64,000 bases of DNA from Rhodothermales bacterium (GTDB lineage: Bacteria > Bacteroidota > Rhodothermia > Rhodothermales > JANQRZ01). The position numbers were made by a program, and so were the translations under genes. A model generated the notes under the pieces. It had not been told where the DNA came from, made no database searches, and saw nothing but the letters and a program-made list of their open reading frames with translations. This document shows positions 1 to 64,000 of this stretch, one piece after another. The stretch is taken from NCBI GenBank assembly GCA_965215145.1, contig OZ244038.1, positions 90,257 through 154,256 of the forward strand. The letters are read 5' to 3'. How positions within the stretch are numbered: position 1 is the stretch's first letter; every line of letters begins with the position of its first letter.

Positions 1-358
1 GCGCCTTCGCCTGCCCGAGCAGGTCGCCCTGCGCGTCGCGGACGGTCATCGAGCGCGAGGTGTCGAGGACGAGCGCGGTCGAGGTCGCGACGCGCCCGCC
101 GAAGAGCCGCGCCCACCCGCTCTCGACGGTCGGTCCGGCGAAGGCGAGGACGAGGCACGCGAGGGCGAGCGTGCGGAGCGCGAGCAGCAGCCACTGCCGG
201 ATGCGGACGCGCCGCATCGTGCTCTTCTGGAGCTCCCGGAGGAACTGGAGCGAGGAGAAGTCCACCCGCCGCGGCTTGCGGAAGTTGAAGAGGTGGATCA
301 GGATGGGGATCGCCGCCGCGGCGAGGCCGAGCAGGACGAGGGGGTTCAAGAACGCCAT
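1..358 (-). CDS. BatA-like membrane protein, N-terminal double-transmembrane domain (5' portion; continues beyond window start)
   Basis: Absent from the ORF track because no stop lies in the window. The reverse strand from CAT 356-358 reads MAFLNPLVLLGLAAAAIPILIHLFNFRKPRRVDFSSLQFLRELQKSTMRRVRIRQWLLLALRTLALACLVLAFAGP... This is the PIxIHL / FSSLxFL two-helix anchor typical of BatA/aerotolerance-type proteins. Third positions are GC-rich. Confidence 0.6.
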   Translation of the reverse strand, partial: MAFLNPLVLLGLAAAAIPILIHLFNFRKPRRVDFSSLQFLRELQKSTMRRVRIRQWLLLALRTLALACLVLAFAGPTVESGWARLFGGRVATSTALVLDTSRSMTVRDAQGDLLGQAKA

Positions 359-435
359 GCCGCGCGAACGTCGGAAGGGGCCGGAATGATGCGCAGGACC
401 CTCCGCCGCACTTGTGGTCACACCCCCCGTTCCGC

Positions 436-465
436 TTGCATCCGCCAGACTCAACTCCGTATACT
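436..465 (+). promoter_or_regulatory. candidate sigma70-type promoter for mazEF
   Basis: TTGCAT (436-441), 18-nt spacer, TATACT (460-465), 26 nt before the mazE ATG at 492. It is a conspicuously AT-rich patch in a very GC-rich background. Confidence 0.4.
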
Positions 466-491
466 CAATGTAGACACCAGCCAAACGTACC

Positions 492-734
492 ATGAACACG
501 CTCGTCCAGAAGTGGGGCAACAGCCTCGCCATCCGGCTCCCGAAGGCTCTGGCGAGCGAGGCCCGCATCTGTCAGGGGTCGCTCGTCGATCTAAGCCTGG
601 AGGACGGCGCGCTGCGCATCCAACTCGTTTCCCCACCGGAGCTCACCCTCGATGCCCTACTCGCTGGAGTGACGGAGGAAAACCTGCATGAGGCCATCGA
701 CGCGACCGACGGGGTCGGGGCTGAGGTTCTGTGA
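492..734 (+). CDS. mazE: type II antitoxin MazE (AbrB/SpoVT fold)
   Basis: 80 aa. VQKWGNSLAIRLPK swapped-hairpin motif; the C-terminal VTEENLHEAID parallels E. coli MazE ITPENLHENID. 4-nt GTGA overlap with the next gene. Confidence 0.85.
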   Translation: MNTLVQKWGNSLAIRLPKALASEARICQGSLVDLSLEDGALRIQLVSPPELTLDALLAGVTEENLHEAIDATDGVGAEVL

Positions 735-1066
735 GCAGCTACGTGCCCCGCCGGGGCGATGCCGTCTGGCTCGACTTCAACCCTCAGACCGGACGCGAGC
801 AGGCCGGGCGGCGTCCGGCGTTCGTCGTCTCGCCCGTCTCCTACAACCGGAAGGTCGGCCTGTTCGTCGTCTGCCCGATCACGACGAAGCAGAAGGGGTA
901 CCCGTTCGAGGTGGAGATCCCGAGCGGCCACAAGGCGAGGGGCGTGATCCTGTCCGATCAGATCAAGAGCCTGGACTGGCGGGCGCGTAACGCCGCCCTG
1001 CTCTGCCCCCTGCCGGAGGCTGTGACGCAGGAGGTTCTTCAAAAGGTGAACGCCCTTCTGAAGTGA
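731..1066 (+). CDS. mazF: type II toxin MazF/PemK endoribonuclease
   Basis: 111 aa from GTG 731. YVPRRGDAVWLDFNPQTGREQAGRRPAFVVSP...TTKQKGYPFEV...DQIKSLDWRAR closely tracks E. coli MazF (YVPDMGDLIWVDFDPTKGSEQAGHRPAVVLSP...). Confidence 0.9.
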   Translation: MSSYVPRRGDAVWLDFNPQTGREQAGRRPAFVVSPVSYNRKVGLFVVCPITTKQKGYPFEVEIPSGHKARGVILSDQIKSLDWRARNAALLCPLPEAVTQEVLQKVNALLK

Positions 1067-1078
1067 CGCCGAGGAATA

Positions 1079-1288
1079 GGGACACCCCCCGTTCCCCGTC
1101 CCATCGCGGAGCCTGTGCTGAGCGCAGCCGAAGTGCTCAGGGGACGAGAAGCTGTCCCCCTTCCGAAGCTGCAAGTCCCGCCCTGCGGGGGGGGACAGTT
1201 TTGGGCGTGCCTGAGGGCGCAGGGACTCGTCCCGTAGCCCGATGCTGCAAGTCCCGCTCTGCGGGGCATGCCCGAAACGGGCGGTCCC
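1079..1288. repeat. modular hairpin element, copy A (left arm of an inverted pair around 1341-2894)
   Basis: The reverse complement aligns by eye along nearly its whole length with 2896-3092. One 64-bp stretch has a single mismatch, and one approximately 15-19-bp segment (ACGGGACGAGTCCCTGCGC vs CCGT) is present only here. The ends are GACACCCCCCG ... CGGGCGGTCCC. Internal hairpins include CTGTCCCCCTT..GGGGGACAG and GGGACTCGTCCC. Confidence 0.85.
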
Positions 1289-1340
1289 GTCGTAGCTTCG
1301 CCGCTAACCTCTGCTCCCGCCTCCATTACCGAGTCCTGCC

Positions 1341-2894
1341 ATGCGTTTCCTGCTCGCGGCCCTCACCCTGACGCTGGCCCTCGGGGCCAACGCGCAGAAC
1401 ACGTTCATCGAGGAGGCCGCCGTCACGAGCGGCGACTTCTCCAACGAGATCGGGGAAGCCTTCCCGATCCACATCACCGGCTCGGTAGCCGACACTACCG
1501 TGATCACCGGTAACACCATCGGCACTACTGATGTCGAGGTGTTCCGCTTCACCTGCGACATCGCGCTCGCACCTGAAGTCATCCTCGACATCCTCCACGT
1601 CAATGTGGAGGGCTTGACCTTCGACAGCGAGCTGGCGCTCGTCGTGGACGGAGAGTTCCCAGAGCGCGGTCTGGAGTTGCCGGCGGGAGGTGGATCAGGC
1701 TTCTACAGCCGAGTTCACCTGCCGTGTGGGCCGGGCGATGAGCTGATTGTGGCCTTCGGGCCGCGTGATCTCTCCTACCACACCGATCCTGACCGGGTCG
1801 AGTCTAGCGGTGCCTTCGGGTTTCCGGATCGAGACTACACTCTCTCGATCGTGCCACGCATGGACGAGCGTCACTACGTCGGTACGCAGGAGGAGAGCTT
1901 CACCATCTCCATGGCCGAAGACATCGGTGACATCACGTCGATCGACTTCTACTCGGTGTACATGCAATGGCACGAGGTGGAGCGCAAAATCATCCGCTTC
2001 ACCGTGCCAGACGAAGCTGCGGACACCTTCTCCATCAACGGCGACTGCAACACTCCAGCCTTCGCCTGGCTCATCGCGAGTGATGGTGAAGTGTTAGAGG
2101 TGCGACAAGGTGATTGGGATCAAACGGACCCGCGCGCAAGTGACTGGTGCCCTATCTTTGAAGCCGGAGTTCTGGCAGAAGAGGGTGGAGGTGACTATTA
2201 CCTTGCCTTCGGCATGGCCTCAGCGGGCTACGAAGATGGCGAACTCTGGAGTAATCCCGGACTGAGTTTCTACAACGTCCGGGCGGGAACAGTAGCGTGG
2301 CGCTTCGGTCACGCTCGCGCCGACATCACTGCGCTCACCGCCGATCAGCGTGACAACTCGTTCGCGCTGGGCTTCCAGCTCGCGGGCGACCAGCTCACCC
2401 AGGTGCGCTCGACCCTCACGGTGGACGGCGAGACGGTGCTCGATGAAACCCAGCTCACCGACTGGACCCTCGCCGCACCCCAGCCCTTCGAGGTGATCGC
2501 CGAGGACGTGCCCTCCGACGAGGAGGCCGAGTTCTGCGTCCAGGTCTACGGCCGCGGCAACTGGAGCGAGGCCGATCCCGTCGGCGAGCCGGAGTGCCTC
2601 ACCTTCCTCACCACCTCCGCCGAGGACGGCCCGGACGCCGAGGCGCTGTCGCTGAGCGTCCGCCCGAACCCGGCGCGGGGGGCGGCCGAGGTCGCCTTCC
2701 GGCTGGCGCGGCCTGGCCCCGCCGAGGTGGCGGTGTTCGACGTGCTGGGGCGGCGGGTGGCGGTGCTGGCGCGCGAGGCGGTCCCGGCGGGGGAGCACAC
2801 CCGGTCGGTGGCGGGGCTGGCGCCGGGGGTCTACGTGGTGCGGCTCACGTCGGGCGGCACGGTGCGGACGCAGCGGCTGACGGTGGTGCGGTAG
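1341..2894 (+). CDS. secreted protein of unknown function with T9SS (Por) C-terminal sorting domain
   Basis: 517 aa with signal peptide MRFLLAALTLTLALGANAQ. The last approximately 80 aa (LSVRPNPARGAAEVAFRL...VFDVLGRRVAVL...GVYVVRLTSGGTVRTQRLTVVR) form a typical T9SS CTD. The body has strings such as TDVEVFRFT, SIDFYSVYM and GGDYYLAFG, reminiscent of pre-peptidase C-terminal-like modules. Confidence 0.8.
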   Translation: MRFLLAALTLTLALGANAQNTFIEEAAVTSGDFSNEIGEAFPIHITGSVADTTVITGNTIGTTDVEVFRFTCDIALAPEVILDILHVNVEGLTFDSELALVVDGEFPERGLELPAGGGSGFYSRVHLPCGPGDELIVAFGPRDLSYHTDPDRVESSGAFGFPDRDYTLSIVPRMDERHYVGTQEESFTISMAEDIGDITSIDFYSVYMQWHEVERKIIRFTVPDEAADTFSINGDCNTPAFAWLIASDGEVLEVRQGDWDQTDPRASDWCPIFEAGVLAEEGGGDYYLAFGMASAGYEDGELWSNPGLSFYNVRAGTVAWRFGHARADITALTADQRDNSFALGFQLAGDQLTQVRSTLTVDGETVLDETQLTDWTLAAPQPFEVIAEDVPSDEEAEFCVQVYGRGNWSEADPVGEPECLTFLTTSAEDGPDAEALSLSVRPNPARGAAEVAFRLARPGPAEVAVFDVLGRRVAVLAREAVPAGEHTRSVAGLAPGVYVVRLTSGGTVRTQRLTVVR

Positions 2895-2895
2895 C

Positions 2896-3092
2896 GGACC
2901 CGGACCCCCCGTTTCGGCCGTGCCCCGCAGGGCGGGACTTGCAGCATCGGGCTCCGTCCTCAGGCACGCCCGAAACTGTCTCCCCCCCGCGAGCGGGACT
3001 TGCAGCTTCTGAGGGGGGACAGCTTCTCGTCCCTTGAGCACTTCGGCTGCGCTCAGCACAGGCTCCGCGATGGGACGAGGAGCGGGGGGTGC
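2896..3092. repeat. modular hairpin element, copy B (right arm, inverted relative to copy A)
   Basis: It starts 2 nt after the TAG stop (2892-2894) with GGACCCGGACCCCCCG and ends CGGGGGGTGC. See copy A for the alignment. Confidence 0.85.
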
Positions 3093-3204
3093 GAAACGGA
3101 GACCTGCCACCCCCGACCCCTACTCGGCTCGCAACCTGTGCCTACGTTGTGGGTACATCGCGTGACATCCCACCGGACCTCCTTCCCCCGTCGCCTACAC
3201 CGCC

Positions 3205-3465
3205 GTGAGCAAGACCGCCACGATCTCCGCCCGGATCGACCCCGACACGAAGCGGGCCGCCGAGGCCGTCTTCCGCGACCTCGGCCTCTCCGCCAGCCAG
3301 GCCATCACGCTGTTCTACCGGCAGGTCCAGCTCCGCCACGGCCTCCCCTTCGAGGTGAGGGTGCCGACCGAGAAGACGCGCGAGGCGCTCCGGCAGGCAG
3401 AAGCACGTGAGGACCTCGACAGCTTCGACTCCACCGACGCTCTCTTCGACGACCTCGGCGTGTGA
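3205..3465 (+). CDS. dinJ: type II antitoxin DinJ/RelB family
   Basis: 86 aa from GTG 3205. ISARIDPDTKRAAEAVFRDLGLSASQAITLFYRQV...LPFEV...DALFDDLGV parallels E. coli DinJ (VRARIDEDLKNQAADVLAGMGLTISD...LPFDL...DDLFDKLGI). Confidence 0.85.
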   Translation: MSKTATISARIDPDTKRAAEAVFRDLGLSASQAITLFYRQVQLRHGLPFEVRVPTEKTREALRQAEAREDLDSFDSTDALFDDLGV

Positions 3466-3749
3466 TGGCCCGGCGGGACAGGGTGTTACGTCGGACCTCG
3501 CAGTTCAAGCGCGACGCGAAGCTGGCGAAGCGGCGGGGGAAGAACCTCGGCAAGCTGCGCGAGGTGGTCGAGAAGCTGGCGGCGGGGGAGGTGCTGGAAG
3601 AGCGCTTCCGCGACCATGCGCTCCTCGGCGGATACCGGGGGAGCCGCGAGTGCCACCTCGAACCGGACTGGCTGCTGATCTACGAGGCGACGGCCGAGGA
3701 GGTGGTGCTGATCCGGACGGGGACGCACGCGGACCTGTTCAAGAAGTAG
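3465..3749 (+). CDS. yafQ: type II toxin YafQ (RelE superfamily mRNA interferase)
   Basis: 94 aa from ATG 3465 (TGATG overlap with the dinJ stop; the track starts at GTG 3462). FKRDAKLAKRRGKNLGKL...RDHALLGGYRGSRECHLEPDWLLIY...RTGTHADLF matches the YafQ pattern (YSKDVKLAQKRHKDMNKL...KDHPLQGSWKGYRDAHVEPDWILIY...RTGTHAALF). Confidence 0.85.
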   Translation: MARRDRVLRRTSQFKRDAKLAKRRGKNLGKLREVVEKLAAGEVLEERFRDHALLGGYRGSRECHLEPDWLLIYEATAEEVVLIRTGTHADLFKK

Positions 3750-3756
3750 CCGTGGC

Positions 3757-3893
3757 GGACCCCCCGCTCCTCGTCCCATCGCTCCGCTCAGAGGACGAGA
3801 AGCTGTCCCCCTTCTGAAGGGGGACAGTTTGGGTCGCGCCTGAGGGCGAAGGGACTCGTCCCGGAGCCCGATGCGCGGGATAAACGGGGGGTC
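3757..3893. repeat. modular hairpin element, copy C (shorter version, same orientation as A)
   Basis: It runs GGACCCCCCG ... CGGGGGGTC. It shares with copy A the modules CGTCCCATCGC, GACGAGAAGCTGTCCCCCTTCTGAAGGGGGACAG and CCTGAGGGCG.AGGGACTCGTCCC..AGCCCGATGC, but lacks two internal hairpin modules. It begins 8 nt after the yafQ TAG, and its right end overlaps the stop (3892-3894) of the convergent monooxygenase gene. Confidence 0.8.
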
Positions 3894-5403
3894 ACCCCGC
3901 CGTCTCCAGCCGGACGCCCGTGCGGAGGGCCTGCCGCTTCGGGCGGCGCCGGCCGAGCCGCCGCTCCCGCTCCACCGCCGCCTTGTACGGGTAGAAGTCC
4001 ACCTGCATCGTGTGCCGCTTCGAACGGTAGTAGCGCCGCGCCGTCCGCGCCTCCGCCCGCGCGATGGCCGCCTCCATCTCGGCCGGCTCCGGCAGCCCGG
4101 CCTCGCCCTCCAGCAGATCCGCGATCCACTCCGCCTGCGCCTCGGCCAGCGGCATGATGGCGCCGAGCGGCTGGACGAGTCCGAGGAAGTACAGCCCCGG
4201 CCGGCGGGGCATCACGACGTGCCGGAACAGCCGCACCCGGTTGTCTTCTACCTGCACCACCTCGTCGTCGAGGAACGGGAAGCTCACGTCGTAGCCCGTG
4301 GCGTAGACGATCACGTCCACCCCTTCCTCCGTCCCGTCGGCGAACCAGACGCGGTCACCCAGCAGGCGCTCGATGTTCGGCTTCACGGTGATGGCGCCGT
4401 GGGCGATCCGCCCGAGCAGCTCGTCGGAGATCGTGGGGTGCTCGGCGAGCAGGGGGTGCTCCGGCTCGGGCATCCCGTAGCCCGCCTGCCGGCCACGGCT
4501 GACGAGGAGCACCGCCCGTAGGAGCGCCCTCTGTAGCGGCACCGGGAGCCGCTGCGTCAGCGGCGTGGCGAGATTGTCGGCAGGGAGGCCGAAAAAGAAC
4601 TTCGGGATGACGTGGGCGCCGCGGCGGGTCGAGAGCAGCGTCCGCTCGGCCACGCGCGACGCCTCGACGGCGATGTCGCACGCCGAGTTGCCCGCGCCGA
4701 CGACGAGCACGCGCTTCCCGACGAGCCCCTCCGGCGTCTTGTAGGCGTGCGAGTGCATCGCCTCGCCGTCGAAGTGACCGGGGAAGTCGGGGAGCGACGG
4801 CTTCCAGTGGTGCCCGTTGGCGACGACGACGGCCTCGTAGCGCCGGGTGTCGGTCTCGCCGGTGTCGAGGTGGCGGGTGGTGACGAGGTAGCCGGCGCGC
4901 TCCCCTGTCGGGTCCGCCGGCTCGACGCGCTCGACGCGGGTGCGGAACGTGATCCGGTCGCGGAAGCCGAAGTGGTCCACGTAGTCCTCGAAGTAGGCGA
5001 GGATCTGGCGGTGGCTCGGGTAGTGGGGGTAGTCGGCCGGCATCGGGAAATCCGAATACGCCATCCGGTCCCGGTTCGTGTTGATGTGGAGCGAGCGGTA
5101 GGCCGCCGAGACGCCGTTGTCGTTGAGGTAGCGCCAGTTGCCGCCGATCCCGCTTCCCATCTCGAAGCACTCGAAGGGGATGCCGCGCTCGTGGAACGTC
5201 TTCGCCGCCACGATCCCCGACGAGCCGGCCCCGACGATGCAAACGCCGCCCCGGCCGGGCGCCCCGTCGCCGCCGATCTCGGGCCGGGGCGGGGTGACGG
5301 GTACTTCCGGCCGCCGGGGGCGGAGGCGCGTCCCACTCCGCCGTACCGCACCGTTCGTGGGTGCGGCAGAATCCGTCGGGTCGAGCCGGAGGTCGTCGGG
5401 CAT
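3892..5403 (-). CDS. class B flavin-containing monooxygenase (FMO/Baeyer-Villiger type)
   Basis: Up to 503 aa. IVGAGSSGIVAA (FAD), FPGHFDGEAMHSHAYK (FMO-identifying-like), VVGAGNSACDIA (NADPH). The first approximately 55 aa are low complexity, so the true start is uncertain. Confidence 0.8.
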   Translation of the reverse strand: MPDDLRLDPTDSAAPTNGAVRRSGTRLRPRRPEVPVTPPRPEIGGDGAPGRGGVCIVGAGSSGIVAAKTFHERGIPFECFEMGSGIGGNWRYLNDNGVSAAYRSLHINTNRDRMAYSDFPMPADYPHYPSHRQILAYFEDYVDHFGFRDRITFRTRVERVEPADPTGERAGYLVTTRHLDTGETDTRRYEAVVVANGHHWKPSLPDFPGHFDGEAMHSHAYKTPEGLVGKRVLVVGAGNSACDIAVEASRVAERTLLSTRRGAHVIPKFFFGLPADNLATPLTQRLPVPLQRALLRAVLLVSRGRQAGYGMPEPEHPLLAEHPTISDELLGRIAHGAITVKPNIERLLGDRVWFADGTEEGVDVIVYATGYDVSFPFLDDEVVQVEDNRVRLFRHVVMPRRPGLYFLGLVQPLGAIMPLAEAQAEWIADLLEGEAGLPEPAEMEAAIARAEARTARRYYRSKRHTMQVDFYPYKAAVERERRLGRRRPKRQALRTGVRLETAG

Positions 5404-5491
5404 CGGGAGCAGGGCGTTCAGCGCGGGCGACGGGAAAGTAAACGCGCCGCGCGGCGGGAGTGTCCCCGTGGGATCTTCCGTTTTGAAGGGT

Positions 5492-5544
5492 GTAGGGGCG
5501 TATGGCCATACGCCCTTACGGCGTTGAGCCTTACGGCGTTGAGC
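5492..5544. repeat. 28-bp near-perfect palindrome followed by a 15-bp tandem duplication
   Basis: GTAGGGGCGTATGG|CCATACGCCCTTAC (5492-5519, one mismatch), then CTTACGGCGTTGAGC twice (5515-5529, 5530-5544). It lies in the divergent FMO/uvrA intergenic region. Confidence 0.7.
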
Positions 5545-5640
5545 CCGAGCGCAGCGCCCCGTGCCACAGAGGTTTCATACCCCCGCTCGCATCTTCGCTC
5601 ACCCCGCCCGCGTTCGCCGACCGACCCTCCCGACCCCCGG

Positions 5641-8559
5641 ATGCCGAAGACGACCCGCCGCTCGAAGCCCGCCCACGCCCGCGACGGTGCCGCCCGCAAG
5701 GAGGCCCGCGCCGCCGACCGCTTTCACGGCCGCGACCTCGTCGTCAAGGGCGCGCGGCAGCACAACCTCAAGGACGTCGACCTCACCATCCCGAAGCGAA
5801 AGCTCGTCGTGTTCACCGGGCCGTCGGGGTCTGGGAAGTCGAGCTTGGTGTTCGACACGATCTACGCCGAGGGGCAGCGGCGCTACGTCGAGAGCCTGAG
5901 CGCCTACGCGCGGCAGTTCCTGGAGCGGATGGACAAGCCGGACGTGGACCTCATCACCGGCCTCGCCCCGGCCATCGCCATCGAGCAGCAGACGGGCACC
6001 AAGAACCCTCGAAGCACCGTCGCCACGCAGACGGAGATCTACGACTACCTCCGCCTCCTTTACGCCCGGATCGGGACGACGATCAGCCCCGTCTCCGGCG
6101 AGGCCGTCACCAAGGACAGCCCCCGCTCCGTCGCCGAGGAGTTGCAGGAGGGCCTGCCCGAGCGGACGCGGTTCTACCTCGGCTTCCCGCTGCCGCAGCA
6201 CAAGGGCCGCAAAAAGGCCGAGGAGCTGGCCGCCCTCCGCGCCCGCGGCTTCTTCCGCCTCCTCGCCCTCCCCACCCAGGCCGCGCGCAAGAAGGGCGAA
6301 GGGCCAGCGATCATCGATCTCAACGAGACGGAGCCGGAGGCGGTGAAAACGCCGGTGAAGCGGTTGCTGGTTCTCGTGGACCGCCTCGCCACGAAGCCCG
6401 GCGACGACGCCACCGCCACCCGCATCGCCGACTCGGTGGAGCAGGCGTTTCGGGAGGGGGATGAGCGCTGCGTCGTGATCACGGCGCCGAAGGACGGGCC
6501 GGGCGAGCGGCTGGAGTTCTCGGCCAAGTTCGAGCGCGACGGGATGACCTTCGAGGAGCCGACGCCGCAGCTCTTCTCCTTCAACTCCCCGCTCGGGGCG
6601 TGCCCGGTGTGCCAGGGGTTCGGGCGCGTGCCGGGGGTGGACGAGGACCTCGTCATCCCCAACCCCGACCTCTCGATCCGGCAGGGCGCCATCGCCCCGT
6701 TCCGCACGGAGCAGTGGAGCCGCTACCAGCGCAACCTGATCCGCGAGGCGGCCAAGAAGGGCTTCCCCATCGACACCCCGTACAGCAAGCTCTCCGAGGA
6801 CGAGCGGCGGTGGGTGTGGAACGGCTCCGGCGGCTACGACGGCGTGCGCGGCCTCTTCCGCCACCTGGAGAAGAAGAGCTACAAGATGCACTACCGCATC
6901 TTCGCCGCGCGCTTCCGGGGGTACACCCGCTGCGAGACGTGCGACGGCTACCGCCTCCGCCCCGAGGCCCTGTACGTCAGGGTCGGCGGTGACGAGGCGG
7001 GCGCCCCGGCGATGCACATCGGCGAGGTCTGCGAGTTCACGACGGCCGACGCGCTGGAGCACGTCGAGGCACTGGAGCTCACGGAGTACCAGGAGGCCGT
7101 GGCGGGGCGGGCGATGGAGGAGGTCCGCAAGCGGCTCCGCTACCTCGTCGAGGTCGGCCTCGACTACGTGACGCTCGACCGGCTGAGCATGACGCTCTCC
7201 GGCGGCGAGAGCCAGCGGATCAACCTCGCCACGAGCCTCGGCTCCTCGCTCGTCGGGAGCCTCTACGTTCTCGACGAGCCGACGGTCGGGCTGCACCCGC
7301 GCGACAACGAGCGGCTGATCCGCATCCTCGAGGGGCTCCGCGACATCGGCAACACGGTCCTCGTCGTCGAGCACGACGAGGCCATGATGCGGCGGGCCGA
7401 CCGGCTCGTGGACGTCGGCCCCGGCTCGGGCGTCCACGGCGGGGAGATCGTCTTTGAAGGGACGTTCGAGGAGGCGCTGAAAGACAAGAGGTCGCTGACG
7501 GGGCAGTACCTCTCCGGGAAAAAGAGCATCCCCGTCCCCGAGATCCGGCGGCCCGTGGATCCCGAGCGGGTGCTGACGGTCGTGAACGCGCGGCAGAACA
7601 ACCTCAAGCGGCTCGACGTGGATTTCCCGCTGGGGATGATTACGTGCGTCACGGGGGTCAGCGGCTCAGGCAAGAGCACGCTCGTCAACCAGACGCTCTA
7701 CCGGGGGATGCAGCGCCTCAAGGGCCTCGACCCGAGCGGCAAGATCGGTGCGCACGACGCCGTCCGAGGGCACGAACTCGTGGACCACATCGAGTTGGTA
7801 GACCAGAGCCCCATCGGTCGGACGCCCCGGAGCAACCCCGTCACCTACGTCAAGGCGTTCGACGCCATCCGCAGCCTGCTGGCTGGGACGCACCAGGCGA
7901 AGGTCCGCGGTTACAAGCCGGGCACGTTCTCCTTCAACGTCCCCGGCGGGCGCTGCGAGGTCTGCCAGGGGGACGGCGTCGTGAAGGTCGAGATGCAGTT
8001 CCTCGCCGACCTCTACCTCGAGTGCGAGGCGTGCGGTGGCCGGCGGTTCAAGCAGGACGTCCTCGAGATCCGTTGGAACGGGAAGAACGTGGACGACATG
8101 CTCTCGATGACGGTGGACGAGGCGGTGCCCTTCTTCGAGGGCGAGCGGCGGGTCTCGAACAAGCTGCAGGTACTCCAAGACGTCGGGCTCGGCTACCTCC
8201 AGCTCGGGCAGGCGTCGAACACGCTCTCCGGCGGGGAGGCGCAGCGGGTCAAGCTCGCCGCCCACCTCGGCCGGCCGGCCTCGGGCCACACGCTCTACCT
8301 CTTCGACGAGCCCACGACGGGCCTCCACTTCGACGACATCGAGAAGCTGCTGCGGGCGTTCAACGCGCTCGTGGACGAGGGCCACTCGGTCGTGCTCATC
8401 GAGCACAACCTCGACGTCATCAAGGCGTCGGACTACGTGCTCGACCTCGGGCCGGAGGGGGGGCGGCGCGGCGGGTTCGTCGTCGCGGCCGGGACGCCGG
8501 AGGAGGTCGCGGCGGACGCCGAGAGCCATACCGGGCGGTTCCTCCGCGACGCACTGTAG
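5641..8559 (+). CDS. uvrA: excinuclease ABC subunit A
   Basis: 972 aa from ATG 5641. The track ORF 4612-8559 is extended upstream through the antisense of the FMO gene. GARQHNLK, GPSGSGKSSL, zinc modules CPVCQG and CEVCQGDG, two ABC signatures LSGGESQRI and LSGGEAQRV. Confidence 0.95.
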   Translation: MPKTTRRSKPAHARDGAARKEARAADRFHGRDLVVKGARQHNLKDVDLTIPKRKLVVFTGPSGSGKSSLVFDTIYAEGQRRYVESLSAYARQFLERMDKPDVDLITGLAPAIAIEQQTGTKNPRSTVATQTEIYDYLRLLYARIGTTISPVSGEAVTKDSPRSVAEELQEGLPERTRFYLGFPLPQHKGRKKAEELAALRARGFFRLLALPTQAARKKGEGPAIIDLNETEPEAVKTPVKRLLVLVDRLATKPGDDATATRIADSVEQAFREGDERCVVITAPKDGPGERLEFSAKFERDGMTFEEPTPQLFSFNSPLGACPVCQGFGRVPGVDEDLVIPNPDLSIRQGAIAPFRTEQWSRYQRNLIREAAKKGFPIDTPYSKLSEDERRWVWNGSGGYDGVRGLFRHLEKKSYKMHYRIFAARFRGYTRCETCDGYRLRPEALYVRVGGDEAGAPAMHIGEVCEFTTADALEHVEALELTEYQEAVAGRAMEEVRKRLRYLVEVGLDYVTLDRLSMTLSGGESQRINLATSLGSSLVGSLYVLDEPTVGLHPRDNERLIRILEGLRDIGNTVLVVEHDEAMMRRADRLVDVGPGSGVHGGEIVFEGTFEEALKDKRSLTGQYLSGKKSIPVPEIRRPVDPERVLTVVNARQNNLKRLDVDFPLGMITCVTGVSGSGKSTLVNQTLYRGMQRLKGLDPSGKIGAHDAVRGHELVDHIELVDQSPIGRTPRSNPVTYVKAFDAIRSLLAGTHQAKVRGYKPGTFSFNVPGGRCEVCQGDGVVKVEMQFLADLYLECEACGGRRFKQDVLEIRWNGKNVDDMLSMTVDEAVPFFEGERRVSNKLQVLQDVGLGYLQLGQASNTLSGGEAQRVKLAAHLGRPASGHTLYLFDEPTTGLHFDDIEKLLRAFNALVDEGHSVVLIEHNLDVIKASDYVLDLGPEGGRRGGFVVAAGTPEEVAADAESHTGRFLRDAL

Positions 8560-8575
8560 TGCCGGGTAGCGCCGG

Positions 8576-9595
8576 TCAGGTGTACGAGCGGCGGCCTCGG
8601 CGCCGGGCCAACCCCGCGAGGTCGCGCCGCAGGAGGCTGCCCAACAGGCCGGCGGCTGCACGCAGACGGAGGCGCGGGTGCAGGGGGCCGCCGTAGAGAA
8701 GGGCCTCCGCATATGCCCTCCGAGCCTCGCCGAACCTGCGCTGCTGGAGGCGCTGCCGCCCCGTCTTCGTAAGAGCGCGGTGCCGCTTGAAGCCAGCGGC
8801 GTCGAGGAGGTCGCGTTCGGTGAGGGCGACGACCGGACGGACGGCCGCCGGCAGCGCCCCGAAGTGGTCGAGCACGAGTTGACAGCACCCCTCGACGATC
8901 TCGACAATCCGCTGCTGCGTAACCTGCGACGGGTGCTGGCGCCACCGCGCGAGGGGCTCGGGTACGAACACGAACGGCCCCCGTGTGGCGAGCGTCAGCC
9001 AGGTGGGCAGGTCCACGAGGGGGAGCCCATAGGGCTGCTGGAACCCGTCGATCTCGCGGAGTGCATCCACCCTCACGATCACGGTGGCGGTGACGACGCA
9101 GTTGTGGAGGTAGAGCTGGTTCAGGACGGCCCCGACCGGCTCGTTGCGGTAGTGCACGTTGCTGCAGCGCCCGCCCGAGAGCACGGCGCGGCGGAGATCG
9201 CCTACGTGGTCGTTGAAGCGGAAGGCGTCCGACCATGCGAGTACGCGCCGCGGGTCGGCTTCCATGAGCGGAAGCTGACGCGCCAGCTTCTCGGGCAGCC
9301 ACAGGTCGTCCCCCTCGAGGACCGCCACGAACGCGCCGCGCGCCTCGGCGAGCGCGCGGTTATACGTCTCCTGGAGGCGGTAGACGCCGACGTTGTCCTG
9401 CCGCAGCAGGCGGATGCGGCCGTCCTCGTCGGCCAGGGTCTGGACCACGGCCGCCGTCCCGTCGGTGCTGCCGTCGTCCACGACGAGCATCTCCCAGTCG
9501 GGCCGGGTCTGCGCCTGCACCGAGCGGATGCAGGCGCCGATGTAAGCCTCGTGGTTGTACGTCGGTGTGATGACGGTAACGGCCGGGGCGTCCAT
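8576..9595 (-). CDS. family 2 glycosyltransferase
   Basis: 339 aa from the ATG at 9595 (residue 223 of track ORF 8576-10261). VITPTYNHEAYIGACIRSV, LVVDDGSTDGT, LEGDDLW. Confidence 0.8.
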   Translation of the reverse strand: MDAPAVTVITPTYNHEAYIGACIRSVQAQTRPDWEMLVVDDGSTDGTAAVVQTLADEDGRIRLLRQDNVGVYRLQETYNRALAEARGAFVAVLEGDDLWLPEKLARQLPLMEADPRRVLAWSDAFRFNDHVGDLRRAVLSGGRCSNVHYRNEPVGAVLNQLYLHNCVVTATVIVRVDALREIDGFQQPYGLPLVDLPTWLTLATRGPFVFVPEPLARWRQHPSQVTQQRIVEIVEGCCQLVLDHFGALPAAVRPVVALTERDLLDAAGFKRHRALTKTGRQRLQQRRFGEARRAYAEALLYGGPLHPRLRLRAAAGLLGSLLRRDLAGLARRRGRRSYT

Positions 9596-9914
9596 ATTCG
9601 CGGAGGGCGTTTCTGTCCGGCCGAAGCTGAGGCTACCCGGGTGGAGCGGGGAGGGCCTAGCATGAAGGGTGCTCCGTATGCGCTGCCAATAAACGTCCGC
9701 TTCGCAGTTCGGATCAATACGCCGCCAGGGGTTCGAGGGCGCAGTGCTGTGGCGAAGCCGGAGTGAAGGCCGGCGTGGGGGGTTAAAGCTTCGGGTAAAT
9801 CGTTGTCTACGTCGCCGGTTTGTCCCCCGGCCAGCGGGCGGAGGGGCAACCGCACGGGGGTTCGTCGGTAGGTTCGGTTTTCGCCCGCTCCGCTCCCACA
9901 ACCGGCCGCCCTCG

Positions 9915-11333
9915 GTGACGACGCCACCACCGCCGCTCCGGGTCTTCTTCGTCTCGCACTCGTTCCCGCCCGAGGGCCGGCCGCTCGCCAACGTCGGGGG
10001 GATGCAGCGCGTGGCGACGGAGCTCCACGCCGCGCTCGCGGACACGCCCGGCGTCGCGCTCGACGCGGCGATCCTCCGGAGCACGTGGCGGTGGACGGCC
10101 GTACGCACGCTCCCGTTCCTGGCGGGGCTCCTGATGCGGCTCCCGCAGCGCGCCCGCGCCCACCGCGCCGACGTGGTCGTGTTCTCCTCCATCGTGACGG
10201 CCCTCGTGTGCTGGCCGCTCCGGCGGCGGCTCCGCGCGGCCGGCGTGGCGACGGCCGCCATCGTCCACGGTCTCGACGTGACGACGCCGGCCCCCCTCTA
10301 CCAGTGGTTCGTCCGGCAGGCGTTCCGCTCACTCGACCTCGTGCTGCCGGTCAGCCGCGCGACGGCCGCGGCGTGCGAGGCTCGCGGGCTGCCCCCGGAG
10401 CGCATCCACATCGTCCCGAACGGGGTCTCCCTCGACCGCTTCCTCAGCCCGCAGCGGGCGCTCGCCGTGCAGGCCACGCCGGGCGACGGTGCGCCCGCCC
10501 TCGCCGAGCCGGAGCTGGTGGTCCCGCCCCCCTCGTCGCCCCCCGCCTCCGTGCCGAAGCCCGTTACCCCCTGGGCCGAGGCGTTGAAGACGGAGAAGCT
10601 CGAGGCGCGGCGCCGGCTGGCCGGGCGGTTTGACGCGCCGGGCTTGCTGGAGGCCGAGACGCTCCTGCTGTGCAGCGTCGGCCGGCAGATCCCGCGGAAG
10701 GGGTTCGGCTGGTTCGTCCGCGAGGTGATGCCGCAGCTGCCCGAGAACGTCCACTACCTCCTCGCCGGCGAGGGGCCGACGGCCGAGGCCATCGAGGAGG
10801 CCGCCGCCGCCGTCGGCGTGGCCGGCCGGGTGCGGCGGCTCGGGTGCATCCCCGAGGCCGACCTCGCCACGCTGCTCCAGGCGGCCGACCTCATGGTGGT
10901 CCCGAACCGGCCCGTGCCGGACGACGTGGAGGGGTTCGGAGTCGTGATGCTGGAGGCGGGGCTGTGCGGGACGCCGTCGGTGGCCGCCGCGCTCGACGGC
11001 ATCCGCGACGTGATCGTGGACGGGCGGAACGGGCACCTCGTCCCGTCGGGCGCCGGCACCGCCTTCGCCGCGGCGATCCGGCGCTACGGGGACGACCGCC
11101 GGGCGCTGACGGCGCTGGCGGCGCGCACCCTCCGCTACACCGCCCGGACGTTCAACTGGCGGGCCGTGGCGGGGAGCTACCTGGAGGTGCTGCGGACGCG
11201 CCAGGGGCGGGCGCCGGTCGGCATCGAGCGGGGGGCCGCCCCGCCGCCCGTCGGGCTGCGCCCGGAGGGCCGCCTCGAGCGGGGCCCGGCCCGGCCCACC
11301 CTCGCGCCGACGGCCCCCTCGAACTCGACGTAG
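9915..11333 (+). CDS. GT-B fold glycosyltransferase (GT4-like)
   Basis: RVFFVSHSFPPEGRPLANVGGMQRV at the N-terminus and FGVVMLEAGLCGTPSVAA in the C-terminal half. The start is set at in-frame GTG 9915 to retain the first beta strand; ATG 10002 is the alternative. A Pro/Ser-rich insert and a low-complexity tail are present. Confidence 0.65.
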   Translation: MTTPPPPLRVFFVSHSFPPEGRPLANVGGMQRVATELHAALADTPGVALDAAILRSTWRWTAVRTLPFLAGLLMRLPQRARAHRADVVVFSSIVTALVCWPLRRRLRAAGVATAAIVHGLDVTTPAPLYQWFVRQAFRSLDLVLPVSRATAAACEARGLPPERIHIVPNGVSLDRFLSPQRALAVQATPGDGAPALAEPELVVPPPSSPPASVPKPVTPWAEALKTEKLEARRRLAGRFDAPGLLEAETLLLCSVGRQIPRKGFGWFVREVMPQLPENVHYLLAGEGPTAEAIEEAAAAVGVAGRVRRLGCIPEADLATLLQAADLMVVPNRPVPDDVEGFGVVMLEAGLCGTPSVAAALDGIRDVIVDGRNGHLVPSGAGTAFAAAIRRYGDDRRALTALAARTLRYTARTFNWRAVAGSYLEVLRTRQGRAPVGIERGAAPPPVGLRPEGRLERGPARPTLAPTAPSNST

Positions 11334-11343
11334 GCCCGCGCCC

Positions 11344-12558
11344 ATGCGAGCCCCAACCCCTCGGGGGGACGGCGGAGCCCCGCTCCGCGTCGCCCTCTTC
11401 ACCGGGAACTACAACCACATCCCCGACGGCGTCTCGCGGACGCTGAACCGGCTCGTGGCCTTCCTCGAGCGGCGGGGGGTCCCCGCGCTCGTCTTCGCGC
11501 CGACGGTGGAGGACCCGCCGATGGCGCACGCCGGCACGCTCGTCCCCGTCCCCTCAGTCCCCGCGCCAAAGCGGCCGGAGTACCGGCTCACGATGGGGTT
11601 CCCGCGCGAGGCCCGCGAGCGGCTCGAAGCCTTCGGCCCAACGCTCGTCCACATCGCCACGCCGGACCTACTGGGGTTCCGGGCGCTGCGGTGGGCCGGC
11701 ACGCAGGGCCTCCCGGTCGTGGCTTCCTACCACACCCACTTCACCTCGTACCTCAGGTACTACGGGCTCCAGTGGCTCGAAGGGGTGCTGTGGAGCTACG
11801 GGCGGTGGTTCTACGGGCAGTGCGAGCAGGTCTACGTCCCGAGCCGCTCGATGGCGGCGGTGCTGCGCAGCCACGAGATCGCGGGGGGCCTGCGGATCTG
11901 GGAGCGCGGCGTGGACACCGAGCGGTTCCACCCCCGCCACCGCGACCCCGCGTGGCGCCGCCGCCTCGGCATCTCCGACGACGAGGTCGTGGTGGCCTTC
12001 GTCAGCCGGCTCGTGTGGGAGAAGGGGCTCGACGTGTTCGCCGACGTGGTGGGGGGGCTGCGGGCGCAGGGGCTGCCGGCCCGGACGCTCGTCGTCGGCG
12101 ACGGCCCGGCGCGGGCGGAGCTCGAGGCGCGGCTCGGCGCGGGGGCCGTGTTCACGGGCCACCTCGAAGGCGACGCGCTCGCGCGGGCCTACGCCTCGGC
12201 CGACGTGTTCCTCTTCCCCTCCGACACCGAGACGTTCGGGAACGTGACGCTGGAGGCGATGGCGAGCGGGCTCCCCGCCGTCTGCGCCGACGCCACGGGG
12301 TCGAGCGAGCTCGTCCGGCACGACGTGACGGGCTTCCTCGCGCCGCCGGGCCAGAGCGCGGCCTTCCTGGACTACACCGCCCGGCTCGTCCGCGACGCCG
12401 AGCTCCGCACCCGCCTCGGCGCCCACGCCCTCGCCCGCGCCGAGCGCTTCAGCTGGGACGCCGTGCTGGAGCGCCTCCTCGGCTACTACCGCGAGGTCCT
12501 CGCCGGCCCCGCAGGCGCCCGGACCGAGCCCGTTCCCAGCCCCTCTCCCCTCTCCTGA
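11344..12558 (+). CDS. GT4 glycosyltransferase (SqdX/glycolipid-synthase-like N-terminus)
   Basis: 404 aa. LRVALFTGNYNHIPDGVSRTLNRLVAFLERRG... and FPSDTETFGNVTLEAMASGLPAV (the E-x7-E region). Confidence 0.85.
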   Translation: MRAPTPRGDGGAPLRVALFTGNYNHIPDGVSRTLNRLVAFLERRGVPALVFAPTVEDPPMAHAGTLVPVPSVPAPKRPEYRLTMGFPREARERLEAFGPTLVHIATPDLLGFRALRWAGTQGLPVVASYHTHFTSYLRYYGLQWLEGVLWSYGRWFYGQCEQVYVPSRSMAAVLRSHEIAGGLRIWERGVDTERFHPRHRDPAWRRRLGISDDEVVVAFVSRLVWEKGLDVFADVVGGLRAQGLPARTLVVGDGPARAELEARLGAGAVFTGHLEGDALARAYASADVFLFPSDTETFGNVTLEAMASGLPAVCADATGSSELVRHDVTGFLAPPGQSAAFLDYTARLVRDAELRTRLGAHALARAERFSWDAVLERLLGYYREVLAGPAGARTEPVPSPSPLS

Positions 12559-12571
12559 ATAGACCCGGCCT

Positions 12572-13819
12572 ATGCGTCTCTGCGACCTCACCCACGCCTA
12601 TACCGCGTCGAGCGGCGGCATCCGCACCTACATCGACGCCAAGCGGCAGTACATCCTCGACCGCACCGACGGGGAGCACCTCCTGATCGTCCCCGGCGAG
12701 CAGGACGAGGTCGAGGAGCGGGGGCGGCTGACGACGGTGCGCGTCGCCGGGCCGGTGATCCCCGGCGCGGCGCCGTACCGGCTGCTGCTGCGGATGGACA
12801 AGGTGAAGGCCGCGCTGCGGCGCTACCGCCCGGACCTCGTCGAGCTGACGAGCCTCTACACGTGCCCGTGGGCGGCGTTCTCGTACCGGAAGGACGCCGC
12901 CGAGGCCGGGCACCCCTGCGCCGTCTCGGCCTACTACCTCACCGACCTCCCCACGGCCTACGTCGAGCCCGCGGCGACGCGGCTGGGCGGCGAGGCCGTC
13001 GGGCAGTGGGCCAAGCAGCAGGCCACGCGCTACATGCAGGCGATCTACACCCGCCTCGACCTCGCCTTCACCTCGCACCCGGAGCACGTGGACCTCCTGC
13101 TCGGGCTCGGCGTCGAGGCGCCGGTCTACAACGTCCCGCTCGGCGTCGACCTCGACCTGTTCCACCCCCACCGCCGCAGCGACGACGTGCGGGCACGATT
13201 CGACGCCGGCCCGGACGACCTCGTGCTGCTCTACGCCGGCCGGCTCGACTCCGAGAAGTACGTCCACACGCTCGTGGACGCGCTGGAGCGGCTGCCGGCG
13301 GCGCTCCGCCCCCGCCTCGTGCTGGCCGGTGAGGGGCCGCACCGCGAGGCCCTCGAGGCGCGCGCAGCGGCGCTGGCCGCGTCGGACGAGCGGCGGCTGT
13401 TCGTGCTCCCCTACGTGCAGGACAAGCGGGAGCTCGCGGCGCTGATGGCGTCCGCCGACGTCTACCTCACGGCGGGGCCGCACGAGACGTTCGGGCTCTC
13501 GGTCGTCGAGGGGCAGGCGGCGGGGCTCCCAGTCGTCGGCGTCTACGCAGGCGCGCTGCGGGAGCGGGTGCCGGCGGGGACTGGCCTCCTCGGCCCCGTG
13601 GCTGACGCGGAAGCGATGGCCGCCAACATCGAGCGGGTGGCCGCCGAGCGTGCGGCGATGGGGGCGGCGGCGCGGGCGCACGTCGCAGCGTCGTTCTCGT
13701 GGGAGGCGTCGTTCGAGAAGATCTTCCGGGCTTACGGGCAGGTGATCCCCCGGTCGTCTCTCCCCGCACCGGGCGGAGACGGCGTCCGGCCTGCGCCGAC
13801 GGGCGTCTCTCCCGGCTGA
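12572..13819 (+). CDS. GT4 glycosyltransferase
   Basis: 415 aa. SSGGIRTYI near the N-terminus; PHETFGLSVVEGQAAGLPVVG in the C-terminal Rossmann half. Confidence 0.8.
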   Translation: MRLCDLTHAYTASSGGIRTYIDAKRQYILDRTDGEHLLIVPGEQDEVEERGRLTTVRVAGPVIPGAAPYRLLLRMDKVKAALRRYRPDLVELTSLYTCPWAAFSYRKDAAEAGHPCAVSAYYLTDLPTAYVEPAATRLGGEAVGQWAKQQATRYMQAIYTRLDLAFTSHPEHVDLLLGLGVEAPVYNVPLGVDLDLFHPHRRSDDVRARFDAGPDDLVLLYAGRLDSEKYVHTLVDALERLPAALRPRLVLAGEGPHREALEARAAALAASDERRLFVLPYVQDKRELAALMASADVYLTAGPHETFGLSVVEGQAAGLPVVGVYAGALRERVPAGTGLLGPVADAEAMAANIERVAAERAAMGAAARAHVAASFSWEASFEKIFRAYGQVIPRSSLPAPGGDGVRPAPTGVSPG

Positions 13820-14799
13820 TGGTGAGCGCCGCCCGCGGCAGCCTGGTGGAGGGTTACGTGCTAGCGAGCTATGGCGCGGAGCGCTACCTCCGCCACGCGG
13901 TCGCATCGGTGACCACGCTGCGGCGCTACGACCGCCGCCGGCCCGTGGCGCTCTACTGCCCCCCGGAACACGCCGAGGCGCTGCGACGCCACGGGCTCGA
14001 AGGCCTCTTCGACCGGGTCGAGCCGCTGCCCGAGGCGCACCGCTCGATCGTCGGGTTCAAACACCACCTCGACCGGTTCTTCCCCTTCGACCGCACCCTC
14101 TGGCTCGACGCCGACACCGTGTGGTGCCGCGACCCGGAGGGGCTGTGGGAGCAGCTCCGCCCGTACGCCTTCACCGCGACGGGCCTCCGCCGGGCCGACG
14201 TGTGGTTCGGGGCGTCGAAGGGCCTCGGCGTCGTGGCGGATGTGGCGCTGCGGCGGCGGGCGCGGACGCTGCGGCGGTTCGGGCTCACCGAGCTGCCGCG
14301 CGTGCAGTCCGGGTTGATGGCGGCCTCGGACCGGGCGCTGACGCGGCGGGTAGGCGAGGCGGCGCGGGGCTTCCTCCAGCAGCAGGACCGCACCCACTTC
14401 CGCAGCCGCCTCCGCGAGCCGGGCCGGGCGCTCGAGTCCTGCGAGTGGTCGCTGGCGATGGCGATGAGCGCGCTCCGCTTGCCGGTGCTGCCGTGGCGCC
14501 AGGGGCCGGAGAGCCCGCAGGTGGACTTCTTCGAGGCGGCGACGGACTACGACCCCGACTTCCGCAGCGTCCGCTACCGCTACCTCCGCAGCCGCTTCCT
14601 CCACGAGCTCCAGAGCGTGCCGGACGCCCGCCTCCGACGGCTCCTCGTCCAGGCAGCGCGAGCCGTCCCCGGTGCGGGCACGGCGGCGACGTTCACCCCG
14701 TACCTGCTCCACTTCGGGTGGCTTCGGGAGAAGCGGCCCTTCGAGGACTTCGCAGACCGGACGTGGCAGCGCCTCACCGCGGGCGGAGCGCAGGGCTAA
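13819..14799 (+). CDS. putative GT8-like nucleotide-diphospho-sugar transferase
   Basis: 326 aa from ATG 13819, overlapping the upstream TGA 13817-13819. YVLASYGAERYLRHAVASVTTLRRY... and the DxD segment LWLDADTVWCRDPEGLWE resemble glycogenin-type GT8 proteins. Confidence 0.5.
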   Translation: MVSAARGSLVEGYVLASYGAERYLRHAVASVTTLRRYDRRRPVALYCPPEHAEALRRHGLEGLFDRVEPLPEAHRSIVGFKHHLDRFFPFDRTLWLDADTVWCRDPEGLWEQLRPYAFTATGLRRADVWFGASKGLGVVADVALRRRARTLRRFGLTELPRVQSGLMAASDRALTRRVGEAARGFLQQQDRTHFRSRLREPGRALESCEWSLAMAMSALRLPVLPWRQGPESPQVDFFEAATDYDPDFRSVRYRYLRSRFLHELQSVPDARLRRLLVQAARAVPGAGTAATFTPYLLHFGWLREKRPFEDFADRTWQRLTAGGAQG

Positions 14800-15623
14800 G
14801 CGACCGGCTCGGGCGTGCGGACGCGGCGCGTCAGGACGGCCGTGCCGCGCGGGCTCGGCCGCATCGAGACCTCGAACGGCCCGTGCGCCTCGGCCCAACG
14901 GCGGACCGCCTCGGCCTCGTCGGCGCGGCGGGCGTCGTCGAGGATCACCACGGCGTCGGGGCCGAGGCGGTCGAACAGGAGCGGGCCGGCGGGGTGACGC
15001 GCGAGCGGGTTCGTCTCCAGCGGTGGCCCGTCGATGACCAGCAGGTCGATGCGGTCAGGCAGGTCCATCCCGTCGAGGTCGTACCAGCGGACGCGCCGGC
15101 CCTCGACCTCCTGCTCGCGGAGCGGCGCGTGGAGGACCTCCACCCGGTCCGCCAGCCCGTGCCGCGCCACCCGCCGCCGGGTCTCCTCGGCGAACGCCCC
15201 GTCGTGGTCGAGCGAGACGACCCGCCCACGCCCGACCTCTTCGAGCGCGTAGCCGAGCACGAGCGAGGACGCCCCACTGCCGAGCTCGACGACGACCCCG
15301 GGCTCCCGGTCCCACACCGCCTCGGCGAGCGTGGCGGCGAACTCGGCCGAGGCCGCCCACCGGGTCAGCGGGGGGAGCGGGGCGCGCAGCGGGAGGGCGC
15401 GGTGCAGCCACATCAGCGCCTGCGTGTGGTTGAGCCGCAGGATCTCCTCCTGCTCGGCCACGCGGTAGAGCTGGAGCTGAAGCCCGAGCACGAGCACGAG
15501 CGCGACGCCCACGGCGACGGGCAGGCTCGCCGCACCCCACAGCCACCACGCCCCCCCGCTCGCGACGGCGTACACGAGCGCGAGCGCGATGAGGAGGCGG
15601 GTGTCCTGATGCTTGAACTGCAC
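14796..15623 (-). CDS. class I SAM-dependent methyltransferase with N-terminal membrane anchor
   Basis: 275 aa. Two hydrophobic helices, then VVELGSGASSLVLGYAL (motif I) ... VVSLDHD ... IDLLVIDGP. Confidence 0.75.
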   Translation of the reverse strand: MQFKHQDTRLLIALALVYAVASGGAWWLWGAASLPVAVGVALVLVLGLQLQLYRVAEQEEILRLNHTQALMWLHRALPLRAPLPPLTRWAASAEFAATLAEAVWDREPGVVVELGSGASSLVLGYALEEVGRGRVVSLDHDGAFAEETRRRVARHGLADRVEVLHAPLREQEVEGRRVRWYDLDGMDLPDRIDLLVIDGPPLETNPLARHPAGPLLFDRLGPDAVVILDDARRADEAEAVRRWAEAHGPFEVSMRPSPRGTAVLTRRVRTPEPVA

Positions 15624-15682
15624 GGCGGCGGGAGGCGGAGCCGCGTCAAGGTAAGCGCCGGAACCCGCCCCGATGCCTCCGG

Positions 15683-16501
15683 TTGCCGCCGCAACCTCGC
15701 CCCTCCACTCTGATGCCCTCCTCCCCCACGGTGAGCTGCCTGATGGTCACGGCCGACCGGCCGGCGCTCGCGCGGCGCGCCATCCTCTCGTTCCGGGAGC
15801 AGACGTACCCCCGCAAGGAGCTCGTCGTGCTCGACAACGGGGAGCGGCAGATGGACGATCTCCTGGCGGACCTGCCCGACGCGGAGGTCCGGTACCGTCA
15901 CGTCAGGAAGGCGCCGGGGACGTGGATCGGCGCGCTGAGGAACGAGTCGCTCGGGATGGCGACGGGGGGCCTCGTGGTGCCGCAGTGGGACGACGACGAC
16001 TGGTCGCACCCGGAGCGGCTGGCGCGGCAGGCGGCGGTCCTGCTGGAGGGCTACGCCGCCTGCACGCTGCCGGGCTACCTCGTCCACCTCGACAGCCCGG
16101 ACTACTTCGAGCACCCGTTCGTCGGGCGGCTCCGCGAGGGGACCTGCCTGATGCACCGCCGCGGCGACGCCATCCGCTACCCGAACACCGAGCGCAAGAG
16201 CGACACCGCCTACGTCCGGGCGTGGCGCGAGCGCCGCCACCGCCAGCTCGCGCCCGCCGACGCGCGGCTGTACGTCCGCACCTTCCACGGCGGCAACCTC
16301 TGGGACGAGACCCACATCCTCCGGCGGATGCGGAACACCCCGGCCGACCTCCTCGCCTACGGGTGGCACCGCTACGTCCGCCGCGACGTCCTCGGCCACC
16401 CGCGCTTCCGGCTCGGCCCCGCCGCCCGCGCCTCGTTCGAGCTCTACCTCCGGCACTCCCGCGCCTGCGGCCTCTTCGCCAAGGGCGTTCCCACCGGCTA
16501 G
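15683..16501 (+). CDS. family 2 glycosyltransferase
   Basis: 272 aa. VSCLMVTADRPALARRAILSFREQTYPRKELVVLDNG and WDDDDW. Confidence 0.8.
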   Translation: MPPQPRPSTLMPSSPTVSCLMVTADRPALARRAILSFREQTYPRKELVVLDNGERQMDDLLADLPDAEVRYRHVRKAPGTWIGALRNESLGMATGGLVVPQWDDDDWSHPERLARQAAVLLEGYAACTLPGYLVHLDSPDYFEHPFVGRLREGTCLMHRRGDAIRYPNTERKSDTAYVRAWRERRHRQLAPADARLYVRTFHGGNLWDETHILRRMRNTPADLLAYGWHRYVRRDVLGHPRFRLGPAARASFELYLRHSRACGLFAKGVPTG

Positions 16502-17400
16502 TTCCACGCGAGCCGGCGGAGGCCAGCGGCGACGGCGGCGCTGCGCTCCCGGCCGAGGAGGCGGTCCAGCCACGCCGCCCACGGAAGCCCGAGCAGGATC
16601 AGCTCCCCGATCACGAACGTCGAGAGGATGTTCATCACGAGGAAGATGCCGACGTGGAGCGCGAGCACGGCCAGCACCATCGGGTAGCGGAACGGCCGCC
16701 ACCACATCAGGAACGCGAACAGCTCCGTCAGCAGCCCGAACACGAGGAAGCCCGCCGCCACGGCGTAGTGGTCCATCGCGAGCTGCTGGATCCAGCTCAG
16801 CCCGTAGACGCCGGTGTTCGAGAAGGCGTCCATGCTCTTCTCCCCGATCCACATCCACATGTGCCGCCCGTCGGCCCACAGCAGCCCCGTCCCGACGAAC
16901 TTCGAGAAGGCGGCCGACGTGTAACCGAGCCCGAGGAAGAAGTACGTGTAGCCGAGCACGAACCGGTTGCGCACGCCCTCCTCTGCAAAGAGGACCGCGC
17001 CGAGGGCGAAGCCGAGCAGCGTGACGCCGAGGAGGTGCGAGCCGTGCGGGTCGAACCCCTGCGAGAACCGCGTCACGAACTGGAAGTGGAGCAGCACGAA
17101 CCCCGCGAGGTACGCCCACCGCCACACCCGCAGGAAGCCGAGCGCGAGCAGCCCCGTCGTCAGCACCGCGCTGATGAGCGCCAGCGGCGTCCCGAAGGCG
17201 ACCGAGACGTCGAGGTAATGCGCCATCCCCAGCGGCTCGACCACGTCGCCGAGGCGGGGGATGACGCTCCCCCAGGTCCACGCGAACGAGACGCACGCGC
17301 CGACGATGTAGAGCTCGAACAGCCGGAAGAACAGGGCCTCCCCCGGGGTCTGCTCGCGGTCGGAGTCGAAGAGGTGGTGGGCGAGGGAGAGGCGGGCCAT
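16498..17400 (-). CDS. polytopic membrane protein, tentatively HTTM/SdpB-like
   Basis: 300 aa from ATG 17400 (residue 190 of track ORF 16498-17967; the upstream part is Arg/Pro junk). About 8 hydrophobic helices. LFFRLFELYIV and FVLLHFQFVTRFSQGFDPHGSHLLGV loosely resemble HTTM-domain proteins. The assignment is from pattern memory only. Confidence 0.45.
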   Translation of the reverse strand: MARLSLAHHLFDSDREQTPGEALFFRLFELYIVGACVSFAWTWGSVIPRLGDVVEPLGMAHYLDVSVAFGTPLALISAVLTTGLLALGFLRVWRWAYLAGFVLLHFQFVTRFSQGFDPHGSHLLGVTLLGFALGAVLFAEEGVRNRFVLGYTYFFLGLGYTSAAFSKFVGTGLLWADGRHMWMWIGEKSMDAFSNTGVYGLSWIQQLAMDHYAVAAGFLVFGLLTELFAFLMWWRPFRYPMVLAVLALHVGIFLVMNILSTFVIGELILLGLPWAAWLDRLLGRERSAAVAAGLRRLAWN

Positions 17401-17906
17401 CAGCGTGCGAGGGCGGGGCTGAGCACGGCCGTGTCGGCGTCGAGCACGAGGTAGGGGTAGAGCTCGACGCGGACGCCGCGCTCGTCGTCGAGCTCGCCGA
17501 CGGCGCGGAGGACGAGGAGGCGTCGGTCCGCGAGCCCCGGCCGCAGGACGGCCCGCAGCCCCTCGACCCGCTCGGCGTCCCAGACCTCCGTCTTCGAGAG
17601 GAAGTTCGAGAGGTCGAGCCGGTTGACCCCGTAGGCCCCGACGGCGAACGCCTCGCCGGGCAGCTCCTCCACGGAGACCGGCTCCCACGAGACCAGCCCT
17701 CCGGCGTCGGTCACGTCGCGGACGAGGGCGCGGCTCCACGGCTGGCCGGCCTGCGAAAACATCGGAAAGATGCTGAACGGCCAGAACTCCCCCTCGTGCG
17801 TCGCCACGAGCGCGGCGTAGGCTACGAGTACGCTCAGCAGCACCCGCAGCATCCGGCGCCGAAGCGGCGCCTGTGCCTCGGGGGGCTGTCTCTCCGTGCG
17901 GTCCAT
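17400..17906 (-). CDS. hypothetical membrane-anchored protein
   Basis: Its stop overlaps the start of the downstream membrane-protein gene by 1 nt (ATGA at 17398-17402). One N-terminal helix, LRVLLSVLVAYAALVA. Start could be 17930, 17906 (MDRTERQ) or 17852. GC3-rich. Confidence 0.5.
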   Translation of the reverse strand: MDRTERQPPEAQAPLRRRMLRVLLSVLVAYAALVATHEGEFWPFSIFPMFSQAGQPWSRALVRDVTDAGGLVSWEPVSVEELPGEAFAVGAYGVNRLDLSNFLSKTEVWDAERVEGLRAVLRPGLADRRLLVLRAVGELDDERGVRVELYPYLVLDADTAVLSPALAR

Positions 17907-17950
17907 GGGGAAGGCAATCCGGCCGCCCAAATCTACGCCCTGTCACCGCC

Positions 17951-18940
17951 GTGCGCCCGACCTTCACCCGCCTGGCTCCGCTCCGCGAGCACGTCGGCCG
18001 CGCGCTCGAAACGCGGGGGGGGCAGCGCGCGACGAAGGCGCTCCGGTGGCTCCTGCTCGGCGGCGTCCTCGCGTTCCTCCTCCACCAGCTCGCCGAGGTC
18101 GGCTGGCGGGAGCTGTGGGCGGGGCTACCGCGGACGCCGTGGTTCTACGTGCTCTCGCTGGCGATGTACCTCGTCCTGCCGCTGACGGAGGCCCTCATCT
18201 ACGGGCGGCTGTGGGGCGTGCCGCGCCGCACCCTCGTCGGGCCGAGCCTGCGCAAGCGGGTGCTCAACGCCGACGTCGTCGGGTACTCCGGCGACGTGTA
18301 CCTCTTCGTGTGGGCGAAGCACCGGCTCGGGCTCCCGGACCGGCCGGTGTGGCAGGCGCTGAAGGACAACGCCATCACGTCCTCCGCCGCGTCGCTCTCC
18401 TCGGCGGGGCTGCTGCTCGGCCTGCTCGTCCTCTCCGGCCAAGTGGCCTTTCTCGACCTTCTCGGCGACTGGGACGCGGGGTGGGTCGTGGGCGGCGTCG
18501 CCGTGGCCGCCGCGGCGTTGGGGGTCGTGTTCCGGCAGCGCCTCTTCTCGCTCCCGATGCCGACGGTGGCGGGGCTCCTCGGCGTCCACCTCGCGCGGTT
18601 CACGGTGGTCTACGTGCTCCAGATCCTCCAGTGGTGGGTCGTGCTGCCGGACGCGCCGTTCTCGGTGTGGGCGACGATGCTGGCGGTGATCGTCGTCGCC
18701 AACCGGCTCCCGCTCGTGCCCGCGCGCGACCTCGTCGGGATCGGCGCGGTGCTCGGGATGGCGGACGTGCTGGCGGCCTCGGAGGCGGCCCTCGCGGGGA
18801 TGCTCCTCGCCCGGAGCGCCTTCGACCGGCTGCTCAACGCGGGGCTGTTCGCGGGGACCTCGCTGTGGGAGCGCCGCTCGCCCCCGCTCCCCGTGGCGCC
18901 GCCGGAGGAGATGGCACCGCCGATAGAAGAGGCGGCCTGA
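17951..18940 (+). CDS. flippase-like / lysyl-phosphatidylglycerol-synthase TM-region family membrane protein (tentative)
   Basis: About 8 TM helices. The N-terminal LRWLLLGGVLAFLLHQLAEVGWRELWAGL and the following pattern resemble UPF0104-type proteins. Start uncertain (track GTG/ATG 17873, in-frame GTG 17951). Confidence 0.45.
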   Translation: MRPTFTRLAPLREHVGRALETRGGQRATKALRWLLLGGVLAFLLHQLAEVGWRELWAGLPRTPWFYVLSLAMYLVLPLTEALIYGRLWGVPRRTLVGPSLRKRVLNADVVGYSGDVYLFVWAKHRLGLPDRPVWQALKDNAITSSAASLSSAGLLLGLLVLSGQVAFLDLLGDWDAGWVVGGVAVAAAALGVVFRQRLFSLPMPTVAGLLGVHLARFTVVYVLQILQWWVVLPDAPFSVWATMLAVIVVANRLPLVPARDLVGIGAVLGMADVLAASEAALAGMLLARSAFDRLLNAGLFAGTSLWERRSPPLPVAPPEEMAPPIEEAA

Positions 18941-18961
18941 CGCCGTCCGTCCCCCCGAAGG

Positions 18962-20047
18962 TCAGTCGACCACGAGGAAATCGTAGACGAACGCGCGGCG
19001 GCGGTTGGTCTCGCCGCGCCCGCGGAAGCCGAACACCTCGCCGCCGATGTAGCGCCGCGCCAGCGACTTCCGCAGCCCGCCGAGCTCTTCGAGCGCCGAG
19101 AACTGCATCCGGTCGGCCTCCCGGTTGAGGATCGTGGGGTCGTCGCTCCCCTCGAACCGGACGGCGACCTGCCGGGGCACCGCGACGCCGAGCGCACGCC
19201 GGGTCGAGACGACCTCGATGCTGCTCGGCCGGACGAGCCGGAAGCGCCCGCCCTCGCGGCGCAGCCCGAAGCCGAGCGTCCGCTGTTCGAAGCCGCCGCG
19301 CGGCGAGATCAGCAGGGCCACCTCGGGCTCGTCGCCGTGGTGGACGTACCGGAAGGCGTGGCTGATCAGCTTCGGCGCGAACTCCGTCTGGTACGTGTGG
19401 TCCATGTAGGCCGTGCCGCGAACCCGCTTCTCCTCCCCGTTGATGGTGATGGTGCCGGCCACGCGGGCGTAGGGGATGTGGATAAACAGCCCCATCTCGT
19501 GGTCGCCGAGGCGGAACACCCCGTCGCCCCACGTCATGCCCTCGGCGATGTCGGTGAGCTCGAGGTCCACGACGTACTCGGCGCCGTCCTTGCTCCGGGC
19601 GAAGTAGACGCGGTGCCGGCCGGGCAGCGCGCCCTCGGCGTAGACCTCCGGGTGGATCTGCAGCCGCGCGGGGGTCGAGACGAGGTTCTCGGCCGGGTAC
19701 TGCTTGGCGATCCGGTACGCCTCCCCCCCGAAGTCCGTGACGGCGAACTCGGCGCCGACGGCGGGCGCCATGAAGCTGCCGAAGTTGGCGCGCCGGAGGC
19801 TGAGGAACGCCTCGGTGCCGTCGTCGAAGAGGAAGGTGTAGGACCACGCCTCGTTGAAGGCGCTGCCCCGCGCCCGCTGCGCGCGGAAGTCGGCGGCCGT
19901 GGTGGCGCGGGCCTCGCCCGAGGGGAGCTCGACCGGCTCGTCCCGCGGCGCTAGCGGCCCCGAGCTGTCCAGCGCGCTGGACGGCGCCGCCAGCAGCAGC
20001 GGCAGCAGACCGAGTGCGAGCTTCGTGGTTTTCGGACGTTGCGGCAT
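18962..20047 (-). CDS. secreted hypothetical protein (possibly AttH/CrtC-type lipocalin fold)
   Basis: 361 aa with signal peptide KLALGLLPLLLAAPSSA. GTAYMDHTYQ resembles the G-x-A-W-x-DHEW string of AttH-like proteins. It lies 66 nt downstream of the MMPL gene on the same strand. Confidence 0.5.
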   Translation of the reverse strand: MPQRPKTTKLALGLLPLLLAAPSSALDSSGPLAPRDEPVELPSGEARATTAADFRAQRARGSAFNEAWSYTFLFDDGTEAFLSLRRANFGSFMAPAVGAEFAVTDFGGEAYRIAKQYPAENLVSTPARLQIHPEVYAEGALPGRHRVYFARSKDGAEYVVDLELTDIAEGMTWGDGVFRLGDHEMGLFIHIPYARVAGTITINGEEKRVRGTAYMDHTYQTEFAPKLISHAFRYVHHGDEPEVALLISPRGGFEQRTLGFGLRREGGRFRLVRPSSIEVVSTRRALGVAVPRQVAVRFEGSDDPTILNREADRMQFSALEELGGLRKSLARRYIGGEVFGFRGRGETNRRRAFVYDFLVVD

Positions 20048-20113
20048 GGGGCCAGGCAGGAAGACAACCGAAGGGAGTAGGTCTGGGTTACAAATCTCAC
20101 ACCGTCACGGCCG

Positions 20114-22606
20114 TCACGGCGCTTCGGCCGCGGCGGGCGTCCGGTCTTCGAGCCATTGGAGCAGCGCGGGCAGGAAGACGAGCGCCGCCAGCAGCGTGGC
20201 GCCGATGCCGATCAGCGCGAGCACGCCCATCGAGCGGAGGCCGGGGTGGAAGGAGAAGAGCAGGCCGCTGAACCCGATCATCGTGGTGAGCGCGCCGACG
20301 GTGACGTGCTCGCCCGTCGAGCGCAGCACGCGGAGGACGGAGCCGGGGCCCTCCTCGCGGTAGCGGTGGACGAGGTGGACCCCGCAGTCGTTGCCGATGC
20401 CGAGCACGGCCGGGAGCACGACGAGGTTGTAGAACGTGAGGCTCACCCCCGTCAGTACCATCAGCCCGAGCATCCACAGCACCCCGACGACGAGCGGGAG
20501 CAGCGCCAGCAGCGCCCACCGCACCGAGCGGAAGAAGAGCAGCATCAGCGCCGCGATGAGCGCGAACGTGAGGCCCACCATCAGCGGGCTCTCGGCCAGC
20601 ATCAGCCGCAGCATGTCCGCCGCCACGAGCGAGGTCGAGCCGGCGTAGTAGACCCGCCCGTCCGCCGTCGTGACCGTGCCGACCCGGTCGCTGAAGGCCA
20701 TCGAGAGGCGGCCGTCGGAGAGGCCCACGGCCGGGTAGATCGTGACGAACGTGCCGACCTCGCCGGACTTCGCCGTGAACGGCCGCTTCAGCTCCTCCGG
20801 CACCTCGGCCAGCGCGATGGGGGCCGTGGTGCTCGCGGCGCGGCGGAGGCGGGCGATCTGGCCGGTGGTGTCGGCGCTGAGGAAGGGGTCCGCGGTGAGC
20901 GCGCGGACCTCGGCGATCCGCGCCAGCTTGGCCTCCGCCGCCTCCGGCGTCAGCGGGAACCGGTCCTGCACGCTCTCGACGGACTGGATGAGGGTGTCCT
21001 CGGCCGCCAGCGCCCGCACCGCGGCGACCACCGACTCGGCCTCCTCCGGGCTGCTCACGACGACGTAAGCCGGGTTGCGGCCGGCCCGCCGCCCGAAGGC
21101 CGGGTCGATCTGGCGCTGCTTCGAGCGGTAGGCTTCCAAGGGCGGCTCGAGCCGGTCGAAGTCGTACTCGAACCGCTCCTGCGGGAGCGCGAGCAGCGAG
21201 AGGCCGACGAGGACGAGGCTCGCCGCGACGACGGCGCGAGCAGCGGGGAACGGGCGGCGCCCCGCGGCGGGGGCCTCCGCCACGGCCGCCGCTTCGAGCC
21301 GCAGCAGCCCGAGCCGCTCGGCGAGCACGAGCAGCGCCGGCAGCACCGTCAGCATCGCCACGACGGCGAAGAGGATCCCCGTCCCGCCGACGAGGCCGAA
21401 CTCGCTGAACCCGCGGAAGTCCGCGGCCGTCAGCGCGAACAGCGCGACGGCCGTGGTCGTCGCGCTCACGGCGACGGCCTGCCCCGTCGAGGCGAAGGCC
21501 GTCTCGGTGGCGCCGGGCACGTCGCGGCCCCGACCGCGCTCCTCGACGTAGCGGGCGTAGTAGTGGATGCCGTAGTCGATCCCCAGCCCGAACAGCACCA
21601 GCGCCAGCGTGCTCGTCATCAGGTTCAGGCTGCCGATGGCGAGCTCGGCGAGCCCGAACGTCCACGCCAGGCTCATCAGCAGCGGCAGCCCGATCAGCAG
21701 CGCGGTGAGCGGTAACCGGGCCACCGCCCGGAGGAGGCTCGCGCCGGAGGCGCCGTTGACCTGGAGCGTCTTGTACAGGAAGTAGAGCACCACGAACAGC
21801 AGCACCGCCGTGACCCCGGCCCCGAAGCTGTCCCGGACGTCGTCCGTCACTGACTCGATCTCGACGAGTTGGCGGAGCAGCCGCCCCCCCGCCGTCACCT
21901 CCATCTCCGGGTGGAACCCCGCCGGCTGCATCCCCGCCACGAGCGAGTCCACGCGGCGGTAGGTGGCGCGGACGAACCCCACGTCGGTCTGGGCCCCGGC
22001 CGGGAGGAACCGCAAGGCCAGCACGGTCGAGTCCTCGGAGACGGAGTACTCCGACGGCTGAAGCTCCTCCAGCGACGCCGCGAGGTCGTCGTCCGCCGGC
22101 TCCTCCTCGTCCTCCAGCCCGAGGTCGTCGTCGAGGTCGAGGAAGAACGGGTTGGCCGCGAGGCGGGCGTCCTCGATCTCCGCCTCCAGCGCCTCCACCA
22201 CTCCGTCGAGCTCGCGGTCGGTGGCGAAGTAGAGCGCGTTTCGGGCAAGGAAGGTGGTGTCGCGGCGGTAGTCGTAGCGGGTGAAGAGCGGCGCCCCGTC
22301 CGGCGTCCGCAGCGCCATCATCTGCGGGATGAGCGCCTCGGCGAAGGCGCGGTTCGCCTCGAACGACGGGCTCGCGATCCCCACGTCGAGCAGCGTCTCC
22401 GAGCCGACGGTCTCGCGCAGCCGTTCGAGCGCCCGCACGCTGGGGTAGTCCTCCGGGACCAAGTTGGCGAGGTCGGTGTCGATCTCGAGCCGGAGCGCCA
22501 GCGCGAGCCCGGCTGCGGCGAGCGCGAGGGCCACGACGAGCACGGCGACGGGGCGGCGGACGAGCAGCCCGGCGAGCGGGCGGAGGGCGTCGGAGAGGCG
22601 AGACAC
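20114..22606 (-). CDS. MMPL/RND-superfamily exporter (HpnN-like)
   Basis: 830 aa from GTG 22606 (residue 130 of track ORF 20114-22993). Two 6-helix bundles separated by large loops. GIDYGIHYYARYVEE and GIGNDCGVHLVHRYREE are the paired MMPL signature segments. Confidence 0.8.
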   Translation of the reverse strand: MSRLSDALRPLAGLLVRRPVAVLVVALALAAAGLALALRLEIDTDLANLVPEDYPSVRALERLRETVGSETLLDVGIASPSFEANRAFAEALIPQMMALRTPDGAPLFTRYDYRRDTTFLARNALYFATDRELDGVVEALEAEIEDARLAANPFFLDLDDDLGLEDEEEPADDDLAASLEELQPSEYSVSEDSTVLALRFLPAGAQTDVGFVRATYRRVDSLVAGMQPAGFHPEMEVTAGGRLLRQLVEIESVTDDVRDSFGAGVTAVLLFVVLYFLYKTLQVNGASGASLLRAVARLPLTALLIGLPLLMSLAWTFGLAELAIGSLNLMTSTLALVLFGLGIDYGIHYYARYVEERGRGRDVPGATETAFASTGQAVAVSATTTAVALFALTAADFRGFSEFGLVGGTGILFAVVAMLTVLPALLVLAERLGLLRLEAAAVAEAPAAGRRPFPAARAVVAASLVLVGLSLLALPQERFEYDFDRLEPPLEAYRSKQRQIDPAFGRRAGRNPAYVVVSSPEEAESVVAAVRALAAEDTLIQSVESVQDRFPLTPEAAEAKLARIAEVRALTADPFLSADTTGQIARLRRAASTTAPIALAEVPEELKRPFTAKSGEVGTFVTIYPAVGLSDGRLSMAFSDRVGTVTTADGRVYYAGSTSLVAADMLRLMLAESPLMVGLTFALIAALMLLFFRSVRWALLALLPLVVGVLWMLGLMVLTGVSLTFYNLVVLPAVLGIGNDCGVHLVHRYREEGPGSVLRVLRSTGEHVTVGALTTMIGFSGLLFSFHPGLRSMGVLALIGIGATLLAALVFLPALLQWLEDRTPAAAEAP

Positions 22607-22763
22607 CAGGCGGGCGAGGAGGGTGGAGCAGCGTGAGGGCAACGTCGGGCCGGTAACGTACACCGCGCCGTGCAGATTCTGCGGAAGCAGCGGCGGCCCC
22701 GGCCCGGCTGCAACCGGGCCGGGCCGGGAACGGTAACCAGCCCCCTCTCCGCCCCGCCGCCCG

Positions 22764-23225
22764 ATGCCCGACGCCCCCCCGACTCCGACGGCGCCCGCCC
22801 GCCCGCCCGAAACGCCGACCGTCGAGCCCCCCGTCATCCTCTTCGACGGCGTCTGCAACCTCTGCAACGGCGCCGTCAACTTCGTCATCGACCGCGACCC
22901 GGACGCTCGGTTCAAGCTGGCCGCGCTCCAGTCCGAGCCGGGCCGGGCACTCGCCGCGCGCTGCGGCATCGACGCCGACGCGCTGGACTCCATCGTGCTC
23001 GTCGAGCGGGGACGGTGCTACACCCGCTCGGCGGCGGCGCTCCGCATCGCGCGCGGGCTCGGCGGCGCGTGGCCGCTGCTGGCCGCCCTCGAGGCCGTGC
23101 CGGCCCCGCTGCGGGACCGGATCTACGCCTGGGTCGCCGCCAACCGCTACCGGTGGTTCGGCCGGCGGGAGAGCTGCCGCGTTCCGACGCCGGAGCTGCG
23201 GGGGCGCTTCCTGCTCTCGGCCTGA
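22764..23225 (+). CDS. DCC-family thiol-disulfide oxidoreductase (DUF393)
   Basis: 153 aa. ILFDGVCNLCNGAVNFVIDRD ... IYAWVAANRYRWFG. Confidence 0.8.
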   Translation: MPDAPPTPTAPARPPETPTVEPPVILFDGVCNLCNGAVNFVIDRDPDARFKLAALQSEPGRALAARCGIDADALDSIVLVERGRCYTRSAAALRIARGLGGAWPLLAALEAVPAPLRDRIYAWVAANRYRWFGRRESCRVPTPELRGRFLLSA

Positions 23226-23455
23226 GCTGGGGGCAGTCCTGATCAGGGATGCGGCCCGGCCGTTCAGCGCGAGGATCCGTCACGCCAGGGGCTACAAGGG
23301 GGCAGGAGGACGCCCGAGGGCACCACCTTCCGCGAGTATATTCGTAGCCTGCCGAGCGCGCACCCTTTTTAAGGGACCGGTCCTTGTTGCCGGCCCGGCG
23401 AGCCGTGGCAAAGATTGCCGCCCGCCGCCCGCCCTCCACCTGCGCCTCCCCGACC

Positions 23456-24676
23456 ATGCCCTCCGTAGAGAAGCTCAACGCCCCCGCCGTCCGCCCCCGC
23501 CGCGAGGCCCCTTCCGAGAAGAAACCCGGCGCGGTGATCCGCTCGTTCCGGGAGTCGGACTGGGAGGAGCTCACGCGGTTCTACCAGAGCCGCTACCGCC
23601 CCGGCTACATCCTCTCGGGGCGCGCCTTCTTCGACTGGTGCTTCGACTCGCCGTTCCGGCCGGACGAGCGCCACGGGCAGCGCCTCGTGGTCGACGAGGG
23701 CCGCCCCGAGGGCGAGCAGATCGTCGGCAAGATCGGCGTGATGCTGTGGCCGATCCAACTCGGCGGAAAGCGCGTGCTGGCGCAGTGCCCGTTCAACACG
23801 TACCTCGACGAGGACTACCGGAAGGGCCTGCTCGCCTACCGACTCCTGACGGGCGCGCACTTCGACCTGCCGTATACGATGGCCCTCAACGTCAAGCCCG
23901 AGGTGATCCGGATGCTGATGCTGCGGCGGGCCGGCGAGAAGTACTCGTGGCTGATGCGCCGCCCCATCCGGGTCCTCGACGCCGAGGCGTGCGCGGAGAT
24001 CGTCGCGTCGTCCCCGCACATCGAGGGGATGGCCGAGACCGAGCGCGCCGACACGCTGGCGGCCGTCGCCGAGGCCGCCGCTCCGGCGGCGCCCGCGCCC
24101 GAGGGCTCCCGGCTCGAGCGCGTCGAGCGGTTCGGGGAGGAGTGGGACGCGGCCTGGGAGCGCATCCGCACGCGCTATGGCGTCACGGCTTGGCGCGACG
24201 CCGCATTCCTCAACTGGCGCTACGCGGACTACCCCTTCGAGATCTACGAGACCCACGCCCTCCGCAGCGCCGACGGCCGCATCACCGGGTTCGTCGCGCT
24301 GCGCGAAGAGACACCACCCTTCGGGACCGTGCTCCGCATCGTGGACTACGTGGCCGAGGACGGCGCCGACGCCGCGCTGCTCGCCCACGTCGAGGCCGTC
24401 GCCCGCGAGCGCGGCGCCGCCTTCATCGACTACGTCTGCTCTGGGCGCCTCAGCGAGGAGGCCCTCGCCGAGGCCGGCTACCGCGAGTGGGAGCCCGCCG
24501 AGGGCGAGAGCCTCTTCCCGATGGACTTCAACCCCCTCCGCTGGCGCACCCACAAGATCGGCGGCTTCTTCGGCCTCCCGGACATCGACGACGGCGCCGA
24601 CCCGACCAACCAGGAGATGCTAGGCGGCGACTTCTACTTCATCAAGGGCGACGCCGACCTCGACCGCGCCTTTTGA
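23456..24676 (+). CDS. hypothetical protein, possibly tandem GNAT-fold acyltransferase
   Basis: About 406 aa from ATG 23456 (track start 23384). IRSFRESDWEELTRFYQ at the N-terminus and a second similar half (ERFGEEWDAAWERI...). No catalytic motif confidently recognised. Confidence 0.45.
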   Translation: MPSVEKLNAPAVRPRREAPSEKKPGAVIRSFRESDWEELTRFYQSRYRPGYILSGRAFFDWCFDSPFRPDERHGQRLVVDEGRPEGEQIVGKIGVMLWPIQLGGKRVLAQCPFNTYLDEDYRKGLLAYRLLTGAHFDLPYTMALNVKPEVIRMLMLRRAGEKYSWLMRRPIRVLDAEACAEIVASSPHIEGMAETERADTLAAVAEAAAPAAPAPEGSRLERVERFGEEWDAAWERIRTRYGVTAWRDAAFLNWRYADYPFEIYETHALRSADGRITGFVALREETPPFGTVLRIVDYVAEDGADAALLAHVEAVARERGAAFIDYVCSGRLSEEALAEAGYREWEPAEGESLFPMDFNPLRWRTHKIGGFFGLPDIDDGADPTNQEMLGGDFYFIKGDADLDRAF

Positions 24677-24737
24677 CCCCCCTCACCCACCCCCGACGGC
24701 TGAAGCTCCCCCCTCGGGAGCTTCGTCGTATTCCGCC

Positions 24738-25166
24738 ATGATCCATACCTACGACACCATCGAGGTAGGCGATACCCGGACCTACGAACGCCACATCTCC
24801 CAGGAGGACATCCGCCGCTTCTCGGAGATCACGGGCGACGACAACCCCATCCACACCGACCCCGAGTTCGCTGCGAAGACGAAGTACAAGCAGCCCATCG
24901 CACACGGCGCGTTCCTGATCGGCCTCGTCTCGAAGATCCTCGGGCACGACTTCCCCGGCCACGGCGCCATCGCGGTCGCCCTCTCGTCGCGGTTCATCCG
25001 GCCCGTGCCGGTGGACTCCACGCTACGGCTGGAGCTCCAGGTGACGGAGAAGATCGAGAGCCGCGGGCACGTCAAGCTGCGGATCTACATGTACAACGAG
25101 GACAACCGGCTCGTGTGCGGCAACGAGGCCGTGCTCGTCCCCGCCGAGGAGCCCGCCGAGGCGTAG
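24738..25166 (+). CDS. MaoC-like (R)-specific enoyl-CoA hydratase/dehydratase
   Basis: 142 aa. Hot-dog fold signature FSEITGDDNPIHTDPEFA...IAHGAFL. Confidence 0.85.
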   Translation: MIHTYDTIEVGDTRTYERHISQEDIRRFSEITGDDNPIHTDPEFAAKTKYKQPIAHGAFLIGLVSKILGHDFPGHGAIAVALSSRFIRPVPVDSTLRLELQVTEKIESRGHVKLRIYMYNEDNRLVCGNEAVLVPAEEPAEA

Positions 25167-25174
25167 CGCCCGGC

Positions 25175-26668
25175 TCAGTCGGCCGGCAGCTTCATCTCCT
25201 CCCCGGCTGGGATCGTCTGGTTCAGCTCAACGCCGTTCATGATGGCGAGGTCGCCCTCGTCCATCCCGAGCGGCATCGTGCGGCCGTCGAGGAGCCGCTG
25301 GAACGGGGTCGCCCGCTGCACGGTCACCACCTCGAGGCGGACGGGCTGGCGGTTGAGGTAGCGGCCGTCGGTCAGTGGGGCGAAGCTCCGCATCGTCCGC
25401 AGAAACTCGCCGCGGTAGGTGCCGAGGCTGCTGGAGCCGGTGAGCCCCATGAAGCGGTACACGTTGTCGCCCTGCTCGATAAAGTAGGCGACGACGCCGA
25501 GCGCGCCCTGCTGGCTGTTGGCCGTGCCGGAGACGGTGTAGGCCGAGAAGCCGTTCACCGTCGTGCCGCCGCTCTCAGTCGCCTGGAAGCCCTGCTGGCC
25601 GGCGAAGGCGCGGCCGGCGGCTGCCGCCGAGCTCTGGTCCTGGGCGAAGGTGAACTCCATGATGGCGGCGCCGTTGGGCTCGGCGATCTGCACGGCGGCG
25701 GCGCCGTTGAAGAGCCCCCACCGGTCGGGGTAGTCAAACACGAAGCGGAGCTCGGGGTGGTAGAACCGGCCGTCCTCGGCGAAGCCCTGCCGGGGGTCGT
25801 TGCCGAGCACGATCCCGTCGATCTGGCTGAGGAACTGCTCCTCGTTGACGGCGGTGCCGGTGTCGTACTGCGCGGCGAGCTGGGGGATGGTCCGCTCGCG
25901 CTCCTCGGGGTCGGGGTGGGTCGAGAGGAACGAGGGCGGGCCGCCGCCGGCTTCCTGGCTGAGCCGCTCGAGCGAGCGGAAGAACGCCGCCGCCTCCGCG
26001 GCGTCGTAGCCCGCGTACTCGGCGTAGGCCACGCCCGCGAGGTCAGACTCCCGCTCGGCGTCGCGGCCGTACTTCAGGAAGAGGAGCTGGACCCCGGTGC
26101 CGCCGTACTCCAGCACGCCCTGCGCCACGTCCCCCCCGCCGACGACGCCGCCGAGGACCGCCGCGCCTAGGAGGCCGAGCTGGCCGAGCTGCGCCTTCGC
26201 CGCGCTGCGGGACTGGTGCCGCGCCAGCACGTGCCCGATCTCGTGGCCGAGCACGACGGCGAGCTGCGCCTCGTTCTCGAGGTGGCTCAGCAGCCCGCGG
26301 GTGACGTAGGTGTAGCCGCCCGGCAGCGCGAACGCGTTGACCACGTCGGTGTCGAGCACGCGGAAGTAGAACGGCGTGTTGCGGATCTCCGCCGGCGTCG
26401 TCGCCTCGCCGTAGGCGCTCGTCTGGAGGACGGCCTGCCCGATGCGGTCCACGTAGGCCGCCAGCCCGGGGTCGTCCACGAGCCCGAACTGCGCGACGAT
26501 CTGCCCGTCGGCCTCTTGCCCGATCTGGACCTCCTGCGCCCAGGTGTAGGCGCCGCGGGTCGTCTCGCCCGTGACGAGGTTCGTGGTCTGCGTGCCGCAG
26601 CCGGCGAGGGGGCCGAGCAGCAGTAGGACGGCGAGGAGGCGGAGGCGTGCGGACAGGAGCGGGATCAT
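25175..26668 (-). CDS. M48-family zinc metalloprotease, lipoprotein
   Basis: 497 aa. Lipobox LLGPLAGC, zinc motif HEIGHVLARH, downstream ERESD. Confidence 0.85.
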   Translation of the reverse strand: MIPLLSARLRLLAVLLLLGPLAGCGTQTTNLVTGETTRGAYTWAQEVQIGQEADGQIVAQFGLVDDPGLAAYVDRIGQAVLQTSAYGEATTPAEIRNTPFYFRVLDTDVVNAFALPGGYTYVTRGLLSHLENEAQLAVVLGHEIGHVLARHQSRSAAKAQLGQLGLLGAAVLGGVVGGGDVAQGVLEYGGTGVQLLFLKYGRDAERESDLAGVAYAEYAGYDAAEAAAFFRSLERLSQEAGGGPPSFLSTHPDPEERERTIPQLAAQYDTGTAVNEEQFLSQIDGIVLGNDPRQGFAEDGRFYHPELRFVFDYPDRWGLFNGAAAVQIAEPNGAAIMEFTFAQDQSSAAAAGRAFAGQQGFQATESGGTTVNGFSAYTVSGTANSQQGALGVVAYFIEQGDNVYRFMGLTGSSSLGTYRGEFLRTMRSFAPLTDGRYLNRQPVRLEVVTVQRATPFQRLLDGRTMPLGMDEGDLAIMNGVELNQTIPAGEEMKLPAD

Positions 26669-26718
26669 GGCTCAGAGGGGGTGGTGGAGCAGGAGGGGAG
26701 ACGGGGAGCGGGCCGGGG

Positions 26719-27867
26719 TCAGACCGCGTCGGCCCGCTCCGTCACCGCCCCGTTAACGACGCAGACCGCCCGATGCTCCGGCGCGTCGAAGTCCACCACC
26801 CCGTCGAAGGGGTCCCGGCGGGCGGCCGTGAGGAGGCTCTGCCCCACGGCGCCGCTCTGGAGCAGGCGGAGGATGACCTCCGAGCGCGCCGGGTCGAGGA
26901 TGCCGAAGACGTCGTCGAGCAGGAGGATGGGGGTCTCGTCCAGGCGGTCCTGGAGGAAGAAGAACTTCGCCAGCTTCAGCGCGAGCCCGAACGTCCGGTG
27001 CTGCCCCTGCGAGGCGTAGGGCCGGACCTCGAAGCCGTTGAGCCGGAGGACCAGCTCGTCGCGGTGCGGGCCGGCCAGCGTCCGCCCGCGCTCGCGCTCG
27101 CGGCGGCGGAGCCGGTCCAGCGCCTCCCCGAACGCCTCGGCGATGGCGGCCTCGTCAGGCTCGGCGTCGAGCGGGACGGCCGTCTGGTACTCCAGCGCCG
27201 GCTCCTCCCCCACGGCCTCGAGCCGCCGGTACGCCTCGTCGAGGAAGCCCCCGAACGTCTCGACGAACCGGCGGCGGCGGGCGATGATGCGCGCGCCGAG
27301 GCCGACGAGCTCCGCCGTCCAGGCGTCGAGCGCGGCGGGGTCCTGCACGCGGCCTCGGCGCCCGGCCAGCAGGAGCGCGTTCCGCTGCTTCAGCGCGCGG
27401 CGGTAGCGGAGGAGGTCCTGGAGGTAGGCCGGCCGTGACTGGCTGAGCGTGTTGTCGAGGAACCGCCGCCGCTCCTCCGGGCCGCCGGCCGTGAGCGCGA
27501 TGTCCTCCGGCGCCAGCACCACCACCGGCAGTACGCCGACGACGTCGGCCAGCCGCTCCAGCGGCGCCTTGTTGAGGAAGATCCGCTTCCCCTCGTCGGG
27601 GACGTAGACGAGCCGCGCCGCCAGCTCCGGCCGGTGCGCCCCCTCGAACGCCCCCTCGACCTCGAAGAACGGGCAGCCGCGCCGGAGGACGTGGGCGTCG
27701 TGGCTGGTGAGGAAGCTCTTCGAGAGGCAGAGGAGGTGGACGGCCTCCAGCAGGTTCGTCTTGCCCGCGCCGTTGGGGCCGTGGAGCAGGTTGACCTTCG
27801 GCGCGAAGGCCACCTCCGTCTCCGAGTGGGCGCGGAACGAGCGGACGCGGAGCGAGCGGAGGTGCAT
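26719..27867 (-). CDS. recF: DNA replication and repair protein RecF
   Basis: 382 aa from ATG 27867. MHLRSLRVRSFRAH...LLHGPNGAGKTNLLEAV, SQGQHRTFGLALKLA, LLLDDVFGILD. Confidence 0.9.
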   Translation of the reverse strand: MHLRSLRVRSFRAHSETEVAFAPKVNLLHGPNGAGKTNLLEAVHLLCLSKSFLTSHDAHVLRRGCPFFEVEGAFEGAHRPELAARLVYVPDEGKRIFLNKAPLERLADVVGVLPVVVLAPEDIALTAGGPEERRRFLDNTLSQSRPAYLQDLLRYRRALKQRNALLLAGRRGRVQDPAALDAWTAELVGLGARIIARRRRFVETFGGFLDEAYRRLEAVGEEPALEYQTAVPLDAEPDEAAIAEAFGEALDRLRRRERERGRTLAGPHRDELVLRLNGFEVRPYASQGQHRTFGLALKLAKFFFLQDRLDETPILLLDDVFGILDPARSEVILRLLQSGAVGQSLLTAARRDPFDGVVDFDAPEHRAVCVVNGAVTERADAV

Positions 27868-27998
27868 GGGGGCAGATCGCGGGGGGAGCATCCTACCCGC
27901 CCGCTGGAGCCCGGTTCACCCGCCCGTGCTGAGGGCGCTACCCACCTACGGGCCTCCGGCCCTATACTGACCCGTCGCTCCTCGCCGCCTCCGATCCG

Positions 27999-30710
27999 AT
28001 GCGCCCCGCTCCGCTGACCCCTCGCTCCGCCGGGCGCGCGTTCGTCTTCCTAGCGGCCTGCCTCGCTCCGCCCCAGGCGGCAGCCCAAACGCAGGCCCGC
28101 TGCGACGCCCTCTACGAAGCCGCCCGCGCCGTCGTCGAGGGCGACCGGGCCGACCAGGACGCCGCCACGTGGAGCACGGCCCTCGACCAGGCGCGGCAGG
28201 CGCAGGCCTGCTACGGCGACCGGCGCGACGCGCAGACGGCCGAGTTGAACGGCCTCGCCCTGGCCCTGCTCTACCGTTTAGGCCGGCACGAGGAGCTCCT
28301 CCAGGAGTATGAGCGCTTTGAGCAGGAGGAGCGCTCTCACGCGCCGGACTCCCTCGTTGCGGAGGCACTCGCGTGGCGGGCCGACGCGCTCGGCGCGCTC
28401 GGCCGACAGGTGGAGGCCCTGGCGAGCAACGTCGACCTCGTGCCCTACCTCCAGGGGCTGCCGCTCCGCGTCCAGGCCCGGCGCCTGATGCAACTCGGAG
28501 ATCGGTTCCGCGCCGTCAACGACGCCCGCTCGGCCATGCGCTACTACGCGGTCGCGGAGTCCCTCGCCGTCGCTCACCGTGCGGACGACCCGCGCCTGGA
28601 GGCGGTAGTAGGGACGGAGTTGCTCCAGCGCGGGCGCGACCTCCTCTTCGCGGCGGGCGAGGACGGGGGCCCGGAGCTCGCTGAGGCCGTCACCCTACTC
28701 AGCCAAGCGCGGGCCCTCTTCGCCAGCCAACCGGGCAGCCGGTTGGACCATACGCAGGCGCTCCTCCGGCTCTCGGCGGCCCGCCGGCTCCAGGGGGACT
28801 ACGAGGGCGCGCTCCGCCTGGCGACGGAGGCCGGGCGCGTCGGAGCGCCGCTCTTCGACCGCGTCGCGGGCCTCGAGAGCTGGATCCGTTCGGAGCAGGC
28901 GATGGCACTGAGCGGCCTCGACCGCCACGAGGAAGCCCGCCGGCTCCTCGAAGACGCGCTGGCCGACGACCGGGCGCGGAGGGACTATGGGGCCGCCGCG
29001 ATCTCGCTCTGGTACCTCGCGCACGTCGAGACCGTCGCGGCCGAGGCGGGCGCCACACCGGACTACGCCAGCGCCGAGGCCCTCCTGCGCGAAGCCATCG
29101 ACCTCCACGAGATCGGCCGCGCCGACCTCGGGATCTCGGAGTGGAGCGCCGCCAGCTTCGAGACCGACCAGGGGCCATACCGGGACCTCGTCCGCCTCAT
29201 GCTCCGTCAAGGCCGGCTCGCGGAGGCCCTCGCCACGCTCGACCTCACGCGGGCCCGCCACCTCCGCGACCTCCGCCTGAGCAACCGCCTGCGGAACGCG
29301 CTGGCACCGGCGGAGCGGCACGCGCTCGACAGCCTGAACGCGGTGCTCGCCGACGCCCGCTACAGCCTCCTCGCGCCGGACCTCTCGACGGAGGACCGCA
29401 GCCGAGCGCAGGGCCGGATCCTCCAGACCGAACGGGCGAGGTCGGCTCTTGTCCAGGCCGACCTCGCCCCGCCGCCGCCGCTCGACATCGGCGCCCTGCA
29501 GGAGCGGCTTCGGGACCGCGAGCAGGTCCTCGTGACGTACTTCTTCGACGGGCCGAACAGCCGCGCCCTCCTCCTGACCCCGGACACCCTCGCCGCCTTC
29601 CCGCTCCCCGCCAGCGCCGACAGCGTGAGCGCGCTGGCTGCACAGATCGCCCCGGACTCCGGCCGGAACACGGAGGACACGGTGCGCCCCGCCTCCCAGG
29701 TGGCGCCGCTCCGCGCTCTCTACGACGTGCTCATCCGGCCCGTCCAGTCCGCCCTCCCCACCGGCGCCTCCCTCGTCATCATCCCCGAGGGCCCAGCGAC
29801 GGGGGTCCCCTTCGCCGCGCTGGTGAGCGGCCCCGGCGCGCGCTACGCCTACGCGGAGCTGCCCTACCTCGTCCACGACCACGCCGTCTCCTTGGAACTC
29901 GCCGCGGCGCTGCTGCTGGACTCCGCCCTGGCGGGACCCACCGAGGCGATCCACACCAGCGAGCCGCTGCTCGCGTTCGGCCGAAGCCGGTTCGGCGGGG
30001 TGGAGTCGGGGGGGCGGCAGGACACGCTGAGCGACCTCCCCCACGTCTCCGACGAGATCCACCGGCTCCAAAGGCGGTTCCCGTCCGGCCGCTTCGCCCT
30101 CAACGACGCGGCGACCGAGGGGGCGTTCAAGCAGGCGGCCCCCTCGGCCCGCGTCGTCCACCTCGCCTCGCACGCCTTCTCCGACCCGACCTACCCCTTC
30201 CACAGCCGGATCGTGCTGAGCGCGGCGGACTCCTCCGAGGACGGCACGCTCTACCTCTACGAGCTCCAGGAGCGCCCGCTTGCCGCCGCACTCGCCGTGC
30301 TGAGCGGGTGCAGCACGGCGCGCGGCGAGTCCCGCTTGGGAGAGGGGATGATCGGGCTCCAACACGCGTTCCGCGCGGCCGGCGCGGCCAGCACCCTCGC
30401 CTCGCTCTGGCAGGTGGACGACCGCGCGATGGCCGACCTCGTGGACCGCTTCTACGGGCACCTCGCCCGCGGGCTGCCGAAGGACCGCGCCCTCCAGCGG
30501 GCCCAGCTGGATTACCTCGACCATCACGACGGCCTCGACGCGAGCCCGTTCTTCTGGGCCGCGCCCGTCCTCTACGGCGACACCGCCCCGCTCGACCTCC
30601 CCGACCGACCGCTCCTCCCGACCGCCGCCTGGCTCGTGCTCGGCCTCGGGCTGATCCTGGCCGCCTTCCTCACCGCCCGCCGCGCCCGCCTCTCTCCATC
30701 CGCCTCGTGA
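27999..30710 (+). CDS. TPR + CHAT domain protein with signal peptide and C-terminal membrane anchor
   Basis: 903 aa. N-terminal AFVFLAACLAPPQAAAQ, then a long helical-repeat region. CHAT core with VVHLASHAFSD (His) and AVLSGCSTARGE (Cys). C-terminal helix AAWLVLGLGLILAAFLTA. Confidence 0.85.
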   Translation: MRPAPLTPRSAGRAFVFLAACLAPPQAAAQTQARCDALYEAARAVVEGDRADQDAATWSTALDQARQAQACYGDRRDAQTAELNGLALALLYRLGRHEELLQEYERFEQEERSHAPDSLVAEALAWRADALGALGRQVEALASNVDLVPYLQGLPLRVQARRLMQLGDRFRAVNDARSAMRYYAVAESLAVAHRADDPRLEAVVGTELLQRGRDLLFAAGEDGGPELAEAVTLLSQARALFASQPGSRLDHTQALLRLSAARRLQGDYEGALRLATEAGRVGAPLFDRVAGLESWIRSEQAMALSGLDRHEEARRLLEDALADDRARRDYGAAAISLWYLAHVETVAAEAGATPDYASAEALLREAIDLHEIGRADLGISEWSAASFETDQGPYRDLVRLMLRQGRLAEALATLDLTRARHLRDLRLSNRLRNALAPAERHALDSLNAVLADARYSLLAPDLSTEDRSRAQGRILQTERARSALVQADLAPPPPLDIGALQERLRDREQVLVTYFFDGPNSRALLLTPDTLAAFPLPASADSVSALAAQIAPDSGRNTEDTVRPASQVAPLRALYDVLIRPVQSALPTGASLVIIPEGPATGVPFAALVSGPGARYAYAELPYLVHDHAVSLELAAALLLDSALAGPTEAIHTSEPLLAFGRSRFGGVESGGRQDTLSDLPHVSDEIHRLQRRFPSGRFALNDAATEGAFKQAAPSARVVHLASHAFSDPTYPFHSRIVLSAADSSEDGTLYLYELQERPLAAALAVLSGCSTARGESRLGEGMIGLQHAFRAAGAASTLASLWQVDDRAMADLVDRFYGHLARGLPKDRALQRAQLDYLDHHDGLDASPFFWAAPVLYGDTAPLDLPDRPLLPTAAWLVLGLGLILAAFLTARRARLSPSAS

Positions 30711-31639
30711 CCGACCGCCCTGCCCTCTTCGACCAGCTCCAGGCCCTCACCACCGAGCAGCGCAACCCCCGCTCGATGCGGATCGACGCCGCCTCGACCG
30801 AGGAGATCCTCCGGATCATCAACGACGAGGACGCCCGCGTCGCCCCCGCCGTGCGGGACCAGCTCCCCTACATGGCCGAGGCCGTGGAAACCGTGGTGGA
30901 CGCCTTCAAGCGGGGCGGGCGGCTGTTCTACGCCGGGGCCGGGACGAGCGGGCGCCTCGGCATCCTCGACGCCGCCGAGTGCCCGCCGACGTTCGGGACG
31001 CCGCCGGAGCTGGTGCAGGGGCTGATCGCCGGCGGCAAGCCCGCGGTCTTCCAGGCGCAGGAGGGCGCCGAGGACCACGAGGAGAATGGGGTCGCCGCGC
31101 TGGAGGAAGCGGGGGTGACTCCGGAGGATGTCGTCTGTGGCATTGCAGCGAGCCGACGGACGCCGTTCGTGGTCGGCGCCGTCAAGCACGCCAAGACCCT
31201 CGGTTGCCCGACGCTGTTCGTGACGTGCAACCCCCGCGAGCAGTTCGACCTCCACGAATGGGTGGACACGGCGATCTGCGTGGCCGTCGGGCCGGAGGTC
31301 ATCATGGGGTCCACGCGGATGAAGAGCGGGACGGCGCAGAAGCTCGTCCTCAACATGCTCACGACCGCGGCGATGGTGCGGATGGGGAAGGTCTACGAGA
31401 ACATGATGATCGACCTCCAGATGACCAACCAGAAACTCGTCGAGCGCTCGAAGCGGATCGTGATGACGGTCACGGGGCTGGACTACGAGGAGGCGGCGCG
31501 GGTGCTGGAGGCGGCCGGCGGCCACGTCAAGACCGCCCTCGTGATGACCCTCGCCGAGGTCGACGCCGACGCGGCGCGGGTCCGGCTGGAGCGCGCCGGC
31601 GGGTTCGTCCGGCAGGCCATCGCGGGAGAAGGCACATAG
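30707..31639 (+). CDS. murQ: N-acetylmuramic acid 6-phosphate etherase
   Basis: 310 aa from GTG 30707 (GTGA overlap with the CHAT gene stop; the track buries it in ORF 29141-31639). LTTEQRNPRS, FYAGAGTSGRLG (SIS), GSTRMKSGTAQK. Confidence 0.9.
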   Translation: MTDRPALFDQLQALTTEQRNPRSMRIDAASTEEILRIINDEDARVAPAVRDQLPYMAEAVETVVDAFKRGGRLFYAGAGTSGRLGILDAAECPPTFGTPPELVQGLIAGGKPAVFQAQEGAEDHEENGVAALEEAGVTPEDVVCGIAASRRTPFVVGAVKHAKTLGCPTLFVTCNPREQFDLHEWVDTAICVAVGPEVIMGSTRMKSGTAQKLVLNMLTTAAMVRMGKVYENMMIDLQMTNQKLVERSKRIVMTVTGLDYEEAARVLEAAGGHVKTALVMTLAEVDADAARVRLERAGGFVRQAIAGEGT

Positions 31640-31640
31640 C

Positions 31641-31758
31641 GGACCCCCCGTTTTTCTTGCGTCGCCTTCGGCTCCGGCTGCGAAAAACCGTCCCCCTTAA
31701 CAAGGGGGACAGCTCGTCCGGCCTTGAGCGCAGCGATGGCCGGACGAGCGGGGGGTCC
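31641..31758. repeat. modular hairpin element, copy D
   Basis: Starts 2 nt after the murQ TAG. Terminal inverted repeats GGACCCCCCG (31641-31650) and CGGGGGGTCC (31749-31758). Internal hairpins GTTTTTC..GAAAAAC, GTCCCCCTTAACAAGGGGGAC and CTCGTCCGGCC..GGCCGGACGAG. Confidence 0.75.
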
Positions 31759-31760
31759 CC

Positions 31761-31776
31761 GGTTTCACGTGAAGCC
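31761..31776. promoter_or_regulatory. weak parS-like sequence
   Basis: GGTTTCACGTGAAGCC matches TGTTTCACGTGAAACA at 13 of 16 positions. It directly abuts element D. Confidence 0.2.
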
Positions 31777-31838
31777 CCCGGACCCGGCGGCGGGCCGAGC
31801 CGTTTGCGCTCTCCCCTCTCCCCGTCTCGATCTCCTCC

Positions 31839-34800
31839 GTGGTCCTCGACACCATCCGCGCTCGCTTCGCCGAGGCGCCATTCGCCCATCAGTTCCGTGC
31901 CGAAGCCCAGCGCCTCCGCCCCGGCGGGGCGCTCCGCCTGAAGAACACCGTCGGCTCGACGCCCGCCTTTGCGATCACCGAAGCCCATGAGGCGCGGGGC
32001 GGGATGCTGCTCTGCCTGCTCGCCGAGGCCGAGTCGGCGGAGTACCTCCGCAGCGACCTCGAACAGCTCCTCGACGGGGGCGAGGTCCTGATCTTCCCCC
32101 CGACGGGCCAGGCGCCGTACGACCGCGAGCGGGTCGCCGAGAGCGCCGCGCTGATCCAGCGGGCCGACGTGCTCGGGCGCCTGCAAGAGGGGTTCGGGGG
32201 GATCGTGGTGGCGAGCGTGGACGCGCTCGCGGAGCTGACGCCGCCGCCGGAGACGGTCGAGACGGAGACGCTCACGGTGCGCACCGGCGACGAGGTCGGG
32301 CCGGAGGCGCTGATGGCGCGGTTCGTCGAGCAGGGGTTCGAGGCGGTCGAGTTCGTCGAGAACCCCGGTGAGGTGGCGCTCCGCGGCGGCATCCTCGACG
32401 TGTACCCCTTCGCCGGGGACTACCCCGTGCGGATCGAGTTCTTCGGCGACGAGGTGGACTCGCTGCGGGAGTTCGACCCGCAGTCGCAGCGGTCCGTGAG
32501 CCGGCTCACGCAGGCCCGCATCGTCCCCAACCTCGAAGGGGAGGCCTACGCCGAGGGCGAGCACGTCGCGCTGCTCGACTACCTCCCGGAGGAAACGCCC
32601 GTCGCGCTATTCGACGCGCTGCGGCTGGAGGAGCACGCGCAGGCGCTGTTCGAGAAGGCTAGTGCTGCCCATGCCGCGCTCGACGACGCCGACGAGCTTC
32701 CCGCGCCTGAGCGGCTGTTCCTCACCGGCACCGGCCTGACCGACCGGCTAGGCCGCTTCCCCCGGCTCCTGTTCGGGACGTTCTCGTCGGACGAGGGCGA
32801 GATCATTGAGCTGGTGGCGAAGCCGCAGCCACCGTTCAACTCCGACATCCGCGGCCTCCGCCAGCACCTCGCCGAGATCAAGCGGCGCGGCTTCGACGCC
32901 TTCATCCTCTGCGACAGCCCGAGCCAGCGGAGCCGCCTGAATGAGTTGCTGGCCCCTGACGAGACCCAGGAACCCGACGCCCGCCTCGCTGTCGAGAGCC
33001 TGCACGAGGGGTTCATCCTCCCCGAGGAGAAGCTGGCCGTCTACACCGACCACCAGGTCTTCAACCGCTACCACCGCCCGACGGCCCGGAAGCGACGCGC
33101 CAAGGGCGGCCTCTCGCTGCGCGACCTCCAGGGCCTCACCCCCGGCGACTTCGTCGTTCACGTGGACCACGGGATCGGGAAGTACGCCGGGCTCCACAAG
33201 ATCCGCGTCCGCGACGTGGTACAGGAGGCGGTCAAGCTCCGGTTCCTCGGCGGCGACGAGCTGTTCGTCAACGTCGGCGCGCTGCACCGGCTCCACAAGT
33301 ACACCGGCAAGGAGGGCCACCAGCCGCGGCTGACGAAGCTCGGCTCGGGGCAGTGGGAGCGCGCGAAGGGGAAGGCCAAGAAGCGCGTCAAGGACCTCGC
33401 CCGCGACCTGATCGCGCTCTACGCCCGCCGGAAGGAGTCGCGGGGGTTCGCCTTCCAGCCGGACTCGACGTGGCAGCACGAGATGGAGGCGAGCTTCCGC
33501 TACGAGGACACCCCGGACCAGGCCACCGCCGCCGCCGCCGTCAAGGACGACATGGAGCAGCCGACGCCGATGGACCGGCTCGTCTGCGGCGACGTCGGGT
33601 TCGGGAAGACGGAGGTCGCCGTGCGCGCGGCGTTCAAGGCCGTCCAGGACGGGAAGCAGGTCGCCGTCCTCGTCCCGACGACGATCCTCGCGCTCCAGCA
33701 CTACGAGACGTTCAGCCAGCGCCTCGCCCGCTACCCCGTCCGCATCGCGCAACTCTCCCGGTTCGTCCCACCCGACGAGCAGAAGCAAGCGCTCGCCGCG
33801 CTCGCCGCCGGCGAGGTCGACATCGTGATCGGGACGCAGCGGCTCGCGGGGAAGAAGGTCAACTTCAAGGACCTCGGGCTACTCATCATCGACGAGGAGC
33901 AGCGGTTCGGGGTGGCCGTCAAGGAGCGGCTGCGGAAGATGCGCGCCGAGGTCGACACCCTCACGCTGACCGCCACGCCGATCCCGCGGACGCTCCAGTT
34001 CTCGCTCCTCGGCGTCCGCGACCTCTCGACCATCGAAACCCCGCCGCCGAACCGGCAGCCGGTCCAGACCGAGATCCACACGTTCGACCGGGAGCTCATC
34101 CGCGACGCCGTCCTCTACGAGGTCAACCGCGGCGGGCAGGTCTTCTTCGTCCACAACCGCGTCCAGACCATCGACGAGATGGCGGCCACGCTGCGGGCGC
34201 TCGTCCCCGACGTCCGGTTCCGCGTCGGCCACGGGCAGATGAAGGCGGCCGACCTCGAGGCCGTGATGCACGGGTTCATCGAGGGGGAGTTCGACGTGCT
34301 CGTGTCCACGAACATCGTCGAGAGCGGGATCGACGTGGCGAACGCGAACACCATCATCATCAACCACGCCGAGCGGTTCGGCCTCGCCGACCTCCACCAG
34401 CTCCGGGGCCGCGTCGGGCGCAGCGACCGGAAGGCGTTCTGCTACCTCCTCGTCCCGAGCGTCCACGCGCTGACGCGCGAGGCGCGGATGCGGCTCCAGG
34501 CCGTCGAGGAGTTCAGCGACCTCGGCAGCGGGTTCCAGATCGCCATGCGCGACCTCGACATCCGCGGGGCCGGCGCGCTGCTGGGGGCGGAGCAGAGCGG
34601 GTTCATCCAGGACCTCGGCTACGAGACGTACCACAAGATCCTGGAGGAGGCCGTCCAGGAGCTGCGGCAGGAGGAGTTCTCGGACCTCTTCGGCGACCAG
34701 CCCCCGCCGAGGACGGAGAGCACGGTCGACGTCGAGACCGACGCCTTCATCCCGGCGACGTACGTCTCGAACAACACCGAGCGGATGAACCTCTACCGCC

Positions 34801-35186
34801 GCCTCGCCGACCTCGACGAGCCGGAGGCGCTGGCGCTGTTCCGGCAGGAGCTCGGCGACCGGTTCGGGCCGATCCCCCCGGAGGTGGACGCGCTGCTGAC
34901 GGCGGCCGAGATGAAGCCGCTCGCCGAGGCGCTGCGGCTGCCGCGGGTGACGTTCAAGAACAGCCGGCTCTTCCTCCAATTCCCCCAGCCCGACGAGGAT
35001 CCGGCGTTCTTCGACGCGGTGATGAACCCGCTCCTCGGCCGGCTCGAAGGGCTCGGCCGGCGGTACGTGCTGAAGGAGTCGAACCGGACGAAGCGGCTCC
35101 GGGCCATCGTGCAGGACGTGCCGGACCTCGCGGCGGCGCGCGCCGTGCTCCAGGCGCTCCAGCCCGCCGAGGCGCTGGCCGCATAA
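31839..35186 (+). CDS. mfd: transcription-repair coupling factor
   Basis: 1115 aa. GDVGFGKTEVA, IIDEEQRFGV, TATPIPRT, QLRGRVGRS, C-terminal TRG/D7 region. Confidence 0.95.
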   Translation: MVLDTIRARFAEAPFAHQFRAEAQRLRPGGALRLKNTVGSTPAFAITEAHEARGGMLLCLLAEAESAEYLRSDLEQLLDGGEVLIFPPTGQAPYDRERVAESAALIQRADVLGRLQEGFGGIVVASVDALAELTPPPETVETETLTVRTGDEVGPEALMARFVEQGFEAVEFVENPGEVALRGGILDVYPFAGDYPVRIEFFGDEVDSLREFDPQSQRSVSRLTQARIVPNLEGEAYAEGEHVALLDYLPEETPVALFDALRLEEHAQALFEKASAAHAALDDADELPAPERLFLTGTGLTDRLGRFPRLLFGTFSSDEGEIIELVAKPQPPFNSDIRGLRQHLAEIKRRGFDAFILCDSPSQRSRLNELLAPDETQEPDARLAVESLHEGFILPEEKLAVYTDHQVFNRYHRPTARKRRAKGGLSLRDLQGLTPGDFVVHVDHGIGKYAGLHKIRVRDVVQEAVKLRFLGGDELFVNVGALHRLHKYTGKEGHQPRLTKLGSGQWERAKGKAKKRVKDLARDLIALYARRKESRGFAFQPDSTWQHEMEASFRYEDTPDQATAAAAVKDDMEQPTPMDRLVCGDVGFGKTEVAVRAAFKAVQDGKQVAVLVPTTILALQHYETFSQRLARYPVRIAQLSRFVPPDEQKQALAALAAGEVDIVIGTQRLAGKKVNFKDLGLLIIDEEQRFGVAVKERLRKMRAEVDTLTLTATPIPRTLQFSLLGVRDLSTIETPPPNRQPVQTEIHTFDRELIRDAVLYEVNRGGQVFFVHNRVQTIDEMAATLRALVPDVRFRVGHGQMKAADLEAVMHGFIEGEFDVLVSTNIVESGIDVANANTIIINHAERFGLADLHQLRGRVGRSDRKAFCYLLVPSVHALTREARMRLQAVEEFSDLGSGFQIAMRDLDIRGAGALLGAEQSGFIQDLGYETYHKILEEAVQELRQEEFSDLFGDQPPPRTESTVDVETDAFIPATYVSNNTERMNLYRRLADLDEPEALALFRQELGDRFGPIPPEVDALLTAAEMKPLAEALRLPRVTFKNSRLFLQFPQPDEDPAFFDAVMNPLLGRLEGLGRRYVLKESNRTKRLRAIVQDVPDLAAARAVLQALQPAEALAA

Positions 35187-35190
35187 ACAG

Positions 35191-35228
35191 CCGCGCGCCC
35201 CGGTGGCGGAACCGACCGGGGCGCGCGG
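35191..35228. terminator. GC-rich hairpin between convergent mfd and dodecin genes
   Basis: Perfect 14-bp stem CCGCGCGCCCCGGT / ACCGGGGCGCGCGG with a 10-nt loop. On the minus strand it is followed by CTGTTTAT, so it is more convincing as the dodecin terminator than as the mfd terminator. Confidence 0.55.
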
Positions 35229-35247
35229 GGTGATGGGGGAGGAGCAG

Positions 35248-35451
35248 CTAGTCGTTGACGACGAAGGTGACCTTGCAGTGCGTGCGGAAGGTCTGCTTGC
35301 CGTCGTCGCCCACCTCGATCTCGAACGACTCAACCCAGACGTGCCGGACGTTTTTGACCGTCTTGCCGACTTCGCGGATCGCCGCCTGCGCGGCGTCGTC
35401 GAAGCTCTTGGTGGACTGCGAGGAGACCTCGATGGTCTTGGCGATGGACAT
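35248..35451 (-). CDS. dodecin-family flavin-binding protein
   Basis: 67 aa. MSIAKTIEVSSQSTKSFDDAAQAAIREVGKTVKNVRHVWVESFEIEV...KVTF matches the dodecin pattern (YKVIELIGTS..SWEDAA..A...A.KT....R...V). Confidence 0.85.
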   Translation of the reverse strand: MSIAKTIEVSSQSTKSFDDAAQAAIREVGKTVKNVRHVWVESFEIEVGDDGKQTFRTHCKVTFVVND

Positions 35452-35462
35452 GGTGCGAGGGG

Positions 35463-36161
35463 GTGATGGGTAAATGGGGAAGGGACGAGGCCACAGCTGC
35501 GACCTCGGGCGGTATTACGGCGCGAGTCCGCGGGGAGGTCCGACAGGGGTTCTACCACATCGCCTTCGCGTGGCTCCTCTCCCACGGCGAAGGGGCCGAC
35601 CGCCGCGCCTATGGCGAGCGGAAGCGGGCGTTCCTCAGCGACCTCCGCGGCACCGTCGTGGATGTGGGCGCCGGGGCCGGGGTCAATCTCTCGTACCTCG
35701 ATCCGGCGGTGCGCTACGTCGCCGTCGAGCCGAACGTGCATTTCCACCGGCGCATCCGGCGGAAGGCGAAGCGGGCCGGCATCAAAGCCGAGGTGATGGC
35801 GGGCGTGGCCGAGCGGCTCCCCCTCCCTGACGCCTCCGCCGACGCGGTCCTCTCGACGCTCGTGCTGTGCTCGGTGGACGACGTGGCCCGCTCGCTCGCG
35901 GAGGTCCAGCGGGTGCTAAAGCCGGGCGGGCGGTTCGTGTTCGTCGAGCACGTCGCGGCCCCGCGCGGGACGGCGCTCCGGGCGGCTCAGCGCCTACTCC
36001 GCGCCCCGTGGGGGCTCATCGCCGACGGCTGCAGGCCTGACCGAGAGACCGCCCGCATGATCGATAGCGCCGGCTTCACCGACCTTGCTACCGAAAAGTT
36101 TACCGTGCCTGTTTTTCCGATCAGCCCCCACGTCATAGGATCCGCCCGGAAGGTGGGGTGA
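35463..36161 (+). CDS. class I SAM-dependent methyltransferase (type 11)
   Basis: 232 aa (GTG 35463 or ATG 35466). VVDVGAGAGVNL (motif I), VEPN, DAVLSTLVLCSV, LKPGGRFVFVEH. Confidence 0.75.
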   Translation: MMGKWGRDEATAATSGGITARVRGEVRQGFYHIAFAWLLSHGEGADRRAYGERKRAFLSDLRGTVVDVGAGAGVNLSYLDPAVRYVAVEPNVHFHRRIRRKAKRAGIKAEVMAGVAERLPLPDASADAVLSTLVLCSVDDVARSLAEVQRVLKPGGRFVFVEHVAAPRGTALRAAQRLLRAPWGLIADGCRPDRETARMIDSAGFTDLATEKFTVPVFPISPHVIGSARKVG

Positions 36162-36430
36162 TCCCGACGCTCGCCACGCACGCTGCCTGGCAAGGCGCTA
36201 GAAGATCAGCACGTGGATGACGAGGATCAGCGGGACGGCGAACGTCGGCAGCAGCCCGAGCGACAGGTGCGTCAGCGGTTCGAGGAGGGTGAAGTCGGCG
36301 CGGGCGAGCCGGGTCACGCCGCCGAGGGCCACGAGGATGTCGAGGAGTCACCCGTTCTGAATCCGGCGTGGTTTCGAGGACGGGAAGTGGGGGCCGAGCC
36401 TATCCTTCCTCGCCACCCGTGCCGCTCTCC

Positions 36431-36820
36431 ATGCCCCGCAAGCCACGCCCATCGGACCAGCCTGCCTTCAAAACGTTCGAGGTCGAGGGCTACGAGGTGC
36501 TCGTCGGCGAGAGCGCGCGCGACAACGACCGCCTCACGTTCGGCATCGCCGAGCCGCTGGACCTGTGGCTCCACGTGGCCGGGACCCCCGGCAGCCACGT
36601 CGTCGTGCGGAACCCGGACGGGGGCGACATACCGCGTTCCATTGTAAAGCGGGCTGCCGAGCTCGCAGCGTTTCACTCGAAGGCGCGGGCGGCACGGGGC
36701 AAGGTCGAGGTCCACGTCTGCCGGGCGTGCGACGTACGAAAACCGCGGGGGGCCAAGTCCGGCTCGGTCACGCTCCGGAACTGGGAGGGCGTCCGGGTCT
36801 ACCCCCCCGACGCCGTCTGA
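36431..36820 (+). CDS. NFACT-R/DUF814 domain protein
   Basis: 129 aa from ATG 36431. VLVGESARDNDRLTF...DLWLHVAGTPGSHVVV...AAELAAFHSKA...VEVHVCRACDVRK. Confidence 0.7.
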   Translation: MPRKPRPSDQPAFKTFEVEGYEVLVGESARDNDRLTFGIAEPLDLWLHVAGTPGSHVVVRNPDGGDIPRSIVKRAAELAAFHSKARAARGKVEVHVCRACDVRKPRGAKSGSVTLRNWEGVRVYPPDAV

Positions 36821-36885
36821 GTAGGCCGGCTGAACCCGCCGGGCCTCCGATTCGTAGGGGGGCAACCAGCCCCCCTTCGCAGCCG

Positions 36886-38046
36886 ATGAAGCTCCTCCCC
36901 GTCCTCGCCTTCCTCGCCCTCGTCGGTTGCCGGCAGCCGGCGCAGTCGCAGGTGCCGCCGGACGGGCCGCCGCCGCAGCGCGTGGATCCACCGCCCGAGC
37001 CCGGCGTCGTCACCGACGGCATCTATTCCGGGCGCCAGACGGCCATCACCCGCGCCGTCGAGACCGCCGCGCCAGCCGTCGTCTCGATCAACGTGATCGA
37101 GGTCCAGCAGGTCCGCGTGCGGGACCCCTTCGCCGGGGACCCGTTCTTCCGGTACTTCTTCGGCGAGCGCGGCGACCGGATCCGGCAGCGGCGGGTGCAG
37201 GGCGTCGGGAGCGGGTTCGTGATCTCGCCCGACGGCTACGTCGTCACGAACGACCACGTCGCCGGCAACGCGAGCGTCATCACCGTCAGCTTCCCCGACG
37301 GGACGGAGCGCGAGGGGCGCCTGATCGGGAGCGACCCCGAGAGCGACCTCGCCCTCGTCAAGGTCGAGACGGACGAGCCGCTGCCGTACCTCGCGTTCAC
37401 CGAGGGCGAGGAGGTCTTCGTCGGTGAGTGGGCCGTCGCGCTGGGCAACCCGTTCGGGCTTTTTGAGGCCGCCGAACCCAGTGTTACGGTTGGGGTTATC
37501 AGCGCTGTCGGACGGGACTTCGCGCCCCAGGGTGGGCGCGTCTTCCGCGACATGATCCAGACCGACGCCGCCATCAACCGCGGCAACTCTGGCGGGCCGC
37601 TCGTGAACGCGCTCGGCGAGGTCGTCGGGGTGAACACGTTCATCTTCTCGCAGTCCGGCGGGAGCGTCGGGCTCGGGTTCGCGGTGCCGGCGTGGCGGGT
37701 CCGGCGCATCGTGGACGAGCTCCAGGAGACCGGGACCGTCGCGCGGCCGGCCCCACCGGGCCTCAACGTCCAGGCACTCAACGCGCGGGCCGCGCGGAGG
37801 CTCGGAATCTCGGTGAGCCAGGGCCTCCTCGTCATGAGCGTCGACGCCGGCTCGCCGGCTGAGCGGGCGGGCATCCGCCCCTACGACGTCGTCCTCGCCA
37901 TCGATGGGGAGACGGTCGTGGACGCCACCACGGCGGGCGCGCTGCTCCGCTCGTTCCGCCCCGGCGACACCATCGCGCTGACGGTGCTCCGCAACGACGA
38001 GGAGCGTGAGGTCCCCCTCGTGCTCGCCGGCCCGGCGGAGGGGTGA
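36886..38046 (+). CDS. HtrA/DegP-family serine protease with PDZ domain, lipoprotein
   Basis: 386 aa from ATG 36886 (residue 108 of the track ORF). Lipobox FLALVGC. Catalytic triad contexts TNDHV, SDLALVKV, GNSGGPLV. C-terminal PDZ-like segment. Confidence 0.85.
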   Translation: MKLLPVLAFLALVGCRQPAQSQVPPDGPPPQRVDPPPEPGVVTDGIYSGRQTAITRAVETAAPAVVSINVIEVQQVRVRDPFAGDPFFRYFFGERGDRIRQRRVQGVGSGFVISPDGYVVTNDHVAGNASVITVSFPDGTEREGRLIGSDPESDLALVKVETDEPLPYLAFTEGEEVFVGEWAVALGNPFGLFEAAEPSVTVGVISAVGRDFAPQGGRVFRDMIQTDAAINRGNSGGPLVNALGEVVGVNTFIFSQSGGSVGLGFAVPAWRVRRIVDELQETGTVARPAPPGLNVQALNARAARRLGISVSQGLLVMSVDAGSPAERAGIRPYDVVLAIDGETVVDATTAGALLRSFRPGDTIALTVLRNDEEREVPLVLAGPAEG

Positions 38047-38090
38047 GCGAAGCAATGGAAGAGAGGGAGAGAGGGAAAGAGCACGAGGGA

Positions 38091-39209
38091 ATGGTGCCGC
38101 CTGCTTGGAGGCGCGCGCTCCGCTCCTCCACCCTTCCGCTCCTCCTCGGTCTCGCTCTTAGCGGCTGCTTCCCGTCGAGCCAGCGGCAGCTCCCGAAGAC
38201 GCTCTTCCCCGCCGACTCCCTCTCGCGGCAGATCGCCGAGGCGACGGCGGTGGACACGCTGCGCGAGGTGTGGCGCGCCGAGGCCCCGCCCGAGGCCGGC
38301 CTCCGCTACGGGCTCACGCTCGCATGGCTCGGCGACCGGATCGTCGTGGCCGACGCGCAGCAGGGCGCGCTGCACACGTTCACCGACCGCGGCGAGTACG
38401 TCGGGCAGCAGGCGTTGGAGGCGTTGCCGTACCCGTTCCTCAGCGGCGCGCTCGGCGACACGATGGCCGTGCTCAGCCGGGGTGCCGAGCGGGTCGCCCT
38501 GCTTGAAATGGCGGGAGACGGGAGCGGGCGGGTCCTGCACACACGGCCCATCCCGCCGGGCCGGAACGCCGTCGCGGTGCTGACCCGGCGGGGGTTGTTC
38601 GTGAAGACGGCCGACGAGGACGCGGGCGCCGCGCTCTACCGGCTCGACGCCGACGGTGCCGTCGCGGCGGAGCACCCACTGCCCGATCCGTATTGGCGCC
38701 ACATCGGCCTCCTCCGGACGGAGGGCGACACGCTCCTCTCGCTCTCCGGATACCGCCCCGCCGCCTGGGCGATGCCGCTCGCGGCGGAGGCCGGCGTCCG
38801 GCCGGACTCGCTCCCCCTCGTCGGGCTCGACTCACCGCAGATGGGGCGGAGCCGGCTCTTCGCGCTCGGCGAGGTCGACGAGCCGCCGCTGCTGTCGCCG
38901 AGCGCCACCGCAGCCGGCGGGCTCCTGTTCGCCCTCAACGCCCGCCCCGGCTGGGTCCGCATCGACGCCTTCGCGCGCACCGCCGACGGGTTCCGACTGC
39001 GGCGCGGCCTTGTCAGCCCGAACCCCGGGCCGAGTAAGAACTTTTTCGCGTCCGACCTCGCTGCCCGCGCGATCGGTGGCGGGATCGACTTCGTGGTGCT
39101 GGAGGTGCAGCCCCGCCCGGCCCTCGTCCGCTACCGCTGGACCACCGGGGTGCCGATCAGCTCCGTGACCTCCATCAGCGCCCCTTCTCCGGCCCCCAGT
39201 TCCGACTGA
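38091..39209 (+). CDS. hypothetical lipoprotein
   Basis: Lipobox LLLGLALSGC 26 aa after ATG 38091. GTG 38043 (overlapping the protease stop) and ATG 38055 are alternatives. No motif recognised. Confidence 0.5.
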   Translation: MVPPAWRRALRSSTLPLLLGLALSGCFPSSQRQLPKTLFPADSLSRQIAEATAVDTLREVWRAEAPPEAGLRYGLTLAWLGDRIVVADAQQGALHTFTDRGEYVGQQALEALPYPFLSGALGDTMAVLSRGAERVALLEMAGDGSGRVLHTRPIPPGRNAVAVLTRRGLFVKTADEDAGAALYRLDADGAVAAEHPLPDPYWRHIGLLRTEGDTLLSLSGYRPAAWAMPLAAEAGVRPDSLPLVGLDSPQMGRSRLFALGEVDEPPLLSPSATAAGGLLFALNARPGWVRIDAFARTADGFRLRRGLVSPNPGPSKNFFASDLAARAIGGGIDFVVLEVQPRPALVRYRWTTGVPISSVTSISAPSPAPSSD

Positions 39210-40246
39210 CCCCTCCCGGCCTCGGCCGGCTCCGGCATCGTGCGGGGGAGCCGGACGGTGAACGTGCTCCCCTCCCCCTCCTCACTCTCCGCGACCACGG
39301 AGCCCCCCATGAGGTCGGCGAGCCGCTTGGTAATGGCGAGGCCGAGGCCGTTGCCCTCGTGGCTCCGCTCGAACCCCGTCGAGGCCTGCCGGAACTCGTC
39401 GAACAGGCGGGGGAGGAAGGCGGCCGGGATGCCCACGCCGGTGTCGGTGACGCGGATCGTCAGGCCCTCGGGGTCACCCCCCACCTCCGCGATGACGCCG
39501 CCGGCGTCGGTGAACTTGATGGCGTTCGAGACGAGGTTCGTCACGATTCGGTGGAGGGCGCCGGCGTCCAGACAGGCCACGGTCGGGGAGCCGGTCGCAC
39601 GGAGGCTAAGGCCCTTCTTCTGCGCCAGCGGCTCGAGCAGGCGGACGGCCTTGCGGACCTCCTCCGTGGCGTCGAGCGGGACGGGCCGAAGCCGGATCCC
39701 GTCGCTCTCGAGCTGGGCGAGGTCGAGCACGGAATTGACGGTGTCGAGCAGGCGGCGCCCGCTGTGGTGGATGAGCAGGGCGAACTCCCGATGTTCCTCC
39801 TCCACCTCCTCAGCCAGCACCTCAGCGAACCCGATGATCCCCGTCAGCGGCGTGCGGAGCTCGTGGCTCATGTTCGTCAGGACGGTGCTCTTGAGCCGGC
39901 TCATCTCCTCGGCCGCCCGCTGCGCCCGCTCCGCCTCCTCCGTCCGCGCCCGCAGCTCGGCCGCCTGCTGCTGCACGACCCCGAGCGTCCGCTGCACCTG
40001 CTCCTGCCGCTGCCCCACGAGCCACGCGAAGAGGCCGAGCCAGAACGGCGCCGAGTCGATGATCCACAGCAGCGGTGCCGCCGCCTGCACCGCGCCCGCC
40101 GAGGTGAGGCTCAGCGGTAGCCCGGCGCTCGCGATCATGGTGAGCGTGCCGAGGACGGGGAAGATCAGCCCGAAGCCCACCCCGAGCAGGGCGCACTTCA
40201 GGGCGGTGGGGCAGTGGAGCACGAGGGGTCGAGGCAGAGGGACCAC
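39131..40246 (-). CDS. membrane sensor histidine kinase (no cognate regulator adjacent)
   Basis: 371 aa. N-terminal TM helices, H-box MSHELRTPLTGIIGF, N box NAIKFT, G boxes DTGVGI and GNGLGLAI. Confidence 0.8.
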   Translation of the reverse strand: MVPLPRPLVLHCPTALKCALLGVGFGLIFPVLGTLTMIASAGLPLSLTSAGAVQAAAPLLWIIDSAPFWLGLFAWLVGQRQEQVQRTLGVVQQQAAELRARTEEAERAQRAAEEMSRLKSTVLTNMSHELRTPLTGIIGFAEVLAEEVEEEHREFALLIHHSGRRLLDTVNSVLDLAQLESDGIRLRPVPLDATEEVRKAVRLLEPLAQKKGLSLRATGSPTVACLDAGALHRIVTNLVSNAIKFTDAGGVIAEVGGDPEGLTIRVTDTGVGIPAAFLPRLFDEFRQASTGFERSHEGNGLGLAITKRLADLMGGSVVAESEEGEGSTFTVRLPRTMPEPAEAGRGQSELGAGEGALMEVTELIGTPVVQR

Positions 40247-40316
40247 CGCCTATATCGTCCATAGAAGGAAACTTTTAACTTCCGGTCGTCCGGTGGCCTC
40301 GGTCCTCCGCGTCGGA

Positions 40317-41693
40317 TCAGCCCTCCGCGTTGAAGATGCGGAACACGTCCGGCCGGCCGGCGAGCGGCAACGGCTCGCGGTTCAGGCGGAGCTCGATCAG
40401 CGTTGTCGTCGAGGGGTAGAAGAACTTGACGGCGGTGTCACGCAGCATCGGGGTGACGTTCACGGCCGCGTCCCACTTCCCCTCCTCATGGACCCTCCGC
40501 TGCCTCGGGTCCACCTTCTCGCTCCCGAACCCGTGGTAGCCGACGAGGCGCGAGCCGGACGACGCGATCACCCGGAGCCAGAGGTTCTCGAGCTTCTCGG
40601 GCTTCATCTTCGAGAGGTCCACGTGGAAGGTCCGGAGGCTCGAATCGCCGCCGTAGACGTGGACGTCCATGCTGAAATCCCTCAGGGGCTTAGGGCGCCC
40701 GTTCTCGCCATGAGTGAAGAGCTGGAGGTTGTAGTCCGGGATCGGGTCCCCGCGCTCGTCCACGGCGCGGACGACGAACTGCTGGTAGCGCCGCATCGTG
40801 CCGTGACGCTGCACGGCCGCCATCACCGCCGGGCTCTGCTGCCACCGCTCGTAGGCCGCCTTCGAGGAGACCTCCAGCGCGGAGGTCACCATCTTGACGA
40901 GGGCGGGGGCGGGCTCGCGGAGGATAGTGCCGTGGTTGTGGTCGAGCACGGGGATGAGCGACCACGGCCCCGGCGCCCACGGCTCGATGCGGAAGCGCCG
41001 GCCGGGGTCCACGCCCGGCTCGACGGTGAGGTCCACCGTGATCTTCCGGGAGTCGAGCGAGCAGCCGGCCCAGCGGACGGTGCCGTCGGTGCCGGGCTCG
41101 GAGATGAGCCGCTTGAGGCCGCCGTAGCTCTTGTCCCCGCAGAAGGTGAACACGTACGGCGTGGCGCCCGTCGGCCCGAACGTGGGGTCCCGGCGGGCGG
41201 CCTCGCCGACGAGGTCGCGGTGGGCGAGGTCCCACGTGAACCGGCTCGCGAGCTCGAGCCCGTCGAGGATGCGGTCGCCGGCCTCGAGGAAGTCGGGGCC
41301 GAACGCCTTGCGGCCTTTGAAGATGCTGCCGAGCCAGCTCCGCCCCTTGTGCGCCAGCGGCGAGCCGAACGACGCCGGCGCCAGCCCGACGAGGTGCTTC
41401 AGCCGCGAGCGCCGCTTCGCGTAGGCCGCCAGCCACGACCGGATCACCAGCATCCCCGTCGAGTGGACGATGGCGTCGAAGGGCTCGTCGGCCGAGAGCC
41501 CGACCTGCTCGCGGAGCGCGCGGTCGAAGCCCTCGGCGAGGTCGCGGATCGAGACCTCGTTGGTGAGCGTCTCGTACTCGCAGGTGTGGACGGCCGTGAC
41601 GTCGTGGCCGGCGGCGGCGAGGGCGCGGCGCCAGAGCCCGAAGGAGGCGCCCTCGTCGGAGTAGCCGTGGATGAGGACGACGGGGAGACTCAT
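40317..41693 (-). CDS. alpha/beta-hydrolase (lipase/esterase-like) with large uncharacterised C-terminal domain
   Basis: 458 aa. VVLIHGYSDEGASF and the nucleophile elbow IVHSTGMLV in the first approximately 200 aa. The remaining approximately 250 aa have no motif I recognise. Confidence 0.65.
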   Translation of the reverse strand: MSLPVVLIHGYSDEGASFGLWRRALAAAGHDVTAVHTCEYETLTNEVSIRDLAEGFDRALREQVGLSADEPFDAIVHSTGMLVIRSWLAAYAKRRSRLKHLVGLAPASFGSPLAHKGRSWLGSIFKGRKAFGPDFLEAGDRILDGLELASRFTWDLAHRDLVGEAARRDPTFGPTGATPYVFTFCGDKSYGGLKRLISEPGTDGTVRWAGCSLDSRKITVDLTVEPGVDPGRRFRIEPWAPGPWSLIPVLDHNHGTILREPAPALVKMVTSALEVSSKAAYERWQQSPAVMAAVQRHGTMRRYQQFVVRAVDERGDPIPDYNLQLFTHGENGRPKPLRDFSMDVHVYGGDSSLRTFHVDLSKMKPEKLENLWLRVIASSGSRLVGYHGFGSEKVDPRQRRVHEEGKWDAAVNVTPMLRDTAVKFFYPSTTTLIELRLNREPLPLAGRPDVFRIFNAEG

Positions 41694-41735
41694 GGCGAGA
41701 GAGGGTTGGTGTGCGGGGCGGGGCGCTCAGACCCT

Positions 41736-41871
41736 CCCCCTCCCCAGACGAGGAGGGGGTGTCCGAAGGACGGGGGTGGTTGGCCGGAGCCACGAAGCGG
41801 GTCTACCCAACCACCCCGCTCGCTCAGGGACGAGTCCCTGAGCGAGTTGCCCCTCCTTCGGCAAGGAGGGG
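41736..41871. repeat. array of four consecutive GC-rich hairpins
   Basis: 41736-41759 (CCCCCTCC/GGAGGGGG). 41774-41816 (GGGTGGTTGG/CCAACCACCC). 41819-41846 (perfect 12-bp CTCGCTCAGGGA/TCCCTGAGCGAG, loop CGAG). 41850-41871 (CCCCTCCTT/AAGGAGGGG, loop CGGC). Confidence 0.75.
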
Positions 41872-41994
41872 CGGGCCAGCATCGCTCTTCAAGACGCTAC
41901 GGACGCGGCGGCGTAACCCCGCAGCCGAAAAGGAACAGCCCCCGGCGCCTCGCGTGCCAGCCGGCCCCTCTTTCGACGCCTGCCCCCCGCCGCG

Positions 41995-43512
41995 ATGCCC
42001 GACCTCACCGACCTCACGACCCTCGGCGCGCTGAAGCAGGCCGGCTACCGGCCCCGGCCCGTCAAGGACGAGGTCCGCGAGAACCTGATCCGCAAGCTCC
42101 GCGCGGGCGAGGACGTCTTCCCCGGCATCCTCGGCTTCGACCGGACGGTGACCCCACACGTCCAGAACGCGCTGCTCGCCCGGCACGACCTGATCCTGCT
42201 CGGCCTCCGGGGGCAGGCCAAGAGCCGCATCGTCCGGATGCTCCCGACGCTGCTCGACGAGCACCTCCCCGTCGTCGCCGGGTCTGAGGTCCACGACGAC
42301 CCCTTCGCGCCGGTCTCGAAGATGGCCCGCGACCTCGTGGCCGAGCGCGGCGACGAGACCCCCATCGAGTGGGTCGGCCGGGAGGCCCGCTACGGCGAGA
42401 AGCTCGCCACGCCCGACACCTCCGTGGCCGACCTCATCGGGGACATCGACCCCATCAAGGCCGCCACGCGCAAGCTGACCTACGCCGACGAGGAGGTGAT
42501 CCACTTCGGCATCATCCCCCGGACCAACCGCGGCATCTTCGCCATCAACGAGCTGCCGGACCTCCAGCCGCGCATCCAGGTCGGGCTGCTGAACGTGATG
42601 GAGGAGCAGGACATCCAGATCCGCGGCTTCAACGTCCGCATCCCGCTGGACCTGCTGATGGTGTTCACGGCCAACCCCGAGGACTACACCAACCGCGGCT
42701 CGATCATCACCCCGCTGAAGGACCGGATCGACAGCCAGATCATCACCCACTACCCGCGCTCGCTGGAGATCGGCGTGGAGATCACGCGGCAGGAGGCGTG
42801 GCAGGAGCGCGACGGCGCCGCGGCCGTCCACCTCCCCCACGTCTTCCGGGAGGTCGTGGAGCAGGTGGCCTTCGAGGCGCGCGAGAGCGAGTACGTGGAC
42901 CAGAAGTCCGGCGTCTCGGCGCGGCTGACGCGGGCGGCGCTGGAGGCGCTCGTCTCGGCCGCCGAGCGGCGGGCGCTCCTCAACGGCGAGCCCGAGACGA
43001 CCGTCCGGGTCACCGACCTCCAGGCCGTCGAGCCGGCGGTGACGGGGAAGGTGGAGCTGGTCTACGAGGGCGAGCAGGAGGGCGCCCAGGGCGTGGCCCA
43101 CCTCCTCATCGGCCGCGCCCTCGGGGCGACGTTCAAGCGCTACTTCCCCGACCCCACCGACAAGGAGAAGGGCCGGGAGGCCTATCAGAAGGTCCTCGGG
43201 TGGTTCTCGAAGGGGAACGCCCTCGACCTCGACGCGGGGATGGCGTTCGACGCCTACGCGAAGGCGCTCGACCGGGTGGACGGGCTCCGCGAGGTCGTCG
43301 CCCAGCACACGAGCCCGGCGACGCCAGCCGAGGCGGCGAGCATGATGGAGCTCGTCGTCGAGGGGCTCCACCAGCACTCCCTCGTGGGGAAAGACCGCGT
43401 GGCCGGCGAGCTCCAGTACACCGACATCATGGGCAGCGTGCTCGGCTCCATCGGCCGGATCGAGGACGACGACGAGGACTGGGAGGACTTCCGCCGCCGC
43501 TACGGTGGCTGA
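41995..43512 (+). CDS. ChlI/MoxR-like AAA+ ATPase
   Basis: 505 aa. LILLGLRGQAKSR, GIFAINELPDLQPRIQVGLLNVMEE, MVFTANPEDY. Often annotated as magnesium-chelatase-like or sigma-54-interaction-domain ATPase. Confidence 0.7.
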   Translation: MPDLTDLTTLGALKQAGYRPRPVKDEVRENLIRKLRAGEDVFPGILGFDRTVTPHVQNALLARHDLILLGLRGQAKSRIVRMLPTLLDEHLPVVAGSEVHDDPFAPVSKMARDLVAERGDETPIEWVGREARYGEKLATPDTSVADLIGDIDPIKAATRKLTYADEEVIHFGIIPRTNRGIFAINELPDLQPRIQVGLLNVMEEQDIQIRGFNVRIPLDLLMVFTANPEDYTNRGSIITPLKDRIDSQIITHYPRSLEIGVEITRQEAWQERDGAAAVHLPHVFREVVEQVAFEARESEYVDQKSGVSARLTRAALEALVSAAERRALLNGEPETTVRVTDLQAVEPAVTGKVELVYEGEQEGAQGVAHLLIGRALGATFKRYFPDPTDKEKGREAYQKVLGWFSKGNALDLDAGMAFDAYAKALDRVDGLREVVAQHTSPATPAEAASMMELVVEGLHQHSLVGKDRVAGELQYTDIMGSVLGSIGRIEDDDEDWEDFRRRYGG

Positions 43513-43517
43513 GGGCG
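43496..43517. repeat. direct repeat, left copy (contains the ATPase stop codon)
   Basis: GCCGCTACGGTGGCTGAGGGCG. 17 of 22 positions are identical to 44316-44337. Confidence 0.7.
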
Positions 43518-43546
43518 TTAAATTGCGACAACCAGACTCAGGAGAC

Positions 43547-43831
43547 ATGGTCGACGTAAAGCAGGCGGTGCAAGCCGCTACCAGCTATTTCGAAGATTTA
43601 TACTCTCAGGAACTGGCGAGTTGGTTGCGTCTCGAAGAGGTGAAGCTCTCGGAGGACGAGAGCCAATGGCAGATTACGTTGAGCTTCGTTGACGAATCTG
43701 AGTCTCACCCGCTTAGTCCCGTCCTGGGTTCGGCACCACGGCATTATAAGATTTTTGAAATCGATGCAGACTCGGGGAAGGTCAGGTCTATGTTAATCCG
43801 CAAAATCAATGACACGTCGGTATCTCAATGA
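43547..43831 (+). CDS. small hypothetical protein (candidate partner of the PIN-like protein)
   Basis: 94 aa from ATG 43547 (the track start GTG 43505 lies inside the direct repeat). No RHH, AbrB or HTH signature seen. Overlaps the next gene by 23 nt. Confidence 0.5.
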   Translation: MVDVKQAVQAATSYFEDLYSQELASWLRLEEVKLSEDESQWQITLSFVDESESHPLSPVLGSAPRHYKIFEIDADSGKVRSMLIRKINDTSVSQ

Positions 43832-44315
43832 TTTGCTCAAGCGCTATCGGACGCGCGGAATTCTCGTCGATGCCAACCTCCTCCTACTCTACGTCGTGGG
43901 CACCCACGACGAGCGGCTAATCACCTCGTTTAAGCGCACCCGGCAGTTCACGCCGGAAGACTACCGTCTGCTTGCTAGCATCGTCGGGTACTTTGAGCGA
44001 ATCGTCACGACGCCGCACGTCCTCACTGAGGTCAACGGGCTCTCGAATCAGCTTCCCGGCCGGCTCCGCTTCGACTTCTATGGCACATTCGGAAGCGGCC
44101 TCAGGGAATGGACAGAGCAGCTGTTTCCCTCGACTGAGGCTGTCGAGAACATGGCTTTCCGGTATCTCGGGCTGACCGACGCGGCCATTGCGGAGGTAGC
44201 GAGGGGCGACGTGCTCGTGCTGAGCGTTGACCTGGACCTTATCACTCACCTCCATAAGACCGGGCGCGACGCGATCAACTTCAACAACATCCGCCCACTC
44301 GGCTGGTCGATATGA
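43809..44315 (+). CDS. PIN-like domain protein (putative nuclease/toxin)
   Basis: 168 aa. Acidic residues fall in the canonical PIN order and context: GILVDANLL (D21), HVLTEVNGL (E74), GLTDAAIAEVA (D124), VLSVDLDLI (D141/D143). Confidence 0.55.
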   Translation: MTRRYLNDLLKRYRTRGILVDANLLLLYVVGTHDERLITSFKRTRQFTPEDYRLLASIVGYFERIVTTPHVLTEVNGLSNQLPGRLRFDFYGTFGSGLREWTEQLFPSTEAVENMAFRYLGLTDAAIAEVARGDVLVLSVDLDLITHLHKTGRDAINFNNIRPLGWSI

Positions 44316-44337
44316 GCCGCTACGGCGGTTGAAGCGG
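44316..44337. repeat. direct repeat, right copy
   Basis: GCCGCTACGGCGGTTGAAGCGG begins 1 nt after the PIN-like gene stop. It also reads CGC TAC GGC GGT TGA (RYGG-stop). Confidence 0.7.
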
Positions 44338-44394
44338 GAGGCGTGAGTGCCGATGGGGTAACTTGACGTGCGCTTCTAACCCACCACACGCTTG

Positions 44395-45510
44395 ATGCGC
44401 CCCCTCCTCTTTGCCGCTCTGCTCTGCGGGGCGGTGCCCCTCGCCGCGCAACCGGCCGACTCGCTTCTCCCCCCCCCGTCCGCAGAACCCGACGAGGCCG
44501 ACCTCGCCGTCGGGGGGCAGCTCGTCGGGGCGGTCTACGAGGCGCCGCCGTTCGCCTTTAAGCACCCGGACGGGACGTGGGACGGGATCGCCGTCGAGCT
44601 GTGGCGGGACGTCGGGCGGGAGCTTGGCTTTGACGCCGAGATCCTCGAGGTCCCCGAGGCCGAGGCGCTCGCCACCGTCGCCACGGGCTCGGCCGACGTG
44701 GCCGTCGTCGCCGTGGCCGAGGCGGAGCCCGAGGCGGCCGTCGCGTTCACGCACGCCTACTACACCGCCCCGCTCGGCGTGGCCGAGAAGGGCGAGCGCG
44801 TGCCGAGCATCGGCGAGGTCATCGGCCGCGTGCTCTCGCCGACGTTTCTCTGGATCGTGCTCGGGCTGGCCGTGCTGCTGCTGGTCGTGGGGGCCCTCGT
44901 GTGGCTGGCCGAGCGGCACGAGAACTCCGACGACTTCGAGGAGGAGGCGAAGCCGGGGCTGTGGTCCGGGTTCTGGTGGGCCGGCGTCACGATGACGACG
45001 ATCGGCTACGGCGACAAAGCGCCGAAGACGGTCCCCGGCCGCGTCGTCGCGCTGTTCTGGATGCTCGTCTCGATGGGGCTCACGGCCGCGCTGACGGCGA
45101 CCATCGTCTCGGCGCTCGGGATCGGCTCGGGCGGCGGGAGCAGCAGCAACGCCAGCCTCCCCGGCGACCTCGAGGAGAAGGCCGTCGGGGTCGTCGAGCG
45201 CTCGGCGGCGGCGGAGTACCTCTCGACCATCGGCCTCTCGGCCCGCACGTTCCCCGACGAGAAGGCCGGCCTCCGCGCGCTGCGGGACGACAGCCTCGAC
45301 GCCTTCGTGGCCACGGCGCCGGTGCTGGAGCAGGCGATGAAGGACGTGGACGGGGACTTCTCGATGAGCACGACGCGGGTCGAGCCGCAGCGCTACGCCT
45401 TCGCCGTGGGCGCCGAGAGCGCGCTGCGGGACCGGCTCGGGCGGGCCGTGCTGGAGCAGACCCGCGGCGCCTCGTGGCAGGCGACGCTGGAGCGCTACCT
45501 CGGGGGGTGA
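44395..45510 (+). CDS. GluR0-type ligand-gated potassium channel (periplasmic binding domain split by a K+ channel pore)
   Basis: 371 aa from ATG 44395 (track TTG 44392). Signal peptide, then an SBP lobe (YEAPPFAFKHPDGTWDGIAVELWRDV). M1 is FLWIVLGLAVLLLVVGALVWL. Pore is WWAGVTMTTIGYGDKAP. M2 is VVALFWMLVSMGLTAALTATIV. A second SBP lobe follows. Confidence 0.75.
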   Translation: MRPLLFAALLCGAVPLAAQPADSLLPPPSAEPDEADLAVGGQLVGAVYEAPPFAFKHPDGTWDGIAVELWRDVGRELGFDAEILEVPEAEALATVATGSADVAVVAVAEAEPEAAVAFTHAYYTAPLGVAEKGERVPSIGEVIGRVLSPTFLWIVLGLAVLLLVVGALVWLAERHENSDDFEEEAKPGLWSGFWWAGVTMTTIGYGDKAPKTVPGRVVALFWMLVSMGLTAALTATIVSALGIGSGGGSSSNASLPGDLEEKAVGVVERSAAAEYLSTIGLSARTFPDEKAGLRALRDDSLDAFVATAPVLEQAMKDVDGDFSMSTTRVEPQRYAFAVGAESALRDRLGRAVLEQTRGASWQATLERYLGG

Positions 45511-45591
45511 CCGTCGGGGTCATAGCGCTGTGCCCTTGCACGTCGGCGCGGCGAGCCTTAGCCTGACCGGCAAGCCTCAGCCCTTCTAGCC

Positions 45592-47601
45592 ATGCGCCTC
45601 CTCCCGCTGCTCTTCGCCTCGCTCCTCGCCCCCGTCGCCTCGGCCCAGACGTTCAGCGACGCTTCCGACCTCCTCGACGGGGAGGGCCCCCCCACTGGCT
45701 TTTCGGGCACCAGTTCCGTCGTTGACGTCGATGGGGACGGCCGCATCGACCTCTACCGCGGTGGGCTCTTACGCCTTCAGCGGGAGGGGGTCTTCAACGC
45801 CGTCCCCGTCACCATCACCAGCAATGGCCACCCGAGCTCTATCGGCGGCGTTTTTGGGGACGCCGACGGGAATGGGCTCCCCGAGGCCTACCTCGTCGAG
45901 CTAGCCGATTCCGTCCGGGTGTGGGAGTACGCTCCGGCGCGGGAGGAACTGCGGCCTAAGGTTCGGCTCCCCGAGCCTCCGGAAGCCTTCTTCCCCCAAG
46001 GGTCGCTCTGGCTCGACGCCAATGGGGATGGGCTCCTCGACCTCTTCGTCGGGAACGACCTTGACGTAGACCTCCTTTACCTCAACCGGGGCGATGGCTC
46101 GTTTGACGATGCCAGCGATCAGCTCCCGCAGGTCTACCGCCCCGTCTACGGCACCGCCGCTGCCGACTACGACCGCGATGGCGATCCCGACATCTACGCC
46201 GGCATCTGTGCCACGTTCGCAGAGCTCTCCATAAACTTCCTGTTCGAGAACGATGGGGCCGGAGACTTCATCGACGTCGCGCCGAGGGCAGGCGTTGCCG
46301 ACAGCCTCGCCGGCTGGGGCGTCACCTGGCTCGATTACGACAACGACGGGTGGCTCGACGCCTACGTAGCCAACATGCCGGCTTCGCCGCTCGACCCGCG
46401 GCCCGGTCTAAATCGGCTGCACCGGAACCTCGGAGATGGGACGTTCGAGGAGGTCGCTGCTACGGCCGGTGTGGCCGGCGACGAGGAGGAGGACTCGTGG
46501 GACGTCTCCGCCGCCGACTTCGACAACGACGGCTGGACGGACCTCCTCGTGGCGAACTTCCCGGAGCCCCCCCGCCTCTACCGGAACGAGGGCGATGGCA
46601 CCTTCACGGACATCTGGTCGGACGCCGTCGGCGAGGAACTCCCCCACTTCGGCCACGCCGTCGGCGACGTGAACGGGGACGGCTGGGTCGACATCTTCAT
46701 TCCGGGGGGCGAGTCCCGGCTCCTCTACAATGACGGTGGAACGAACGGGTGGCTCAAGGTCCGCCTCCGCGGCACGGCGTCCAACCCCGACGGCATCGGC
46801 GCCCGCGTCGAGGTCGAGGCCGGGGGCCTCAGCATGGTGCGCGAGGTCTCGGCCGGGAGCGGGATGATCTCGCAGAACCACGCGCTCCGCGCGCACTTCG
46901 GCCTCGGCACAGCCGCCGCGGCCGACGTCACCGTCCGCTGGCCTAGCGGGGAGGTGGACGTGCTGGAGGGCCTCACGCCGAACCAGGAGGTCACGGTCGT
47001 CGAGGGGCTTGGGCGGAACGACCCGCCGGGGCCGTTCGCCCTCGTCGCCCCGGAGGACGGAGCCGGCTTCGACGAGGGCGCTCCGGTGACGCTCGTGTGG
47101 GAGGCCGCCCCCGACGCCGAGGATGACGTGAGCTACCGGGTCTACCTCGCCACGCCGGACGACGACCTCGTCTTCGAGACGGAGGCCACCACGTTCACCG
47201 TCCCGGACAGCCTGCTCGCCGAGGGGGGCGCGTTCTCGTGGGCCGTCGCGGCGACGGACGGCTACAGCACACGCACGAACGGCGGTGCGTTCAGCTTCAC
47301 TGTAGGCTCGGTGGCGGCGGAGCCCGGGCCTACTGCTGAGCCCCTCACCCTGGAGGTCTACCCAAGCCCCACGCCCGGTGGGGTGACGGTAGCCTTCACA
47401 TCGTCCGTCGCGGAGCCCCTCACGCTGGAGGTCTTCGACATGCTCGGGCGGCGGGTGCTCCAGCGTGACCTCGAAGCGCGACCGGCAGGACGGCACGCTC
47501 TGCCTCTAGGGACTGGCCTCCTGCCAGCGGGGCTCTACCACGTCCGGCTCGCCGGAGATCGGAGCGGGGCCGTCGTGCGCCCGCTCGTTCGCGTGGATTA
47601 G
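45592..47601 (+). CDS. FG-GAP/VCBS repeat protein with ASPIC/UnbV-like domain (CRTAC1 family) and T9SS C-terminal sorting domain
   Basis: 669 aa with signal peptide. Repeated DxDGDG-type loops (DVDGDGRIDL, DANGDGLLDL, DYDRDGDPDI, DYDNDGWLDA, DFDNDGWTDL, DVNGDGWVDI). NGWLKVRLRGTASNPDGIGARVEV. CTD is LTLEVFDMLGRRVL...GLYHVRLAGD. Confidence 0.8.
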   Translation: MRLLPLLFASLLAPVASAQTFSDASDLLDGEGPPTGFSGTSSVVDVDGDGRIDLYRGGLLRLQREGVFNAVPVTITSNGHPSSIGGVFGDADGNGLPEAYLVELADSVRVWEYAPAREELRPKVRLPEPPEAFFPQGSLWLDANGDGLLDLFVGNDLDVDLLYLNRGDGSFDDASDQLPQVYRPVYGTAAADYDRDGDPDIYAGICATFAELSINFLFENDGAGDFIDVAPRAGVADSLAGWGVTWLDYDNDGWLDAYVANMPASPLDPRPGLNRLHRNLGDGTFEEVAATAGVAGDEEEDSWDVSAADFDNDGWTDLLVANFPEPPRLYRNEGDGTFTDIWSDAVGEELPHFGHAVGDVNGDGWVDIFIPGGESRLLYNDGGTNGWLKVRLRGTASNPDGIGARVEVEAGGLSMVREVSAGSGMISQNHALRAHFGLGTAAAADVTVRWPSGEVDVLEGLTPNQEVTVVEGLGRNDPPGPFALVAPEDGAGFDEGAPVTLVWEAAPDAEDDVSYRVYLATPDDDLVFETEATTFTVPDSLLAEGGAFSWAVAATDGYSTRTNGGAFSFTVGSVAAEPGPTAEPLTLEVYPSPTPGGVTVAFTSSVAEPLTLEVFDMLGRRVLQRDLEARPAGRHALPLGTGLLPAGLYHVRLAGDRSGAVVRPLVRVD

Positions 47602-47664
47602 GCGGTAACGCAGGGCGAGGGTAGGTGAGGCTCGTTGTAGCTTCGCCGCCCCGACCCGCGCGTG

Positions 47665-49875
47665 ATGGCTCGCCTCGTCCTCCTGCTCCTCGTGGCCGTC
47701 GCGCTGAGTGGCGCGGCGCGGGCGCAGTACGGCGCCGTCGCCGGCACCATCACGGATCGGGAGACGGGCGAGGGGCTCGCGGGGGCGAACGTAACGCTCC
47801 GGGGCGAGGCGGGGGAGCTCGGGACGGCGGCGGACGCGGATGGGCGGTTCGCGTTCGGGCGGCTGCTGCCGGGGGAGTACGTGCTGCGCGCCTCGTTCCT
47901 CGGGTACGAGCCCTTCGCCGACACGCTGGAGGTCGGGTTCGGGGAGCGGGTCGCGGTGAGGGTCGAGCTGGGGGCGGAGGCGGCGGAGCTGGAAGCCGTG
48001 ACGGTCGAGGAGGAGGCCCCGCCGTCGAGCGCGGCCCCGGCGGGGCTGGTGCGGCTGCGCCCGGCTGACCTCGCCGCGGTCCCCACGCCGGACCTCGCCG
48101 GCGGCGACCTCGCGGGGCTGCTCACGGCGCAGCCCGGCGTCGTGACGGTCGGGGACCGCGGGGGGCAGCTCTACGTCCGCGGCGGCGAGCCGACGCAGAA
48201 CCTCGTGCTGGTCGACGGGATGCGGCTGTTCCAGCCGTTCCACATCGTCGGGTTCTACTCGGCGGTGCCGGCCGAGATCGTGCAGACGGCCGACGTCTAC
48301 GCCGGGGGGTTCGGCGCGCAGTACGGCGGGCGGATCTCGTCGGTGGTGGACGTGCAGACGCGGAACGGGAGCAAGCGGCGGTGGAGCGGGGCGCTCGCGC
48401 TGGCGCCGTTCCTGGCGTCCGCCCGCGCCGACGGGCCGCTCGTGCCGGGCCTCGTCTCGGCGGTGGTCTCGGTGCGGGAGTCGCTGGTGGAGCGGCTCGC
48501 GGCGGCGGCCGTCGGGGAGCCCCTGCCGTACCGGTTCGGCGACGCCTTCGGGAAGCTCCACGCCTTCTTCGACGCCCGCTCCTTCGTAACCGTCTCGGCC
48601 CTCGTCACCCACGACGAGGGGAGCCTCGCCGGTGCGGACGCCGAGCCCAGCCTCGACGACGACCGGGTGGGGTGGGCGAACCGCGCCGTGCAGGGCCGCT
48701 TCTTCTTCCTCCCCCGCGACTTCCCCGCCGCCCTCGACCTCTCGGCGGGCTACACCGGCTACGACGCCTCGCTGACCTCGGGCGGCGAGCGCGATCGGGA
48801 GGCGCTGGCCGAGAGCTTCGGCGGCGAGTTCGCGCTGCAGTACCTGCTCGGGCGGCAGCGGCTCCGGTTCGGGTTCGGGGCGCGGACGCTCCGATTCCAG
48901 TACCGTTTCGATGCAGGTGGGCCGGCGGCGCGGGAGGGGCTGACGGAGGGGACGGCGTTCGTCGCGGGCGAGTTCGCGCTGGGCAGCGGGGTCCGCGTCG
49001 AGCCGGGGCTGCGGGTGCAGACGTTCCCCGCGCAGCGGCAGACGGTCTCCCTCGAACCCCGGCTGCGGGCGGCGTGGACGCCGGCGGCGGCCGGGCGGCG
49101 GCACACGCTCAGCGGCGCGCTCGGCCTCTACCGGCAGGAGATCGTCGGGCTGACCGACGCGCGCGACATCGGCGACGTGTTCACGGCGTGGGCGCCGGTG
49201 GCGGCGGGGCAACCCCTCCCCCGAGCCGCGCATGCCATCGCCGGCTGGGAGGCGCGGTGGCGGCCGTGGCTCGTGACGAGCGCCGAGGTCTACACGAAGG
49301 CGCTCGCCGGGCAGGCCCTCCTCCTCGACGACCGCCTCACCCCGACCGACGGCACCGCGCGCGGGCTCGACCTCCGCGCGGAGTGGCGGCGGGCGCCGGT
49401 CTACCTCCTCCTCACCTACGGCTACGGCGCCGTCACCTACCGCGAGGGCGGACAGACGTACCGCCCGCCGCACGACCGACGGCACCGCGCCGGGCTCGTG
49501 GTCCGCTGGGCGCCGGGGCCGTGGGACTTCAGCGCGCGCGCGCAGCTCGCCTCCGGGCGGCCGTTCACCCGGATCGCCGGCTACGTCGACGTGCCGCCCC
49601 CGCCGAACCCGTCCGGCGGCCTCCCCACCGCGCCGAGCACGCCGACGGTGCTCACCGAGCAGCCGCTCTACGCCGCCGTCACGCCCGGCTACGCCCGCCT
49701 CGACCTCAGCGTCGAGCGCCGGTTCGACCTCGGCCCGGCGCTGCTGACGGTGCAGGCCGCCGCCGTGAACGCGACCGACCGCGACAACCTCTTCTACTTC
49801 GACACCCGGCAGGCACGGCGCGTGGACCAGCTCCCGCTGCTGCCGTCGCTCGGCGTGCGGGTGGACTTCGAGTGA
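47665..49875 (+). CDS. TonB-dependent receptor with N-terminal carboxypeptidase-regulatory-like domain
   Basis: 736 aa from ATG 47665. Signal peptide, then GTITDRETGEGLAGANVTL...DGRFAFGRLLPGEYVLRASFLGYE. Plug region GGQLYVRGGEPTQNLVLVDG. C-terminal beta-barrel ending VRVDFE. Confidence 0.8.
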   Translation: MARLVLLLLVAVALSGAARAQYGAVAGTITDRETGEGLAGANVTLRGEAGELGTAADADGRFAFGRLLPGEYVLRASFLGYEPFADTLEVGFGERVAVRVELGAEAAELEAVTVEEEAPPSSAAPAGLVRLRPADLAAVPTPDLAGGDLAGLLTAQPGVVTVGDRGGQLYVRGGEPTQNLVLVDGMRLFQPFHIVGFYSAVPAEIVQTADVYAGGFGAQYGGRISSVVDVQTRNGSKRRWSGALALAPFLASARADGPLVPGLVSAVVSVRESLVERLAAAAVGEPLPYRFGDAFGKLHAFFDARSFVTVSALVTHDEGSLAGADAEPSLDDDRVGWANRAVQGRFFFLPRDFPAALDLSAGYTGYDASLTSGGERDREALAESFGGEFALQYLLGRQRLRFGFGARTLRFQYRFDAGGPAAREGLTEGTAFVAGEFALGSGVRVEPGLRVQTFPAQRQTVSLEPRLRAAWTPAAAGRRHTLSGALGLYRQEIVGLTDARDIGDVFTAWAPVAAGQPLPRAAHAIAGWEARWRPWLVTSAEVYTKALAGQALLLDDRLTPTDGTARGLDLRAEWRRAPVYLLLTYGYGAVTYREGGQTYRPPHDRRHRAGLVVRWAPGPWDFSARAQLASGRPFTRIAGYVDVPPPPNPSGGLPTAPSTPTVLTEQPLYAAVTPGYARLDLSVERRFDLGPALLTVQAAAVNATDRDNLFYFDTRQARRVDQLPLLPSLGVRVDFE

Positions 49876-50717
49876 TGCGCGCGCGCCTGGGACGATGCAG
49901 GGAGCGACCGTTGGAGACTCTCTCTCTCCTCCTTCTCTGCTCCCTCCTCTCCCTCACCGGCTGCGACGAGGGTTTCGACCCCTTCGCCGAGGGGGCCGAC
50001 GGCGCGGCGCTCTCCGGCACCCTCGACGCCCGGCTCGACACGCAGTTCGTCCGCGTCGAGCCCATACGGCGTGCGCCGAATGCGGAGCCGCCGCCCCCCC
50101 TCGTCACGGCCACCGACGTCGGGAGCGGCGACGTGCTCGTCTTCCGGGACACCCTCATCACGACGAGCGACGGCGAGACGGCCCCGGCCGCCTTCAGCCT
50201 CCTCCGCCCCCTGCCGGGCCGGACCTACCGCCTCGCCGCCGAGCGCGCCGACGCGGCGGGGGCGCCTTCCGCCGTCGCCGTGCCCGTCCCCGCACGGCCG
50301 ACGTTCCGGGCCGGGTCGGTCGACTCGCTGGCCGGGGGTGAGATCGCGCAGCGGCTCACGCTGGAGGGCGCGGTGGGGCCGCCCCAGGAGGTCCGGCTCG
50401 AATACGACCTGACCGACGGGACCGGGACGGACCTCACGTCGAGCGTCCGCTACACCGCGCAGGCAGCGCCGCCGGAGGGGACCTTCACCGTCCGCGCCCT
50501 GCTCAGCCGCGACGCCGACGACCTGATCGGGCGGTTCGGCGAGGGGCTAGCGCTGCGGGGGCTCCGGCTCCGGTTCCGGCTCGTGCAGCCGCCGGTCCCC
50601 GTGGAGAACGGCCTCGGGGCCGTCGGCGCGGTGGCGGCGTTCGCGGAGCCCTACACGCTGCCGCGGGCGACGGTGCAGGAGCTCGGGTTCGAGGACGAGC
50701 AGGACCGGCGGGAATGA
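49875..50717 (+). CDS. DUF4249-like lipoprotein (usual partner of this receptor type)
   Basis: 280 aa from ATG 49875 (TGATG overlap with the receptor stop; the track hides it in ORF 48381-50717). Lipobox LLSLTGC. Confidence 0.55.
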   Translation: MRARLGRCRERPLETLSLLLLCSLLSLTGCDEGFDPFAEGADGAALSGTLDARLDTQFVRVEPIRRAPNAEPPPPLVTATDVGSGDVLVFRDTLITTSDGETAPAAFSLLRPLPGRTYRLAAERADAAGAPSAVAVPVPARPTFRAGSVDSLAGGEIAQRLTLEGAVGPPQEVRLEYDLTDGTGTDLTSSVRYTAQAAPPEGTFTVRALLSRDADDLIGRFGEGLALRGLRLRFRLVQPPVPVENGLGAVGAVAAFAEPYTLPRATVQELGFEDEQDRRE

Positions 50718-50780
50718 CGCGGCCGTGAGACCGGACGCAGCGCCGGCGCATAGCTTCCCGCCTCACCCGCTGCCCCTGCC

Positions 50781-51497
50781 CTGCGCACGCTCGTCATCAT
50801 CCCCGCCTTCAACGAGGCCCGCTCCATCGGCCGGGTCGTCGGCGACCTGCCGGACGGCGTGGGCGAGGTGGTCGTGGTGAACAACGCCTCGGCGGACGAG
50901 ACCGAGCGGAACGCCCGCGCCGCCGGCGCCACGGTGCTCCGCGAGGAGCGGCGCGGCTACGGCTGGGCCTGCCTCCGGGGGATCGCCTACGCCCGCGCGC
51001 TCCCGCCCGCGCGCCGCCCCGACGTGGTCGTCTTCCTCGACGGCGACTACTCCGACCACCCGGACGAGCTCCCGCATCTCCTCGCCCCTATCGCGCGCGG
51101 CGAGGCCGACCTCGTGATCGGGTCGCGCATCCTCGGGGCGCGCGCCGGCCGTGTCCAGCCCGGCGCGATGCTGCCGCAGGCGCGCGTCGGCAACCGCGTG
51201 GCGTGCGGGCTGATGCGGCTGCTCTGGGGCGCCCGCTTCACCGACCTCGGCCCGTTCCGCGCCATCCGCTTCGCCGACCTCCTCGCGCTCGGGATGGAGG
51301 ACCGGACCTACGGGTGGACCGTCGAGATGCAGATCAAGGCCGTCCGCGCCGGGCTCCGCTGCGCCGAGGTGCCCGTCTCGTACCGCCGGCGGATCGGGGT
51401 CTCGAAGATCACCGGCACGGTCAGCGGCACCGCCCGCGCCTCGGCCAAGATCCTCTGGACCATCGCGCGCTACGCCACCCGGCCGGTGGGCCGGTAG
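50781..51497 (+). CDS. family 2 glycosyltransferase (DPM1/GtrB-like); start codon non-canonical or unresolved
   Basis: The conserved N-terminal strand LVIIPAFNEARSIGRVV (50790-50840) lies upstream of the first ATG/GTG/TTG (GTG 50859). The in-frame stop is at 50751-50753, and the only candidates are CTG 50781 or ATC 50796/50799. Later motifs are VVFLDGDYSD and GWTVEMQIKA. Confidence 0.6.
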   Translation: MRTLVIIPAFNEARSIGRVVGDLPDGVGEVVVVNNASADETERNARAAGATVLREERRGYGWACLRGIAYARALPPARRPDVVVFLDGDYSDHPDELPHLLAPIARGEADLVIGSRILGARAGRVQPGAMLPQARVGNRVACGLMRLLWGARFTDLGPFRAIRFADLLALGMEDRTYGWTVEMQIKAVRAGLRCAEVPVSYRRRIGVSKITGTVSGTARASAKILWTIARYATRPVGR

Positions 51498-51528
51498 ACA
51501 GGGGACGGGAGACGGGGCGCTACGGCGT

Positions 51529-51668
51529 GTTCGGAAACTCCAGAAGGCTGTCATCCCGAACCCTGATCCGGGATCTCGGGGAGTCTGAGGTGGCCTTCTG
51601 AGATCCTGAACGCGAAGCCTCCCCGCAGGGAAAGAAGTTCAGGATGACACAGAGGGGAGTTTCCGAAC
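51529..51668. repeat. 140-bp nested palindromic (MITE-like) element
   Basis: Outer arms GTTCGGAAACTCC (51529-51541) / GGGAGTTTCCGAAC (51655-51668). Next layer GTCATCCCGAAC / GTTCAGGATGAC. Inner pairs GGATCTC / GAGATCC and GGGGAG / CTCCCC. Confidence 0.75.
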
Positions 51669-51686
51669 AGCGCCTAGCACTTCGCC

Positions 51687-51725
51687 GGGCGCTGAGTCAA
51701 GTTCGGGTCATTCGGCTCAGCGCCC
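51687..51725. other. stem-loop upstream of ilvE
   Basis: Perfect 10-bp stem GGGCGCTGAG / CTCAGCGCCC with a 19-nt loop. Confidence 0.5.
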
Positions 51726-51864
51726 CTACAGGCAGCGGGGGGTCTCGGGTGGCGCCAACCCTCTGCTCGCTACTCGCTGCCCGCTGGAATCGAAACCGCG
51801 CCGGGCTGACCCTGTTGATCCTGTATCTTCAGCTCCATCCCCTCTTCACCCGACGAGACCTCTG

Positions 51865-52833
51865 ATGCAGCAGCACGACATCTGGTTCGACGGCGAGCTC
51901 GTCCCCTTCGAGAAGGCCACCGTCCACGTCCTCTCCCACGTCCTCCACTACGGCTCCTCCGTGTTCGAGGGGATCCGCTGCTACGACACCGACGACGGGC
52001 CGGCCATCTTCCGCCTCCCCGAGCACCTCCAGCGCCTCGCGGACTCGGCCAAGATCCACCGGATGCAGATCCCCCACGACCTCGACGCGCTGACCGAGGC
52101 GTGCATCGACACCGTCGCGACCAGCGGGCTCGGGGCGTGCTACCTCCGCCCGCTCGTCTTCCGCGGGCAGGGGCCCATGGGCGTCAACCCGCTGAACAAC
52201 CCCGTCGTCACCATCATCGCCGTGTGGGCCTGGGGGAAGTACCTCGGCGACGAGGCGCTCGAGGAGGGCGTCGACGTGCAGGTCTCCTCCTGGAACCGGA
52301 ACGCGCCGAACACGATGCCGTCGCTGGCGAAGGCCGGCGGCAACTACCTCAACGCCTCGCTCATCAAGATGGAGGCGATCCGGAACGGCTACAGCGAGGG
52401 GATCGCGCTCTCGCCGAACGGGCTGCTCTCCGAGGGCTCCGGCGAGAACCTCTTCCTCGTCCGCTCCGGCCGCATCTACACCCCGCCGACGGGGCTCTCG
52501 GTGCTGCCCGGCATCACGCGGGACTCCGTGATCACGCTCGCCCGCGAGCGCGGCTACACCATCGAGGAGAAGCTGATCCCCCGCGAGGCGCTCTACATCG
52601 CCGACGAGATCTTCTTCACCGGCACCGCCGCCGAGGTCACCCCCGTCCGCTCGGTGGACAAGATCGCCATCGGCCGGGGCCGCCGCGGGCCGATCACCGA
52701 GGAGCTGCAGGCCGCCTACCTCGACGCCGTCCACGGCCGCTCCGATCACACCGACTGGCTCACGCCCGTGCCTGCCCGCGAAGCTGAGGCAGCACCTGCG
52801 ACCAACGGCGCCGCGCACGAGCCCGCTGTCTAA
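51865..52833 (+). CDS. ilvE: branched-chain amino acid aminotransferase
   Basis: 322 aa. [44 protein letters not shown]-type segment [34 protein letters not shown]. Confidence 0.9.
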
Positions 52834-52839
52834 CTAGGG

Positions 52840-54000
52840 CTACTCGTCCTCGTCGTCGGGAGGGGGCTCGGGGTCGCGGAGCTCCTCCTCGGCGAAGATC
52901 TCCGCCTTCGGCGCGTCGTCCTCGCCCTCCGGCCGGGCCCACGGGAGGTCCGCCGTGATGGTGTCGAGGACGGCCTTGAGGAGGCCGACGAGGATCGGGC
53001 CAAGCACGATGCCGGGGACGCCGAAGGCGTAGACGCCGGCGACGAGGCCGATGAACATCCAGTAGAAGTCGAGGACGTGGCTCTTGGCCGAGGCCAGCTT
53101 CGGGCGGATGAAGAGCGAGAGCACGACGGTGTTGACGAAGGCCCCCCCGACGACCATCCCGACGGCCTGCCACGGCGCGTCCTGGAACACGAGGAGGTAC
53201 CCCGCCACCGGGAGGTACACCGACCACGACCCGACGACGGGGAAGAACCCGATCACGAACGTCGCCAGCGCGAGCACCACCGCGAGCGGGACCCCGAACA
53301 CGAGGCACAGCACGAGGATCACCAGCGACTTCAGCGTCTGCGTCACGAGCGTCCCGTAGACGGCGCCGTAGAGCACCCCGCTGACGTTCTCCTCCATCGA
53401 CTCGGCGAGGTCGGCGTAGCGGGCCGGCACCTTCCCCCGGAGGTAGGCGATGATGGTCTCGGCGCTCGTCAGCACGTAGAACGCCGTGAAGAGGAACACC
53501 GAGGCGCCCACGGCGAACCGCGCCAGCGCGCTCTGCAGCCCCGCCGGCGCCGAGGTCGCCAGCGCCGCCGCCTCGTCGAGCAACTCGCGGATGGAGTCCT
53601 GCGCCTGCACCTGCCCCGTGAACGGGAGCCGGTCGAGCGTCGCGTCGATCTGCGCGGCGACCTCGGCCGTGTGGGCATCGAGGTACTCGGCCGCCGCACG
53701 GACCTCGAGGTAGCCGTAGATGAACAGGGCGAGGACGGGGACGATCAGCAGTACCAGCGTCACGACCGCCGCGAGCGCCTCCCGGCCCGTCCGCTCCTCG
53801 AGCCAGCAGTAGACCGGGCGGAGGTAGATCGCGACGATGGCGCCGAGCACCGCCGCCACGAAGACGCGGTGCACCATCAGCACGAACAGCGCGATCACGA
53901 CGACGAGGAACGCCACGCGCACGAACCCCCGCCGGACGTCGGTCATGGGGAGGTCGGACAGCCGGAGGCGACCGGGAGCGGAGGGGCGGCGGGTGCTCAT
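52840..54000 (-). CDS. AI-2E family (PerM/UPF0118) transporter
   Basis: 386 aa, about 8 TM helices. GFFPVVGSWSVYLPVAGYLL and a C-terminal acidic tail. Confidence 0.75.
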   Translation of the reverse strand: MSTRRPSAPGRLRLSDLPMTDVRRGFVRVAFLVVVIALFVLMVHRVFVAAVLGAIVAIYLRPVYCWLEERTGREALAAVVTLVLLIVPVLALFIYGYLEVRAAAEYLDAHTAEVAAQIDATLDRLPFTGQVQAQDSIRELLDEAAALATSAPAGLQSALARFAVGASVFLFTAFYVLTSAETIIAYLRGKVPARYADLAESMEENVSGVLYGAVYGTLVTQTLKSLVILVLCLVFGVPLAVVLALATFVIGFFPVVGSWSVYLPVAGYLLVFQDAPWQAVGMVVGGAFVNTVVLSLFIRPKLASAKSHVLDFYWMFIGLVAGVYAFGVPGIVLGPILVGLLKAVLDTITADLPWARPEGEDDAPKAEIFAEEELRDPEPPPDDEDE

Positions 54001-54767
54001 GGGCTCTGTTCCTGCGTTCGGTTCACCTCTCTATCGGCCGCCCGCCCCGCACGATACAGCGCGGCGGTCAGCGCCGCCAGCCACGCCGCCCCGACCACGG
54101 CGCCGGCCGCGACGTCGCTCGGCCAGTGCGCCCCAAGCCGCAGCCGCGCCCACCCGACGATGCCGGCGAGGGCCAGCAGGAGCGCGACGATCAGCGCTCG
54201 CTCCAGCCAGTTCCCCGAGCGTCGCGCCCACAGGAACGCGAGCAGCCCGTAGATCACCGTCGTGTTGACGGCGTGGCCGGACGGGTACGAGTCGAGGCCG
54301 GGTGCGGCGATCCCCCCCTGGACGACCTCCGGGCGCGGGCGGTCCCACACGGCCCACGCCGCGAACACGAGCAACTTGATGCCGACGTAGGCGAGGGGGA
54401 ACGAAAGGGCCAGCAGCGGGCGCCGCGCCCGCGCCGCCATCACCGTGGCTGCGAGGACCAGCGGGATCAGGACGGCCGAGCTCCCGAGGCTCTCCCACCA
54501 GATCCCCGCGTCGAACGAGAGCGGCCCCGCGATCACGCGGTCCAGCAGCCGCTCGTCCCACCCCTGCATCCCCCGTCCCATCAGCCCTCGGCCCACCCAC
54601 ACGACGGCGAAGGCGACGAGCACGGCGAGGCCGAGGCCGAGCGCGAGGGTTCCAAGCCAGACGGCCCAAACCCGCCGGGGCGTCTCGGCAGCAGCGGCTC
54701 GGAAGGTGGTCCACGTCGAGCGGGCGGCGCGGACGAGCGCCCACCGGGGTGTAGCGGAGAGGGGCAT
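53997..54767 (-). CDS. PAP2-family phosphatase
   Basis: 256 aa. YPSGHA and RLRLGAHWPSDVAAG (PAP2 motifs 2 and 3). 4-nt overlap with the downstream gene. Confidence 0.8.
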   Translation of the reverse strand: MPLSATPRWALVRAARSTWTTFRAAAAETPRRVWAVWLGTLALGLGLAVLVAFAVVWVGRGLMGRGMQGWDERLLDRVIAGPLSFDAGIWWESLGSSAVLIPLVLAATVMAARARRPLLALSFPLAYVGIKLLVFAAWAVWDRPRPEVVQGGIAAPGLDSYPSGHAVNTTVIYGLLAFLWARRSGNWLERALIVALLLALAGIVGWARLRLGAHWPSDVAAGAVVGAAWLAALTAALYRAGRAADREVNRTQEQSP

Positions 54768-54866
54768 AGGAGAAGTGGGAGAAACGGAAGCTACGGCGGA
54801 CGCACCTCAGGCGCCCCGGCTCCGTAGCATGGGCCCTCAGCCGCGCGCCCTAAACCCGCCCGAACG

Positions 54867-55406
54867 ATGGAGACCCCGCTCCGCCCTGATCCGGCTCCGG
54901 CCTACGAACGTGACGACCGTCCCTACGTCCCCGACCTCAGTGTCGGCTACCTGTTCGGCCGAGGCTGGGAGGCATTCAAGGAGCACCTCGGCGTCCTCGT
55001 CGGCGCCTTCGTCGTGCTCGTCCTCCTCAACAGCCTCCTCAACGACCTCGGCAGGGACGGCATCTCGGGGCTCGACGGCCTGCTCTCGCTGGCCTCGCTC
55101 GCGGTCTCGGGGCCGCTCACGGCGGGGATGTACTGGATGGGGCTGAAGGCCGTCCGCCGCGAGCCCGTCGAGTTCCGGGACCTGTTCAGCGGGTTCGAGG
55201 TGTTCGGCCGCGCGGCGGGGGTCTACATCCTGATGATGCTCGCCGTCATCGTCGGCCTCATCTTCCTCATCGTGCTCGGCGTCGTGCTGTCCTTCATCAC
55301 GCTCGCCGGGCTGCTCGCCCTCGTCATCGGCGTCTTCTTCACCGGGGCCTTCAGCGTGGTCGTCGCCGCGGCGGCCTACGAGGAGCTGGCCCTGGCTGAG
55401 GAATGA
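54867..55406 (+). CDS. hypothetical membrane protein
   Basis: 179 aa with 3-4 hydrophobic helices. GC3-rich. No motif recognised. Confidence 0.5.
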   Translation: METPLRPDPAPAYERDDRPYVPDLSVGYLFGRGWEAFKEHLGVLVGAFVVLVLLNSLLNDLGRDGISGLDGLLSLASLAVSGPLTAGMYWMGLKAVRREPVEFRDLFSGFEVFGRAAGVYILMMLAVIVGLIFLIVLGVVLSFITLAGLLALVIGVFFTGAFSVVVAAAAYEELALAEE

Positions 55407-55618
55407 GGAGGGCCACCGGAGGCGACACCAGGGCCGGGTCCGGATTTCACGGTGGGGTAGCCTTGCGGGCCGAGCGCGGGCGCCTTTAGATTGGCGGCCC
55501 GCCCCGACGGGTCTGAGGCGTCCTGAGCGCCGATCCCATCGGTGCCGCGTCGGGAACGACGGCCTCCGTCCCCGGCGCCCTGCGTTCCCCCGCCGCCCCT
55601 CCCGACGACGGTTCCGCT

Positions 55619-56407
55619 GTGCTCGACCTGCTGCGTGAGGCCCGAGGCACGCTGGCTCTCCAGCGCGCCCTCGCGGGCGACCTCCTCCCGGCCGCCCCTG
55701 TGGCCCCCGTACCGCCGGCCGACCCCGACGACCCCGACGCCTCCATGCCCGACCTCTTCGGCGCCCTCCCGGACCCGACCCAGGACCCCACCCTCTCCCC
55801 CTACGAGCGCGTCGAGGCCCTCATCCCCGAGGGGCACCCGGTCCGGGAGATGGACTCGCTCCAAGAGGTGTTCGACTGGATGAAGGACACCGTCCTCGTC
55901 CCCATCGACGAGAGCCGGATCAACCCCGTCCTCGGCACCGGCGACCCGGCGGCCGACCTGATGGTCATCGGCGAGGCGCCGGGCGCCGACGAGGACCGCA
56001 CCGGCGAGCCGTTCGTCGGCCGCGCGGGGCAGCTCCTGAACAAGATCCTCGCGGCCGTCAACTTCGAGCGCGAGGAGGTCTACATCACGAACATCCTCAA
56101 GAGCCGCCCGCCGAACAACCGCGACCCGCTGCCCGACGAGGTCGCGGCCCACGTCCCCGTCCTCTACAAGCAGATCGCGCTGGTCCGCCCGAAGATGCTG
56201 CTCGCCGTCGGGAAGAGCGCGGGCAACGGGCTGCTGGAGCGGAAGTCGTCGCTGGCCTCGCTGCGCGGGAAGTTTCAGGATTTCTACGGCCTCCCGCTGA
56301 TGGTGACGTACCATCCGGCGGCGCTGCTCCGCAACCCGCAGTGGAAGCGGCCGACGTGGGAGGACATGAAGCTCCTCCGCACCCGCTACGACCAGCTCAC
56401 GGGCTGA
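55619..56407 (+). CDS. family 4 uracil-DNA glycosylase
   Basis: 262 aa (GTG 55619). VIGEAPGADEDRTGEPFVGRAGQLL, ITNILKSRPPNNRDP, VTYHPAALLRNP. Confidence 0.85.
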   Translation: MLDLLREARGTLALQRALAGDLLPAAPVAPVPPADPDDPDASMPDLFGALPDPTQDPTLSPYERVEALIPEGHPVREMDSLQEVFDWMKDTVLVPIDESRINPVLGTGDPAADLMVIGEAPGADEDRTGEPFVGRAGQLLNKILAAVNFEREEVYITNILKSRPPNNRDPLPDEVAAHVPVLYKQIALVRPKMLLAVGKSAGNGLLERKSSLASLRGKFQDFYGLPLMVTYHPAALLRNPQWKRPTWEDMKLLRTRYDQLTG

Positions 56408-56465
56408 CCCCTCCGCCACCCCGCCCTCACCCACCCCCGGCCGCGCGCCGGCTCCCTCCCCCTCA

Positions 56466-58058
56466 ATGGCGGAACCCGACGACCCCCGGCAGCGACCGAT
56501 CCGTATCGACGAGAGCGCGGCGAGCATCCCGCTCGAGAAGCTGACCGCCCGGCGCGGCGCCTCGCGCGCGGCGCGGGCCAACGTGATCGCGCTCCACGAA
56601 CAGGCCGGGCGCGTGCCGCCGCAGGCGGCGGACGTCGAGCAGAGCGTGCTCGGGGCGATGCTCATCGAGCGCGAGGCGATCCCGAAGGCCATCGAGGTCC
56701 TCCCCCACGAGGCGTTCTACGACGGCCGCCACCAGCGGATCTACGAGGCCATGCTCGGGCTCTTCGAGCGCGGCAACCCCGTCGACCTCGTGACGCTGAC
56801 CGAGGAGCTCAAGCGGCGGGGGGAGTTCGAGCACATCGGGAGCTACTACCTCTCGGAGCTGACCACGCGGGTGGCGAGCGCGGCCAACGTCGAGTACCAC
56901 GCCCGGATCATCGCGGAGAAGAGCCTGCTCCGCCGGATGATCGAGACGATGACGACCGTCGTCGGCGAGGCCTACGACCCCGGCACCGACGCCTTCGACC
57001 TCCTCGACCGCGCCGAGCAGAACATCTTCCGGATCTCCGAGAGCCAGCTCCGCAAGGGCGCCCGCTCGATGCAGGACGTCGTGATGGAGACGTTCAAGCA
57101 GCTCGAGGCGCTGACCGAGCGGGAGGGCGGCATCACCGGCGTCCCGAGTGGGTTCCACGCCCTCGACCAGATGACGGGCGGCTGGCAGAACTCGGACCTC
57201 GTCATCATCGCGGCTCGACCCTCGATGGGGAAGACCGCCCTCTCGCTCGCCGTCGCCCGGAACGCGGCGAAGGACCCGCGCTACGGCGTGGGCGTGGCTT
57301 TCTTCTCGCTGGAGATGAGCGCGTCGCAGCTCGCCCAGCGGCTCCTCACGAGCGAGGCCCGCGTGGACGCGCAGGCCGCCCGCACCGGCCGGCTCTCGGA
57401 CGAGGACTGGCAGAAGCTGGCCCGCGCCGCCGGCACCCTCTCGGCCGCGCCGATCTTCGTGGACGACACGCCGGGCCTCGGCATCCTCGAGCTCCGCGCG
57501 AAGTGCCGCCGCCTCAAGGCCGAGCACGACATCGGCCTCGTGGTCGTGGACTACCTCCAGCTCATGCACGGCACGCGGGACAACCGCAACTCGAACCGCG
57601 AGCAGGAGATCGCGCAGATCTCGCGGAGCCTGAAGGCCCTCGCCAAGGAGCTCGACGTGCCGGTGATCGCGCTGGCCCAGCTCTCCCGCGCGGTCGAAAC
57701 AAGAGGAGGGGATAAACGACCGCAACTCAGTGACTTGCGCGAATCGGGATCCATCGAGCAGGACGCCGACGTGGTGGCGTTCATCTACCGCGCCGAGCGC
57801 TACGGCATCACCGTGGACGAGCACGGCAACTCGACCGAGGGGCTCGGCGAGGTCATCATCGGGAAGCAGCGGAACGGCCCCATCGGGAACGTCCGCCTCG
57901 CGTTCGTGAACCAGTACGCGCGGTTCGAGAACCTGGAGACGTATTACGGCGGCGAGCCGGGCTACGAGTTCAACGCACCGCCCGCGCTCCCCCCCGGCGG
58001 CGGGGCCTACGAGGACGTGCCGCCCCCTCCCCCGCCGTCAGGCGACGCGCCGTTCTAG
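56466..58058 (+). CDS. dnaB: replicative DNA helicase
   Basis: 530 aa. PPQAADVEQSVLGAMLI, AARPSMGKTA (Walker A), LVVVDYLQLM, SGSIEQDADVV, GKQRNGP. Confidence 0.95.
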   Translation: MAEPDDPRQRPIRIDESAASIPLEKLTARRGASRAARANVIALHEQAGRVPPQAADVEQSVLGAMLIEREAIPKAIEVLPHEAFYDGRHQRIYEAMLGLFERGNPVDLVTLTEELKRRGEFEHIGSYYLSELTTRVASAANVEYHARIIAEKSLLRRMIETMTTVVGEAYDPGTDAFDLLDRAEQNIFRISESQLRKGARSMQDVVMETFKQLEALTEREGGITGVPSGFHALDQMTGGWQNSDLVIIAARPSMGKTALSLAVARNAAKDPRYGVGVAFFSLEMSASQLAQRLLTSEARVDAQAARTGRLSDEDWQKLARAAGTLSAAPIFVDDTPGLGILELRAKCRRLKAEHDIGLVVVDYLQLMHGTRDNRNSNREQEIAQISRSLKALAKELDVPVIALAQLSRAVETRGGDKRPQLSDLRESGSIEQDADVVAFIYRAERYGITVDEHGNSTEGLGEVIIGKQRNGPIGNVRLAFVNQYARFENLETYYGGEPGYEFNAPPALPPGGGAYEDVPPPPPPSGDAPF

Positions 58059-58084
58059 ACCACGACTTGGTCGGCGGCACGCCC

Positions 58085-58537
58085 TCAGCGGATGAGGCGG
58101 TAGAACCGGAAGAGGTCGTAGTCGAGCGGGAGCACCTCGAGGTCGCGGAGGCCGGCCTCTTGCGCGTACCGGCGGAGCGTGTCGGTCCGCATCACCGTGC
58201 CGGTCGCGGCGCACGTGTGCCCCGAGCAGTCGGCGATGCCGACGGGGAGGCAGTGGAATGCGCTGAACCCGTAGAACAGCCGCTCCAGCACGTCGGCGTC
58301 GGGGGCGAACCCCTCGGCCACGCGCTCGTCCACGACGAGGACGGTGCCGTCCAGCTTCGCCAGCCGCCGCATCGTGGCGAGCGCAGCGACGGGGTGCCCC
58401 ATGTCGTGCACGCACTCGACCGCGATCACGAGGTCGTACTGCCCCTCCAGGTCGGGGTCGGCGATGTCGTGGTGATGGATCCGCACCCCCTCCTGCAGAA
58501 GCTCCGTGCAGAGCGGGTTGCTCTCGACGGCTAGGCG
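58085..58537 (-). pseudogene. 5'-truncated class I methyltransferase remnant
   Basis: Only the distal part of the fold is encoded (YDLVIAVECVHDMGHPVAALATMRRLAKLDGTVLVVDE...). The SAM-binding motif I region is missing. The in-frame upstream part of track ORF 58085-58954 is an alternate-frame reading of the WYL gene. The first usable start would be a GTG just before RIHHHD. Confidence 0.45.
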
Positions 58538-58539
58538 GT

Positions 58540-59532
58540 TCAGGTCGTTGTGGACTCTGCATAGTGCTCCGCTAGCGCGCGTGCCCGCTCCTGGAGCCTG
58601 TCGCGCAGTCCCTCCGGCTCCAGGGCGACTACGTCTGTGCCGTACCGGAGCAGCCACCGGGCCACGTAGTCGAGGTTCTCGAAGTAGAACGTGACCCGGA
58701 TGCCCTCGTCGGTCTCCACCACCTCCTCGACCTCGGCCGGGATGCTGCGCTTGGCCCAGCGGTAAGCACGGGGACGGAAGCGCAGGGTGATCCTCTCGTT
58801 GCGGGGGCTCGACCCCTTCTCCCTTAGGTACTCCTGAAGGTTGAAGGTCTCCGGAGGCTGGAACGAATCCATCAGCACCCGCATCTTGCGGATGCGGTCG
58901 AGGCGGAAGTTGCGCACGTCCCTGCGGAGGTGGTCGTAGGCGATGAGGTTCCACGAGTCCGAATAGTACACGAGCCCGAGCGGGTCCACCTTCCGCTTCG
59001 TCAGCTCATCCCGACTCGCCACGTAGTACTCCATCCACACGCTCCGCTGCCGAGCGACGGCTTCGGAGAGCTCGTACCACTGCCCCTGCTCGTCGTGACC
59101 GCCTCCGGGGTCGAGGTTGCGGACGTAGGGCGCGATCACGGTGCTCTCCTGCAACCGGTCGATGTAGACCCGGATGGGCTCGGGCAGCACAGAGCGGATC
59201 TTCAGCGCGACCTCGTCGGCGTCCGTCCGCAATGAGTTGTCGGGCTGCAGCTTTGTGAATGCGGTGCCGACGAGGAGCGTCGCCGCCTCACGGGCGGTGA
59301 ACATCAGGGGGGGGAGCTGGTAGCCCTCGAGGATCTCGTATCCACCCCCGTCGGCGTAGGTCAGTGGGACGCCGGACTCCGAAAGCGTCCGCAGGTCGCG
59401 GAAGACCGTGCGTCGGCTGACGCCGAAGTGCTCGGCGAGATCCTTCGACGTCATGCTCGGGCGGTTCTGCAAGAGCAAGACCAGGGCGAACAGACGTTCG
59501 GTCTTGTTCAGTGTGCGCTCCGACTGCGGCAT
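58540..59532 (-). CDS. HTH + WYL domain transcriptional regulator (YafY-like)
   Basis: 330 aa. RLFALVLLLQNRPSMTSKDLAEHFGVSRRTVFRDLRTL (HTH). WYL region VDPLGLVYYSDSWNLIAYDHLRRDVRNFRLDRI. C-terminal extension domain. Confidence 0.85.
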   Translation of the reverse strand: MPQSERTLNKTERLFALVLLLQNRPSMTSKDLAEHFGVSRRTVFRDLRTLSESGVPLTYADGGGYEILEGYQLPPLMFTAREAATLLVGTAFTKLQPDNSLRTDADEVALKIRSVLPEPIRVYIDRLQESTVIAPYVRNLDPGGGHDEQGQWYELSEAVARQRSVWMEYYVASRDELTKRKVDPLGLVYYSDSWNLIAYDHLRRDVRNFRLDRIRKMRVLMDSFQPPETFNLQEYLREKGSSPRNERITLRFRPRAYRWAKRSIPAEVEEVVETDEGIRVTFYFENLDYVARWLLRYGTDVVALEPEGLRDRLQERARALAEHYAESTTT

Positions 59533-59606
59533 GGGGATCTGCGGTGGGGTGACACCAAAGTGGCATCACACCAACGCCTATTACTGCCTCGGGTTGCTCC
59601 TGTCCG

Positions 59607-60272
59607 CTACGTTTGCTTCCAGCCGACGTGAACGAGTCGCTTGTTGAGGCCATGATGGCTACTCGGCAATGGGAGGTCTTCGACGACGGTGTGCGGGAAC
59701 GTGTGCATCAGCGTGATCTTCTCCTCGTCTAGGTCTCCGCCCTTCAAGGCGATCAGACCCGAGGCCCACCCCTCCTCCCCCAGCGTGTCGTTCGGAGCTA
59801 GGACTCGCTCTGTCCACCGCCACAGTTCTGCGAGAGGAGCAGTGGCTCTCGAGACGGCATATCCGGCCTCGCCGTCCCATCCCTCCGCCCTACCATGCCA
59901 AGCGCTGACGTTCTCAAGACCGAGCTCGCGTATCATGTCCCTAACGGCTCGGACCTTCTTGCCGACGCTATCGACTAGCACGAATTCTACCTCAGGAAAC
60001 GCCACAGCAAGCGGGAGACCGGGAAATCCGCCCCCAGTGCCCCAGTCGACCACCCTGGTTCCGCTTTTGAACGGGCGGACCGCTATGCAAAGGCTGTGGA
60101 GCACGTGGCGCCTCCAGAAATCTTTGGTGCTCGCTTGGGAGTAAAGGTTGAGACGCCGGTTCCAGACGAGGGCCCGCTGCATAAGGAGCTCTAGCTTCTC
60201 CCGCTGCTGCTCGTTAAGCGCTGCGGTCGGATCAGACAGTCTCACGGCTTCCCATTGTTTCATGTGAAACAC
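59607..60272 (-). CDS. rsmG: 16S rRNA (guanine527-N7)-methyltransferase
   Basis: 221 aa (GTG 60272 or ATG 60263). [38 protein letters not shown]. Confidence 0.85.
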
Positions 60273-62175
60273 CGCGCTGCCCGTCCGCTCCCCCTGGGAG
60301 TCGGCGACCTCGAAGCAGCACCATCAAGGCCGCTATGTCAGCAGGGCTCACCCCGCTGATCCTACTCGCCTGACCGAGGGTCTGAGGCCGAATACGCTCC
60401 AGCTTCTGTCGTGCCTCCGTTGAGAGTGAAGTCAGGCGGCGGTAGGCTAGGTCCTCGGGAAGGACCTCGTTCTCCACCCGCTCCATCCTCCGAACCGCCT
60501 GGTGCTCGCGCTCAATGTAGCCAGCGTACTTGAGTTCGGTCTCTACCGTCGCTGCCGTCTCTTCCATACCAGGAGACTCTACCACCACGTCCGAGGCCCC
60601 CGCCGCCTCCAGAAGTGATCGGAGCTTCACCTCCGGGCGAGCTATGAGCTTCGCAAGCCGTGACGGATGGGAGATGGGGGCCGTGCCGATCCGGCGGAGG
60701 TAAGGATTCACGCGCTCAGGCTCTACCGCCCGCTCCTCGAGCCCAGATCGGGTTGCTGCTACGGCATCCCATCGGGCTTCCATCCGACGTAGCCGCTGGA
60801 AGGAGGCGAGCCCGATCTGATACCCCAAGGGAGTGAGCCGTGAGTCGGCGTTGTCTTGGCGGAGTAGTAGACGGTGCTCTGCTCTGGAGGTGAACATCCG
60901 ATACGGCTCCTCCGTCCCCTTCGCGACCAAGTCATCAATCAGGACTCCGATGTACGCCTGGGAGCGAGGCAGAACCACAGCGGCTTCCCCCCGCAGCTGC
61001 CGGGCGGCATTAACCCCGGCGATCAGGCCCTGTGCAGCCGCCTCCTCGTACCCCGTCGTGCCGTTGATCTGGCCTGCGAAGAAGAGCCCGCTTACCCGCT
61101 TGGTCTCGAGCGAGTACCGAAGCTGGTAGGGGGGGAAGTAGTCGTACTCGATGGCGTAGCCAGGCCGAAGGAGGTGACACCGTTCGAGCCCTGACACGTG
61201 CCGAAGGGCTGTCAGCTGGACGTCCTCGGGCAGCGAGGTCGAGAAACCGTTGACGTAAACCTCGTAGGTGTTCCTGCCTTCGGGTTCGAGAAAGAGCTGG
61301 TGGCTGTCCTTGCCGGCAAACCGCTCTAGCTTGTCTTCGATGGATGGGCAATAGCGCGGCCCGACGCCTTTAATGCGTCCTTTGAACATCGGGCTGCGGC
61401 TAAAGCCAGTCCGGAGGAGACGATGCACTCCGGGGTTGGTAGAGGTCAGCCAACATGGGAGCTGCTGCTGCGGGAGAGCGTCTGTGAGGAAGGAGAAGGG
61501 GCTCGGGTGCTCGTCGCCGGGTTGCTCCTCCAGCTGGTCGTAGTCAATGGTCCGGCCGTCGATGCGAGGCGGTGTCCCCGTCTTGAGTCGGCCTGCCTCG
61601 AAACCCAGCCGCACCAGTGAGGCGGTGATCCCCGAGGCGGCACGCTCGCCGGCTCGCCCACCACCAAACTGCTGCTCACCGAGGTGAATGGTGCCGTTCA
61701 AGAAGGTGCCGTTCGTCAGCACCACCGCCGCGGCGTGGAAGACTCGCCCCGTCTGCGTCTGGATACCAGTTACAGCGCCATCCTCGGTGAGCACCTCCAC
61801 CGCCATGTCCTGACGCAAGTACAAATCGGGTAGGGACTCAAGCTCCTCGCGCACCGCCGCTGCGTAGGCGACCCGATCACTCTGCGCCCGTGGGCTCCAC
61901 ACCGCCGGCCCCTTGCTGCGGTTGAGCATGCGGAACTGGACGGCGGTTCGATCTGTGACGCGCCCCATCAATCCTCCGAGCGCATCGATCTCGCGGACGA
62001 GTTGCCCCTTTCCTACCCCGCCGATGGCCGGATTACATGACATCCGCCCGGCGGCCTCGAGGTTCATCGTGACGAGTAGGGTGTGGGCTCCCATCCGAGC
62101 CGCAGCGTGGGCAGCCTCAGCGCCAGCGTGCCCAGCACCGACTACGATCACGTCAAATCGATCAATTTCGCCCAT
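60232..62175 (-). CDS. mnmG: tRNA uridine 5-carboxymethylaminomethyl modification enzyme
   Basis: 647 aa. [69 protein letters not shown]. Confidence 0.95.
60256..60271. promoter_or_regulatory. parS-like centromere site
   Basis: TGTTTCATGTGAAACA matches the TGTTNCACGTGAAACA consensus at 15 of 16 positions. It lies inside the 3' end of mnmG and at the rsmG start. Confidence 0.6.
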
Positions 62176-62247
62176 AACGCCTCAGGATAAACTTCGAGTG
62201 GGTTGGGTTAAAACCTAACTTCTTAAGAAGTGACTACGGAGGCCGCC

Positions 62248-63702
62248 TCACTTACCGATACAGAACCGCGCGAAGATGGCCCCGAGCACGTCGTCTCTGG
62301 TCACCTCCCCCGTCACCCCCCCGAGCTCGTCCAACGCAAGGCGGAGGTCGTGTGCCACCACGTCCGGCGAACTCCGCTTCGCCAATGAGGCTCTAGAGGC
62401 GGATAAGGCACGGCGAGCGTGACTGAGGTGCTGATAGTGACGCTGGTTGAGAACAATCAAGGAGGCGGAGGCATCGGCTGCCTTTTCGAAGACGACGGAA
62501 GCAAGCCGGACACGCAGAGGGTTCAAAAGCTCGGGGGCGACGGTAGCGTCACGAGCAGAGAGTGGTAGATAGGCGGCAGCCGAGGTGACTGCTTCGGAGT
62601 CGGGTGAAGCCAGGTCCGCCTTATTACCGATAAGGAGGAGAGGGACGCTGGAGGGCTGCGCTCCGCTGAGCTCCGCATCATCTTGTTTCACGGTGAAACA
62701 GGCTGGAGGGGGGCTCGGCGAGGCGAAACGTCTCAGCCACTCTCGCTCGTCGGGGTAAAGCCCGGCTTGCAAGTCGAAGACGTAGAGTAGCAGATCGGCG
62801 TGGGTGGCGGCGTGGGTGGCGCGGCGGACGCCCTCGGCCTCGATCTCGTCCTCTGCCTCGCGCAGCCCGGCCGTGTCGACGAAGCGGAAGGCGACCCCCG
62901 CGATCTCAACCTCCGCTTCGATCTCATCGCGGGTCGTCCCCGGCGTACCACTGACGATGGCGCGGTCGTACCCGACGAGCGCGTTCAGGAGCGTGCTCTT
63001 ACCCGCGTTGGGGCGCCCCGCGATCACCACCCGCACGCCGTCGCGGACGAATGCACCGAGGCGGTAGGAACCGAGGAGCCGGTCGAGCAAAGCCTCTGCG
63101 CGGTCGATGGCTTCCAGAAGCTGCGTACGGTCGGCGAACTCGACATCTTCCTCGGTGAAATCGAGTTCCAGCTCCACCAGCGCGCAGAGGCCGAGAAGCT
63201 CCTCGCGGATTTCGGAGAGCGCGGCCGAATAGCGGCCTTCGAGATGGCCGAGCGCGACGCGGTGCGCGAGCGTGCTCTTCGCGTGGATCAGCTCGGCGAC
63301 GGCCTCGGCCTGGGCGAGGTCGAGCTTACCGTTGAGGAACGCGCGCTCGGTGAACTCGCCGGGGCGGGCGAGGCGGGCGCCACCGTCGAGCAGCGCGCGG
63401 AGGACGAGCTGTGGCGCCACGTCGCCGCCGTGGCACGAGACCTCGACCACGTCCTCCCCCGTCGCGCTGCGCGGCGCGCGGAACACCGTCGCCACAACCT
63501 GATCGAGCCGTACCCCCTCCCCCGACTCGAAGTAGCCGACGTGCGCGGTGTGGCTCTCTGCGCCCGCGAGGTCGCAGCCCGGCAGGCATCGGTCTGCGAT
63601 CACGACGGCTTCAGGCCCGGAGAGGCGGACGATGGCGAGCGCCGCCTGCCCCCGCGCCGTGGCGATCGCTGCGATGGTGTCTGTGTCCGGGAGGACCTGC
63701 AT
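62248..63702 (-). CDS. mnmE: tRNA modification GTPase
   Basis: 484 aa. TIAAIATARGQAALAIVRLSG, GRPNAGKSTLLNAL, DTAGLRE, GNKADL, C-terminal FCIGK. Confidence 0.9.
   Translation of the reverse strand: MQVLPDTDTIAAIATARGQAALAIVRLSGPEAVVIADRCLPGCDLAGAESHTAHVGYFESGEGVRLDQVVATVFRAPRSATGEDVVEVSCHGGDVAPQLVLRALLDGGARLARPGEFTERAFLNGKLDLAQAEAVAELIHAKSTLAHRVALGHLEGRYSAALSEIREELLGLCALVELELDFTEEDVEFADRTQLLEAIDRAEALLDRLLGSYRLGAFVRDGVRVVIAGRPNAGKSTLLNALVGYDRAIVSGTPGTTRDEIEAEVEIAGVAFRFVDTAGLREAEDEIEAEGVRRATHAATHADLLLYVFDLQAGLYPDEREWLRRFASPSPPPACFTVKQDDAELSGAQPSSVPLLLIGNKADLASPDSEAVTSAAAYLPLSARDATVAPELLNPLRVRLASVVFEKAADASASLIVLNQRHYQHLSHARRALSASRASLAKRSSPDVVAHDLRLALDELGGVTGEVTRDDVLGAIFARFCIGK
62684..62700. promoter_or_regulatory. 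17-bp parS-like variant (extra central base)
   Basis: TGTTTCAC-G-GTGAAACA has both parS half-sites intact with one additional central G. It lies inside mnmE codons 335-340 (CFTVKQ). Confidence 0.4.
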
Positions 63703-63725
63703 GGCGGGGCGTCTAGCTCCGGGTC

Positions 63726-63742
63726 GGTTTCACGGTGAAACA
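63726..63742. promoter_or_regulatory. 17-bp parS-like variant (extra central base)
   Basis: GGTTTCAC-G-GTGAAACA shares its last 16 nt with 62685-62700. It lies in the intergenic region between the yidC stop and the mnmE start. Confidence 0.4.
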
Positions 63743-63796
63743 AAGAGGGCGCCCCCGACCGGTGGGGACGCCCTCGAAGGTGCGGACGGAGGGGTA

Positions 63797-64000
63797 CTAC
63801 GGCCGCGCCTTCTTCGGGCGGCGCGGTTTCTTACCCTTTGCCTGCCCGTTCCGGCCGTTCGTTCGTGCGCGCCCATTCTTACCGGCGGCGCGCCCCCTCT
63901 TCCCCTGCTGCTGCTTCTCCTCCTCCACCTGCTCGTGGACCTCCTTGTTGATCAGCTTCTGCTGGACGATGGTGAGGAGGTTGAAGACGAGGTAGTAGAG
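63797..64000 (-). CDS. yidC: membrane protein insertase YidC, C-terminal end (5' part beyond window)
   Basis: Not in the track (no start in the window). The reverse strand reads LYYLVFNLLTIVQQKLINKEV... followed by a Lys/Arg-rich tail and TAG (63797-63799). Position upstream of mnmE fits the usual yidC-mnmE synteny. Confidence 0.6.
   Translation of the reverse strand, partial: LYYLVFNLLTIVQQKLINKEVHEQVEEEKQQQGKRGRAAGKNGRARTNGRNGQAKGKKPRRPKKARP

Follow-up and report, generated by a model that had tools for sequence, protein, structure and literature searches.

The locus described here raises the question of whether a gene bracketed by long inverted repeats, with a toxin-antitoxin pair on either outer side, is a dedicated cassette that moves or inverts as a unit, or whether its repeats belong to a more ordinary class of DNA. 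We analyzed it within a window of 64,000 nt, which is the whole stretch of DNA considered below, and for which an original prediction had proposed a composite or invertible cassette. Our results make it fairly probable that the arms belong to a small family of intergenic repeats, specific to this lineage and similar to MITE, ERIC and REPIN elements, in the 71%-GC chromosome of a member of the Rubricoccaceae (Rhodothermales), rather than parts of a dedicated cassette. The repeats are most likely ordinary, "junk-like" mobile repeat DNA.

The inverted repeat, the enclosed gene and its neighbors

An almost end-to-end inverted repeat, predicted at 1079-1288 and 2896-3092, was borne out, with aligned spans of 1081-1288 and 2902-3092. 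In a global alignment of the reverse complement of the first span with the second, 182 positions matched and 13 did not, with a further 22 gap columns, which amounts to an identity of 93.3% excluding gaps and 83.9% including them. In blastn, the arms were 85.4% identical along 206 columns, 17 of them gap columns (E=1e-65). The arms match without interruption for at most 43 nt, in a run that ends at 1139. A repeat search recovered the arms as outer blocks (1083-1222 and 2952-3091; 140 nt, 91%) and inner blocks (1233-1287 and 2902-2956; 55 nt, 91%). The inverted repeat is thus confirmed and well above chance, and the by-eye estimate of 85-90% identity with one indel of 15-19 bp proved accurate (84-85% gapped, 93% ungapped, main indel 15 nt).

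As had been claimed, exactly one gene lies between the arms, an ORF on the + strand (1341-2894) for a secreted all-beta protein of 517 aa that has a signal-like segment at its N terminus and a T9SS sorting domain at its C terminus. The sorting domain, also part of the original prediction, was recovered as Por_Secre_tail at residues 442-514, the only Pfam match of the protein, its 26.7 bits falling just short of the gathering score of 27. GC content falls to 56-58% at 1800-2300, compared to a window mean of 71%, and the T9SS tail is native-like (GC3 0.98). Homologs retrieved by protein search matched only the tail, leaving the body nearly orphan; the protein formed a cluster of one in ~15 billion sequences (5.8 billion clusters), and two remote homologs, 29-34% identical, were found among 1.84 billion representatives. 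The nearest homolog belongs to a 45%-GC organism, and the homolog locus L036 contained no repeats. A single-sequence AlphaFold model was unusable (pLDDT 35). A model built from a 3-sequence alignment reached pLDDT 57, with residues 205-517 moderately confident and all-beta, and a Foldseek search of the PDB with the cargo model found no specific fold, returning generic beta-sandwich matches with TM <0.2. The enclosed gene is compositionally foreign and a near-orphan.

The toxin-antitoxin pairs were likewise where they had been placed, with mazEF on the left and dinJ-yafQ on the right. The mazEF module, with its own promoter region, occupies 458-1071 on the + strand (mazE 492-734, mazF 731-1066) and matched MazE_antitoxin (2.9e-9) and PemK_toxin, the PemK/MazF family (2.8e-26), in Pfam. 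The second pair, also on the + strand, occupies 3205-3749 (relB/dinJ 3205-3465, yafQ 3462-3749) and matched RelB, the RelB/DinJ family (3.3e-14), and YafQ_toxin (4.2e-32). PADLOC, applied to the five islet proteins, gave no defense-system match. Over exactly its span of 458-1071, the mazEF block shares 85-86% DNA identity with the related metagenomic strains L031-L033, in which it occurs in a different context, between the GluRS and GlnRS genes, and is without such a repeat site.

A repeat family with four copies in the window

It had been missed earlier that the arms are not a unique pair. A third copy is present at 3757-3894, a fourth at 31641-31758 and a possible solo end at 420-447, so that the specific association of the repeats with this one gene, which the original prediction required, held in part only: copies also lie behind yafQ and between housekeeping genes 28 kb away. 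Copy 1 (1081-1288, + strand; 99 bits, E=9e-22) is the left arm and a long variant of 208 nt with the terminal inverted repeats (TIRs) GACACCCCCCG...CGGGCGGTC, and copy 2 (2902-3092, - strand; 94 bits, E=1.5e-20) is the right arm and a long variant of 191 nt, whereas copies 3 (+ strand; 147 bits, E=2e-33) and 4 (- strand; 115 bits, E=1e-25) are short variants of 138 and 118 nt; all of these scores come from a covariance model. Self-blast, nhmmer and the covariance model revealed no repeats in the window other than these four full copies. The putative solo remnant of the "A-end" (+ strand) matches the family repeat at 75% over 24 nt and has the 8-mer ACCCCCCG at 422. The sequence ACACCCCCCGTTCC at 420-433 is identical to 1082-1095, and direct repeats of the element end, 14 nt long, stand on both sides of the mazEF block.

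Copy 2, which is inverted relative to copy 1 and carries the 15-nt deletion, starts 7 nt past the TAG stop of the enclosed gene. Copy 3, oriented as copy 1, starts 7 nt past the TAG of yafQ and occupies the entire spacer between the convergent yafQ and FMO genes, its right TIR overlapping the FMO stop codon at 3892-3894 (the best matches among FMO homologs were ~65% identical). Copy 4, 28 kb from the other copies, follows a SIS/MurQ-like gene, starting 1 nt past its TAG stop, and precedes mfd (TRCF) by ~80 nt; neither neighbor is related to toxin-antitoxin or T9SS genes. Each of the four copies begins 1-14 nt past an upstream stop codon, sitting directly behind the stop of a +-strand gene in either orientation, and in all four a TAG lies 1-10 nt before the TIR, although only 4-6% of window positions have a TAG this near. 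Three of the four fall within 2.8 kb, one in each of the three consecutive spacers of a small islet of accessory genes comprising mazEF, the orphan T9SS-secreted protein and dinJ-yafQ. The copies are non-coding: the ORFs running through them, though long, are atypical in composition, overlap real genes in other frames and have no recognized domain.

Each copy is a near-palindrome of 118-208 bp with a conserved multi-hairpin fold, in which the TIRs GGACCCCCCG and CGGGGGGTCC form an 8-bp closing stem (4/4 copies), hairpin 1 is accompanied by four compensatory pairs in copy 4, and hairpin 2 consists of 12 bp. The copies had folding z-scores between -3.1 and -4.7. For copies 3 and 4, the reverse strand also matched the family profile and the covariance model (E=1e-8 to 1e-9), indicating that the element is an imperfect palindrome. 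The short core measures ~120-140 nt, and the long form, a derived one seen in both arms, adds three hairpin modules of 22-24 nt in loops. In copy 1 these are a 24-nt module at 1108-1131 and 22-nt hairpins at 1169-1190 and 1245-1266, and the same three are found in copy 2 at 3043-3066, 2984-3005 and 2923-2944. Each long copy contains CTGCAAGTCCCGCYCTGCGGGG, a 22-nt hairpin module, two times, both in loops, and none was found in the window outside of the long copies. Because the three modules are shared by the arms and absent from copies 3 and 4 and from the relatives' copy, the arms are sister copies and mutually closest relatives. Together with the foreign, near-orphan gene between them, this makes a local event that linked the arms to the gene plausible.

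A CRISPR-like reading of 28-nt direct repeats spaced 76 nt apart was rejected, as these are two modules within one repeat copy. No Rfam match was obtained in 1-6000 (cmscan, E<=1), and consensus scans for intrinsic terminators and sigma-70 promoters were negative at copies 1-3 and gave weak sites at copy 4.

Beyond the window, diverged members of the family, with 73-78% identity, were found in an unrelated spacer, between the GlnRS and acetyltransferase genes, of strains L031-L033. In L031 both halves of the repeat form one long palindrome, and a different 22-nt insert at the same loop separates two near-identical related strains. The region upstream of uvrA was non-syntenic in four relatives, so that no orthologous empty site was found in them. 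The 19-mer core GGACGAGAAGCTGTCCCCC gave 14 single matches in species-representative genomes (unrelated Clostridia, Streptomyces and others), and a TIR-plus-box pattern gave 16 single matches in metagenome contigs; BLAST extended none of these matches past the pattern, and all of them are therefore chance matches. Dispersal of the family throughout the genome is an extrapolation from four copies in 64 kb, three of which are clustered.

Under the reading of the arms as members of this family, the inverted pair would have arisen when a long variant was copied into the adjoining spacer by local duplication or transposition. Many MITE, ERIC and REP repeats are located at the 3' ends of genes, are co-transcribed with them and affect mRNA stability (PMC3184786). 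By analogy with ERIC, REP and Correia elements, the copies may be co-transcribed as stem-loops of the 3'-UTR, and these stem-loops might modulate the stability or processing of 3' ends and insulate neighboring modules from one another. Homologous inversion between the 200-bp arms could follow as a rare by-product.

Mobility signs and alternative readings

The copies have the features of MITEs in being 118-208 nt long, non-coding and bounded by TIRs in every case. Inspection of the flanks revealed no target-site duplication around the four single copies or around the arm-gene-arm unit; the outer flanks of the latter (left ...GAGGAATAGG, right GCGAAACGGAG...) share no repeat. Such duplications are often lost from old MITE copies, being retained by only 40% in the case of MITEAba12 (PMC6382973). 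A scan of ~45 ORFs in the 64-kb window found no transposase, integrase or recombinase, in agreement with the earlier statement that no recombinase lies nearby, no cognate IS with matching TIRs, and no match to RAYT or Y1_Tnp. Thus, of the composite or invertible cassette that had been proposed, the geometry is real, but no target-site duplication, transposase or recombinase was found in support of it. The missing target duplications and cognate IS or RAYT, together with a terminator scan that was empty at copies 1-3, were also counted against the reading of the arms as dispersed family members.

Foremost among the alternatives is a MITE-composite transposon resembling TIME-COMP or IMU units, in which the orphan T9SS gene was captured by two copies of the non-autonomous element and a transposase whose gene lies elsewhere moved the resulting 2.0-kb unit (1081-3092) into the spacer that separates mazEF from dinJ-yafQ. 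We consider this origin unlikely. It would account for two inverted sister long variants bracketing exactly one gene, for the low GC of the core and for a near-orphan cargo whose nearest homolog resides in a 45%-GC organism, and TIME-COMP1, whose mobility is experimentally established, has the same geometry, with opposed MITEs around a 1.9-kb core of lower GC that lacks a transposition gene (PMC4133298). Similarly, in TIME-COMP1/2 of Pseudomonas and in the IMU-flanked integron, two non-autonomous TIR elements in the same or opposite orientation bracket a core of 2-4 kb without transposition genes, and the GC of the core is below that of its surroundings (PMC4133298, PMC3184786). However, those systems leave 5-bp target duplications, have a cognate transposase (Tn3 family or ISSod9-like) and are proven to transpose, whereas the unit at 1081-3092 has no flanking direct repeat, no transposase with matching TIRs in the window and no second location among the sequences searched, its cargo protein being a cluster of one. 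Furthermore, the T9SS tail of the cargo is native-like, and the neighboring spacers also hold copies, so independent or local insertions suffice. Sister arms around a foreign orphan gene, taken as such, fit a MITE-composite origin equally well.

It is very improbable that the arms delimit a functional invertible segment, in which homologous or recombinase-driven inversion of 1289-2901 would serve as a phase-variation switch for the secreted protein. The cargo belongs to a class, surface or secreted proteins, that is often phase-variable, and 93% identity at aligned positions with a perfect run of 43 nt is enough for low-frequency RecA-dependent recombination, such that rare RecA-type inversion across this run may occur. 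Nevertheless, no invertase or tyrosine recombinase is present among the ~45 ORFs, and the 13 mismatches and the 15-nt deletion between the arms argue against frequent exchange or gene conversion. Because both arms present the same B-end inward and the gene would flip together with its 52-nt leader, the two orientations should be equivalent for arm-borne signals and no expression switch would result. In addition, copy 4 occurs without an inversion partner, and the arms are complete repeat copies of 190-208 nt with a whole gene and its leader between them, in contrast to the short inverted-repeat crossover sites of Hin/Gin-type switches or Bacteroides-type invertons.

Just as improbable, in our judgment, is the idea of an undescribed cassette-shuffling system in the Rhodothermales that uses the repeats as folded sites for recombination or targeting. 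Driven by an unlinked enzyme, small accessory modules would be inserted precisely at stop codons, and mini-elements that insert ~22 nt into loops would remodel the sites. Hints in this direction are the single copy in each islet spacer, the TAG beside the TIR in 4/4 copies, the 14-nt direct repeat around mazEF, and the indel of 22 nt that distinguishes related strains at the same loop.

The least probable reading is an integron/CALIN-like array, in which mazEF, the cargo gene and dinJ-yafQ would each end in an attC-like site for an unlinked recombinase. Chromosomal integrons typically contain toxin-antitoxin cassettes that bring their own promoters; here, a structured imperfect palindrome of attC-like size stands behind each of three short accessory modules in a row, and mazEF is a discrete portable block between direct repeats of the element end. 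Against this, the ends read ...CCCCCCGTT...AACGGGGGG..., opposite in order to attC, and CCCCCCGTT(C/T)...AAACGGGGGG, with GTT at the 5' side followed by pyrimidines, the orientation of copy 2 is opposite to that of copies 1 and 3 although a single polarity is common to all attC sites of an array, copy 4 is solitary between housekeeping genes, the relatives' mazEF block has no such site, and no integrase occurs among the ~45 ORFs scanned. An attC assignment was rejected on the lack of R''/R' core sites (RYYYAAC...GTTRRRY) and on the mixed polarity of the sites.

If the reading of the arms as members of an intergenic repeat family is correct, the locus extends the list of lineage-specific palindromic repeat families by one, from an uncultured member of the Rubricoccaceae, and a gene flanked by inverted repeats can arise simply from a dispersed repeat in neighboring spacers. 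For annotation, arms like these warrant the name composite transposon only where target duplications or a transposase accompany them. Three features deserve attention, namely the tight placement next to TAG stops in a 71%-GC genome, the modular loop insertions of 22-24 nt, and the three adjacent accessory modules that each end in a copy. The repeats might mark or promote the insertion of toxin-antitoxin and orphan genes.

Likeness to known repeat families

Correia elements (CREE/NEMIS) of Neisseria are comparable in that they are 100-160 bp long, have TIRs, exist in long and short forms that differ by an internal segment, and lie near gene ends, where they influence transcripts (PMC3184786, PMC2229807). 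Correia elements, in turn, have TIRs of 26 nt and an IHF site, come with a TA duplication and occur in hundreds of copies, none of which was seen here. The small dispersed repeats (SDR) of Nostoc, reportedly described by Elhai et al. in 2008, are said to be 21-27 nt long. Like CTGCAAGTCCCGCYCTGCGGGG and the 22-nt insert of the related strains in the loops here, they are very small repeats that nest in other repeats with the fold kept; unlike the Nostoc repeats, the CTGCAAGTCCCGCYCTGCGGGG module was seen within the window only inside long copies. These Nostoc repeats are also mentioned in PMC3116915.

REPINs and REP-BIMEs share with the present family GC-rich hairpins arranged as inverted doublets, a fold into one long hairpin or a "clover", and an extragenic location (PMC3116915). 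They also occur as singlet remnants, to which 420-447 may be compared, and as clusters in adjoining spacers (PMC3116915). They differ in consisting of two REPs of ~20-25 nt with a short spacer and in their association with a RAYT gene flanked by REPs, whereas the element described here is larger and multi-branched, and no Y1 transposase was found among the ~45 window ORFs.

The ERIC/IRU elements of Enterobacteriaceae are 127-bp imperfect palindromes, classed as MITEs, and resemble the copies in being non-coding, intergenic, ~120-200 bp long and bounded by TIRs (PMC3184786). They are often located at gene 3' ends and co-transcribed, with a fold that is stable in either orientation (PMC3184786). 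In ERIC-type copies, each terminus bears a 5'-TA-3' motif or duplication (PMC3184786), and no such duplication is seen here. The two families also have no sequence similarity, and the host in this case is a 71%-GC member of the Rhodothermales. Size variants of ERIC, according to what Hulton in 1991 and Wilson and Sharp in 2006 are said to have reported, arise from internal insertions or deletions at fixed sites, and it is these variants that the long and short forms of the present family resemble.

Inverted repeat arms and the gene between them

The inverted-repeat feature is real and its original description was accurate. A pair of ~200-bp inverted repeats had been claimed at 1079-1288 and 2896-3092, and alignment of the two arms showed that the reverse complement of ~1081-1288 (copy 1, left arm) pairs with 2902-3092 (copy 2, right arm), at 85.4% over 206 columns with 17 gap columns by blastn (E=1e-65), while a repeat search of the window matched blocks of 140 nt and 55 nt, each at 91%. 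A global alignment gave 182 matches, 13 mismatches and 22 gap columns, i.e. 93% identity with gaps excluded and 84% with gaps included, with a 15-nt deletion in the right arm as the main indel and a longest perfect run of 43 nt; the identity judged by eye and the single indel had thus been estimated correctly. One ORF (1341-2894) lies between the arms. The genes that had been called inside and beside them were upheld by Pfam: a BatA N-terminal gene (2-358, minus strand), MazE (492-734) and PemK/MazF (731-1066) to the left, and RelB/DinJ (3205-3465), YafQ (3462-3749) and a flavin monooxygenase (FMO; 3892-5403, minus strand) to the right. The T9SS sorting domain proposed for the enclosed 517-aa protein was recovered as Por_Secre_tail at residues 442-514, with 26.7 bits, just below the gathering score of 27.

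In homolog searches, only this C-terminal domain was hit, and no match spanned more than 26% of the protein. When residues 20-440 were run by HMMER exhaustively against 1.84 billion representatives, two relatives emerged (29% and 34% identity); the family has only three detectable members. One relative comes from a 45%-GC contig in metagenome ERZ25070591, the sample that also yielded the related contigs described below; it too carries a T9SS tail, with no repeats flanking it. The enclosed gene is compositionally mosaic: its middle (1640-2240) has a GC content of 56-58% (window mean 71%, sd 4.4) and a GC3 of 0.65-0.73, and its sorting domain a GC3 of 0.98. AlphaFold, given the three sequences, produced an all-beta model with moderate confidence at residues 205-517, for which Foldseek returned generic beta-sandwich resemblance only. 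The product is an orphan-like secreted beta-sandwich protein, probably acquired or fast-evolving.

A palindromic repeat family at gene ends

BLAST of the arms against the window revealed a third copy at ~3757-3894 (plus strand), directly 3' of yafQ, and a fourth at 31641-31758 (minus strand). These further copies count in part against a specific association with the enclosed gene, since the repeat is not exclusive to it. Copy 4 neighbours a SIS/GKRP-type (MurQ-like) gene and mfd/TRCF, housekeeping genes unconnected with toxin-antitoxin or T9SS functions. In a whole-window self-BLAST, this family was the sole dispersed repeat in the 64 kb, the remaining matches being uvrA against itself (an internal duplication) and a weak coding-region palindrome. 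An nhmmer profile and a covariance model, both trained on the four window copies themselves, picked up those copies at 94-147 bits (E=1e-20 to 1e-33) and no fifth in the window. A scan of 1-6000 against Rfam (E<=1) gave no match, and scans of public genome and metagenome collections with a 19-mer core and the terminal inverted repeat (TIR) pattern gave chance matches only.

In the aligned copies, the TIRs GGACCCCCCG...CGGGGGGTCC pair as an 8-bp closing stem, and the 3' hairpin region is common to them. Hairpin 1 is CTCGTCC...GGACGAG, with pairing in copy 4 preserved by four double changes, and hairpin 2 is a 12-bp stem, GCTGTCCCCC-loop-GGGGGACAG, followed by TTT(T/G/C). Single-strand fold stability exceeded that of shuffled controls (z-scores -3.1 to -4.7). 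The element is a degenerate palindrome, since the family model also fits the short copies read on the other strand. The short core form is seen in copies 3 (138 nt) and 4 (118 nt), and the arms represent a longer, derived form enlarged by three modules in loops: a 24-nt module, GGAGCCTGTGCTGAGCGCAGCCGA (1108-1131 and 3043-3066), and a 22-nt hairpin module, CTGCAAGTCCCGCYCTGCGGGG, present twice per arm (1169-1190 and 1245-1266 in copy 1; 2984-3005 and 2923-2944 in copy 2). Since these modules are shared by the arms and missing from the short copies and also from the copy in relatives, the arms are sister copies of one long variant.

Copy 1 starts 14 nt past the mazF stop, copies 2 and 3 each 7 nt past a TAG (of the enclosed gene and yafQ, respectively), and copy 4 1 nt past the SIS-domain gene's TAG. 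A TAG precedes the left TIR by 1-10 nt in all four copies (1076-1078, 2892-2894, 3747-3749 and 31637-31639) and is the upstream gene's own stop codon in three; a TAG is that near at only 4-6% of window positions. Copy 3 also reaches into the FMO gene, its far (right) TIR overlapping the TGA stop there (3892-3894). This placement suggests insertion targeting or selection for gene ends. The Pfam matches of YafQ and the T9SS tail extend to the last profile positions, so the copies adjoin native gene ends and the genes are not truncated. No target-site duplications were visible flanking any of the four copies or the arm-gene-arm unit (1081-3092).

The mazEF block and related genomes

UvrA places the host within the Rubricoccaceae (Rhodothermales), being ~75% identical to its counterparts in Rubrivirga and Rubricoccus and 82-84% identical to those of uncultured relatives. 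In four relatives, a KaiC-like ATPase precedes uvrA and two GT4 glycosyltransferases directly follow it, and the window aligned to them only at uvrA (80-84% DNA identity) and the GT4 pair. No counterpart of segment 1-5700 (BatA, the islet from mazEF to dinJ-yafQ, and FMO) was found at their uvrA locus, nor was the repeat family found in ~90 kb of their sequence. In the window, 8552-11370 (~2.8 kb, including a minus-strand GT2 glycosyltransferase) separates uvrA from the GT4 pair; because these adjoin in the four relatives, it is a second lineage-specific insertion beside uvrA. Toxin-antitoxin pairs occur at varying spots near uvrA in relatives (FitA/PIN in L038, ParE-like in L037).

Elsewhere in the window, 43400-44300 has the lowest GC (52-58%) and may be foreign DNA; its ORFs (43505-43831 and 43809-44315) had no Pfam match. 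A 925-aa CHAT-domain protein (27933-30707) and a WYL/WCX/HTH regulator (58543-59532) are of types often tied to defence or signalling. The genes gidB, gidA/mnmG and mnmE are consecutive on the minus strand (59610-63702), and the window therefore probably lies near the chromosomal replication origin.

MazE relatives with at least 90% identity were found on three contigs of a single metagenome. DNA homology of the window to these contigs covers exactly 458-1071 (85-86%); there, the mazEF block sits between the GluRS and GlnRS genes, with no repeat next to it. A 28-nt window segment (420-447) is similar to the A-end of the element, i.e. the end found at 1082-1095 in copy 1, and its first 14 nt (420-433) repeat 1082-1095 exactly and in direct orientation, the two occurrences of ACACCCCCCGTTCC bracketing the block. 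The homology ends 24 nt short of the left repeat and 10 nt short of the right repeat. All five plus-strand ACCCCCCG octamers in the window sit at element ends. The 14-nt repeats could be the remnant of an older copy or the footprint of mazEF arrival.

A diverged family member, a long palindrome, occupies the GlnRS/acetyltransferase spacer of the three contigs, with a further palindrome nested in its hairpin-2 loop. In strain contig L031 (13330-13520), the latter is GTCATCCTGAGCGG...GAAGGATCTC / GAGATCCTTCGAC...GCTCAGGATGAC, and it contains a motif, CTGAGCG..GAAG, similar to the 24-nt module of the arms. The near-identical strains L032 and L031 are set apart by a 22-nt insert, ACCGCGAAGCGACGGCGTAGCC (L032 ~13610-13632; columns 412-433 of the strain alignment), in the hairpin-1 loop, where the arms have their 24-nt module. 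Hairpin loops appear to be hotspots for ~22-nt indels.

Origin of the inverted pair and comparison with known repeats

The most economical reading is that of a palindromic repeat, non-autonomous, lineage-specific and akin to MITE, ERIC and REPIN elements. Such an element would lodge right behind stop codons in either orientation. Each of the three neighbouring islet spacers has one copy, and the inverted pair would have arisen by copying of the long variant into the adjoining spacer. A strict MITE label was rejected, as a search for target duplications found none and no cognate transposase is known. A REPIN would require a RAYT gene, and no Y1 transposase was seen among the ~45 window ORFs scanned.

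The original prediction likened the arrangement to a composite cassette or an invertible or excisable segment, and the geometry of that reading was confirmed. The strongest alternative, a MITE-composite with TIME-COMP1 geometry (PMC4133298), would fit arms that are sisters around a core of foreign composition. Against it, the unit lacks a flanking duplication, a second location and, among the ~45 window ORFs scanned, a transposase, and we consider this origin rather improbable. A functional inversion switch is unlikely, given that no recombinase was found among those ORFs, that the arms have diverged from each other, and that both present the same element end to the gene, so that flipping the gene with its leader leaves its relation to arm-borne signals unchanged. 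An integron-like cassette was rejected on attC core sites, site polarity, the lack of an integrase among the same ORFs and the solitary copy 4.

A scan for the intrinsic terminator consensus was negative at copies 1-3. The feature is ordinary in kind, a new addition to the small palindromic intergenic repeats already known; its stop-codon adjacency, 22-nt loop modules and one copy per accessory module are its notable details. ERIC, REP and Correia elements, found at 3' ends, are co-transcribed and change mRNA stability (PMC3184786). The window copies resemble them in their position at gene 3' ends and, by analogy, would probably act as 3'-UTR multi-hairpins.

Follow-up and report, generated by a model that had tools for sequence, protein, structure and literature searches.

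A probable REP-like family of palindromic repeats with a four-way-junction fold in a Rhodothermales genome

The locus and its repeat copies

The 64-kb stretch of DNA analysed here (referred to as the window) comes from a Rhodothermales genome of 71% G+C and carries, among other genes, two toxin-antitoxin pairs, a gene for a secreted protein with a T9SS C-terminal sorting domain, an FMO-like gene, murQ and mfd. Placed between these genes, at the positions originally given, are four copies, A to D, of one non-coding palindromic repeat family of 118 to 210 bp (Table 1), which substantiates the original prediction of a dispersed repeat family with short inverted termini. Scanning of the window with a covariance model built on seven family members recovered all four copies, followed by a divergent fifth copy, E, while the rest of the window reached at most 17 bits. 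Copy B is the reverse complement of A at 92% identity, and A is also 92% identical to C. The best alignment of D is to C, in reverse orientation and at 85% identity, an orientation that means little given the near two-fold symmetry of the element. Two internal motifs, CTGTCCCCCTT and GCGGGACTTGCAG, occur six and four times in the window against 0.97 and 0.19 expected, and the bare 10-mer terminus, with one mismatch allowed, shows no enrichment there (23 found, 27 expected). The secreted-protein gene has a GC3 of 0.82, at the low end for the window, where most other predicted genes range from 0.86 to 0.99.

Table 1. Repeat copies, their components and neighbouring genes in the window.
Feature	Position	Strand	Description	Score or further location
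Copy A	1080-1288		Basic four-way unit with three nested inserts and the GGGACTCGTCCC mini-hairpin	42 bits
Copy B	2896-3092		Inverted copy of A without the 15-nt GGGACTCGTCCC hairpin; short duplication GGACCC-GGACCCCCCG at left end	59 bits
Copy C	3757-3894		Basic four-way unit with the GGGACTCGTCCC mini-hairpin	102 bits; z -4.7
Copy D	31641-31758		Simplest copy: outer stem, hairpin 1, central hairpin, hairpin 3	127.7 bits
Element E	41809-41913		Divergent relative; hairpins CTCGCTCAGGGAC-GA-GTCCCTGAGCGAG and GCCCCTCCTT-CGGC-AAGGAGGGGC	24.7 bits; E-value 0.003
Intact central hairpin of C, CTGTCCCCCTT-CTG-AAGGGGGACAG	3803-3827			D equivalent 31690-31710
Split central hairpin of A	1152-1199		Interrupted at the loop by GCGGGACTTGCAG	B equivalent 2976-3022
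Conserved loop TGAGCGCAGCGATG, hairpin 3 of D	31725-31738	+	GCGnAGC mini-hairpin between GA/GA	Also in C, 3777-3790, minus strand
Module GCGGGACTTGCAG	1169-1181	-	About 22 nt with small CCCGC/GCGGG hairpin; four copies, A and B only	Also 1245-1257 (A); 2932-2944 and 2993-3005 (B)
Mini-hairpin GGGAC-TC-GTCCC of A	1222-1233			C copy 3851-3862; related genome, L024:3051
MazE / PemK-MazF toxin-antitoxin pair	492-1066	+	Immediately upstream of A	
Secreted protein gene, T9SS C-terminal sorting domain	1341-2894	+	Bracketed by the inverted pair A/B	
RelB / YafQ toxin-antitoxin pair	3205-3749	+	Between B and C	

A closed four-way junction with conserved loops

Each copy is a near-palindrome, either strand of which can fold into a four-way junction closed by the invariant outer stem ACCCCCCG/CGGGGGGT. 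Together with one or two further bases, this stem makes up the shared inverted termini, which are short (8-10 bp). Three hairpins stand within the junction. The stem of hairpin 1 varies and its loop reads TCGCnGCGCTC; the central hairpin is CTGTCCCCCTT-nnn-AAGGGGGACAG, with the core form (C)TGTCCCCCTT-nnn-AAGGGGGACA(G); in hairpin 3 the stem again varies, and the loop, GAGCGnAGCGA, itself holds a GCGnAGC trinucleotide-loop mini-hairpin. The central hairpin has a stem of 9-11 bp and a loop of 3 nt, and the stems of the side hairpins measure 7-12 bp. On both strands the copies fold well below shuffled controls, with z values of -4.7 to -7.3 under RNA and -4.8 to -7.1 under DNA parameters, D attaining -7.3 on both strands (RNA) and -7.1 (DNA).

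Covariation was assessed on an alignment of seven copies from at least five genomes, five of them fished with the exact central hairpin, so that the invariance of this hairpin in the alignment is partly by construction. Paired cells amounted to 92.9%, compared with 82.7% in shuffles, none of the 500 shuffles reaching the observed value, and the covariation score reached 0.333, compared with 0.144 in shuffles and no more than 0.10 in slid controls. Compensatory double changes were found in 14 of the 19 pairs of the two side stems, and the outer stem and the loops displayed no variation across the seven copies. Wobble pairs were free of strand bias (10 G-U versus 6 A-C cells). Templated repair between the arms, instead of selection on the fold, could in principle maintain the palindrome.

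Growth by nested mini-hairpins

The internal modules, described in the original prediction as a toolbox shared in different combinations, are small hairpins of 15-25 nt, by whose gain or loss at loop tips the copies diversify. The nested make-up, with copies differing by whole small hairpins, was as predicted. Within the window GGGAC-TC-GTCCC is confined to A and C, and missing from B and D as a clean 15-16-nt indel, and GCGGGACTTGCAG is limited to A and B and was found in none of the other sequences examined. C had been described as A lacking two modules, and alignment revealed that three inserts are missing, of about 24, 22 and 22 nt. In A and B the central hairpin is split at its loop by GCGGGACTTGCAG, and nested inserts occupy the loop of hairpin 3 in A, B and the copies at L004, L024 and L083. 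All three derived inserts are common to A and B: a composite with the inserts already in place was later copied whole to give this pair. The copies therefore illustrate how such elements grow, with mini-hairpins nesting at loop tips before the composite is duplicated as a unit.

Position relative to stop codons and evidence for insertion

All four copies A to D lie within 13 nt of a stop codon. As anticipated, B and D adjoin a TAG, each starting 1 nt past it (2892-2894, the stop of the T9SS-tail gene, and 31637-31639, that of murQ), and C starts 7 nt past the TAG of the YafQ-like toxin gene (3747-3749). Copy A directly follows a non-coding TAG (1077-1079, part of ATAG at 1076-1079), 13 nt past the TGA of the PemK/MazF gene; on its 3′ side is a TAnnTTTG-like -7 box (gTAGCTTCG, ~1293-1301) of the T9SS-tail gene. 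Copy C fills the gap from the YafQ-like gene to the convergent FMO-like gene, and its last bases TC(A), at 3892-3894, form the minus-strand TGA stop of the latter. This overlap, too, had been noted, and Pfam shows the gene to be real (FMO-like, E 6e-93). The further suggestion that the elements create gene 3′ ends is borne out by no more than this overlap of 2-3 nt with one stop. The T9SS-tail gene and murQ end at their native stops: the former has a Por_Secre_tail match that extends to profile position 74 of 75, and the murQ TAG is present in relatives without D (see below).

The proposed proximity to gene 3′ ends extends to related genomes, where 8 of 11 copies lie within 46 nt of one. Because E sits in a divergent promoter region and the L004 copy in a 5′ or divergent region, placement at stop codons is a tendency rather than a law. 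TAG is the stop of all three abutting genes compared with a TAG usage of 27% in the window, although the statistics of this comparison are weak. Just outside the outer stem, GTAG is present at a distance of 1 nt in B, 7 nt in C and 0 nt in L083 and L004 (bottom strand in the latter), ATAG at 0-1 nt in A and D, and GCAG at both ends of the Rubrivirga copies; A, B, D, L083 and L004 thus each have (G/A)TAG within 0-1 nt of that stem.

At least one copy is an insertion, as the original prediction implied. In five relatives, with murQ 83-85% identical, the orthologous murQ-mfd spacer measures 46-95 nt and is devoid of D, which identifies D as an insertion. Three of the five (L120, L123, L124) retain the flank CCGGTTTCACGTGAA, and with no element there, their murQ still shows TAG at the same position. 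No repeat copy was found in 83 kb of these relatives, and one of the same genomes carries copies elsewhere (L004, L024).

Relationship to known element classes

The nearest known systems are repetitive extragenic palindromes tagged with GTAG, their inverted dimers (REPINs) and the RAYT/TnpA-REP "REPtrons" (Nunvar 2010; Bertels and Rainey 2011; Di Nocera 2013, PMC3733652; Quentin 2018, PMC6006769). GTAG REPs are found under 20 bp away from the 3′ ends of ORFs, whose TAG stop they often supply; they form inverted dimers and may carry self-complementary loops (PMC3733652). RAYT subclasses with atypical REPs occur in Bacteroidetes and Cyanobacteria (PMC6006769). The present elements resemble GTAG REPs and REPINs as short, G+C-rich extragenic palindromes without coding capacity, organised as inverted pairs that fold into a larger structure with compensatory stem variation, nested palindromes inside loops, a location within ~20 bp of ORF 3′ ends and termini that can supply or abut a TAG stop. 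The abutment of TAG stops is accordingly not new in kind, having been published for GTAG-tagged REPs (PMC3733652). The REP stem of 6-13 bp with a short loop is matched by the central (9-11 bp) and side (7-12 bp) hairpins, and the extragenic placement near ORF 3′ ends by copies A to D and 8 of 11 copies in related genomes, with E and L004 as exceptions. REPs number tens to hundreds per genome; the 64 kb analysed here hold four to five copies.

Several features nevertheless set the family apart. Here a closed four-way junction carries three hairpins, whereas a REP is a single hairpin or one long hairpin; the loops and outer stem are conserved instead of the stem; and the core motifs span many phyla, while a REP family usually stays within one species or genus. 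At the foot of the central hairpin, where a REP carries GT[AG]G at 0-2 nt 5′ of its stem, the sequence reads GCTG, ACTG or ACCG; outside the outer stem the tag is only loosely present, and GT[AG]G is found at 23 of the 236 feet among 118 cross-phylum hairpins. On balance, A to E probably represent a non-autonomous REP/REPIN-like palindromic repeat family of Rhodothermales, so that, of the two labels in the predicted "MITE/REP-type", the latter is the better one and a strict MITE does not apply.

A classical MITE, that is, an internally deleted derivative of a DDE-transposase IS moved by cut and paste through its terminal inverted repeats, would fit the size, the inverted termini GGACCCCCCG/CGGGGGGTCC, the insertion of D and the composite-like bracketing of a gene by the A/B pair. 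The reading is nonetheless very improbable: no target-site duplication was detected in the flanks of A to D or on comparing filled and empty murQ-mfd sites; the shared termini, at 8-10 bp, are shorter than the ~15-30 bp expected of ends that match a parent IS; nearly all of the interior is paired and its loops are conserved, unlike the remains of a decayed transposase gene; neither the window nor 138 loci showed a gene bounded by these termini; and the surroundings of 118 hairpin loci yielded no transposase in common. Correia/NEMIS, ERIC, RUP and Nezha MITEs are similar in being non-coding, 100-200 bp long, strongly folded, bounded by inverted termini and often located beside coding sequences, but differ from the present elements, which show no target-site duplication, much shorter termini and no visible parent IS.

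Maintenance as a structured 3′ UTR RNA element (a terminator, exonuclease barrier or translation brake) rather than as mobile DNA might be expected from the very stable folds, the compensatory changes and the location of most copies downstream of genes, where they would be transcribed. REPs of E. coli are, moreover, reported to reduce translation of the upstream gene when within 15 nt of its stop, and to stabilise upstream mRNA (Liang, Rudd and Deutscher 2015; Newbury et al. 1987). Against this explanation, which we regard as improbable, the two strands fold equally well, copies are found in both orientations, wobble pairs lack strand bias, the element is absent from the orthologous spacers of five relatives, and E and the L004 copy occupy 5′ or divergent regions. 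Rfam 15 gave no match at gathering scores in the window, and at E ≤10 over positions 1000-4000 the sole match was a chance miRNA. The suggestion that the elements double as terminators found no sequence support, A, B and C having neither an intrinsic-terminator match nor a T-tract after them; two matches inside D rest on an internal T-run in hairpin 1, with no tail after the element.

An integron attC site, with R''/R' core sites (RYYYAAC ... GTTRRRY) and arrays of promoterless cassettes beside an integrase, was also considered and rejected: the termini are GGACCCCCCG ... CGGGGGGTCC, the neighbours scanned, such as murQ, mfd and the toxin-antitoxin pairs, are ordinary genes that point in both directions, and ten scanned window proteins include no integrase. 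With BIMEs, the family shares an extragenic combinatorial mosaic of few short motifs, but the combinations nest inside loops instead of being concatenated side by side, and in sequence the family has no relation to the palindromic units of E. coli. E. coli boxC, which is not known to have a transposase, is comparable in its C-run/G-run imperfect palindromes. The small dispersed repeats (SDRs) of Nostoc and related cyanobacteria (Elhai et al. 2008) are reportedly hairpin units of ~21-27 nt, confined to one cyanobacterial subgroup, inserted within their own copies and within minitransposons, backed by compensatory changes and without an identified enzyme. On this description, the very small hairpin units nested in repeats, the compensatory changes and the lack of an identified enzyme are shared, whereas the inserts here are different sequences in a Rhodothermales host element.

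Related hairpins in other phyla and DUF559 genes

The same hairpin motifs occur in at least ten phyla. Among the 118 loci fished with the bare hairpin, four, annotated to a cyanobacterium, Chlorobiaceae, Bacteroidota and Ignavibacteria, carry a small DUF559 (Vsr-like) nuclease gene of 108-132 aa; three of these genes end within ~20 nt of a hairpin, and at L077 the hairpin lies ~190 nt upstream. All five independently chosen DUF559 homologues have C-run/G-run triloop hairpins ~12-125 nt from the called gene, on both sides in four, bringing the hairpin-flanked gene loci to nine of the nine examined. C-terminal tails that translate the hairpin (for example RPPVVPLVKGD) were retrieved in 12 of 120 homologues by pattern search and in ~20-25% by eye. 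At L130 the gene is embedded in an array of hairpin units, its TAG stop being followed directly by ACCCCCCTGTGGTCCCCCCTT, and the element upstream of the L138 gene has small versions of all three window modules, namely an outer stem rich in C, a CCCCTCC hairpin and GCGCGAAGCGC. In E. coli, the end of ycjD is an imperfect palindrome of the C-run/G-run type; the repeat that comes next occupies a median of 16 places per genome and is probably boxC, judging from the boxC consensus and the measured repetitiveness.

These associations raise the idea that the hairpins serve a selfish DUF559 (Vsr-like PD-(D/E)xK) gene as landing pads or flanks, with dispersed gene-less copies, those of the window included, as its non-autonomous relatives or targets, comparable to REP and RAYT. 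This we consider rather unlikely: tblastn revealed no DUF559 gene in the window or the Rhodothermales loci examined, other small genes in the genomes concerned may be flanked as often, and DUF559 is not known to have a biochemical activity. In addition, at L041, a locus of a Bacteroidota MAG, ~30 nt separate a RAYT-like gene from a related hairpin, which indicates that hairpin flanking is not unique to DUF559. A wider cross-phylum superfamily (C-run outer stem, C5TT-nnn-AAG5, GCGnAGC-loop hairpins) with the DUF559 nuclease, including E. coli YcjD, as its partner is put forward just as tentatively. In the window, a search for Y1 transposases was negative (tblastn with E. coli RayT; HUH/Y motif scan), as was a Pfam scan of ten proteins for any transposase.

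Proposed mechanism and significance

For the preferred REP/REPIN-like family, the closed four-way junction with its invariant loops and co-varying stems would point, on sequence grounds, to recognition of folded DNA. The outer stem, central hairpin and loops may serve as recognition sites for a trans-acting nuclease or transposase acting on folded single-stranded or cruciform DNA, while the side stems would need to provide pairing alone. The enzyme could be a HUH tyrosine transposase of the RAYT type, as with canonical REPs, or a DUF559 Vsr-like nuclease. Accumulation 3′ of stops could arise if the enzyme preferred a (G/A)TAG-like foot, or if other short-spacer insertions broke promoters. By analogy with E. 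coli REPs, such stable hairpins probably also affect mRNA 3′ ends, as a secondary effect.

Taken alone, the repeats add one more REP-like family, none having been found described for Rhodothermales in the literature searched, and the four-way-junction element offers a clean substrate for biochemistry. The three motifs found in at least ten phyla and clustered around DUF559 genes provide a testable candidate for the maker or mover of "tagless" REP-like repeats. If true, a DUF559 partnership would amount to a REPtron-like system on a nuclease fold other than HUH/RAYT; it would assign a role to a widespread domain that so far has none, and explain where "orphan" REP-like repeats, boxC among them, come from. 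On a practical note, the elements trigger spurious ORF calls and C-terminal extensions, and their masking during annotation is advised.

Copies of the Repeat in the Window

The four stretches A-D constitute a real, mobile, REP-like family of nested hairpin repeats, and their stop-codon habit is an already-known trait of REPs (short extragenic palindromes). Their coordinates agree with the original prediction, and they align as a single family. Copy B is the reverse complement of A with 92% identity, the two bracketing a gene for a secreted protein with a type 9 sorting domain (the T9SS-tail gene), and C is 92% identical to A over common columns, lacking three A-specific inserts of ~24, 22 and 22 nt. 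D aligns with reversed C at 85% identity. A 15-nt GGGAC-TC-GTCCC mini-hairpin is present in A and C but absent in B and D. The G+C content of the window is 71%; CTGTCCCCCTT occurs 6 times (0.97 expected) and GCGGGACTTGCAG 4 times (0.19 expected).

Run without filters across all 64 kb, a covariance model trained on seven family members gave D 127.7 bits, C 102, B 59 and A 42. One further match was the divergent element E (24.7 bits), and nothing else in the 64 kb exceeded 17 bits. Element E lies between divergently transcribed genes and carries a CCCCTCCTT...AAGGAGGGG hairpin variant known from other phyla. Rfam returned no match in the whole window at gathering scores and nothing but a chance miRNA hit over 1000-4000 at E-values up to 10, and no tRNA or tmRNA was found.

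The stretch of 0.5-3.9 kb also contains two toxin-antitoxin pairs and looks like a variable islet. The GC3 of its T9SS-tail gene (0.82) is at the window's low end, most other predicted genes having 0.86-0.99. This gene is possibly cargo mobilised between repeats A and B; no flanking duplication was seen.

Coordinates of the repeat copies and of associated features in the window and in loci from other genomes (L-numbers)
Feature	Location	Description
A	1080-1288	repeat copy
B	2896-3092	repeat copy
C	3757-3894	repeat copy
D	31641-31758	repeat copy
E	41809-41913	divergent fifth element
T9SS-tail gene	1341-2894 (+)	secreted protein with sorting domain
Palindrome after murQ	31759-31780; L120:3945-3965	CCGGTTTCACGTGAA(A/G)CC; equivalents in L123, L124
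Hairpin near E	41733-41760	another C-run/G-run hairpin, ~60 nt upstream of E
ORF across E	41824-43548 (-)	spurious, 574 aa
Element in related MAG	L004:4245-4585	near-duplicate flanks
DUF559 genes	L032:7333-7713; L076:4-348; L077:1013-1336; L093:7088-7483	C5TT-nnn-AAG5-type hairpin flanks
DUF559 genes	L129-L133, L137, L138	C5TT-nnn-AAG5-type hairpin flanks
Hairpin array	L130:600-2100	between trmE and gidA
ycjD region	L134:5030-5840	E. coli K-12
Y1 gene (RAYT-like)	L041:3178-3909	internal GTAG...CTAC hairpin
REP dimers	L009:960-1060; L118:800-900	Chloroflexi MAGs

Fold, Covariation and Nested Modules

On either strand, every copy forms a four-way junction whose stability far exceeds that of shuffled controls; the fold z-scores are -7.3 (as RNA) and -7.1 (under DNA parameters) for D, and -4.7 and -4.8, respectively, for C. 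Briefly, the junction is closed by an outer stem, ACCCCCCG/CGGGGGGT, and comprises hairpin 1 with the loop TCGCnGCGCTC, a central hairpin CTGTCCCCCTT-nnn-AAGGGGGACAG, and hairpin 3 with the loop GAGCGnAGCGA. Since the two side loops mirror each other, the element is nearly two-fold symmetric, and the 3' hairpin carries GCGnAGC whichever strand is read. This motif is the exceptionally stable trinucleotide-loop DNA mini-hairpin known from the work of Hirao and colleagues.

Alignment of seven copies (D, C, L013, L121, L083, L024 and L004) from at least five genomes revealed side stems that differ in sequence yet still pair, with compensatory double changes in 14 of the 19 pairs. Paired cells amounted to 92.9% versus 82.7% in shuffles, a value reached by none of 500 shuffles, and the covariation score of 0.333 exceeded those of the shuffles (0.144) and of slid controls (no higher than 0.10). 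Neither the outer stem nor either loop varied in this alignment; the invariance of the central hairpin is by construction, because that exact hairpin served to retrieve five of the seven sequences. Wobble pairs displayed no strand bias (10 G-U versus 6 A-C cells).

The proposal that the repeats are modular was borne out, in that copies differ by whole small hairpins gained or lost at loop tips. Inserts occupy the central triloop in A and B, the n position of GAGCGnAGCGA in A and B as well as in three copies from other genomes (L004, L024 and L083), and the tip of a GGGC...GCCC sub-hairpin in A and C. As A and B have all three derived inserts in common, nesting preceded the copying of the composite as a whole. 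The module GCGGGACTTGCAG was found in A and B only, among all sequence examined.

Position Relative to Genes

A begins 13 nt past a PemK/MazF gene, directly after a non-coding TAG, and the TAnnTTTG-like box of the T9SS-tail gene sits just downstream of it. B and D start 1 nt past native TAG stops and C 7 nt past another, while the bases at the far end of C make up the TGA stop of the FMO-like gene that converges on it. Of 11 copies in related genomes, 8 are situated no more than 46 nt from the 3' end of a gene, and the L024 copy overlaps a stop codon as C does; E and the L004 copy are exceptions located in 5' or divergent regions. TAG is the stop of all three abutted genes versus 27% of the window's genes, which is suggestive only. 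A TAGC target, as seen at B, C and D, was considered and set aside, the sample being too small and TAGC being the commonest TAG-stop context (6 of 11 in the window).

The view that the repeats create gene 3' ends found no support: the T9SS tail and MurQ are both complete, and the C-terminus of the FMO-like protein is inside the variable range of its homologues, so that the genes are seemingly abutted rather than remodelled. With a closest homologue only 65% identical and tails that vary at the C-terminus, the FMO-like gene speaks neither for nor against a truncation by C. Nor was a double role as terminators supported, no T-tract following A, B or C. Readings as intrinsic terminators or as attC sites were rejected, the defining features of each being missing.

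Evidence for Mobility

D follows a murQ gene 83-85% identical to the murQ of Rhodothermales MAGs, which places the source genome in the Rhodothermales. Five relatives (L119, L120, L123, L124 and L125) have murQ-mfd spacers of 46-95 nt without the element, so either D was inserted here or all five lost it cleanly. The right flank of D, CCGGTTTCACGTGAA, is kept in three of them (L120, L123 and L124), a few bases past the same TAG stop. The covariance model found zero copies in 83 kb from the five relatives; one of their genomes has copies elsewhere (L004 and L024). D was inserted immediately 5' of a conserved palindrome that may be a native terminator or protein-binding site.

None of the copies shows a target-site duplication. 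At L004, a near-duplicate promoter-like box (GTAGCTT...) and signal-peptide start occur on both flanks of the element; it looks as if a target of ~60 nt was duplicated, or as if the insertion fell between paralogous gene starts. Only three matches were obtained in a viral scan of 2.9 million contigs, and phage carriage therefore looks unimportant. In metagenomes, the extended central hairpin was found at two loci only.

Comparison with REP/REPIN and MITE Families

Among described elements, GTAG-tagged REPs and the inverted dimers they form come closest, and the window family resembles them in behaviour. Di Nocera et al. (PMC3733652) place most GTAG-tagged REPs between ORFs that run in one direction or converge, at distances below 20 bp from the ORF 3' ends; the termini of such REPs "often provide the stop codon (TAG)", and self-complementary nested loops occur in some families. 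Unlike these, the window family has a closed four-way design, a GT[AG]G tag that is loose or absent, and no RAYT (the Y1 HUH transposase of REPs) in the 64 kb. "Double foot" or atypical REPs accompany RAYT subclasses of Bacteroidetes, Cyanobacteria and scattered phyla (Quentin et al., PMC6006769). A reading as a MITE failed: there is no target-site duplication, the termini span only 8-10 bp, and no parent IS was seen in the window or the loci examined. Because REP behaviour is shared and these MITE tests failed, we file the window repeat as of the REP/REPIN kind, outside any named family. A literature search retrieved no paper linking Rhodothermaceae with REP or MITE elements, and searches with the literal sequences gave unrelated primer or oligonucleotide matches only.

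Related Hairpins in Other Phyla

Scanning one genome per species gave no fewer than 118 loci with the bare hairpin GTCCCCCTTnnnAAGGGGGAC, against a chance expectation that we estimate at ~9-25 matches. The matches listed include Cyanobacteria, Chloroflexi, Armatimonadota, Planctomycetes, Bacteroidota, Ignavibacteria, Chlorobiaceae, Acidobacteriota, Patescibacteria (candidate phyla radiation), Nitrospinota and others. Of the 118 matches listed, 77 have the motif ACCCCCT/AGGGGGT no more than 90 nt away, a 40-fold enrichment. The listed matches also include six perfect 41-nt hairpins of the form ACCCCCT-rtrG-TCCCCCTT-nnn-AAGGGGGA-CyayAGGGGGT, from Chloroflexi and Gloeobacterales MAGs. Eight loci (L021, L033, L044, L049, L067, L075, L089 and L122) have an outer stem and side hairpins as in the window, several with GAGCGnAGCGA-type loops. 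A GT[AG]G "double-foot" central hairpin holds for the Chloroflexi/Gloeobacterales copies, but for 10% of feet overall among the matches listed, and not for the window. In Chloroflexi MAGs (L009 and L118), the 41-nt C5/G5 hairpin stands between inverted GTAGGGGCGAAGCATC... arms, which is a canonical GTAG-type REP dimer centred on this hairpin.

Candidate Enzymes

Clustering of all ORFs of the 118 loci listed, in search of a common transposase, gave large clusters of response regulators and housekeeping families only; closer reading brought out a small cluster with DUF559, a small Vsr-like nuclease domain. Genes of 108-132 aa with this domain (PF04480, E 1e-28 to 1e-30) lie beside the hairpin at 4 of the 118 loci listed, annotated to four different groups. 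The gene ends within ~20 nt of the hairpin in three; in L077, the hairpin is ~190 nt upstream. Small DUF559 (PD-(D/E)xK) genes of several phyla have C5TT-nnn-AAG5-type hairpins as neighbours, often on both sides. When five DUF559 homologues were picked regardless of flanks, C-run/G-run triloop hairpins were present ~12-125 nt from the called gene in all five, and on both sides in four.

In L130, the DUF559 gene lies inside an array of hairpin units, with ACCCCCCTGTGGTCCCCCCTT directly after its TAG stop. The array contains ~10 hairpins in ~215-nt units (ATCCCCCTTaacAAGGGGGAT ... GAGACCCCCCTGTAG-TCCCCCCTTggtAAGGGGGGAC), one of which is interrupted by the gene. The element upstream of the L138 gene combines a CCCCTCC hairpin and GCGCGAAGCGC with a C-rich outer stem, and so shows the window's three modules in miniature. 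Hairpin-translating C-terminal tails were detected by pattern search in 12 of 120 DUF559 homologues, nearer 20-25% by eye. The end of ycjD, the DUF559 gene of E. coli, is a C-run/G-run imperfect palindrome, and a boxC-like repeat ~150 nt downstream of this gene has a median of 16 matches per E. coli genome.

Searches of the window and of the Rhodothermales loci examined found neither DUF559 nor RAYT genes, so their link to this genome is a hypothesis; the wider kinship of the repeat and the DUF559 association are worth following. A RAYT-like gene in L041 has a C5/G5 hairpin ~30 nt upstream and canonical GTAG REP dimers on its downstream side. Inside this gene, a GTAG...CTAC hairpin and a four-fold tandem repeat separate the HUH motif from the Y motif. 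A REP inside the RAYT gene is the hallmark of subclass 2.4 (Quentin et al. 2018, PMC6006769), an assignment that the L041 gene fits.

Follow-up and report, generated by a model that had tools for sequence, protein, structure and literature searches.

A gene cluster of probable glycolipid type at positions 8576–22606 of the window, the whole analysed stretch of 64 kb, was confirmed to be real and is conserved in many Rhodothermales/Balneolales-type bacteria; a search of the literature revealed no description of it. Judged by its sequence, its most constant part, the gene pair G9-G8, is probably a relative of the vitamin-K-dependent carboxylase that is split over two proteins and carries no annotation. 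We regard the locus, with about even confidence, as a variant of a modular and conserved cluster for envelope lipids, whose products would assemble a glycolipid, flip it, modify it in the periplasm, and export it by an HAE3-type transporter.

Organization of the locus

GC3 frame analysis revealed twelve genes that fill the region exactly, from the stop of G1 at 8576 to the GTG start of G12 at 22606 (Table 1), and recovered all twelve genes that a first-pass annotation had placed there. Gene families, tight packing, and conserved co-localisation were observed directly. The coding strand changes often along the cluster, giving at least seven transcription units. G2-G5 and G9-G8 are packed in an operon-like manner with gaps of 10–13 bp and TGATG overlaps, and the G11 gene lies 66 bp downstream of the MMPL gene G12. 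Where genes converge they overlap by 4 nt, and 44–89 bp lie between divergent ones, which suggests a co-evolved block.

Pfam family calls for G1–G4, G6, G7, and G12 passed the curated thresholds, and the four calls without a Pfam match (G5, G8, G10, and G11) stood after deeper tests, that of G11 being weak. The two GT2 and three GT4 genes proposed previously were found again via PF00535 (G1 and G7) and Glycos_transf_1 or Glyco_trans_1_4 (G2, G3, and G4; 1e-22 to 1e-33). The assignments of a membrane-anchored SAM methyltransferase (G6), a GT8-like DxD protein (G5), an HTTM-like protein with an overlapping partner (G8 and G9), and a flippase-like protein of the LPG-synthase TM type (G10) likewise stood on the evidence given below. 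From the proposed pair of an MMPL exporter and a secreted lipocalin-like protein, the exporter and the signal peptide were verified, while the lipocalin call remained weak.

Table 1. Genes of the cluster and two flanking genes in window coordinates
Gene	Product	Position	Strand	Basis of assignment
G1	Soluble GT2, 339 aa	8576..9595	-	Pfam PF00535 1.5e-29
G2	GT4	9915..11333	+	Pfam Glyco_trans_1_4 2.4e-27
G3	GT4	11344..12558	+	Pfam Glycos_transf_1 4.7e-33, Glyco_transf_4 1e-31
G4	GT4 related to GpgS	12572..13819	+	NCBIfam NF053787, sub-threshold
G5	Cytoplasmic GT-A-type (GT8-like) DxD protein	13819..14799	+	Motifs, faint homologue matches
G6	SAM methyltransferase, two N-terminal TM helices	14796..15623	-	Pfam Methyltransf_24 1.5e-11
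G7	GT2, convergent with G8	15683..16501	+	Pfam PF00535 1.5e-10
G8	Polytopic membrane protein, 300 aa	16498..17400	-	Divergent HTTM superfamily (Foldseek, hhalign)
G9	Obligate partner of G8, 168 aa	17400..17906	-	Upstream of G8, same strand
G10	Polytopic membrane protein, 329 aa	17951..18940	+	Distant YbhN/UPF0104 (LPG_synth_TM) relative
G11	Secreted CrtC/AttH-type (double lipocalin-like) protein	18962..20047	-	Weak CrtC and AttH matches; signal peptide
G12	MMPL/HAE3-type RND transporter, 830 aa, HpnN-like clade	20114..22606	-	Pfam MMPL 2.8e-34
G13	DCC1-like thiol-disulfide oxidoreductase, divergent from MMPL gene	22764..23225	+	Pfam DCC1-like 3.1e-33
G15	MaoC-type single hot-dog dehydratase	24738..25166	+	Pfam MaoC_dehydratas 2.3e-24

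Conservation in related genomes

Relatives of G8 were found in 239 genome stretches. We compared 42 related loci with at least 8 kb on both sides of G8 (complete loci) and a wider set of 81 G8-anchored loci. Among the complete loci, G9 was present in 100%, an MMPL gene in 79% (median gap 2.7 kb), a DUF3047 gene in 62%, and G10 in 57%, while 76% carried at least one glycosyltransferase within 10 kb. The loci span Rhodothermales, Balneolales, KSB1, Latescibacterota, and Polyangiaceae; cultured carriers are, for example, Roseithermus sacchariphilus, Longimonas halophila, Salinivenus, and Rhodohalobacter halophilus. In about 80 further genomes, the surroundings of G8 homologues contain these families in combination again, which speaks strongly against a chance arrangement, and an unbiased clustering of all ORFs of the 81 loci recovered the same families. 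Gene order is shuffled and highly variable between genomes. The first-pass annotation had proposed a check of conservation across relatives; the gene set proved conserved, though shuffled, in Rhodothermales, Balneolales, and three other phyla, and the objection that the genes might be scattered fails because the set recurs as a shuffled cluster.

The invariant core consists of the G9-G8 pair and the MMPL gene, not of the seven transferases. Some genomes carry this core with no glycosyltransferase within 10 kb, as in the minimal locus L025, where only these genes were identified among housekeeping genes. An independent search seeded with G11 revealed compact variants combining MMPL, G11-like, and GT4 genes with GT2 or G10-like genes, one of them also with MlaC and OEP, and some of these G11/MMPL variants had no G8 or G9 within 8 kb. 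Based on these variants and the minimal locus, the modules are therefore separable. Some relatives harbored a second, canonical HTTM pair, and in a Balneolales variant MlaC adjoins the cluster.

The G9-G8 pair

G8 revealed no direct Pfam or NCBIfam match, PF05090 included, and PF05090 was detected on 4 of the 36 remote profile matches of G8. Its AF2 model (pLDDT 93.5) gave GGCX as the best Foldseek match (9wfc_A, probability 1.0, TM 0.47; all others TM <0.2), and hhalign against the HTTM-positive u343 family resulted in 86% (E 5e-6), with the invariant residues H119, K167, and H249 aligned. Model and alignment point to G8 as a divergent member of the HTTM (vitamin-K-dependent carboxylase)/GGCX superfamily. 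The catalytic residues of GGCX are H160 and K218 (bioRxiv 10.1101/2025.02.09.637231), to which the conserved His and Lys of G8 would correspond. Beside the conserved His, G8 of the window departs from its family consensus (GFDPHGSH versus GEIPHSxN).

In 80 of the 81 loci, G9 precedes G8 on the same strand, and in the window stop and start overlap by 1 nt (TGATG). The protein displays an N-terminal TM helix and a conserved GEFWPFSIYPMFS segment; its alpha/beta domain is predicted to lie on the periplasmic side. None of its 365 homologue clusters is named or in Pfam, its AF2 model (pLDDT 87.7) found no fold match in the PDB, and comparison with the u170 family by hhalign was not significant (2.7%).

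An HTTM protein and a small N-terminally anchored partner (DUF5819) are predicted to reconstitute a GGCX-like complex (10.64898/2026.08.19.745780), and HTTM enzymes bind quinones (10.64898/2026.08.19.745780; bioRxiv 10.1101/2025.02.09.637231). G8 shares the fold and the aligned His/Lys with GGCX/HTTM enzymes, among them the split HTTM and DUF5819 pairs and the malonomycin carboxylase MloH, and G9 is, like DUF5819, small and N-terminally anchored, a likeness of architecture. In contrast to these enzymes, G8 has no PF05090 match and belongs to a tight, separate family (74 representative clusters with E of at most 1e-30), and G9 revealed no similarity to any solved fold. While GGCX/HTTM enzymes act in a peptide or polyketide context, G8-G9 stand in a context of lipid export and glycosyltransferases. 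By family analogy, an enzyme activity of the pair is putative.

Flippase-type protein, exporter, and secreted protein

G10 and 25 of its homologues gave no Pfam match, and PF03706 itself misses G10. However, hhalign against E. coli YbhN (PF03706) resulted in 83.6% (E 8e-6), while six control proteins reached at most 0.2%, so that G10 is supported, by remote similarity alone, as a distant relative of the YbhN/UPF0104 predicted flippases. It occurs in 40 of the 81 loci and mostly points away from G9. COG0392/UPF0104 also holds GpgF, which is the predicted flippase in the experimentally characterised operon gpgSDF for a glycolipid (PMC12713373). Both gpgSDF (GlcN-phosphatidylglycerol of P. aeruginosa) and hexSDF (C. 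difficile) combine a GT4 acting on a membrane lipid with a UPF0104/YbhN-type predicted flippase (PMC12713373). The present cluster differs in five more transferases, the RND exporter, and the G9-G8 pair, and a deacetylase was not seen in it.

The best NCBIfam matches of G12 were HpnN (279 bits), HAE3 (210 bits), and BstA (161 bits), all under their cut-offs; against equivalog cut-offs it reached 279 of 752 (HpnN), 162 of 1100, and 161 of 1400 bits. Its closest solved structures were those of HpnN (6wu0/5khn, about 1e-27), which were nearer than MmpL4/5 in the PDB search, and its orthologues share 44–60% identity. With HpnN (hopanoid) and BstA (sterol), HAE3/RND transporters that both carry the MMPL domain, G12 would share the presumed role of moving lipid out of the inner membrane to the outer one. 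However, G12 stays far under every equivalog cut-off, no hopanoid or sterol biosynthesis genes lie nearby, and its locus is linked to glycosyltransferases and the HTTM-type pair. BstA is encoded together with secreted accessory proteins BstB and BstC, and G12 likewise with the secreted G11, a likeness of gene context. In mycobacteria, the MMPL exporter brings the completed glycolipid to the outer layer. Mycobacterial MmpL loci for glycopeptidolipid, lipooligosaccharide, and sulfolipid also show glycosyltransferases and methyltransferases beside the exporter (PMC6463170), but the present cluster has neither a PKS, NRPS, FadD, and Pap acyltransferase core nor MmpS, and its host is a diderm with T9SS.

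G11 displays a clear signal peptide, a match to the Pfam CrtC lipocalin domain below the cut-off (E 9e-4, 20.4 bits versus 22.5), and a faint one to AttH (2ich, E 0.044). It was found in 0 of the 81 G8-anchored loci, while its homologues (30–48% identity) adjoin MMPL genes in four of six metagenome contigs. In relatives, DUF3047, which is not homologous to G11, stands beside the MMPL gene at the position held here by G11.

Glycosyltransferases and methyltransferase

The tightly packed G2-G3-G4-G5 operon opens with G2, which likely starts with the GTG at 9915; the N-terminus of G2 aligns with homologues from LRVFFVSHSF on. Its orthologues (44–48% identity) adjoin G3 and MMPL in about 29 loci. 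G3 is the best-conserved glycosyltransferase of the cluster (orthologues 55–63% identity). It revealed sub-threshold NCBIfam similarities to GlcNAc-PG synthase (165 bits), MGlcDAG synthase, IagA/BgsA, and Dgs as well as a full-length match to PimA in the PDB, and is a candidate for the first, lipid-acceptor step. The GpgS model NF053787 (GlcNAc-PG synthase) matches G4 over its full length, yet with 244 of the required 480 bits, and the PDB matches of G4 were Tll1590 and PimB'. In the 81 G8-anchored loci, G4 gave only cross-matches of about 25% identity that fall on the G3-like gene, and G4 is a lineage-specific addition. Both G3 and G4 resemble lipid-acceptor GT4s (GpgS, MGlcDAG synthase, PimA/PimB'), all matches being under equivalog cut-offs.

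The start of G5 overlaps the stop of G4 (TGATG). G5 belongs to an unannotated family without Pfam or NCBIfam match, in which D97xD99 and a C-terminal HFGW..K305 are invariant among 16 homologues, some of them with faint matches to GT77, GT8, or Mannosyl_trans3; by remote similarity alone, a GT-A glycosyltransferase type is supported. It was identified in 17 related loci (44–60% identity) and G6, with hydropathy peaks at residues 10–28 and 30–48, in 18. Orthologues of G7 (48–61% identity) directly adjoin G8 in 21 loci. An alternative ATG start of G7 is located at 15713. G1, with a TuaG-like top NCBIfam match (107 bits, far under the cut-off), was found in 0 of the 81 G8-anchored loci; because it is lineage-specific, its membership of the cluster is uncertain.

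Proposed pathway and alternative readings

The substrate, order of steps, topology, chemistry, and product that we infer are as follows. The G2-G5 operon, G7, and perhaps G1 would build a short sugar head group on a membrane lipid at the cytoplasmic face, a step that would need neither a phosphoglycosyl transferase nor a polymerase. The product would be methylated by the membrane-anchored G6 and moved to the periplasmic leaflet by the YbhN-like G10. There, the translationally coupled G9-G8 may act on the product or a co-substrate as a split GGCX-like membrane enzyme whose chemistry, by family analogy, would be quinol-dependent. Finally, the HpnN-like G12 and the lipocalin-like G11 would extract the lipid from the inner membrane and pass it towards the outer membrane. 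G3/G4, G10, the HpnN-like G12, and the adjacent MlaC in relatives support, at the level of sequence, a lipid-linked rather than a polymer product. From the initial reading as glycolipid synthesis, methylation, and MMPL export, the conserved cluster and the lipid-type families were retained, while the transferases as core and a strict separation from polysaccharide machinery were not.

Somewhat unlikely, in our view, are two neighbouring independent modules. One would comprise MMPL, its periplasmic partner, and G9-G8, optionally together with G10, and would act on a hydrophobic molecule that carries no sugar (e.g., a quinone, a phospholipid species, or an isoprenoid/carotenoid); the other, made up of the glycosyltransferases and the methyltransferase, would serve an unrelated glycan. 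The minimal locus L025, the highly variable gene order, and quinone binding by HTTM enzymes would fit, as would the roughly one quarter of the complete loci without a recognised glycosyltransferase within 10 kb and the fact that the nearest characterised transporters carry hopanoids and sterols, not glycolipids. However, glycosyltransferases are that close to G8 in the 76% of complete loci given above, the G2/G3 pair lies next to the MMPL gene, and G7 next to G8, in numerous lineages and across phyla, the G11-seeded loci again pair MMPL with GT4 and GT2 genes, and the short overlaps and gaps in the window suggest a co-evolved block.

Polysaccharide machinery bears on a second alternative. Wzx, Wzy, Wzc, Wza, and an initiating transferase were not detected among the window genes scanned by Pfam/profile searches, a scan that left out several smaller ORFs, nor were Wzx and Wzi found by tblastn of the window with the proteins of relatives; for the genes scanned, the lack of polymerase, chain-length, outer-membrane export, and initiating transferase genes noted before thus holds. 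Wzx and Wzi are normally proteins of polysaccharide pathways. Because the cluster includes a Wzx-type flippase (Polysacc_synt/MurJ-type) at 14 related loci and, at nine, a Wzi-type outer-membrane protein, the separation from such machinery is not absolute. These proteins would suit an unconventional surface oligosaccharide, exopolysaccharide, or protein-glycosylation locus with its initiating enzyme encoded elsewhere, where a polyprenol-linked glycan is flipped by Wzx (relatives) or G10 (here) and displayed via Wzi-type proteins. Seven transferases, more than most simple glycolipids need, and the low-score likeness of G1 and G7 to teichuronic-acid and colanic-acid GT2s would agree with this. 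We nevertheless consider it improbable: clustering of the 81 loci revealed no recurring initiating phosphoglycosyl transferase, Wzy, Wzc/Wzz, Wza, or polysaccharide ABC transporter family, the constant partner is a lipid-type HAE3 transporter, MlaC adjoins the Balneolales variant, and G3 and G4 resemble lipid-acceptor GT4s.

Carotenoid acyl glycosides are known from Rhodothermales and Salinibacter, CrtC (carotenoid hydratase) is the sole family signal of G11, and HpnN-type transporters carry isoprenoid lipids, but transferases decorating a carotenoid of the salinixanthin type, which is known from this lineage, and its relocation by the CrtC-like protein and G12 are very improbable, as crtB/I/Y and cruF/cruD are neither in the window nor recurring in related loci, G1 matched CruG with just 38 bits (cut-off 600), and G11 is secreted and absent from most cluster versions, which have the unrelated DUF3047 instead.

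Flanking genes

Elsewhere, canonical HTTM proteins carry fused DCC1 domains (preprint 10.64898/2026.08.19.745780), and a link of the DCC gene G13 to the cluster is speculative; it is lineage-specific, with 0 of 81 related loci carrying it. The conserved neighbourhood runs past 22606 to the MaoC gene G15, orthologues of which (44–54% identity) were identified in 25 loci, including the distant L001 locus. Lying outside the coordinates of the cluster and yet syntenic, G15 may be an accessory gene.

Gene content and organization of the cluster

As the G+C content is about 72% across the window, genes were called by third-position GC and frame plots, and their starts were then refined against homologues. 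This revealed exactly twelve genes (G1-G12) in the region 8576-22606, the whole of which is very tightly packed. Genes G2 to G5 are separated by gaps of 10-13 bp or joined by a TGATG overlap, convergent gene pairs overlap by 4 nt, and divergent gaps range from 44 to 157 bp with the exception of that between G1 and G2 (319 bp). Compared for shared operator-like motifs, the four divergent promoter regions had only GC-rich k-mers in common. A single TAnnTTTG motif, i.e., a Bacteroidota-type -7 box, was detected at 17928-17935 on the minus strand, 22-29 nt upstream of the G9 start and within the 44-bp gap between G9 and G10, possibly by chance. No tRNA genes or Rfam families were found anywhere in the 64 kb.

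None of the flanking genes relates to envelope glycans; they encode a flavin monooxygenase and a UvrA-like ATPase upstream and a DCC1-like protein, an orphan, a MaoC protein, an M48 peptidase, a RecF-like protein, a CHAT protein, and Mfd downstream.

Predicted genes of the cluster and further features of the window
Feature	Position	Strand	Remarks
T9SS type-A sorting domain protein	1341-2894	+	
Flavin-containing monooxygenase	3892-5403	-	occupied to about 5300; PDB 8z12, E 8e-108
G1, GT2	8576-9595	-	
G2, GT4	9915-11333	+	
G3, GT4	11344-12558	+	
G4, GT4	12572-13819	+	
G5, probable GT-A glycosyltransferase	13819-14799	+	
G6, methyltransferase	14796-15623	-	
G7, GT2	15683-16501	+	
G8, HTTM-like membrane protein	16498-17400	-	
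G9, partner of G8	17400-17906	-	
G10, candidate flippase	17951-18940	+	
G11, secreted lipocalin-like protein	18962-20047	-	
G12, MMPL transporter	20114-22606	-	
DCC1-like thiol-disulfide oxidoreductase	22764-23225	+	divergent from MMPL gene; in 0 of 81 related loci
Cytoplasmic orphan (G14), 406 aa	23456-24676	+	between DCC1 gene and MaoC
CHAT-domain protein, 903 aa	27999-30710	+	
SBP_bac_3, Lig_chan, and Ion_trans_2 protein	44380-45510	+	

Glycosyltransferases and methyltransferase

The two GT2 enzymes, three GT4 enzymes, membrane-anchored methyltransferase, and MMPL transporter named in the first-pass annotation were all confirmed at curated thresholds. The methyltransferase (G6) is a Methyltransf_24 enzyme with two N-terminal helices. 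By their Pfam domains, G2, G3, and G4 classify as GT4 (retaining GT-B) enzymes: the C-terminal Glycos_transf_1 domain scored above threshold in all three, as did an N-terminal GT4-type domain (Glyco_transf_4 in G2 and G3, Glyco_trans_4_4 in G4), with Glyco_transf_4 in G4 narrowly below threshold (27.6 vs. 28.5 bits). The model for GpgS, a GlcNAc-phosphatidylglycerol synthase (NF053787), matched G4 over its full length with 244 bits and G3 with 165 bits, both short of the cut-off of 480. Further matches of G3 and G4, also below threshold, were to MGlcDAG synthase, IagA/BgsA, and PimA/PimB', which are enzymes glycosylating membrane lipids.

G5 revealed no Pfam or NCBIfam match at any threshold, even at E<=10. 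Its 16 homologues gave faint matches, namely to Glyco_transf_8 in three (0.025), Nucleotid_trans (GT77) in five (0.052), and Mannosyl_trans3 in three (0.0095), while D97xD99 and a C-terminal H298-F-G...K305 motif (HFGW..K) are invariant in G5 and its homologues. Of the earlier description as a GT8-like DxD protein, the DxD held, and G5 itself gave no GT8 profile match. From these motifs and the faint matches of its homologues, G5 is probably a GT-A glycosyltransferase of a family without annotation.

Transporter, secreted protein, and candidate flippase

G12 matched PF03176 in two stretches with 119 bits (cut-off 20.5), and its hydropathy profile, a single helix followed by a helix cluster, occurring twice, is consistent with a layout of 12 transmembrane helices and two periplasmic loops. 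In domain and layout, it classifies as an MMPL transporter of the RND HAE3 type. It stayed below the NCBIfam cut-offs for HpnN/BstA equivalogs, namely those of TIGR03480 (279 vs. 751.85), NF052374 (162 vs. 1100), and NF045600 (161 vs. 1400) and below that of HAE3 model TIGR00921 (210 vs. 351.9); HpnN, the HAE3 subfamily, and BstA were its best named relatives, and HpnN its closest solved structure.

G11, previously described as a secreted lipocalin-like protein, carries a signal peptide and fell just below the threshold of the CrtC family (PF07143, 20.4 vs. 22.5 bits, E 9e-4), with an E value of 0.044 against AttH (2ich). A resemblance to the CrtC/AttH double-lipocalin family is plausible at this subthreshold level.

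G10 itself matched nothing in Pfam or NCBIfam up to E<=10, PF03706 and TIGR00374 were detected neither in G10 nor in 25 locus-derived homologues (E<=1), and all 66 database homologues lacked Pfam domains. Profile comparison by hhalign aligned one G10-family alignment (A8) with E. coli YbhN at 83.6% probability (E 8e-6), with co-linearity restricted to the N-terminal 160 columns, and an independent alignment (A3) at 24% (E 8e-4); six controls reached at most 0.2% and 1.4%, respectively. The flippase-like (LPG-synthase TM-type) call for G10 received moderate support from the N-terminal half of YbhN and none from PF03706. G10 may be regarded as a candidate flippase of the YbhN/UPF0104 type, the family to which GpgF of the gpgSDF glycolipid operon has been assigned (PMC12713373).

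The G9-G8 pair

The first reading of G8 as an HTTM-like membrane protein with an overlapping partner proved right, the partner being G9, which is joined to G8 by a TGATG overlap. G8 gave no match to HTTM (PF05090) even at E<=10, its profile found nothing among PDB sequences at E<=10, and G9 matched no Pfam or NCBIfam family when scanned to E<=10. Database homologues fell into 94 clusters for G8 and 365 for G9, none of them named and none with domains. Homology of G8 to the superfamily emerged at the profile level: hhalign of the G8-family alignment against u343, a family found in some related loci of which seven members match Pfam HTTM (best 1.8e-12), gave 86% probability (E 5e-6) over 180 columns, while seven control proteins all remained at or below 0.4%. 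A library-wide search with the G8 profile recovered a tight family of 74 representative clusters at <=1e-30, followed by remote matches; PF05090 was present in four of 36 of these tested (best 2.2e-10), and no other family recurred there. In the alignment with the HTTM-positive u343 family, invariant residues H119, K167, and H249 of G8 fall on H74, K153, and H230, which are invariant there. We conclude that G8 represents a divergent, unannotated clade of the HTTM superfamily with G9 as its obligate partner.

The AlphaFold model of G8 (pLDDT 93.5) had human gamma-glutamyl carboxylase (GGCX, 9wfc_A) as its top Foldseek match, with a probability of 1.0 and a TM score of 0.47 but an E value of 0.07; every other match had a TM score below 0.2. 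Judged from motif context rather than direct alignment, the His/Lys of G8 would be equivalent to H160 and K218, both catalytic in GGCX (bioRxiv 10.1101/2025.02.09.637231). An HTTM protein and an adjacent small, N-terminally anchored DUF5819 partner have been predicted to rebuild a GGCX-like complex, and, according to the same preprint, what the bacterial HTTM enzyme MloH carboxylates is an intermediate of small-molecule type (10.64898/2026.08.19.745780). G9 has the same architecture as the DUF5819-type partner, being small with an N-terminal anchor. As a mimic of the GGCX lumenal domain G9 found no support, since Foldseek of its model against the PDB gave no meaningful match (best TM 0.25).

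In the window, residues 115-122 of G8 read GFDPHGSH, adjoining the conserved His, compared to GEIPHSxN in about 90% of the family; R111, H119, K167, H180, and H249 are kept. About 21 related clusters harbor a second pair, u170 and u343, beside G9-G8 (e.g., L002:12898-14578, L068:7887-9503, and L024:7859-9505) and therefore possess two paralogous HTTM-type pairs, while the window contains the divergent G9-G8 pair only. The u170 proteins have about 170 aa, an N-terminal anchor, and the motif SEPWPAFVFPGF; those of u343 have about 340-370 aa. Homology of G9 to the u170 family was not significant (hhalign 2.7%), and the likeness is limited to a short E-x-W-P...P-x-F motif.

Conservation and modularity in related genomes

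Scanning one genome per GTDB species with a degenerate pattern identified 239 stretches with G8 relatives, of which 79 loci were kept; together with two metagenome contigs, these 81 loci were analyzed by tblastn and unbiased ORF clustering. They originate mostly from Rhodothermales, Salinibacter-group genera, and Balneolales, and also from KSB1, Latescibacterota, and Polyangiaceae. The gene set is clustered in these relatives and not scattered: in 80 of the 81 loci, the gene immediately upstream of G8 is G9, and of the 42 loci with at least 8 kb on both sides, 79% carry an MMPL gene (median gap 2.7 kb) and 76% one or more glycosyltransferases; DUF3047, as a secreted protein, and G10 occur in 62% and 57% of them, respectively. 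The G3-G2 pair (<=63% identity) typically adjoins the MMPL gene and G7 adjoins G8. G5 and G6 recur in 17-18 of the 81 loci; 25 loci have MaoC and 21 have the M48 peptidase. Matches to G4 reached only about 25% and landed on the G3-like gene. Neither G1 nor G11 ever occurred next to G8, nor did the DCC1 gene or the orphan. Other versions additionally harbored the canonical HTTM pair u170 and u343, a Wzi-type protein of the outer membrane, MlaC, or a flippase of the Wzx type together with another GT4-like gene.

Homologues of G11 adjoined MMPL genes in four of six metagenome contigs, so that G11 is a genuine alternative to DUF3047; hhalign did not support G11 as a DUF3047 homologue (0.6%), and the two are therefore non-homologous replacements. 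These contigs carried GT4, G7-like GT2, or G10-like genes alongside, in one case MlaC and OEP, and no G8 or G9 within 8 kb. Since such contigs combine G11 and MMPL without G8/G9, and Rhodohalobacter halophilus has MMPL and G9-G8 with no glycosyltransferase nearby, the system is modular. That the modules act independently of each other is rather unlikely in our estimation.

Local duplications were also detected: L042 carries the G9-G8 pair twice, L088 has two MMPL genes in tandem, and L004 and L005 each contain two paralogues of G10. Many carriers (L003-L081) come from hypersaline or soda-lake samples, including Salinibacter, Salinivenus, Longimonas, Rhodohalobacter, and MAGs from Great Salt Lake and soda lakes, a bias that may reflect phylogeny rather than ecology.

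Comparison with known systems and proposed pathway

The reported absence of Wzx/Wzy/Wza-type machinery held for the window, where no initiating phosphoglycosyl transferase, Wzx, Wzy, Wzc/Wzz, or Wza and no other polysaccharide export gene was present among the genes scanned, tblastn for Wzx and Wzi was negative, and DUF3047, Wzi, Wzx, and u170/u343 are all missing. It did not hold for all relatives: the only recurring polysaccharide-pathway families in the 81 loci were Wzx (14 loci) and Wzi (nine loci), and neither an initiating phosphoglycosyl transferase nor Wzy, Wzc, or Wza recurred as a family. The Wzx and Wzi genes of these relatives would suit an unconventional polyprenol-linked oligosaccharide as the product, which we consider improbable. 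A carotenoid glycoside, for which the weak CrtC signal of G11 is the sole support, is very improbable.

The locus resembles, in its presumed mode of action, mycobacterial MmpL-linked glycolipid loci, the gpgSDF/hexSDF operons of glycosyltransferase plus flippase, and HpnN/BstA lipid export. It belongs to none of these systems, since every equivalog test failed and defining components are missing, namely the PKS core, the deacetylase, and hopanoid or sterol genes, respectively. While gpgSDF/hexSDF unite a GT4, a deacetylase, and a UPF0104 flippase in a single operon, no deacetylase family was found among the cluster proteins, and G10 lies on the opposite strand as a separate unit. The literature searched contained no description of the cluster or of its combination with an HTTM-superfamily pair.

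Based on the observed gene families, packing, and synteny, the most economical reading is assembly, flipping, modification, and export of a glycolipid, to which we give an even chance; acceptor, sugars, step order, topology, and chemistry are as we infer them from gene content. A short glycan would be put directly on a membrane lipid by the GT4, GT-A, and GT2 enzymes, O-methylated by G6, flipped by G10, modified in the periplasm by a split GGCX-like G9-G8 enzyme, and delivered to the outer membrane by the HpnN-like transporter and its secreted lipid-binding partner. A more specific version of the fourth step, which we regard as unlikely, is that G9-G8 could form a menaquinol-dependent enzyme acting on a membrane lipid or glycolipid and not on a peptide, with a base-driven periplasmic carboxylation or oxygenation licensing HAE3 extraction and outer-membrane insertion. 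If true, this would constitute a new class of lipid modification and a new route of envelope biogenesis in Rhodothermota/Balneolota and some other diderm phyla.

To our knowledge, little has been established on the transport of non-LPS lipids to the outer membrane in diderms outside Proteobacteria, and almost no bacterial HTTM (vitamin-K-carboxylase-like) protein has an assigned function. The locus joins both questions, as an HTTM clade without annotation and its obligate partner share a genomic neighborhood, across several phyla, with genes for lipid-type glycosyltransferases, a YbhN-like candidate flippase, and an HpnN-like exporter. This results in a concrete, testable candidate pathway that is present in cultured organisms (Roseithermus, Longimonas, Salinivenus, and Rhodohalobacter) and in a context-based functional lead for five families without annotation (G5, G8, G9, G10, and DUF3047), the first such lead to the role of any bacterial HTTM clade and to the export of lipids in the Rhodothermales lineage.

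Other genes in the window

An ORF of 1315 aa at 4612-8559 (+) is partly spurious and not an N-terminally extended UvrA paralogue, with the flavin monooxygenase gene on the opposite strand; the UvrA-like gene starts near 5550 and is a neighbor of the cluster in 15 loci of Rhodothermales. Elsewhere, fusions of DCC1 domains with canonical HTTM proteins occur (10.64898/2026.08.19.745780). The orphan next to the DCC1-like gene matched no Pfam or NCBIfam family even at E<=10. A CHAT-domain protein is encoded further downstream. The T9SS type-A sorting domain protein near the start of the window indicates that the organism has type IX secretion. Finally, domains for solute binding (SBP_bac_3) and for a ligand-gated channel (Lig_chan) are united with a K+-channel pore (Ion_trans_2) in one protein, which looks like a prokaryotic glutamate-receptor-type channel.
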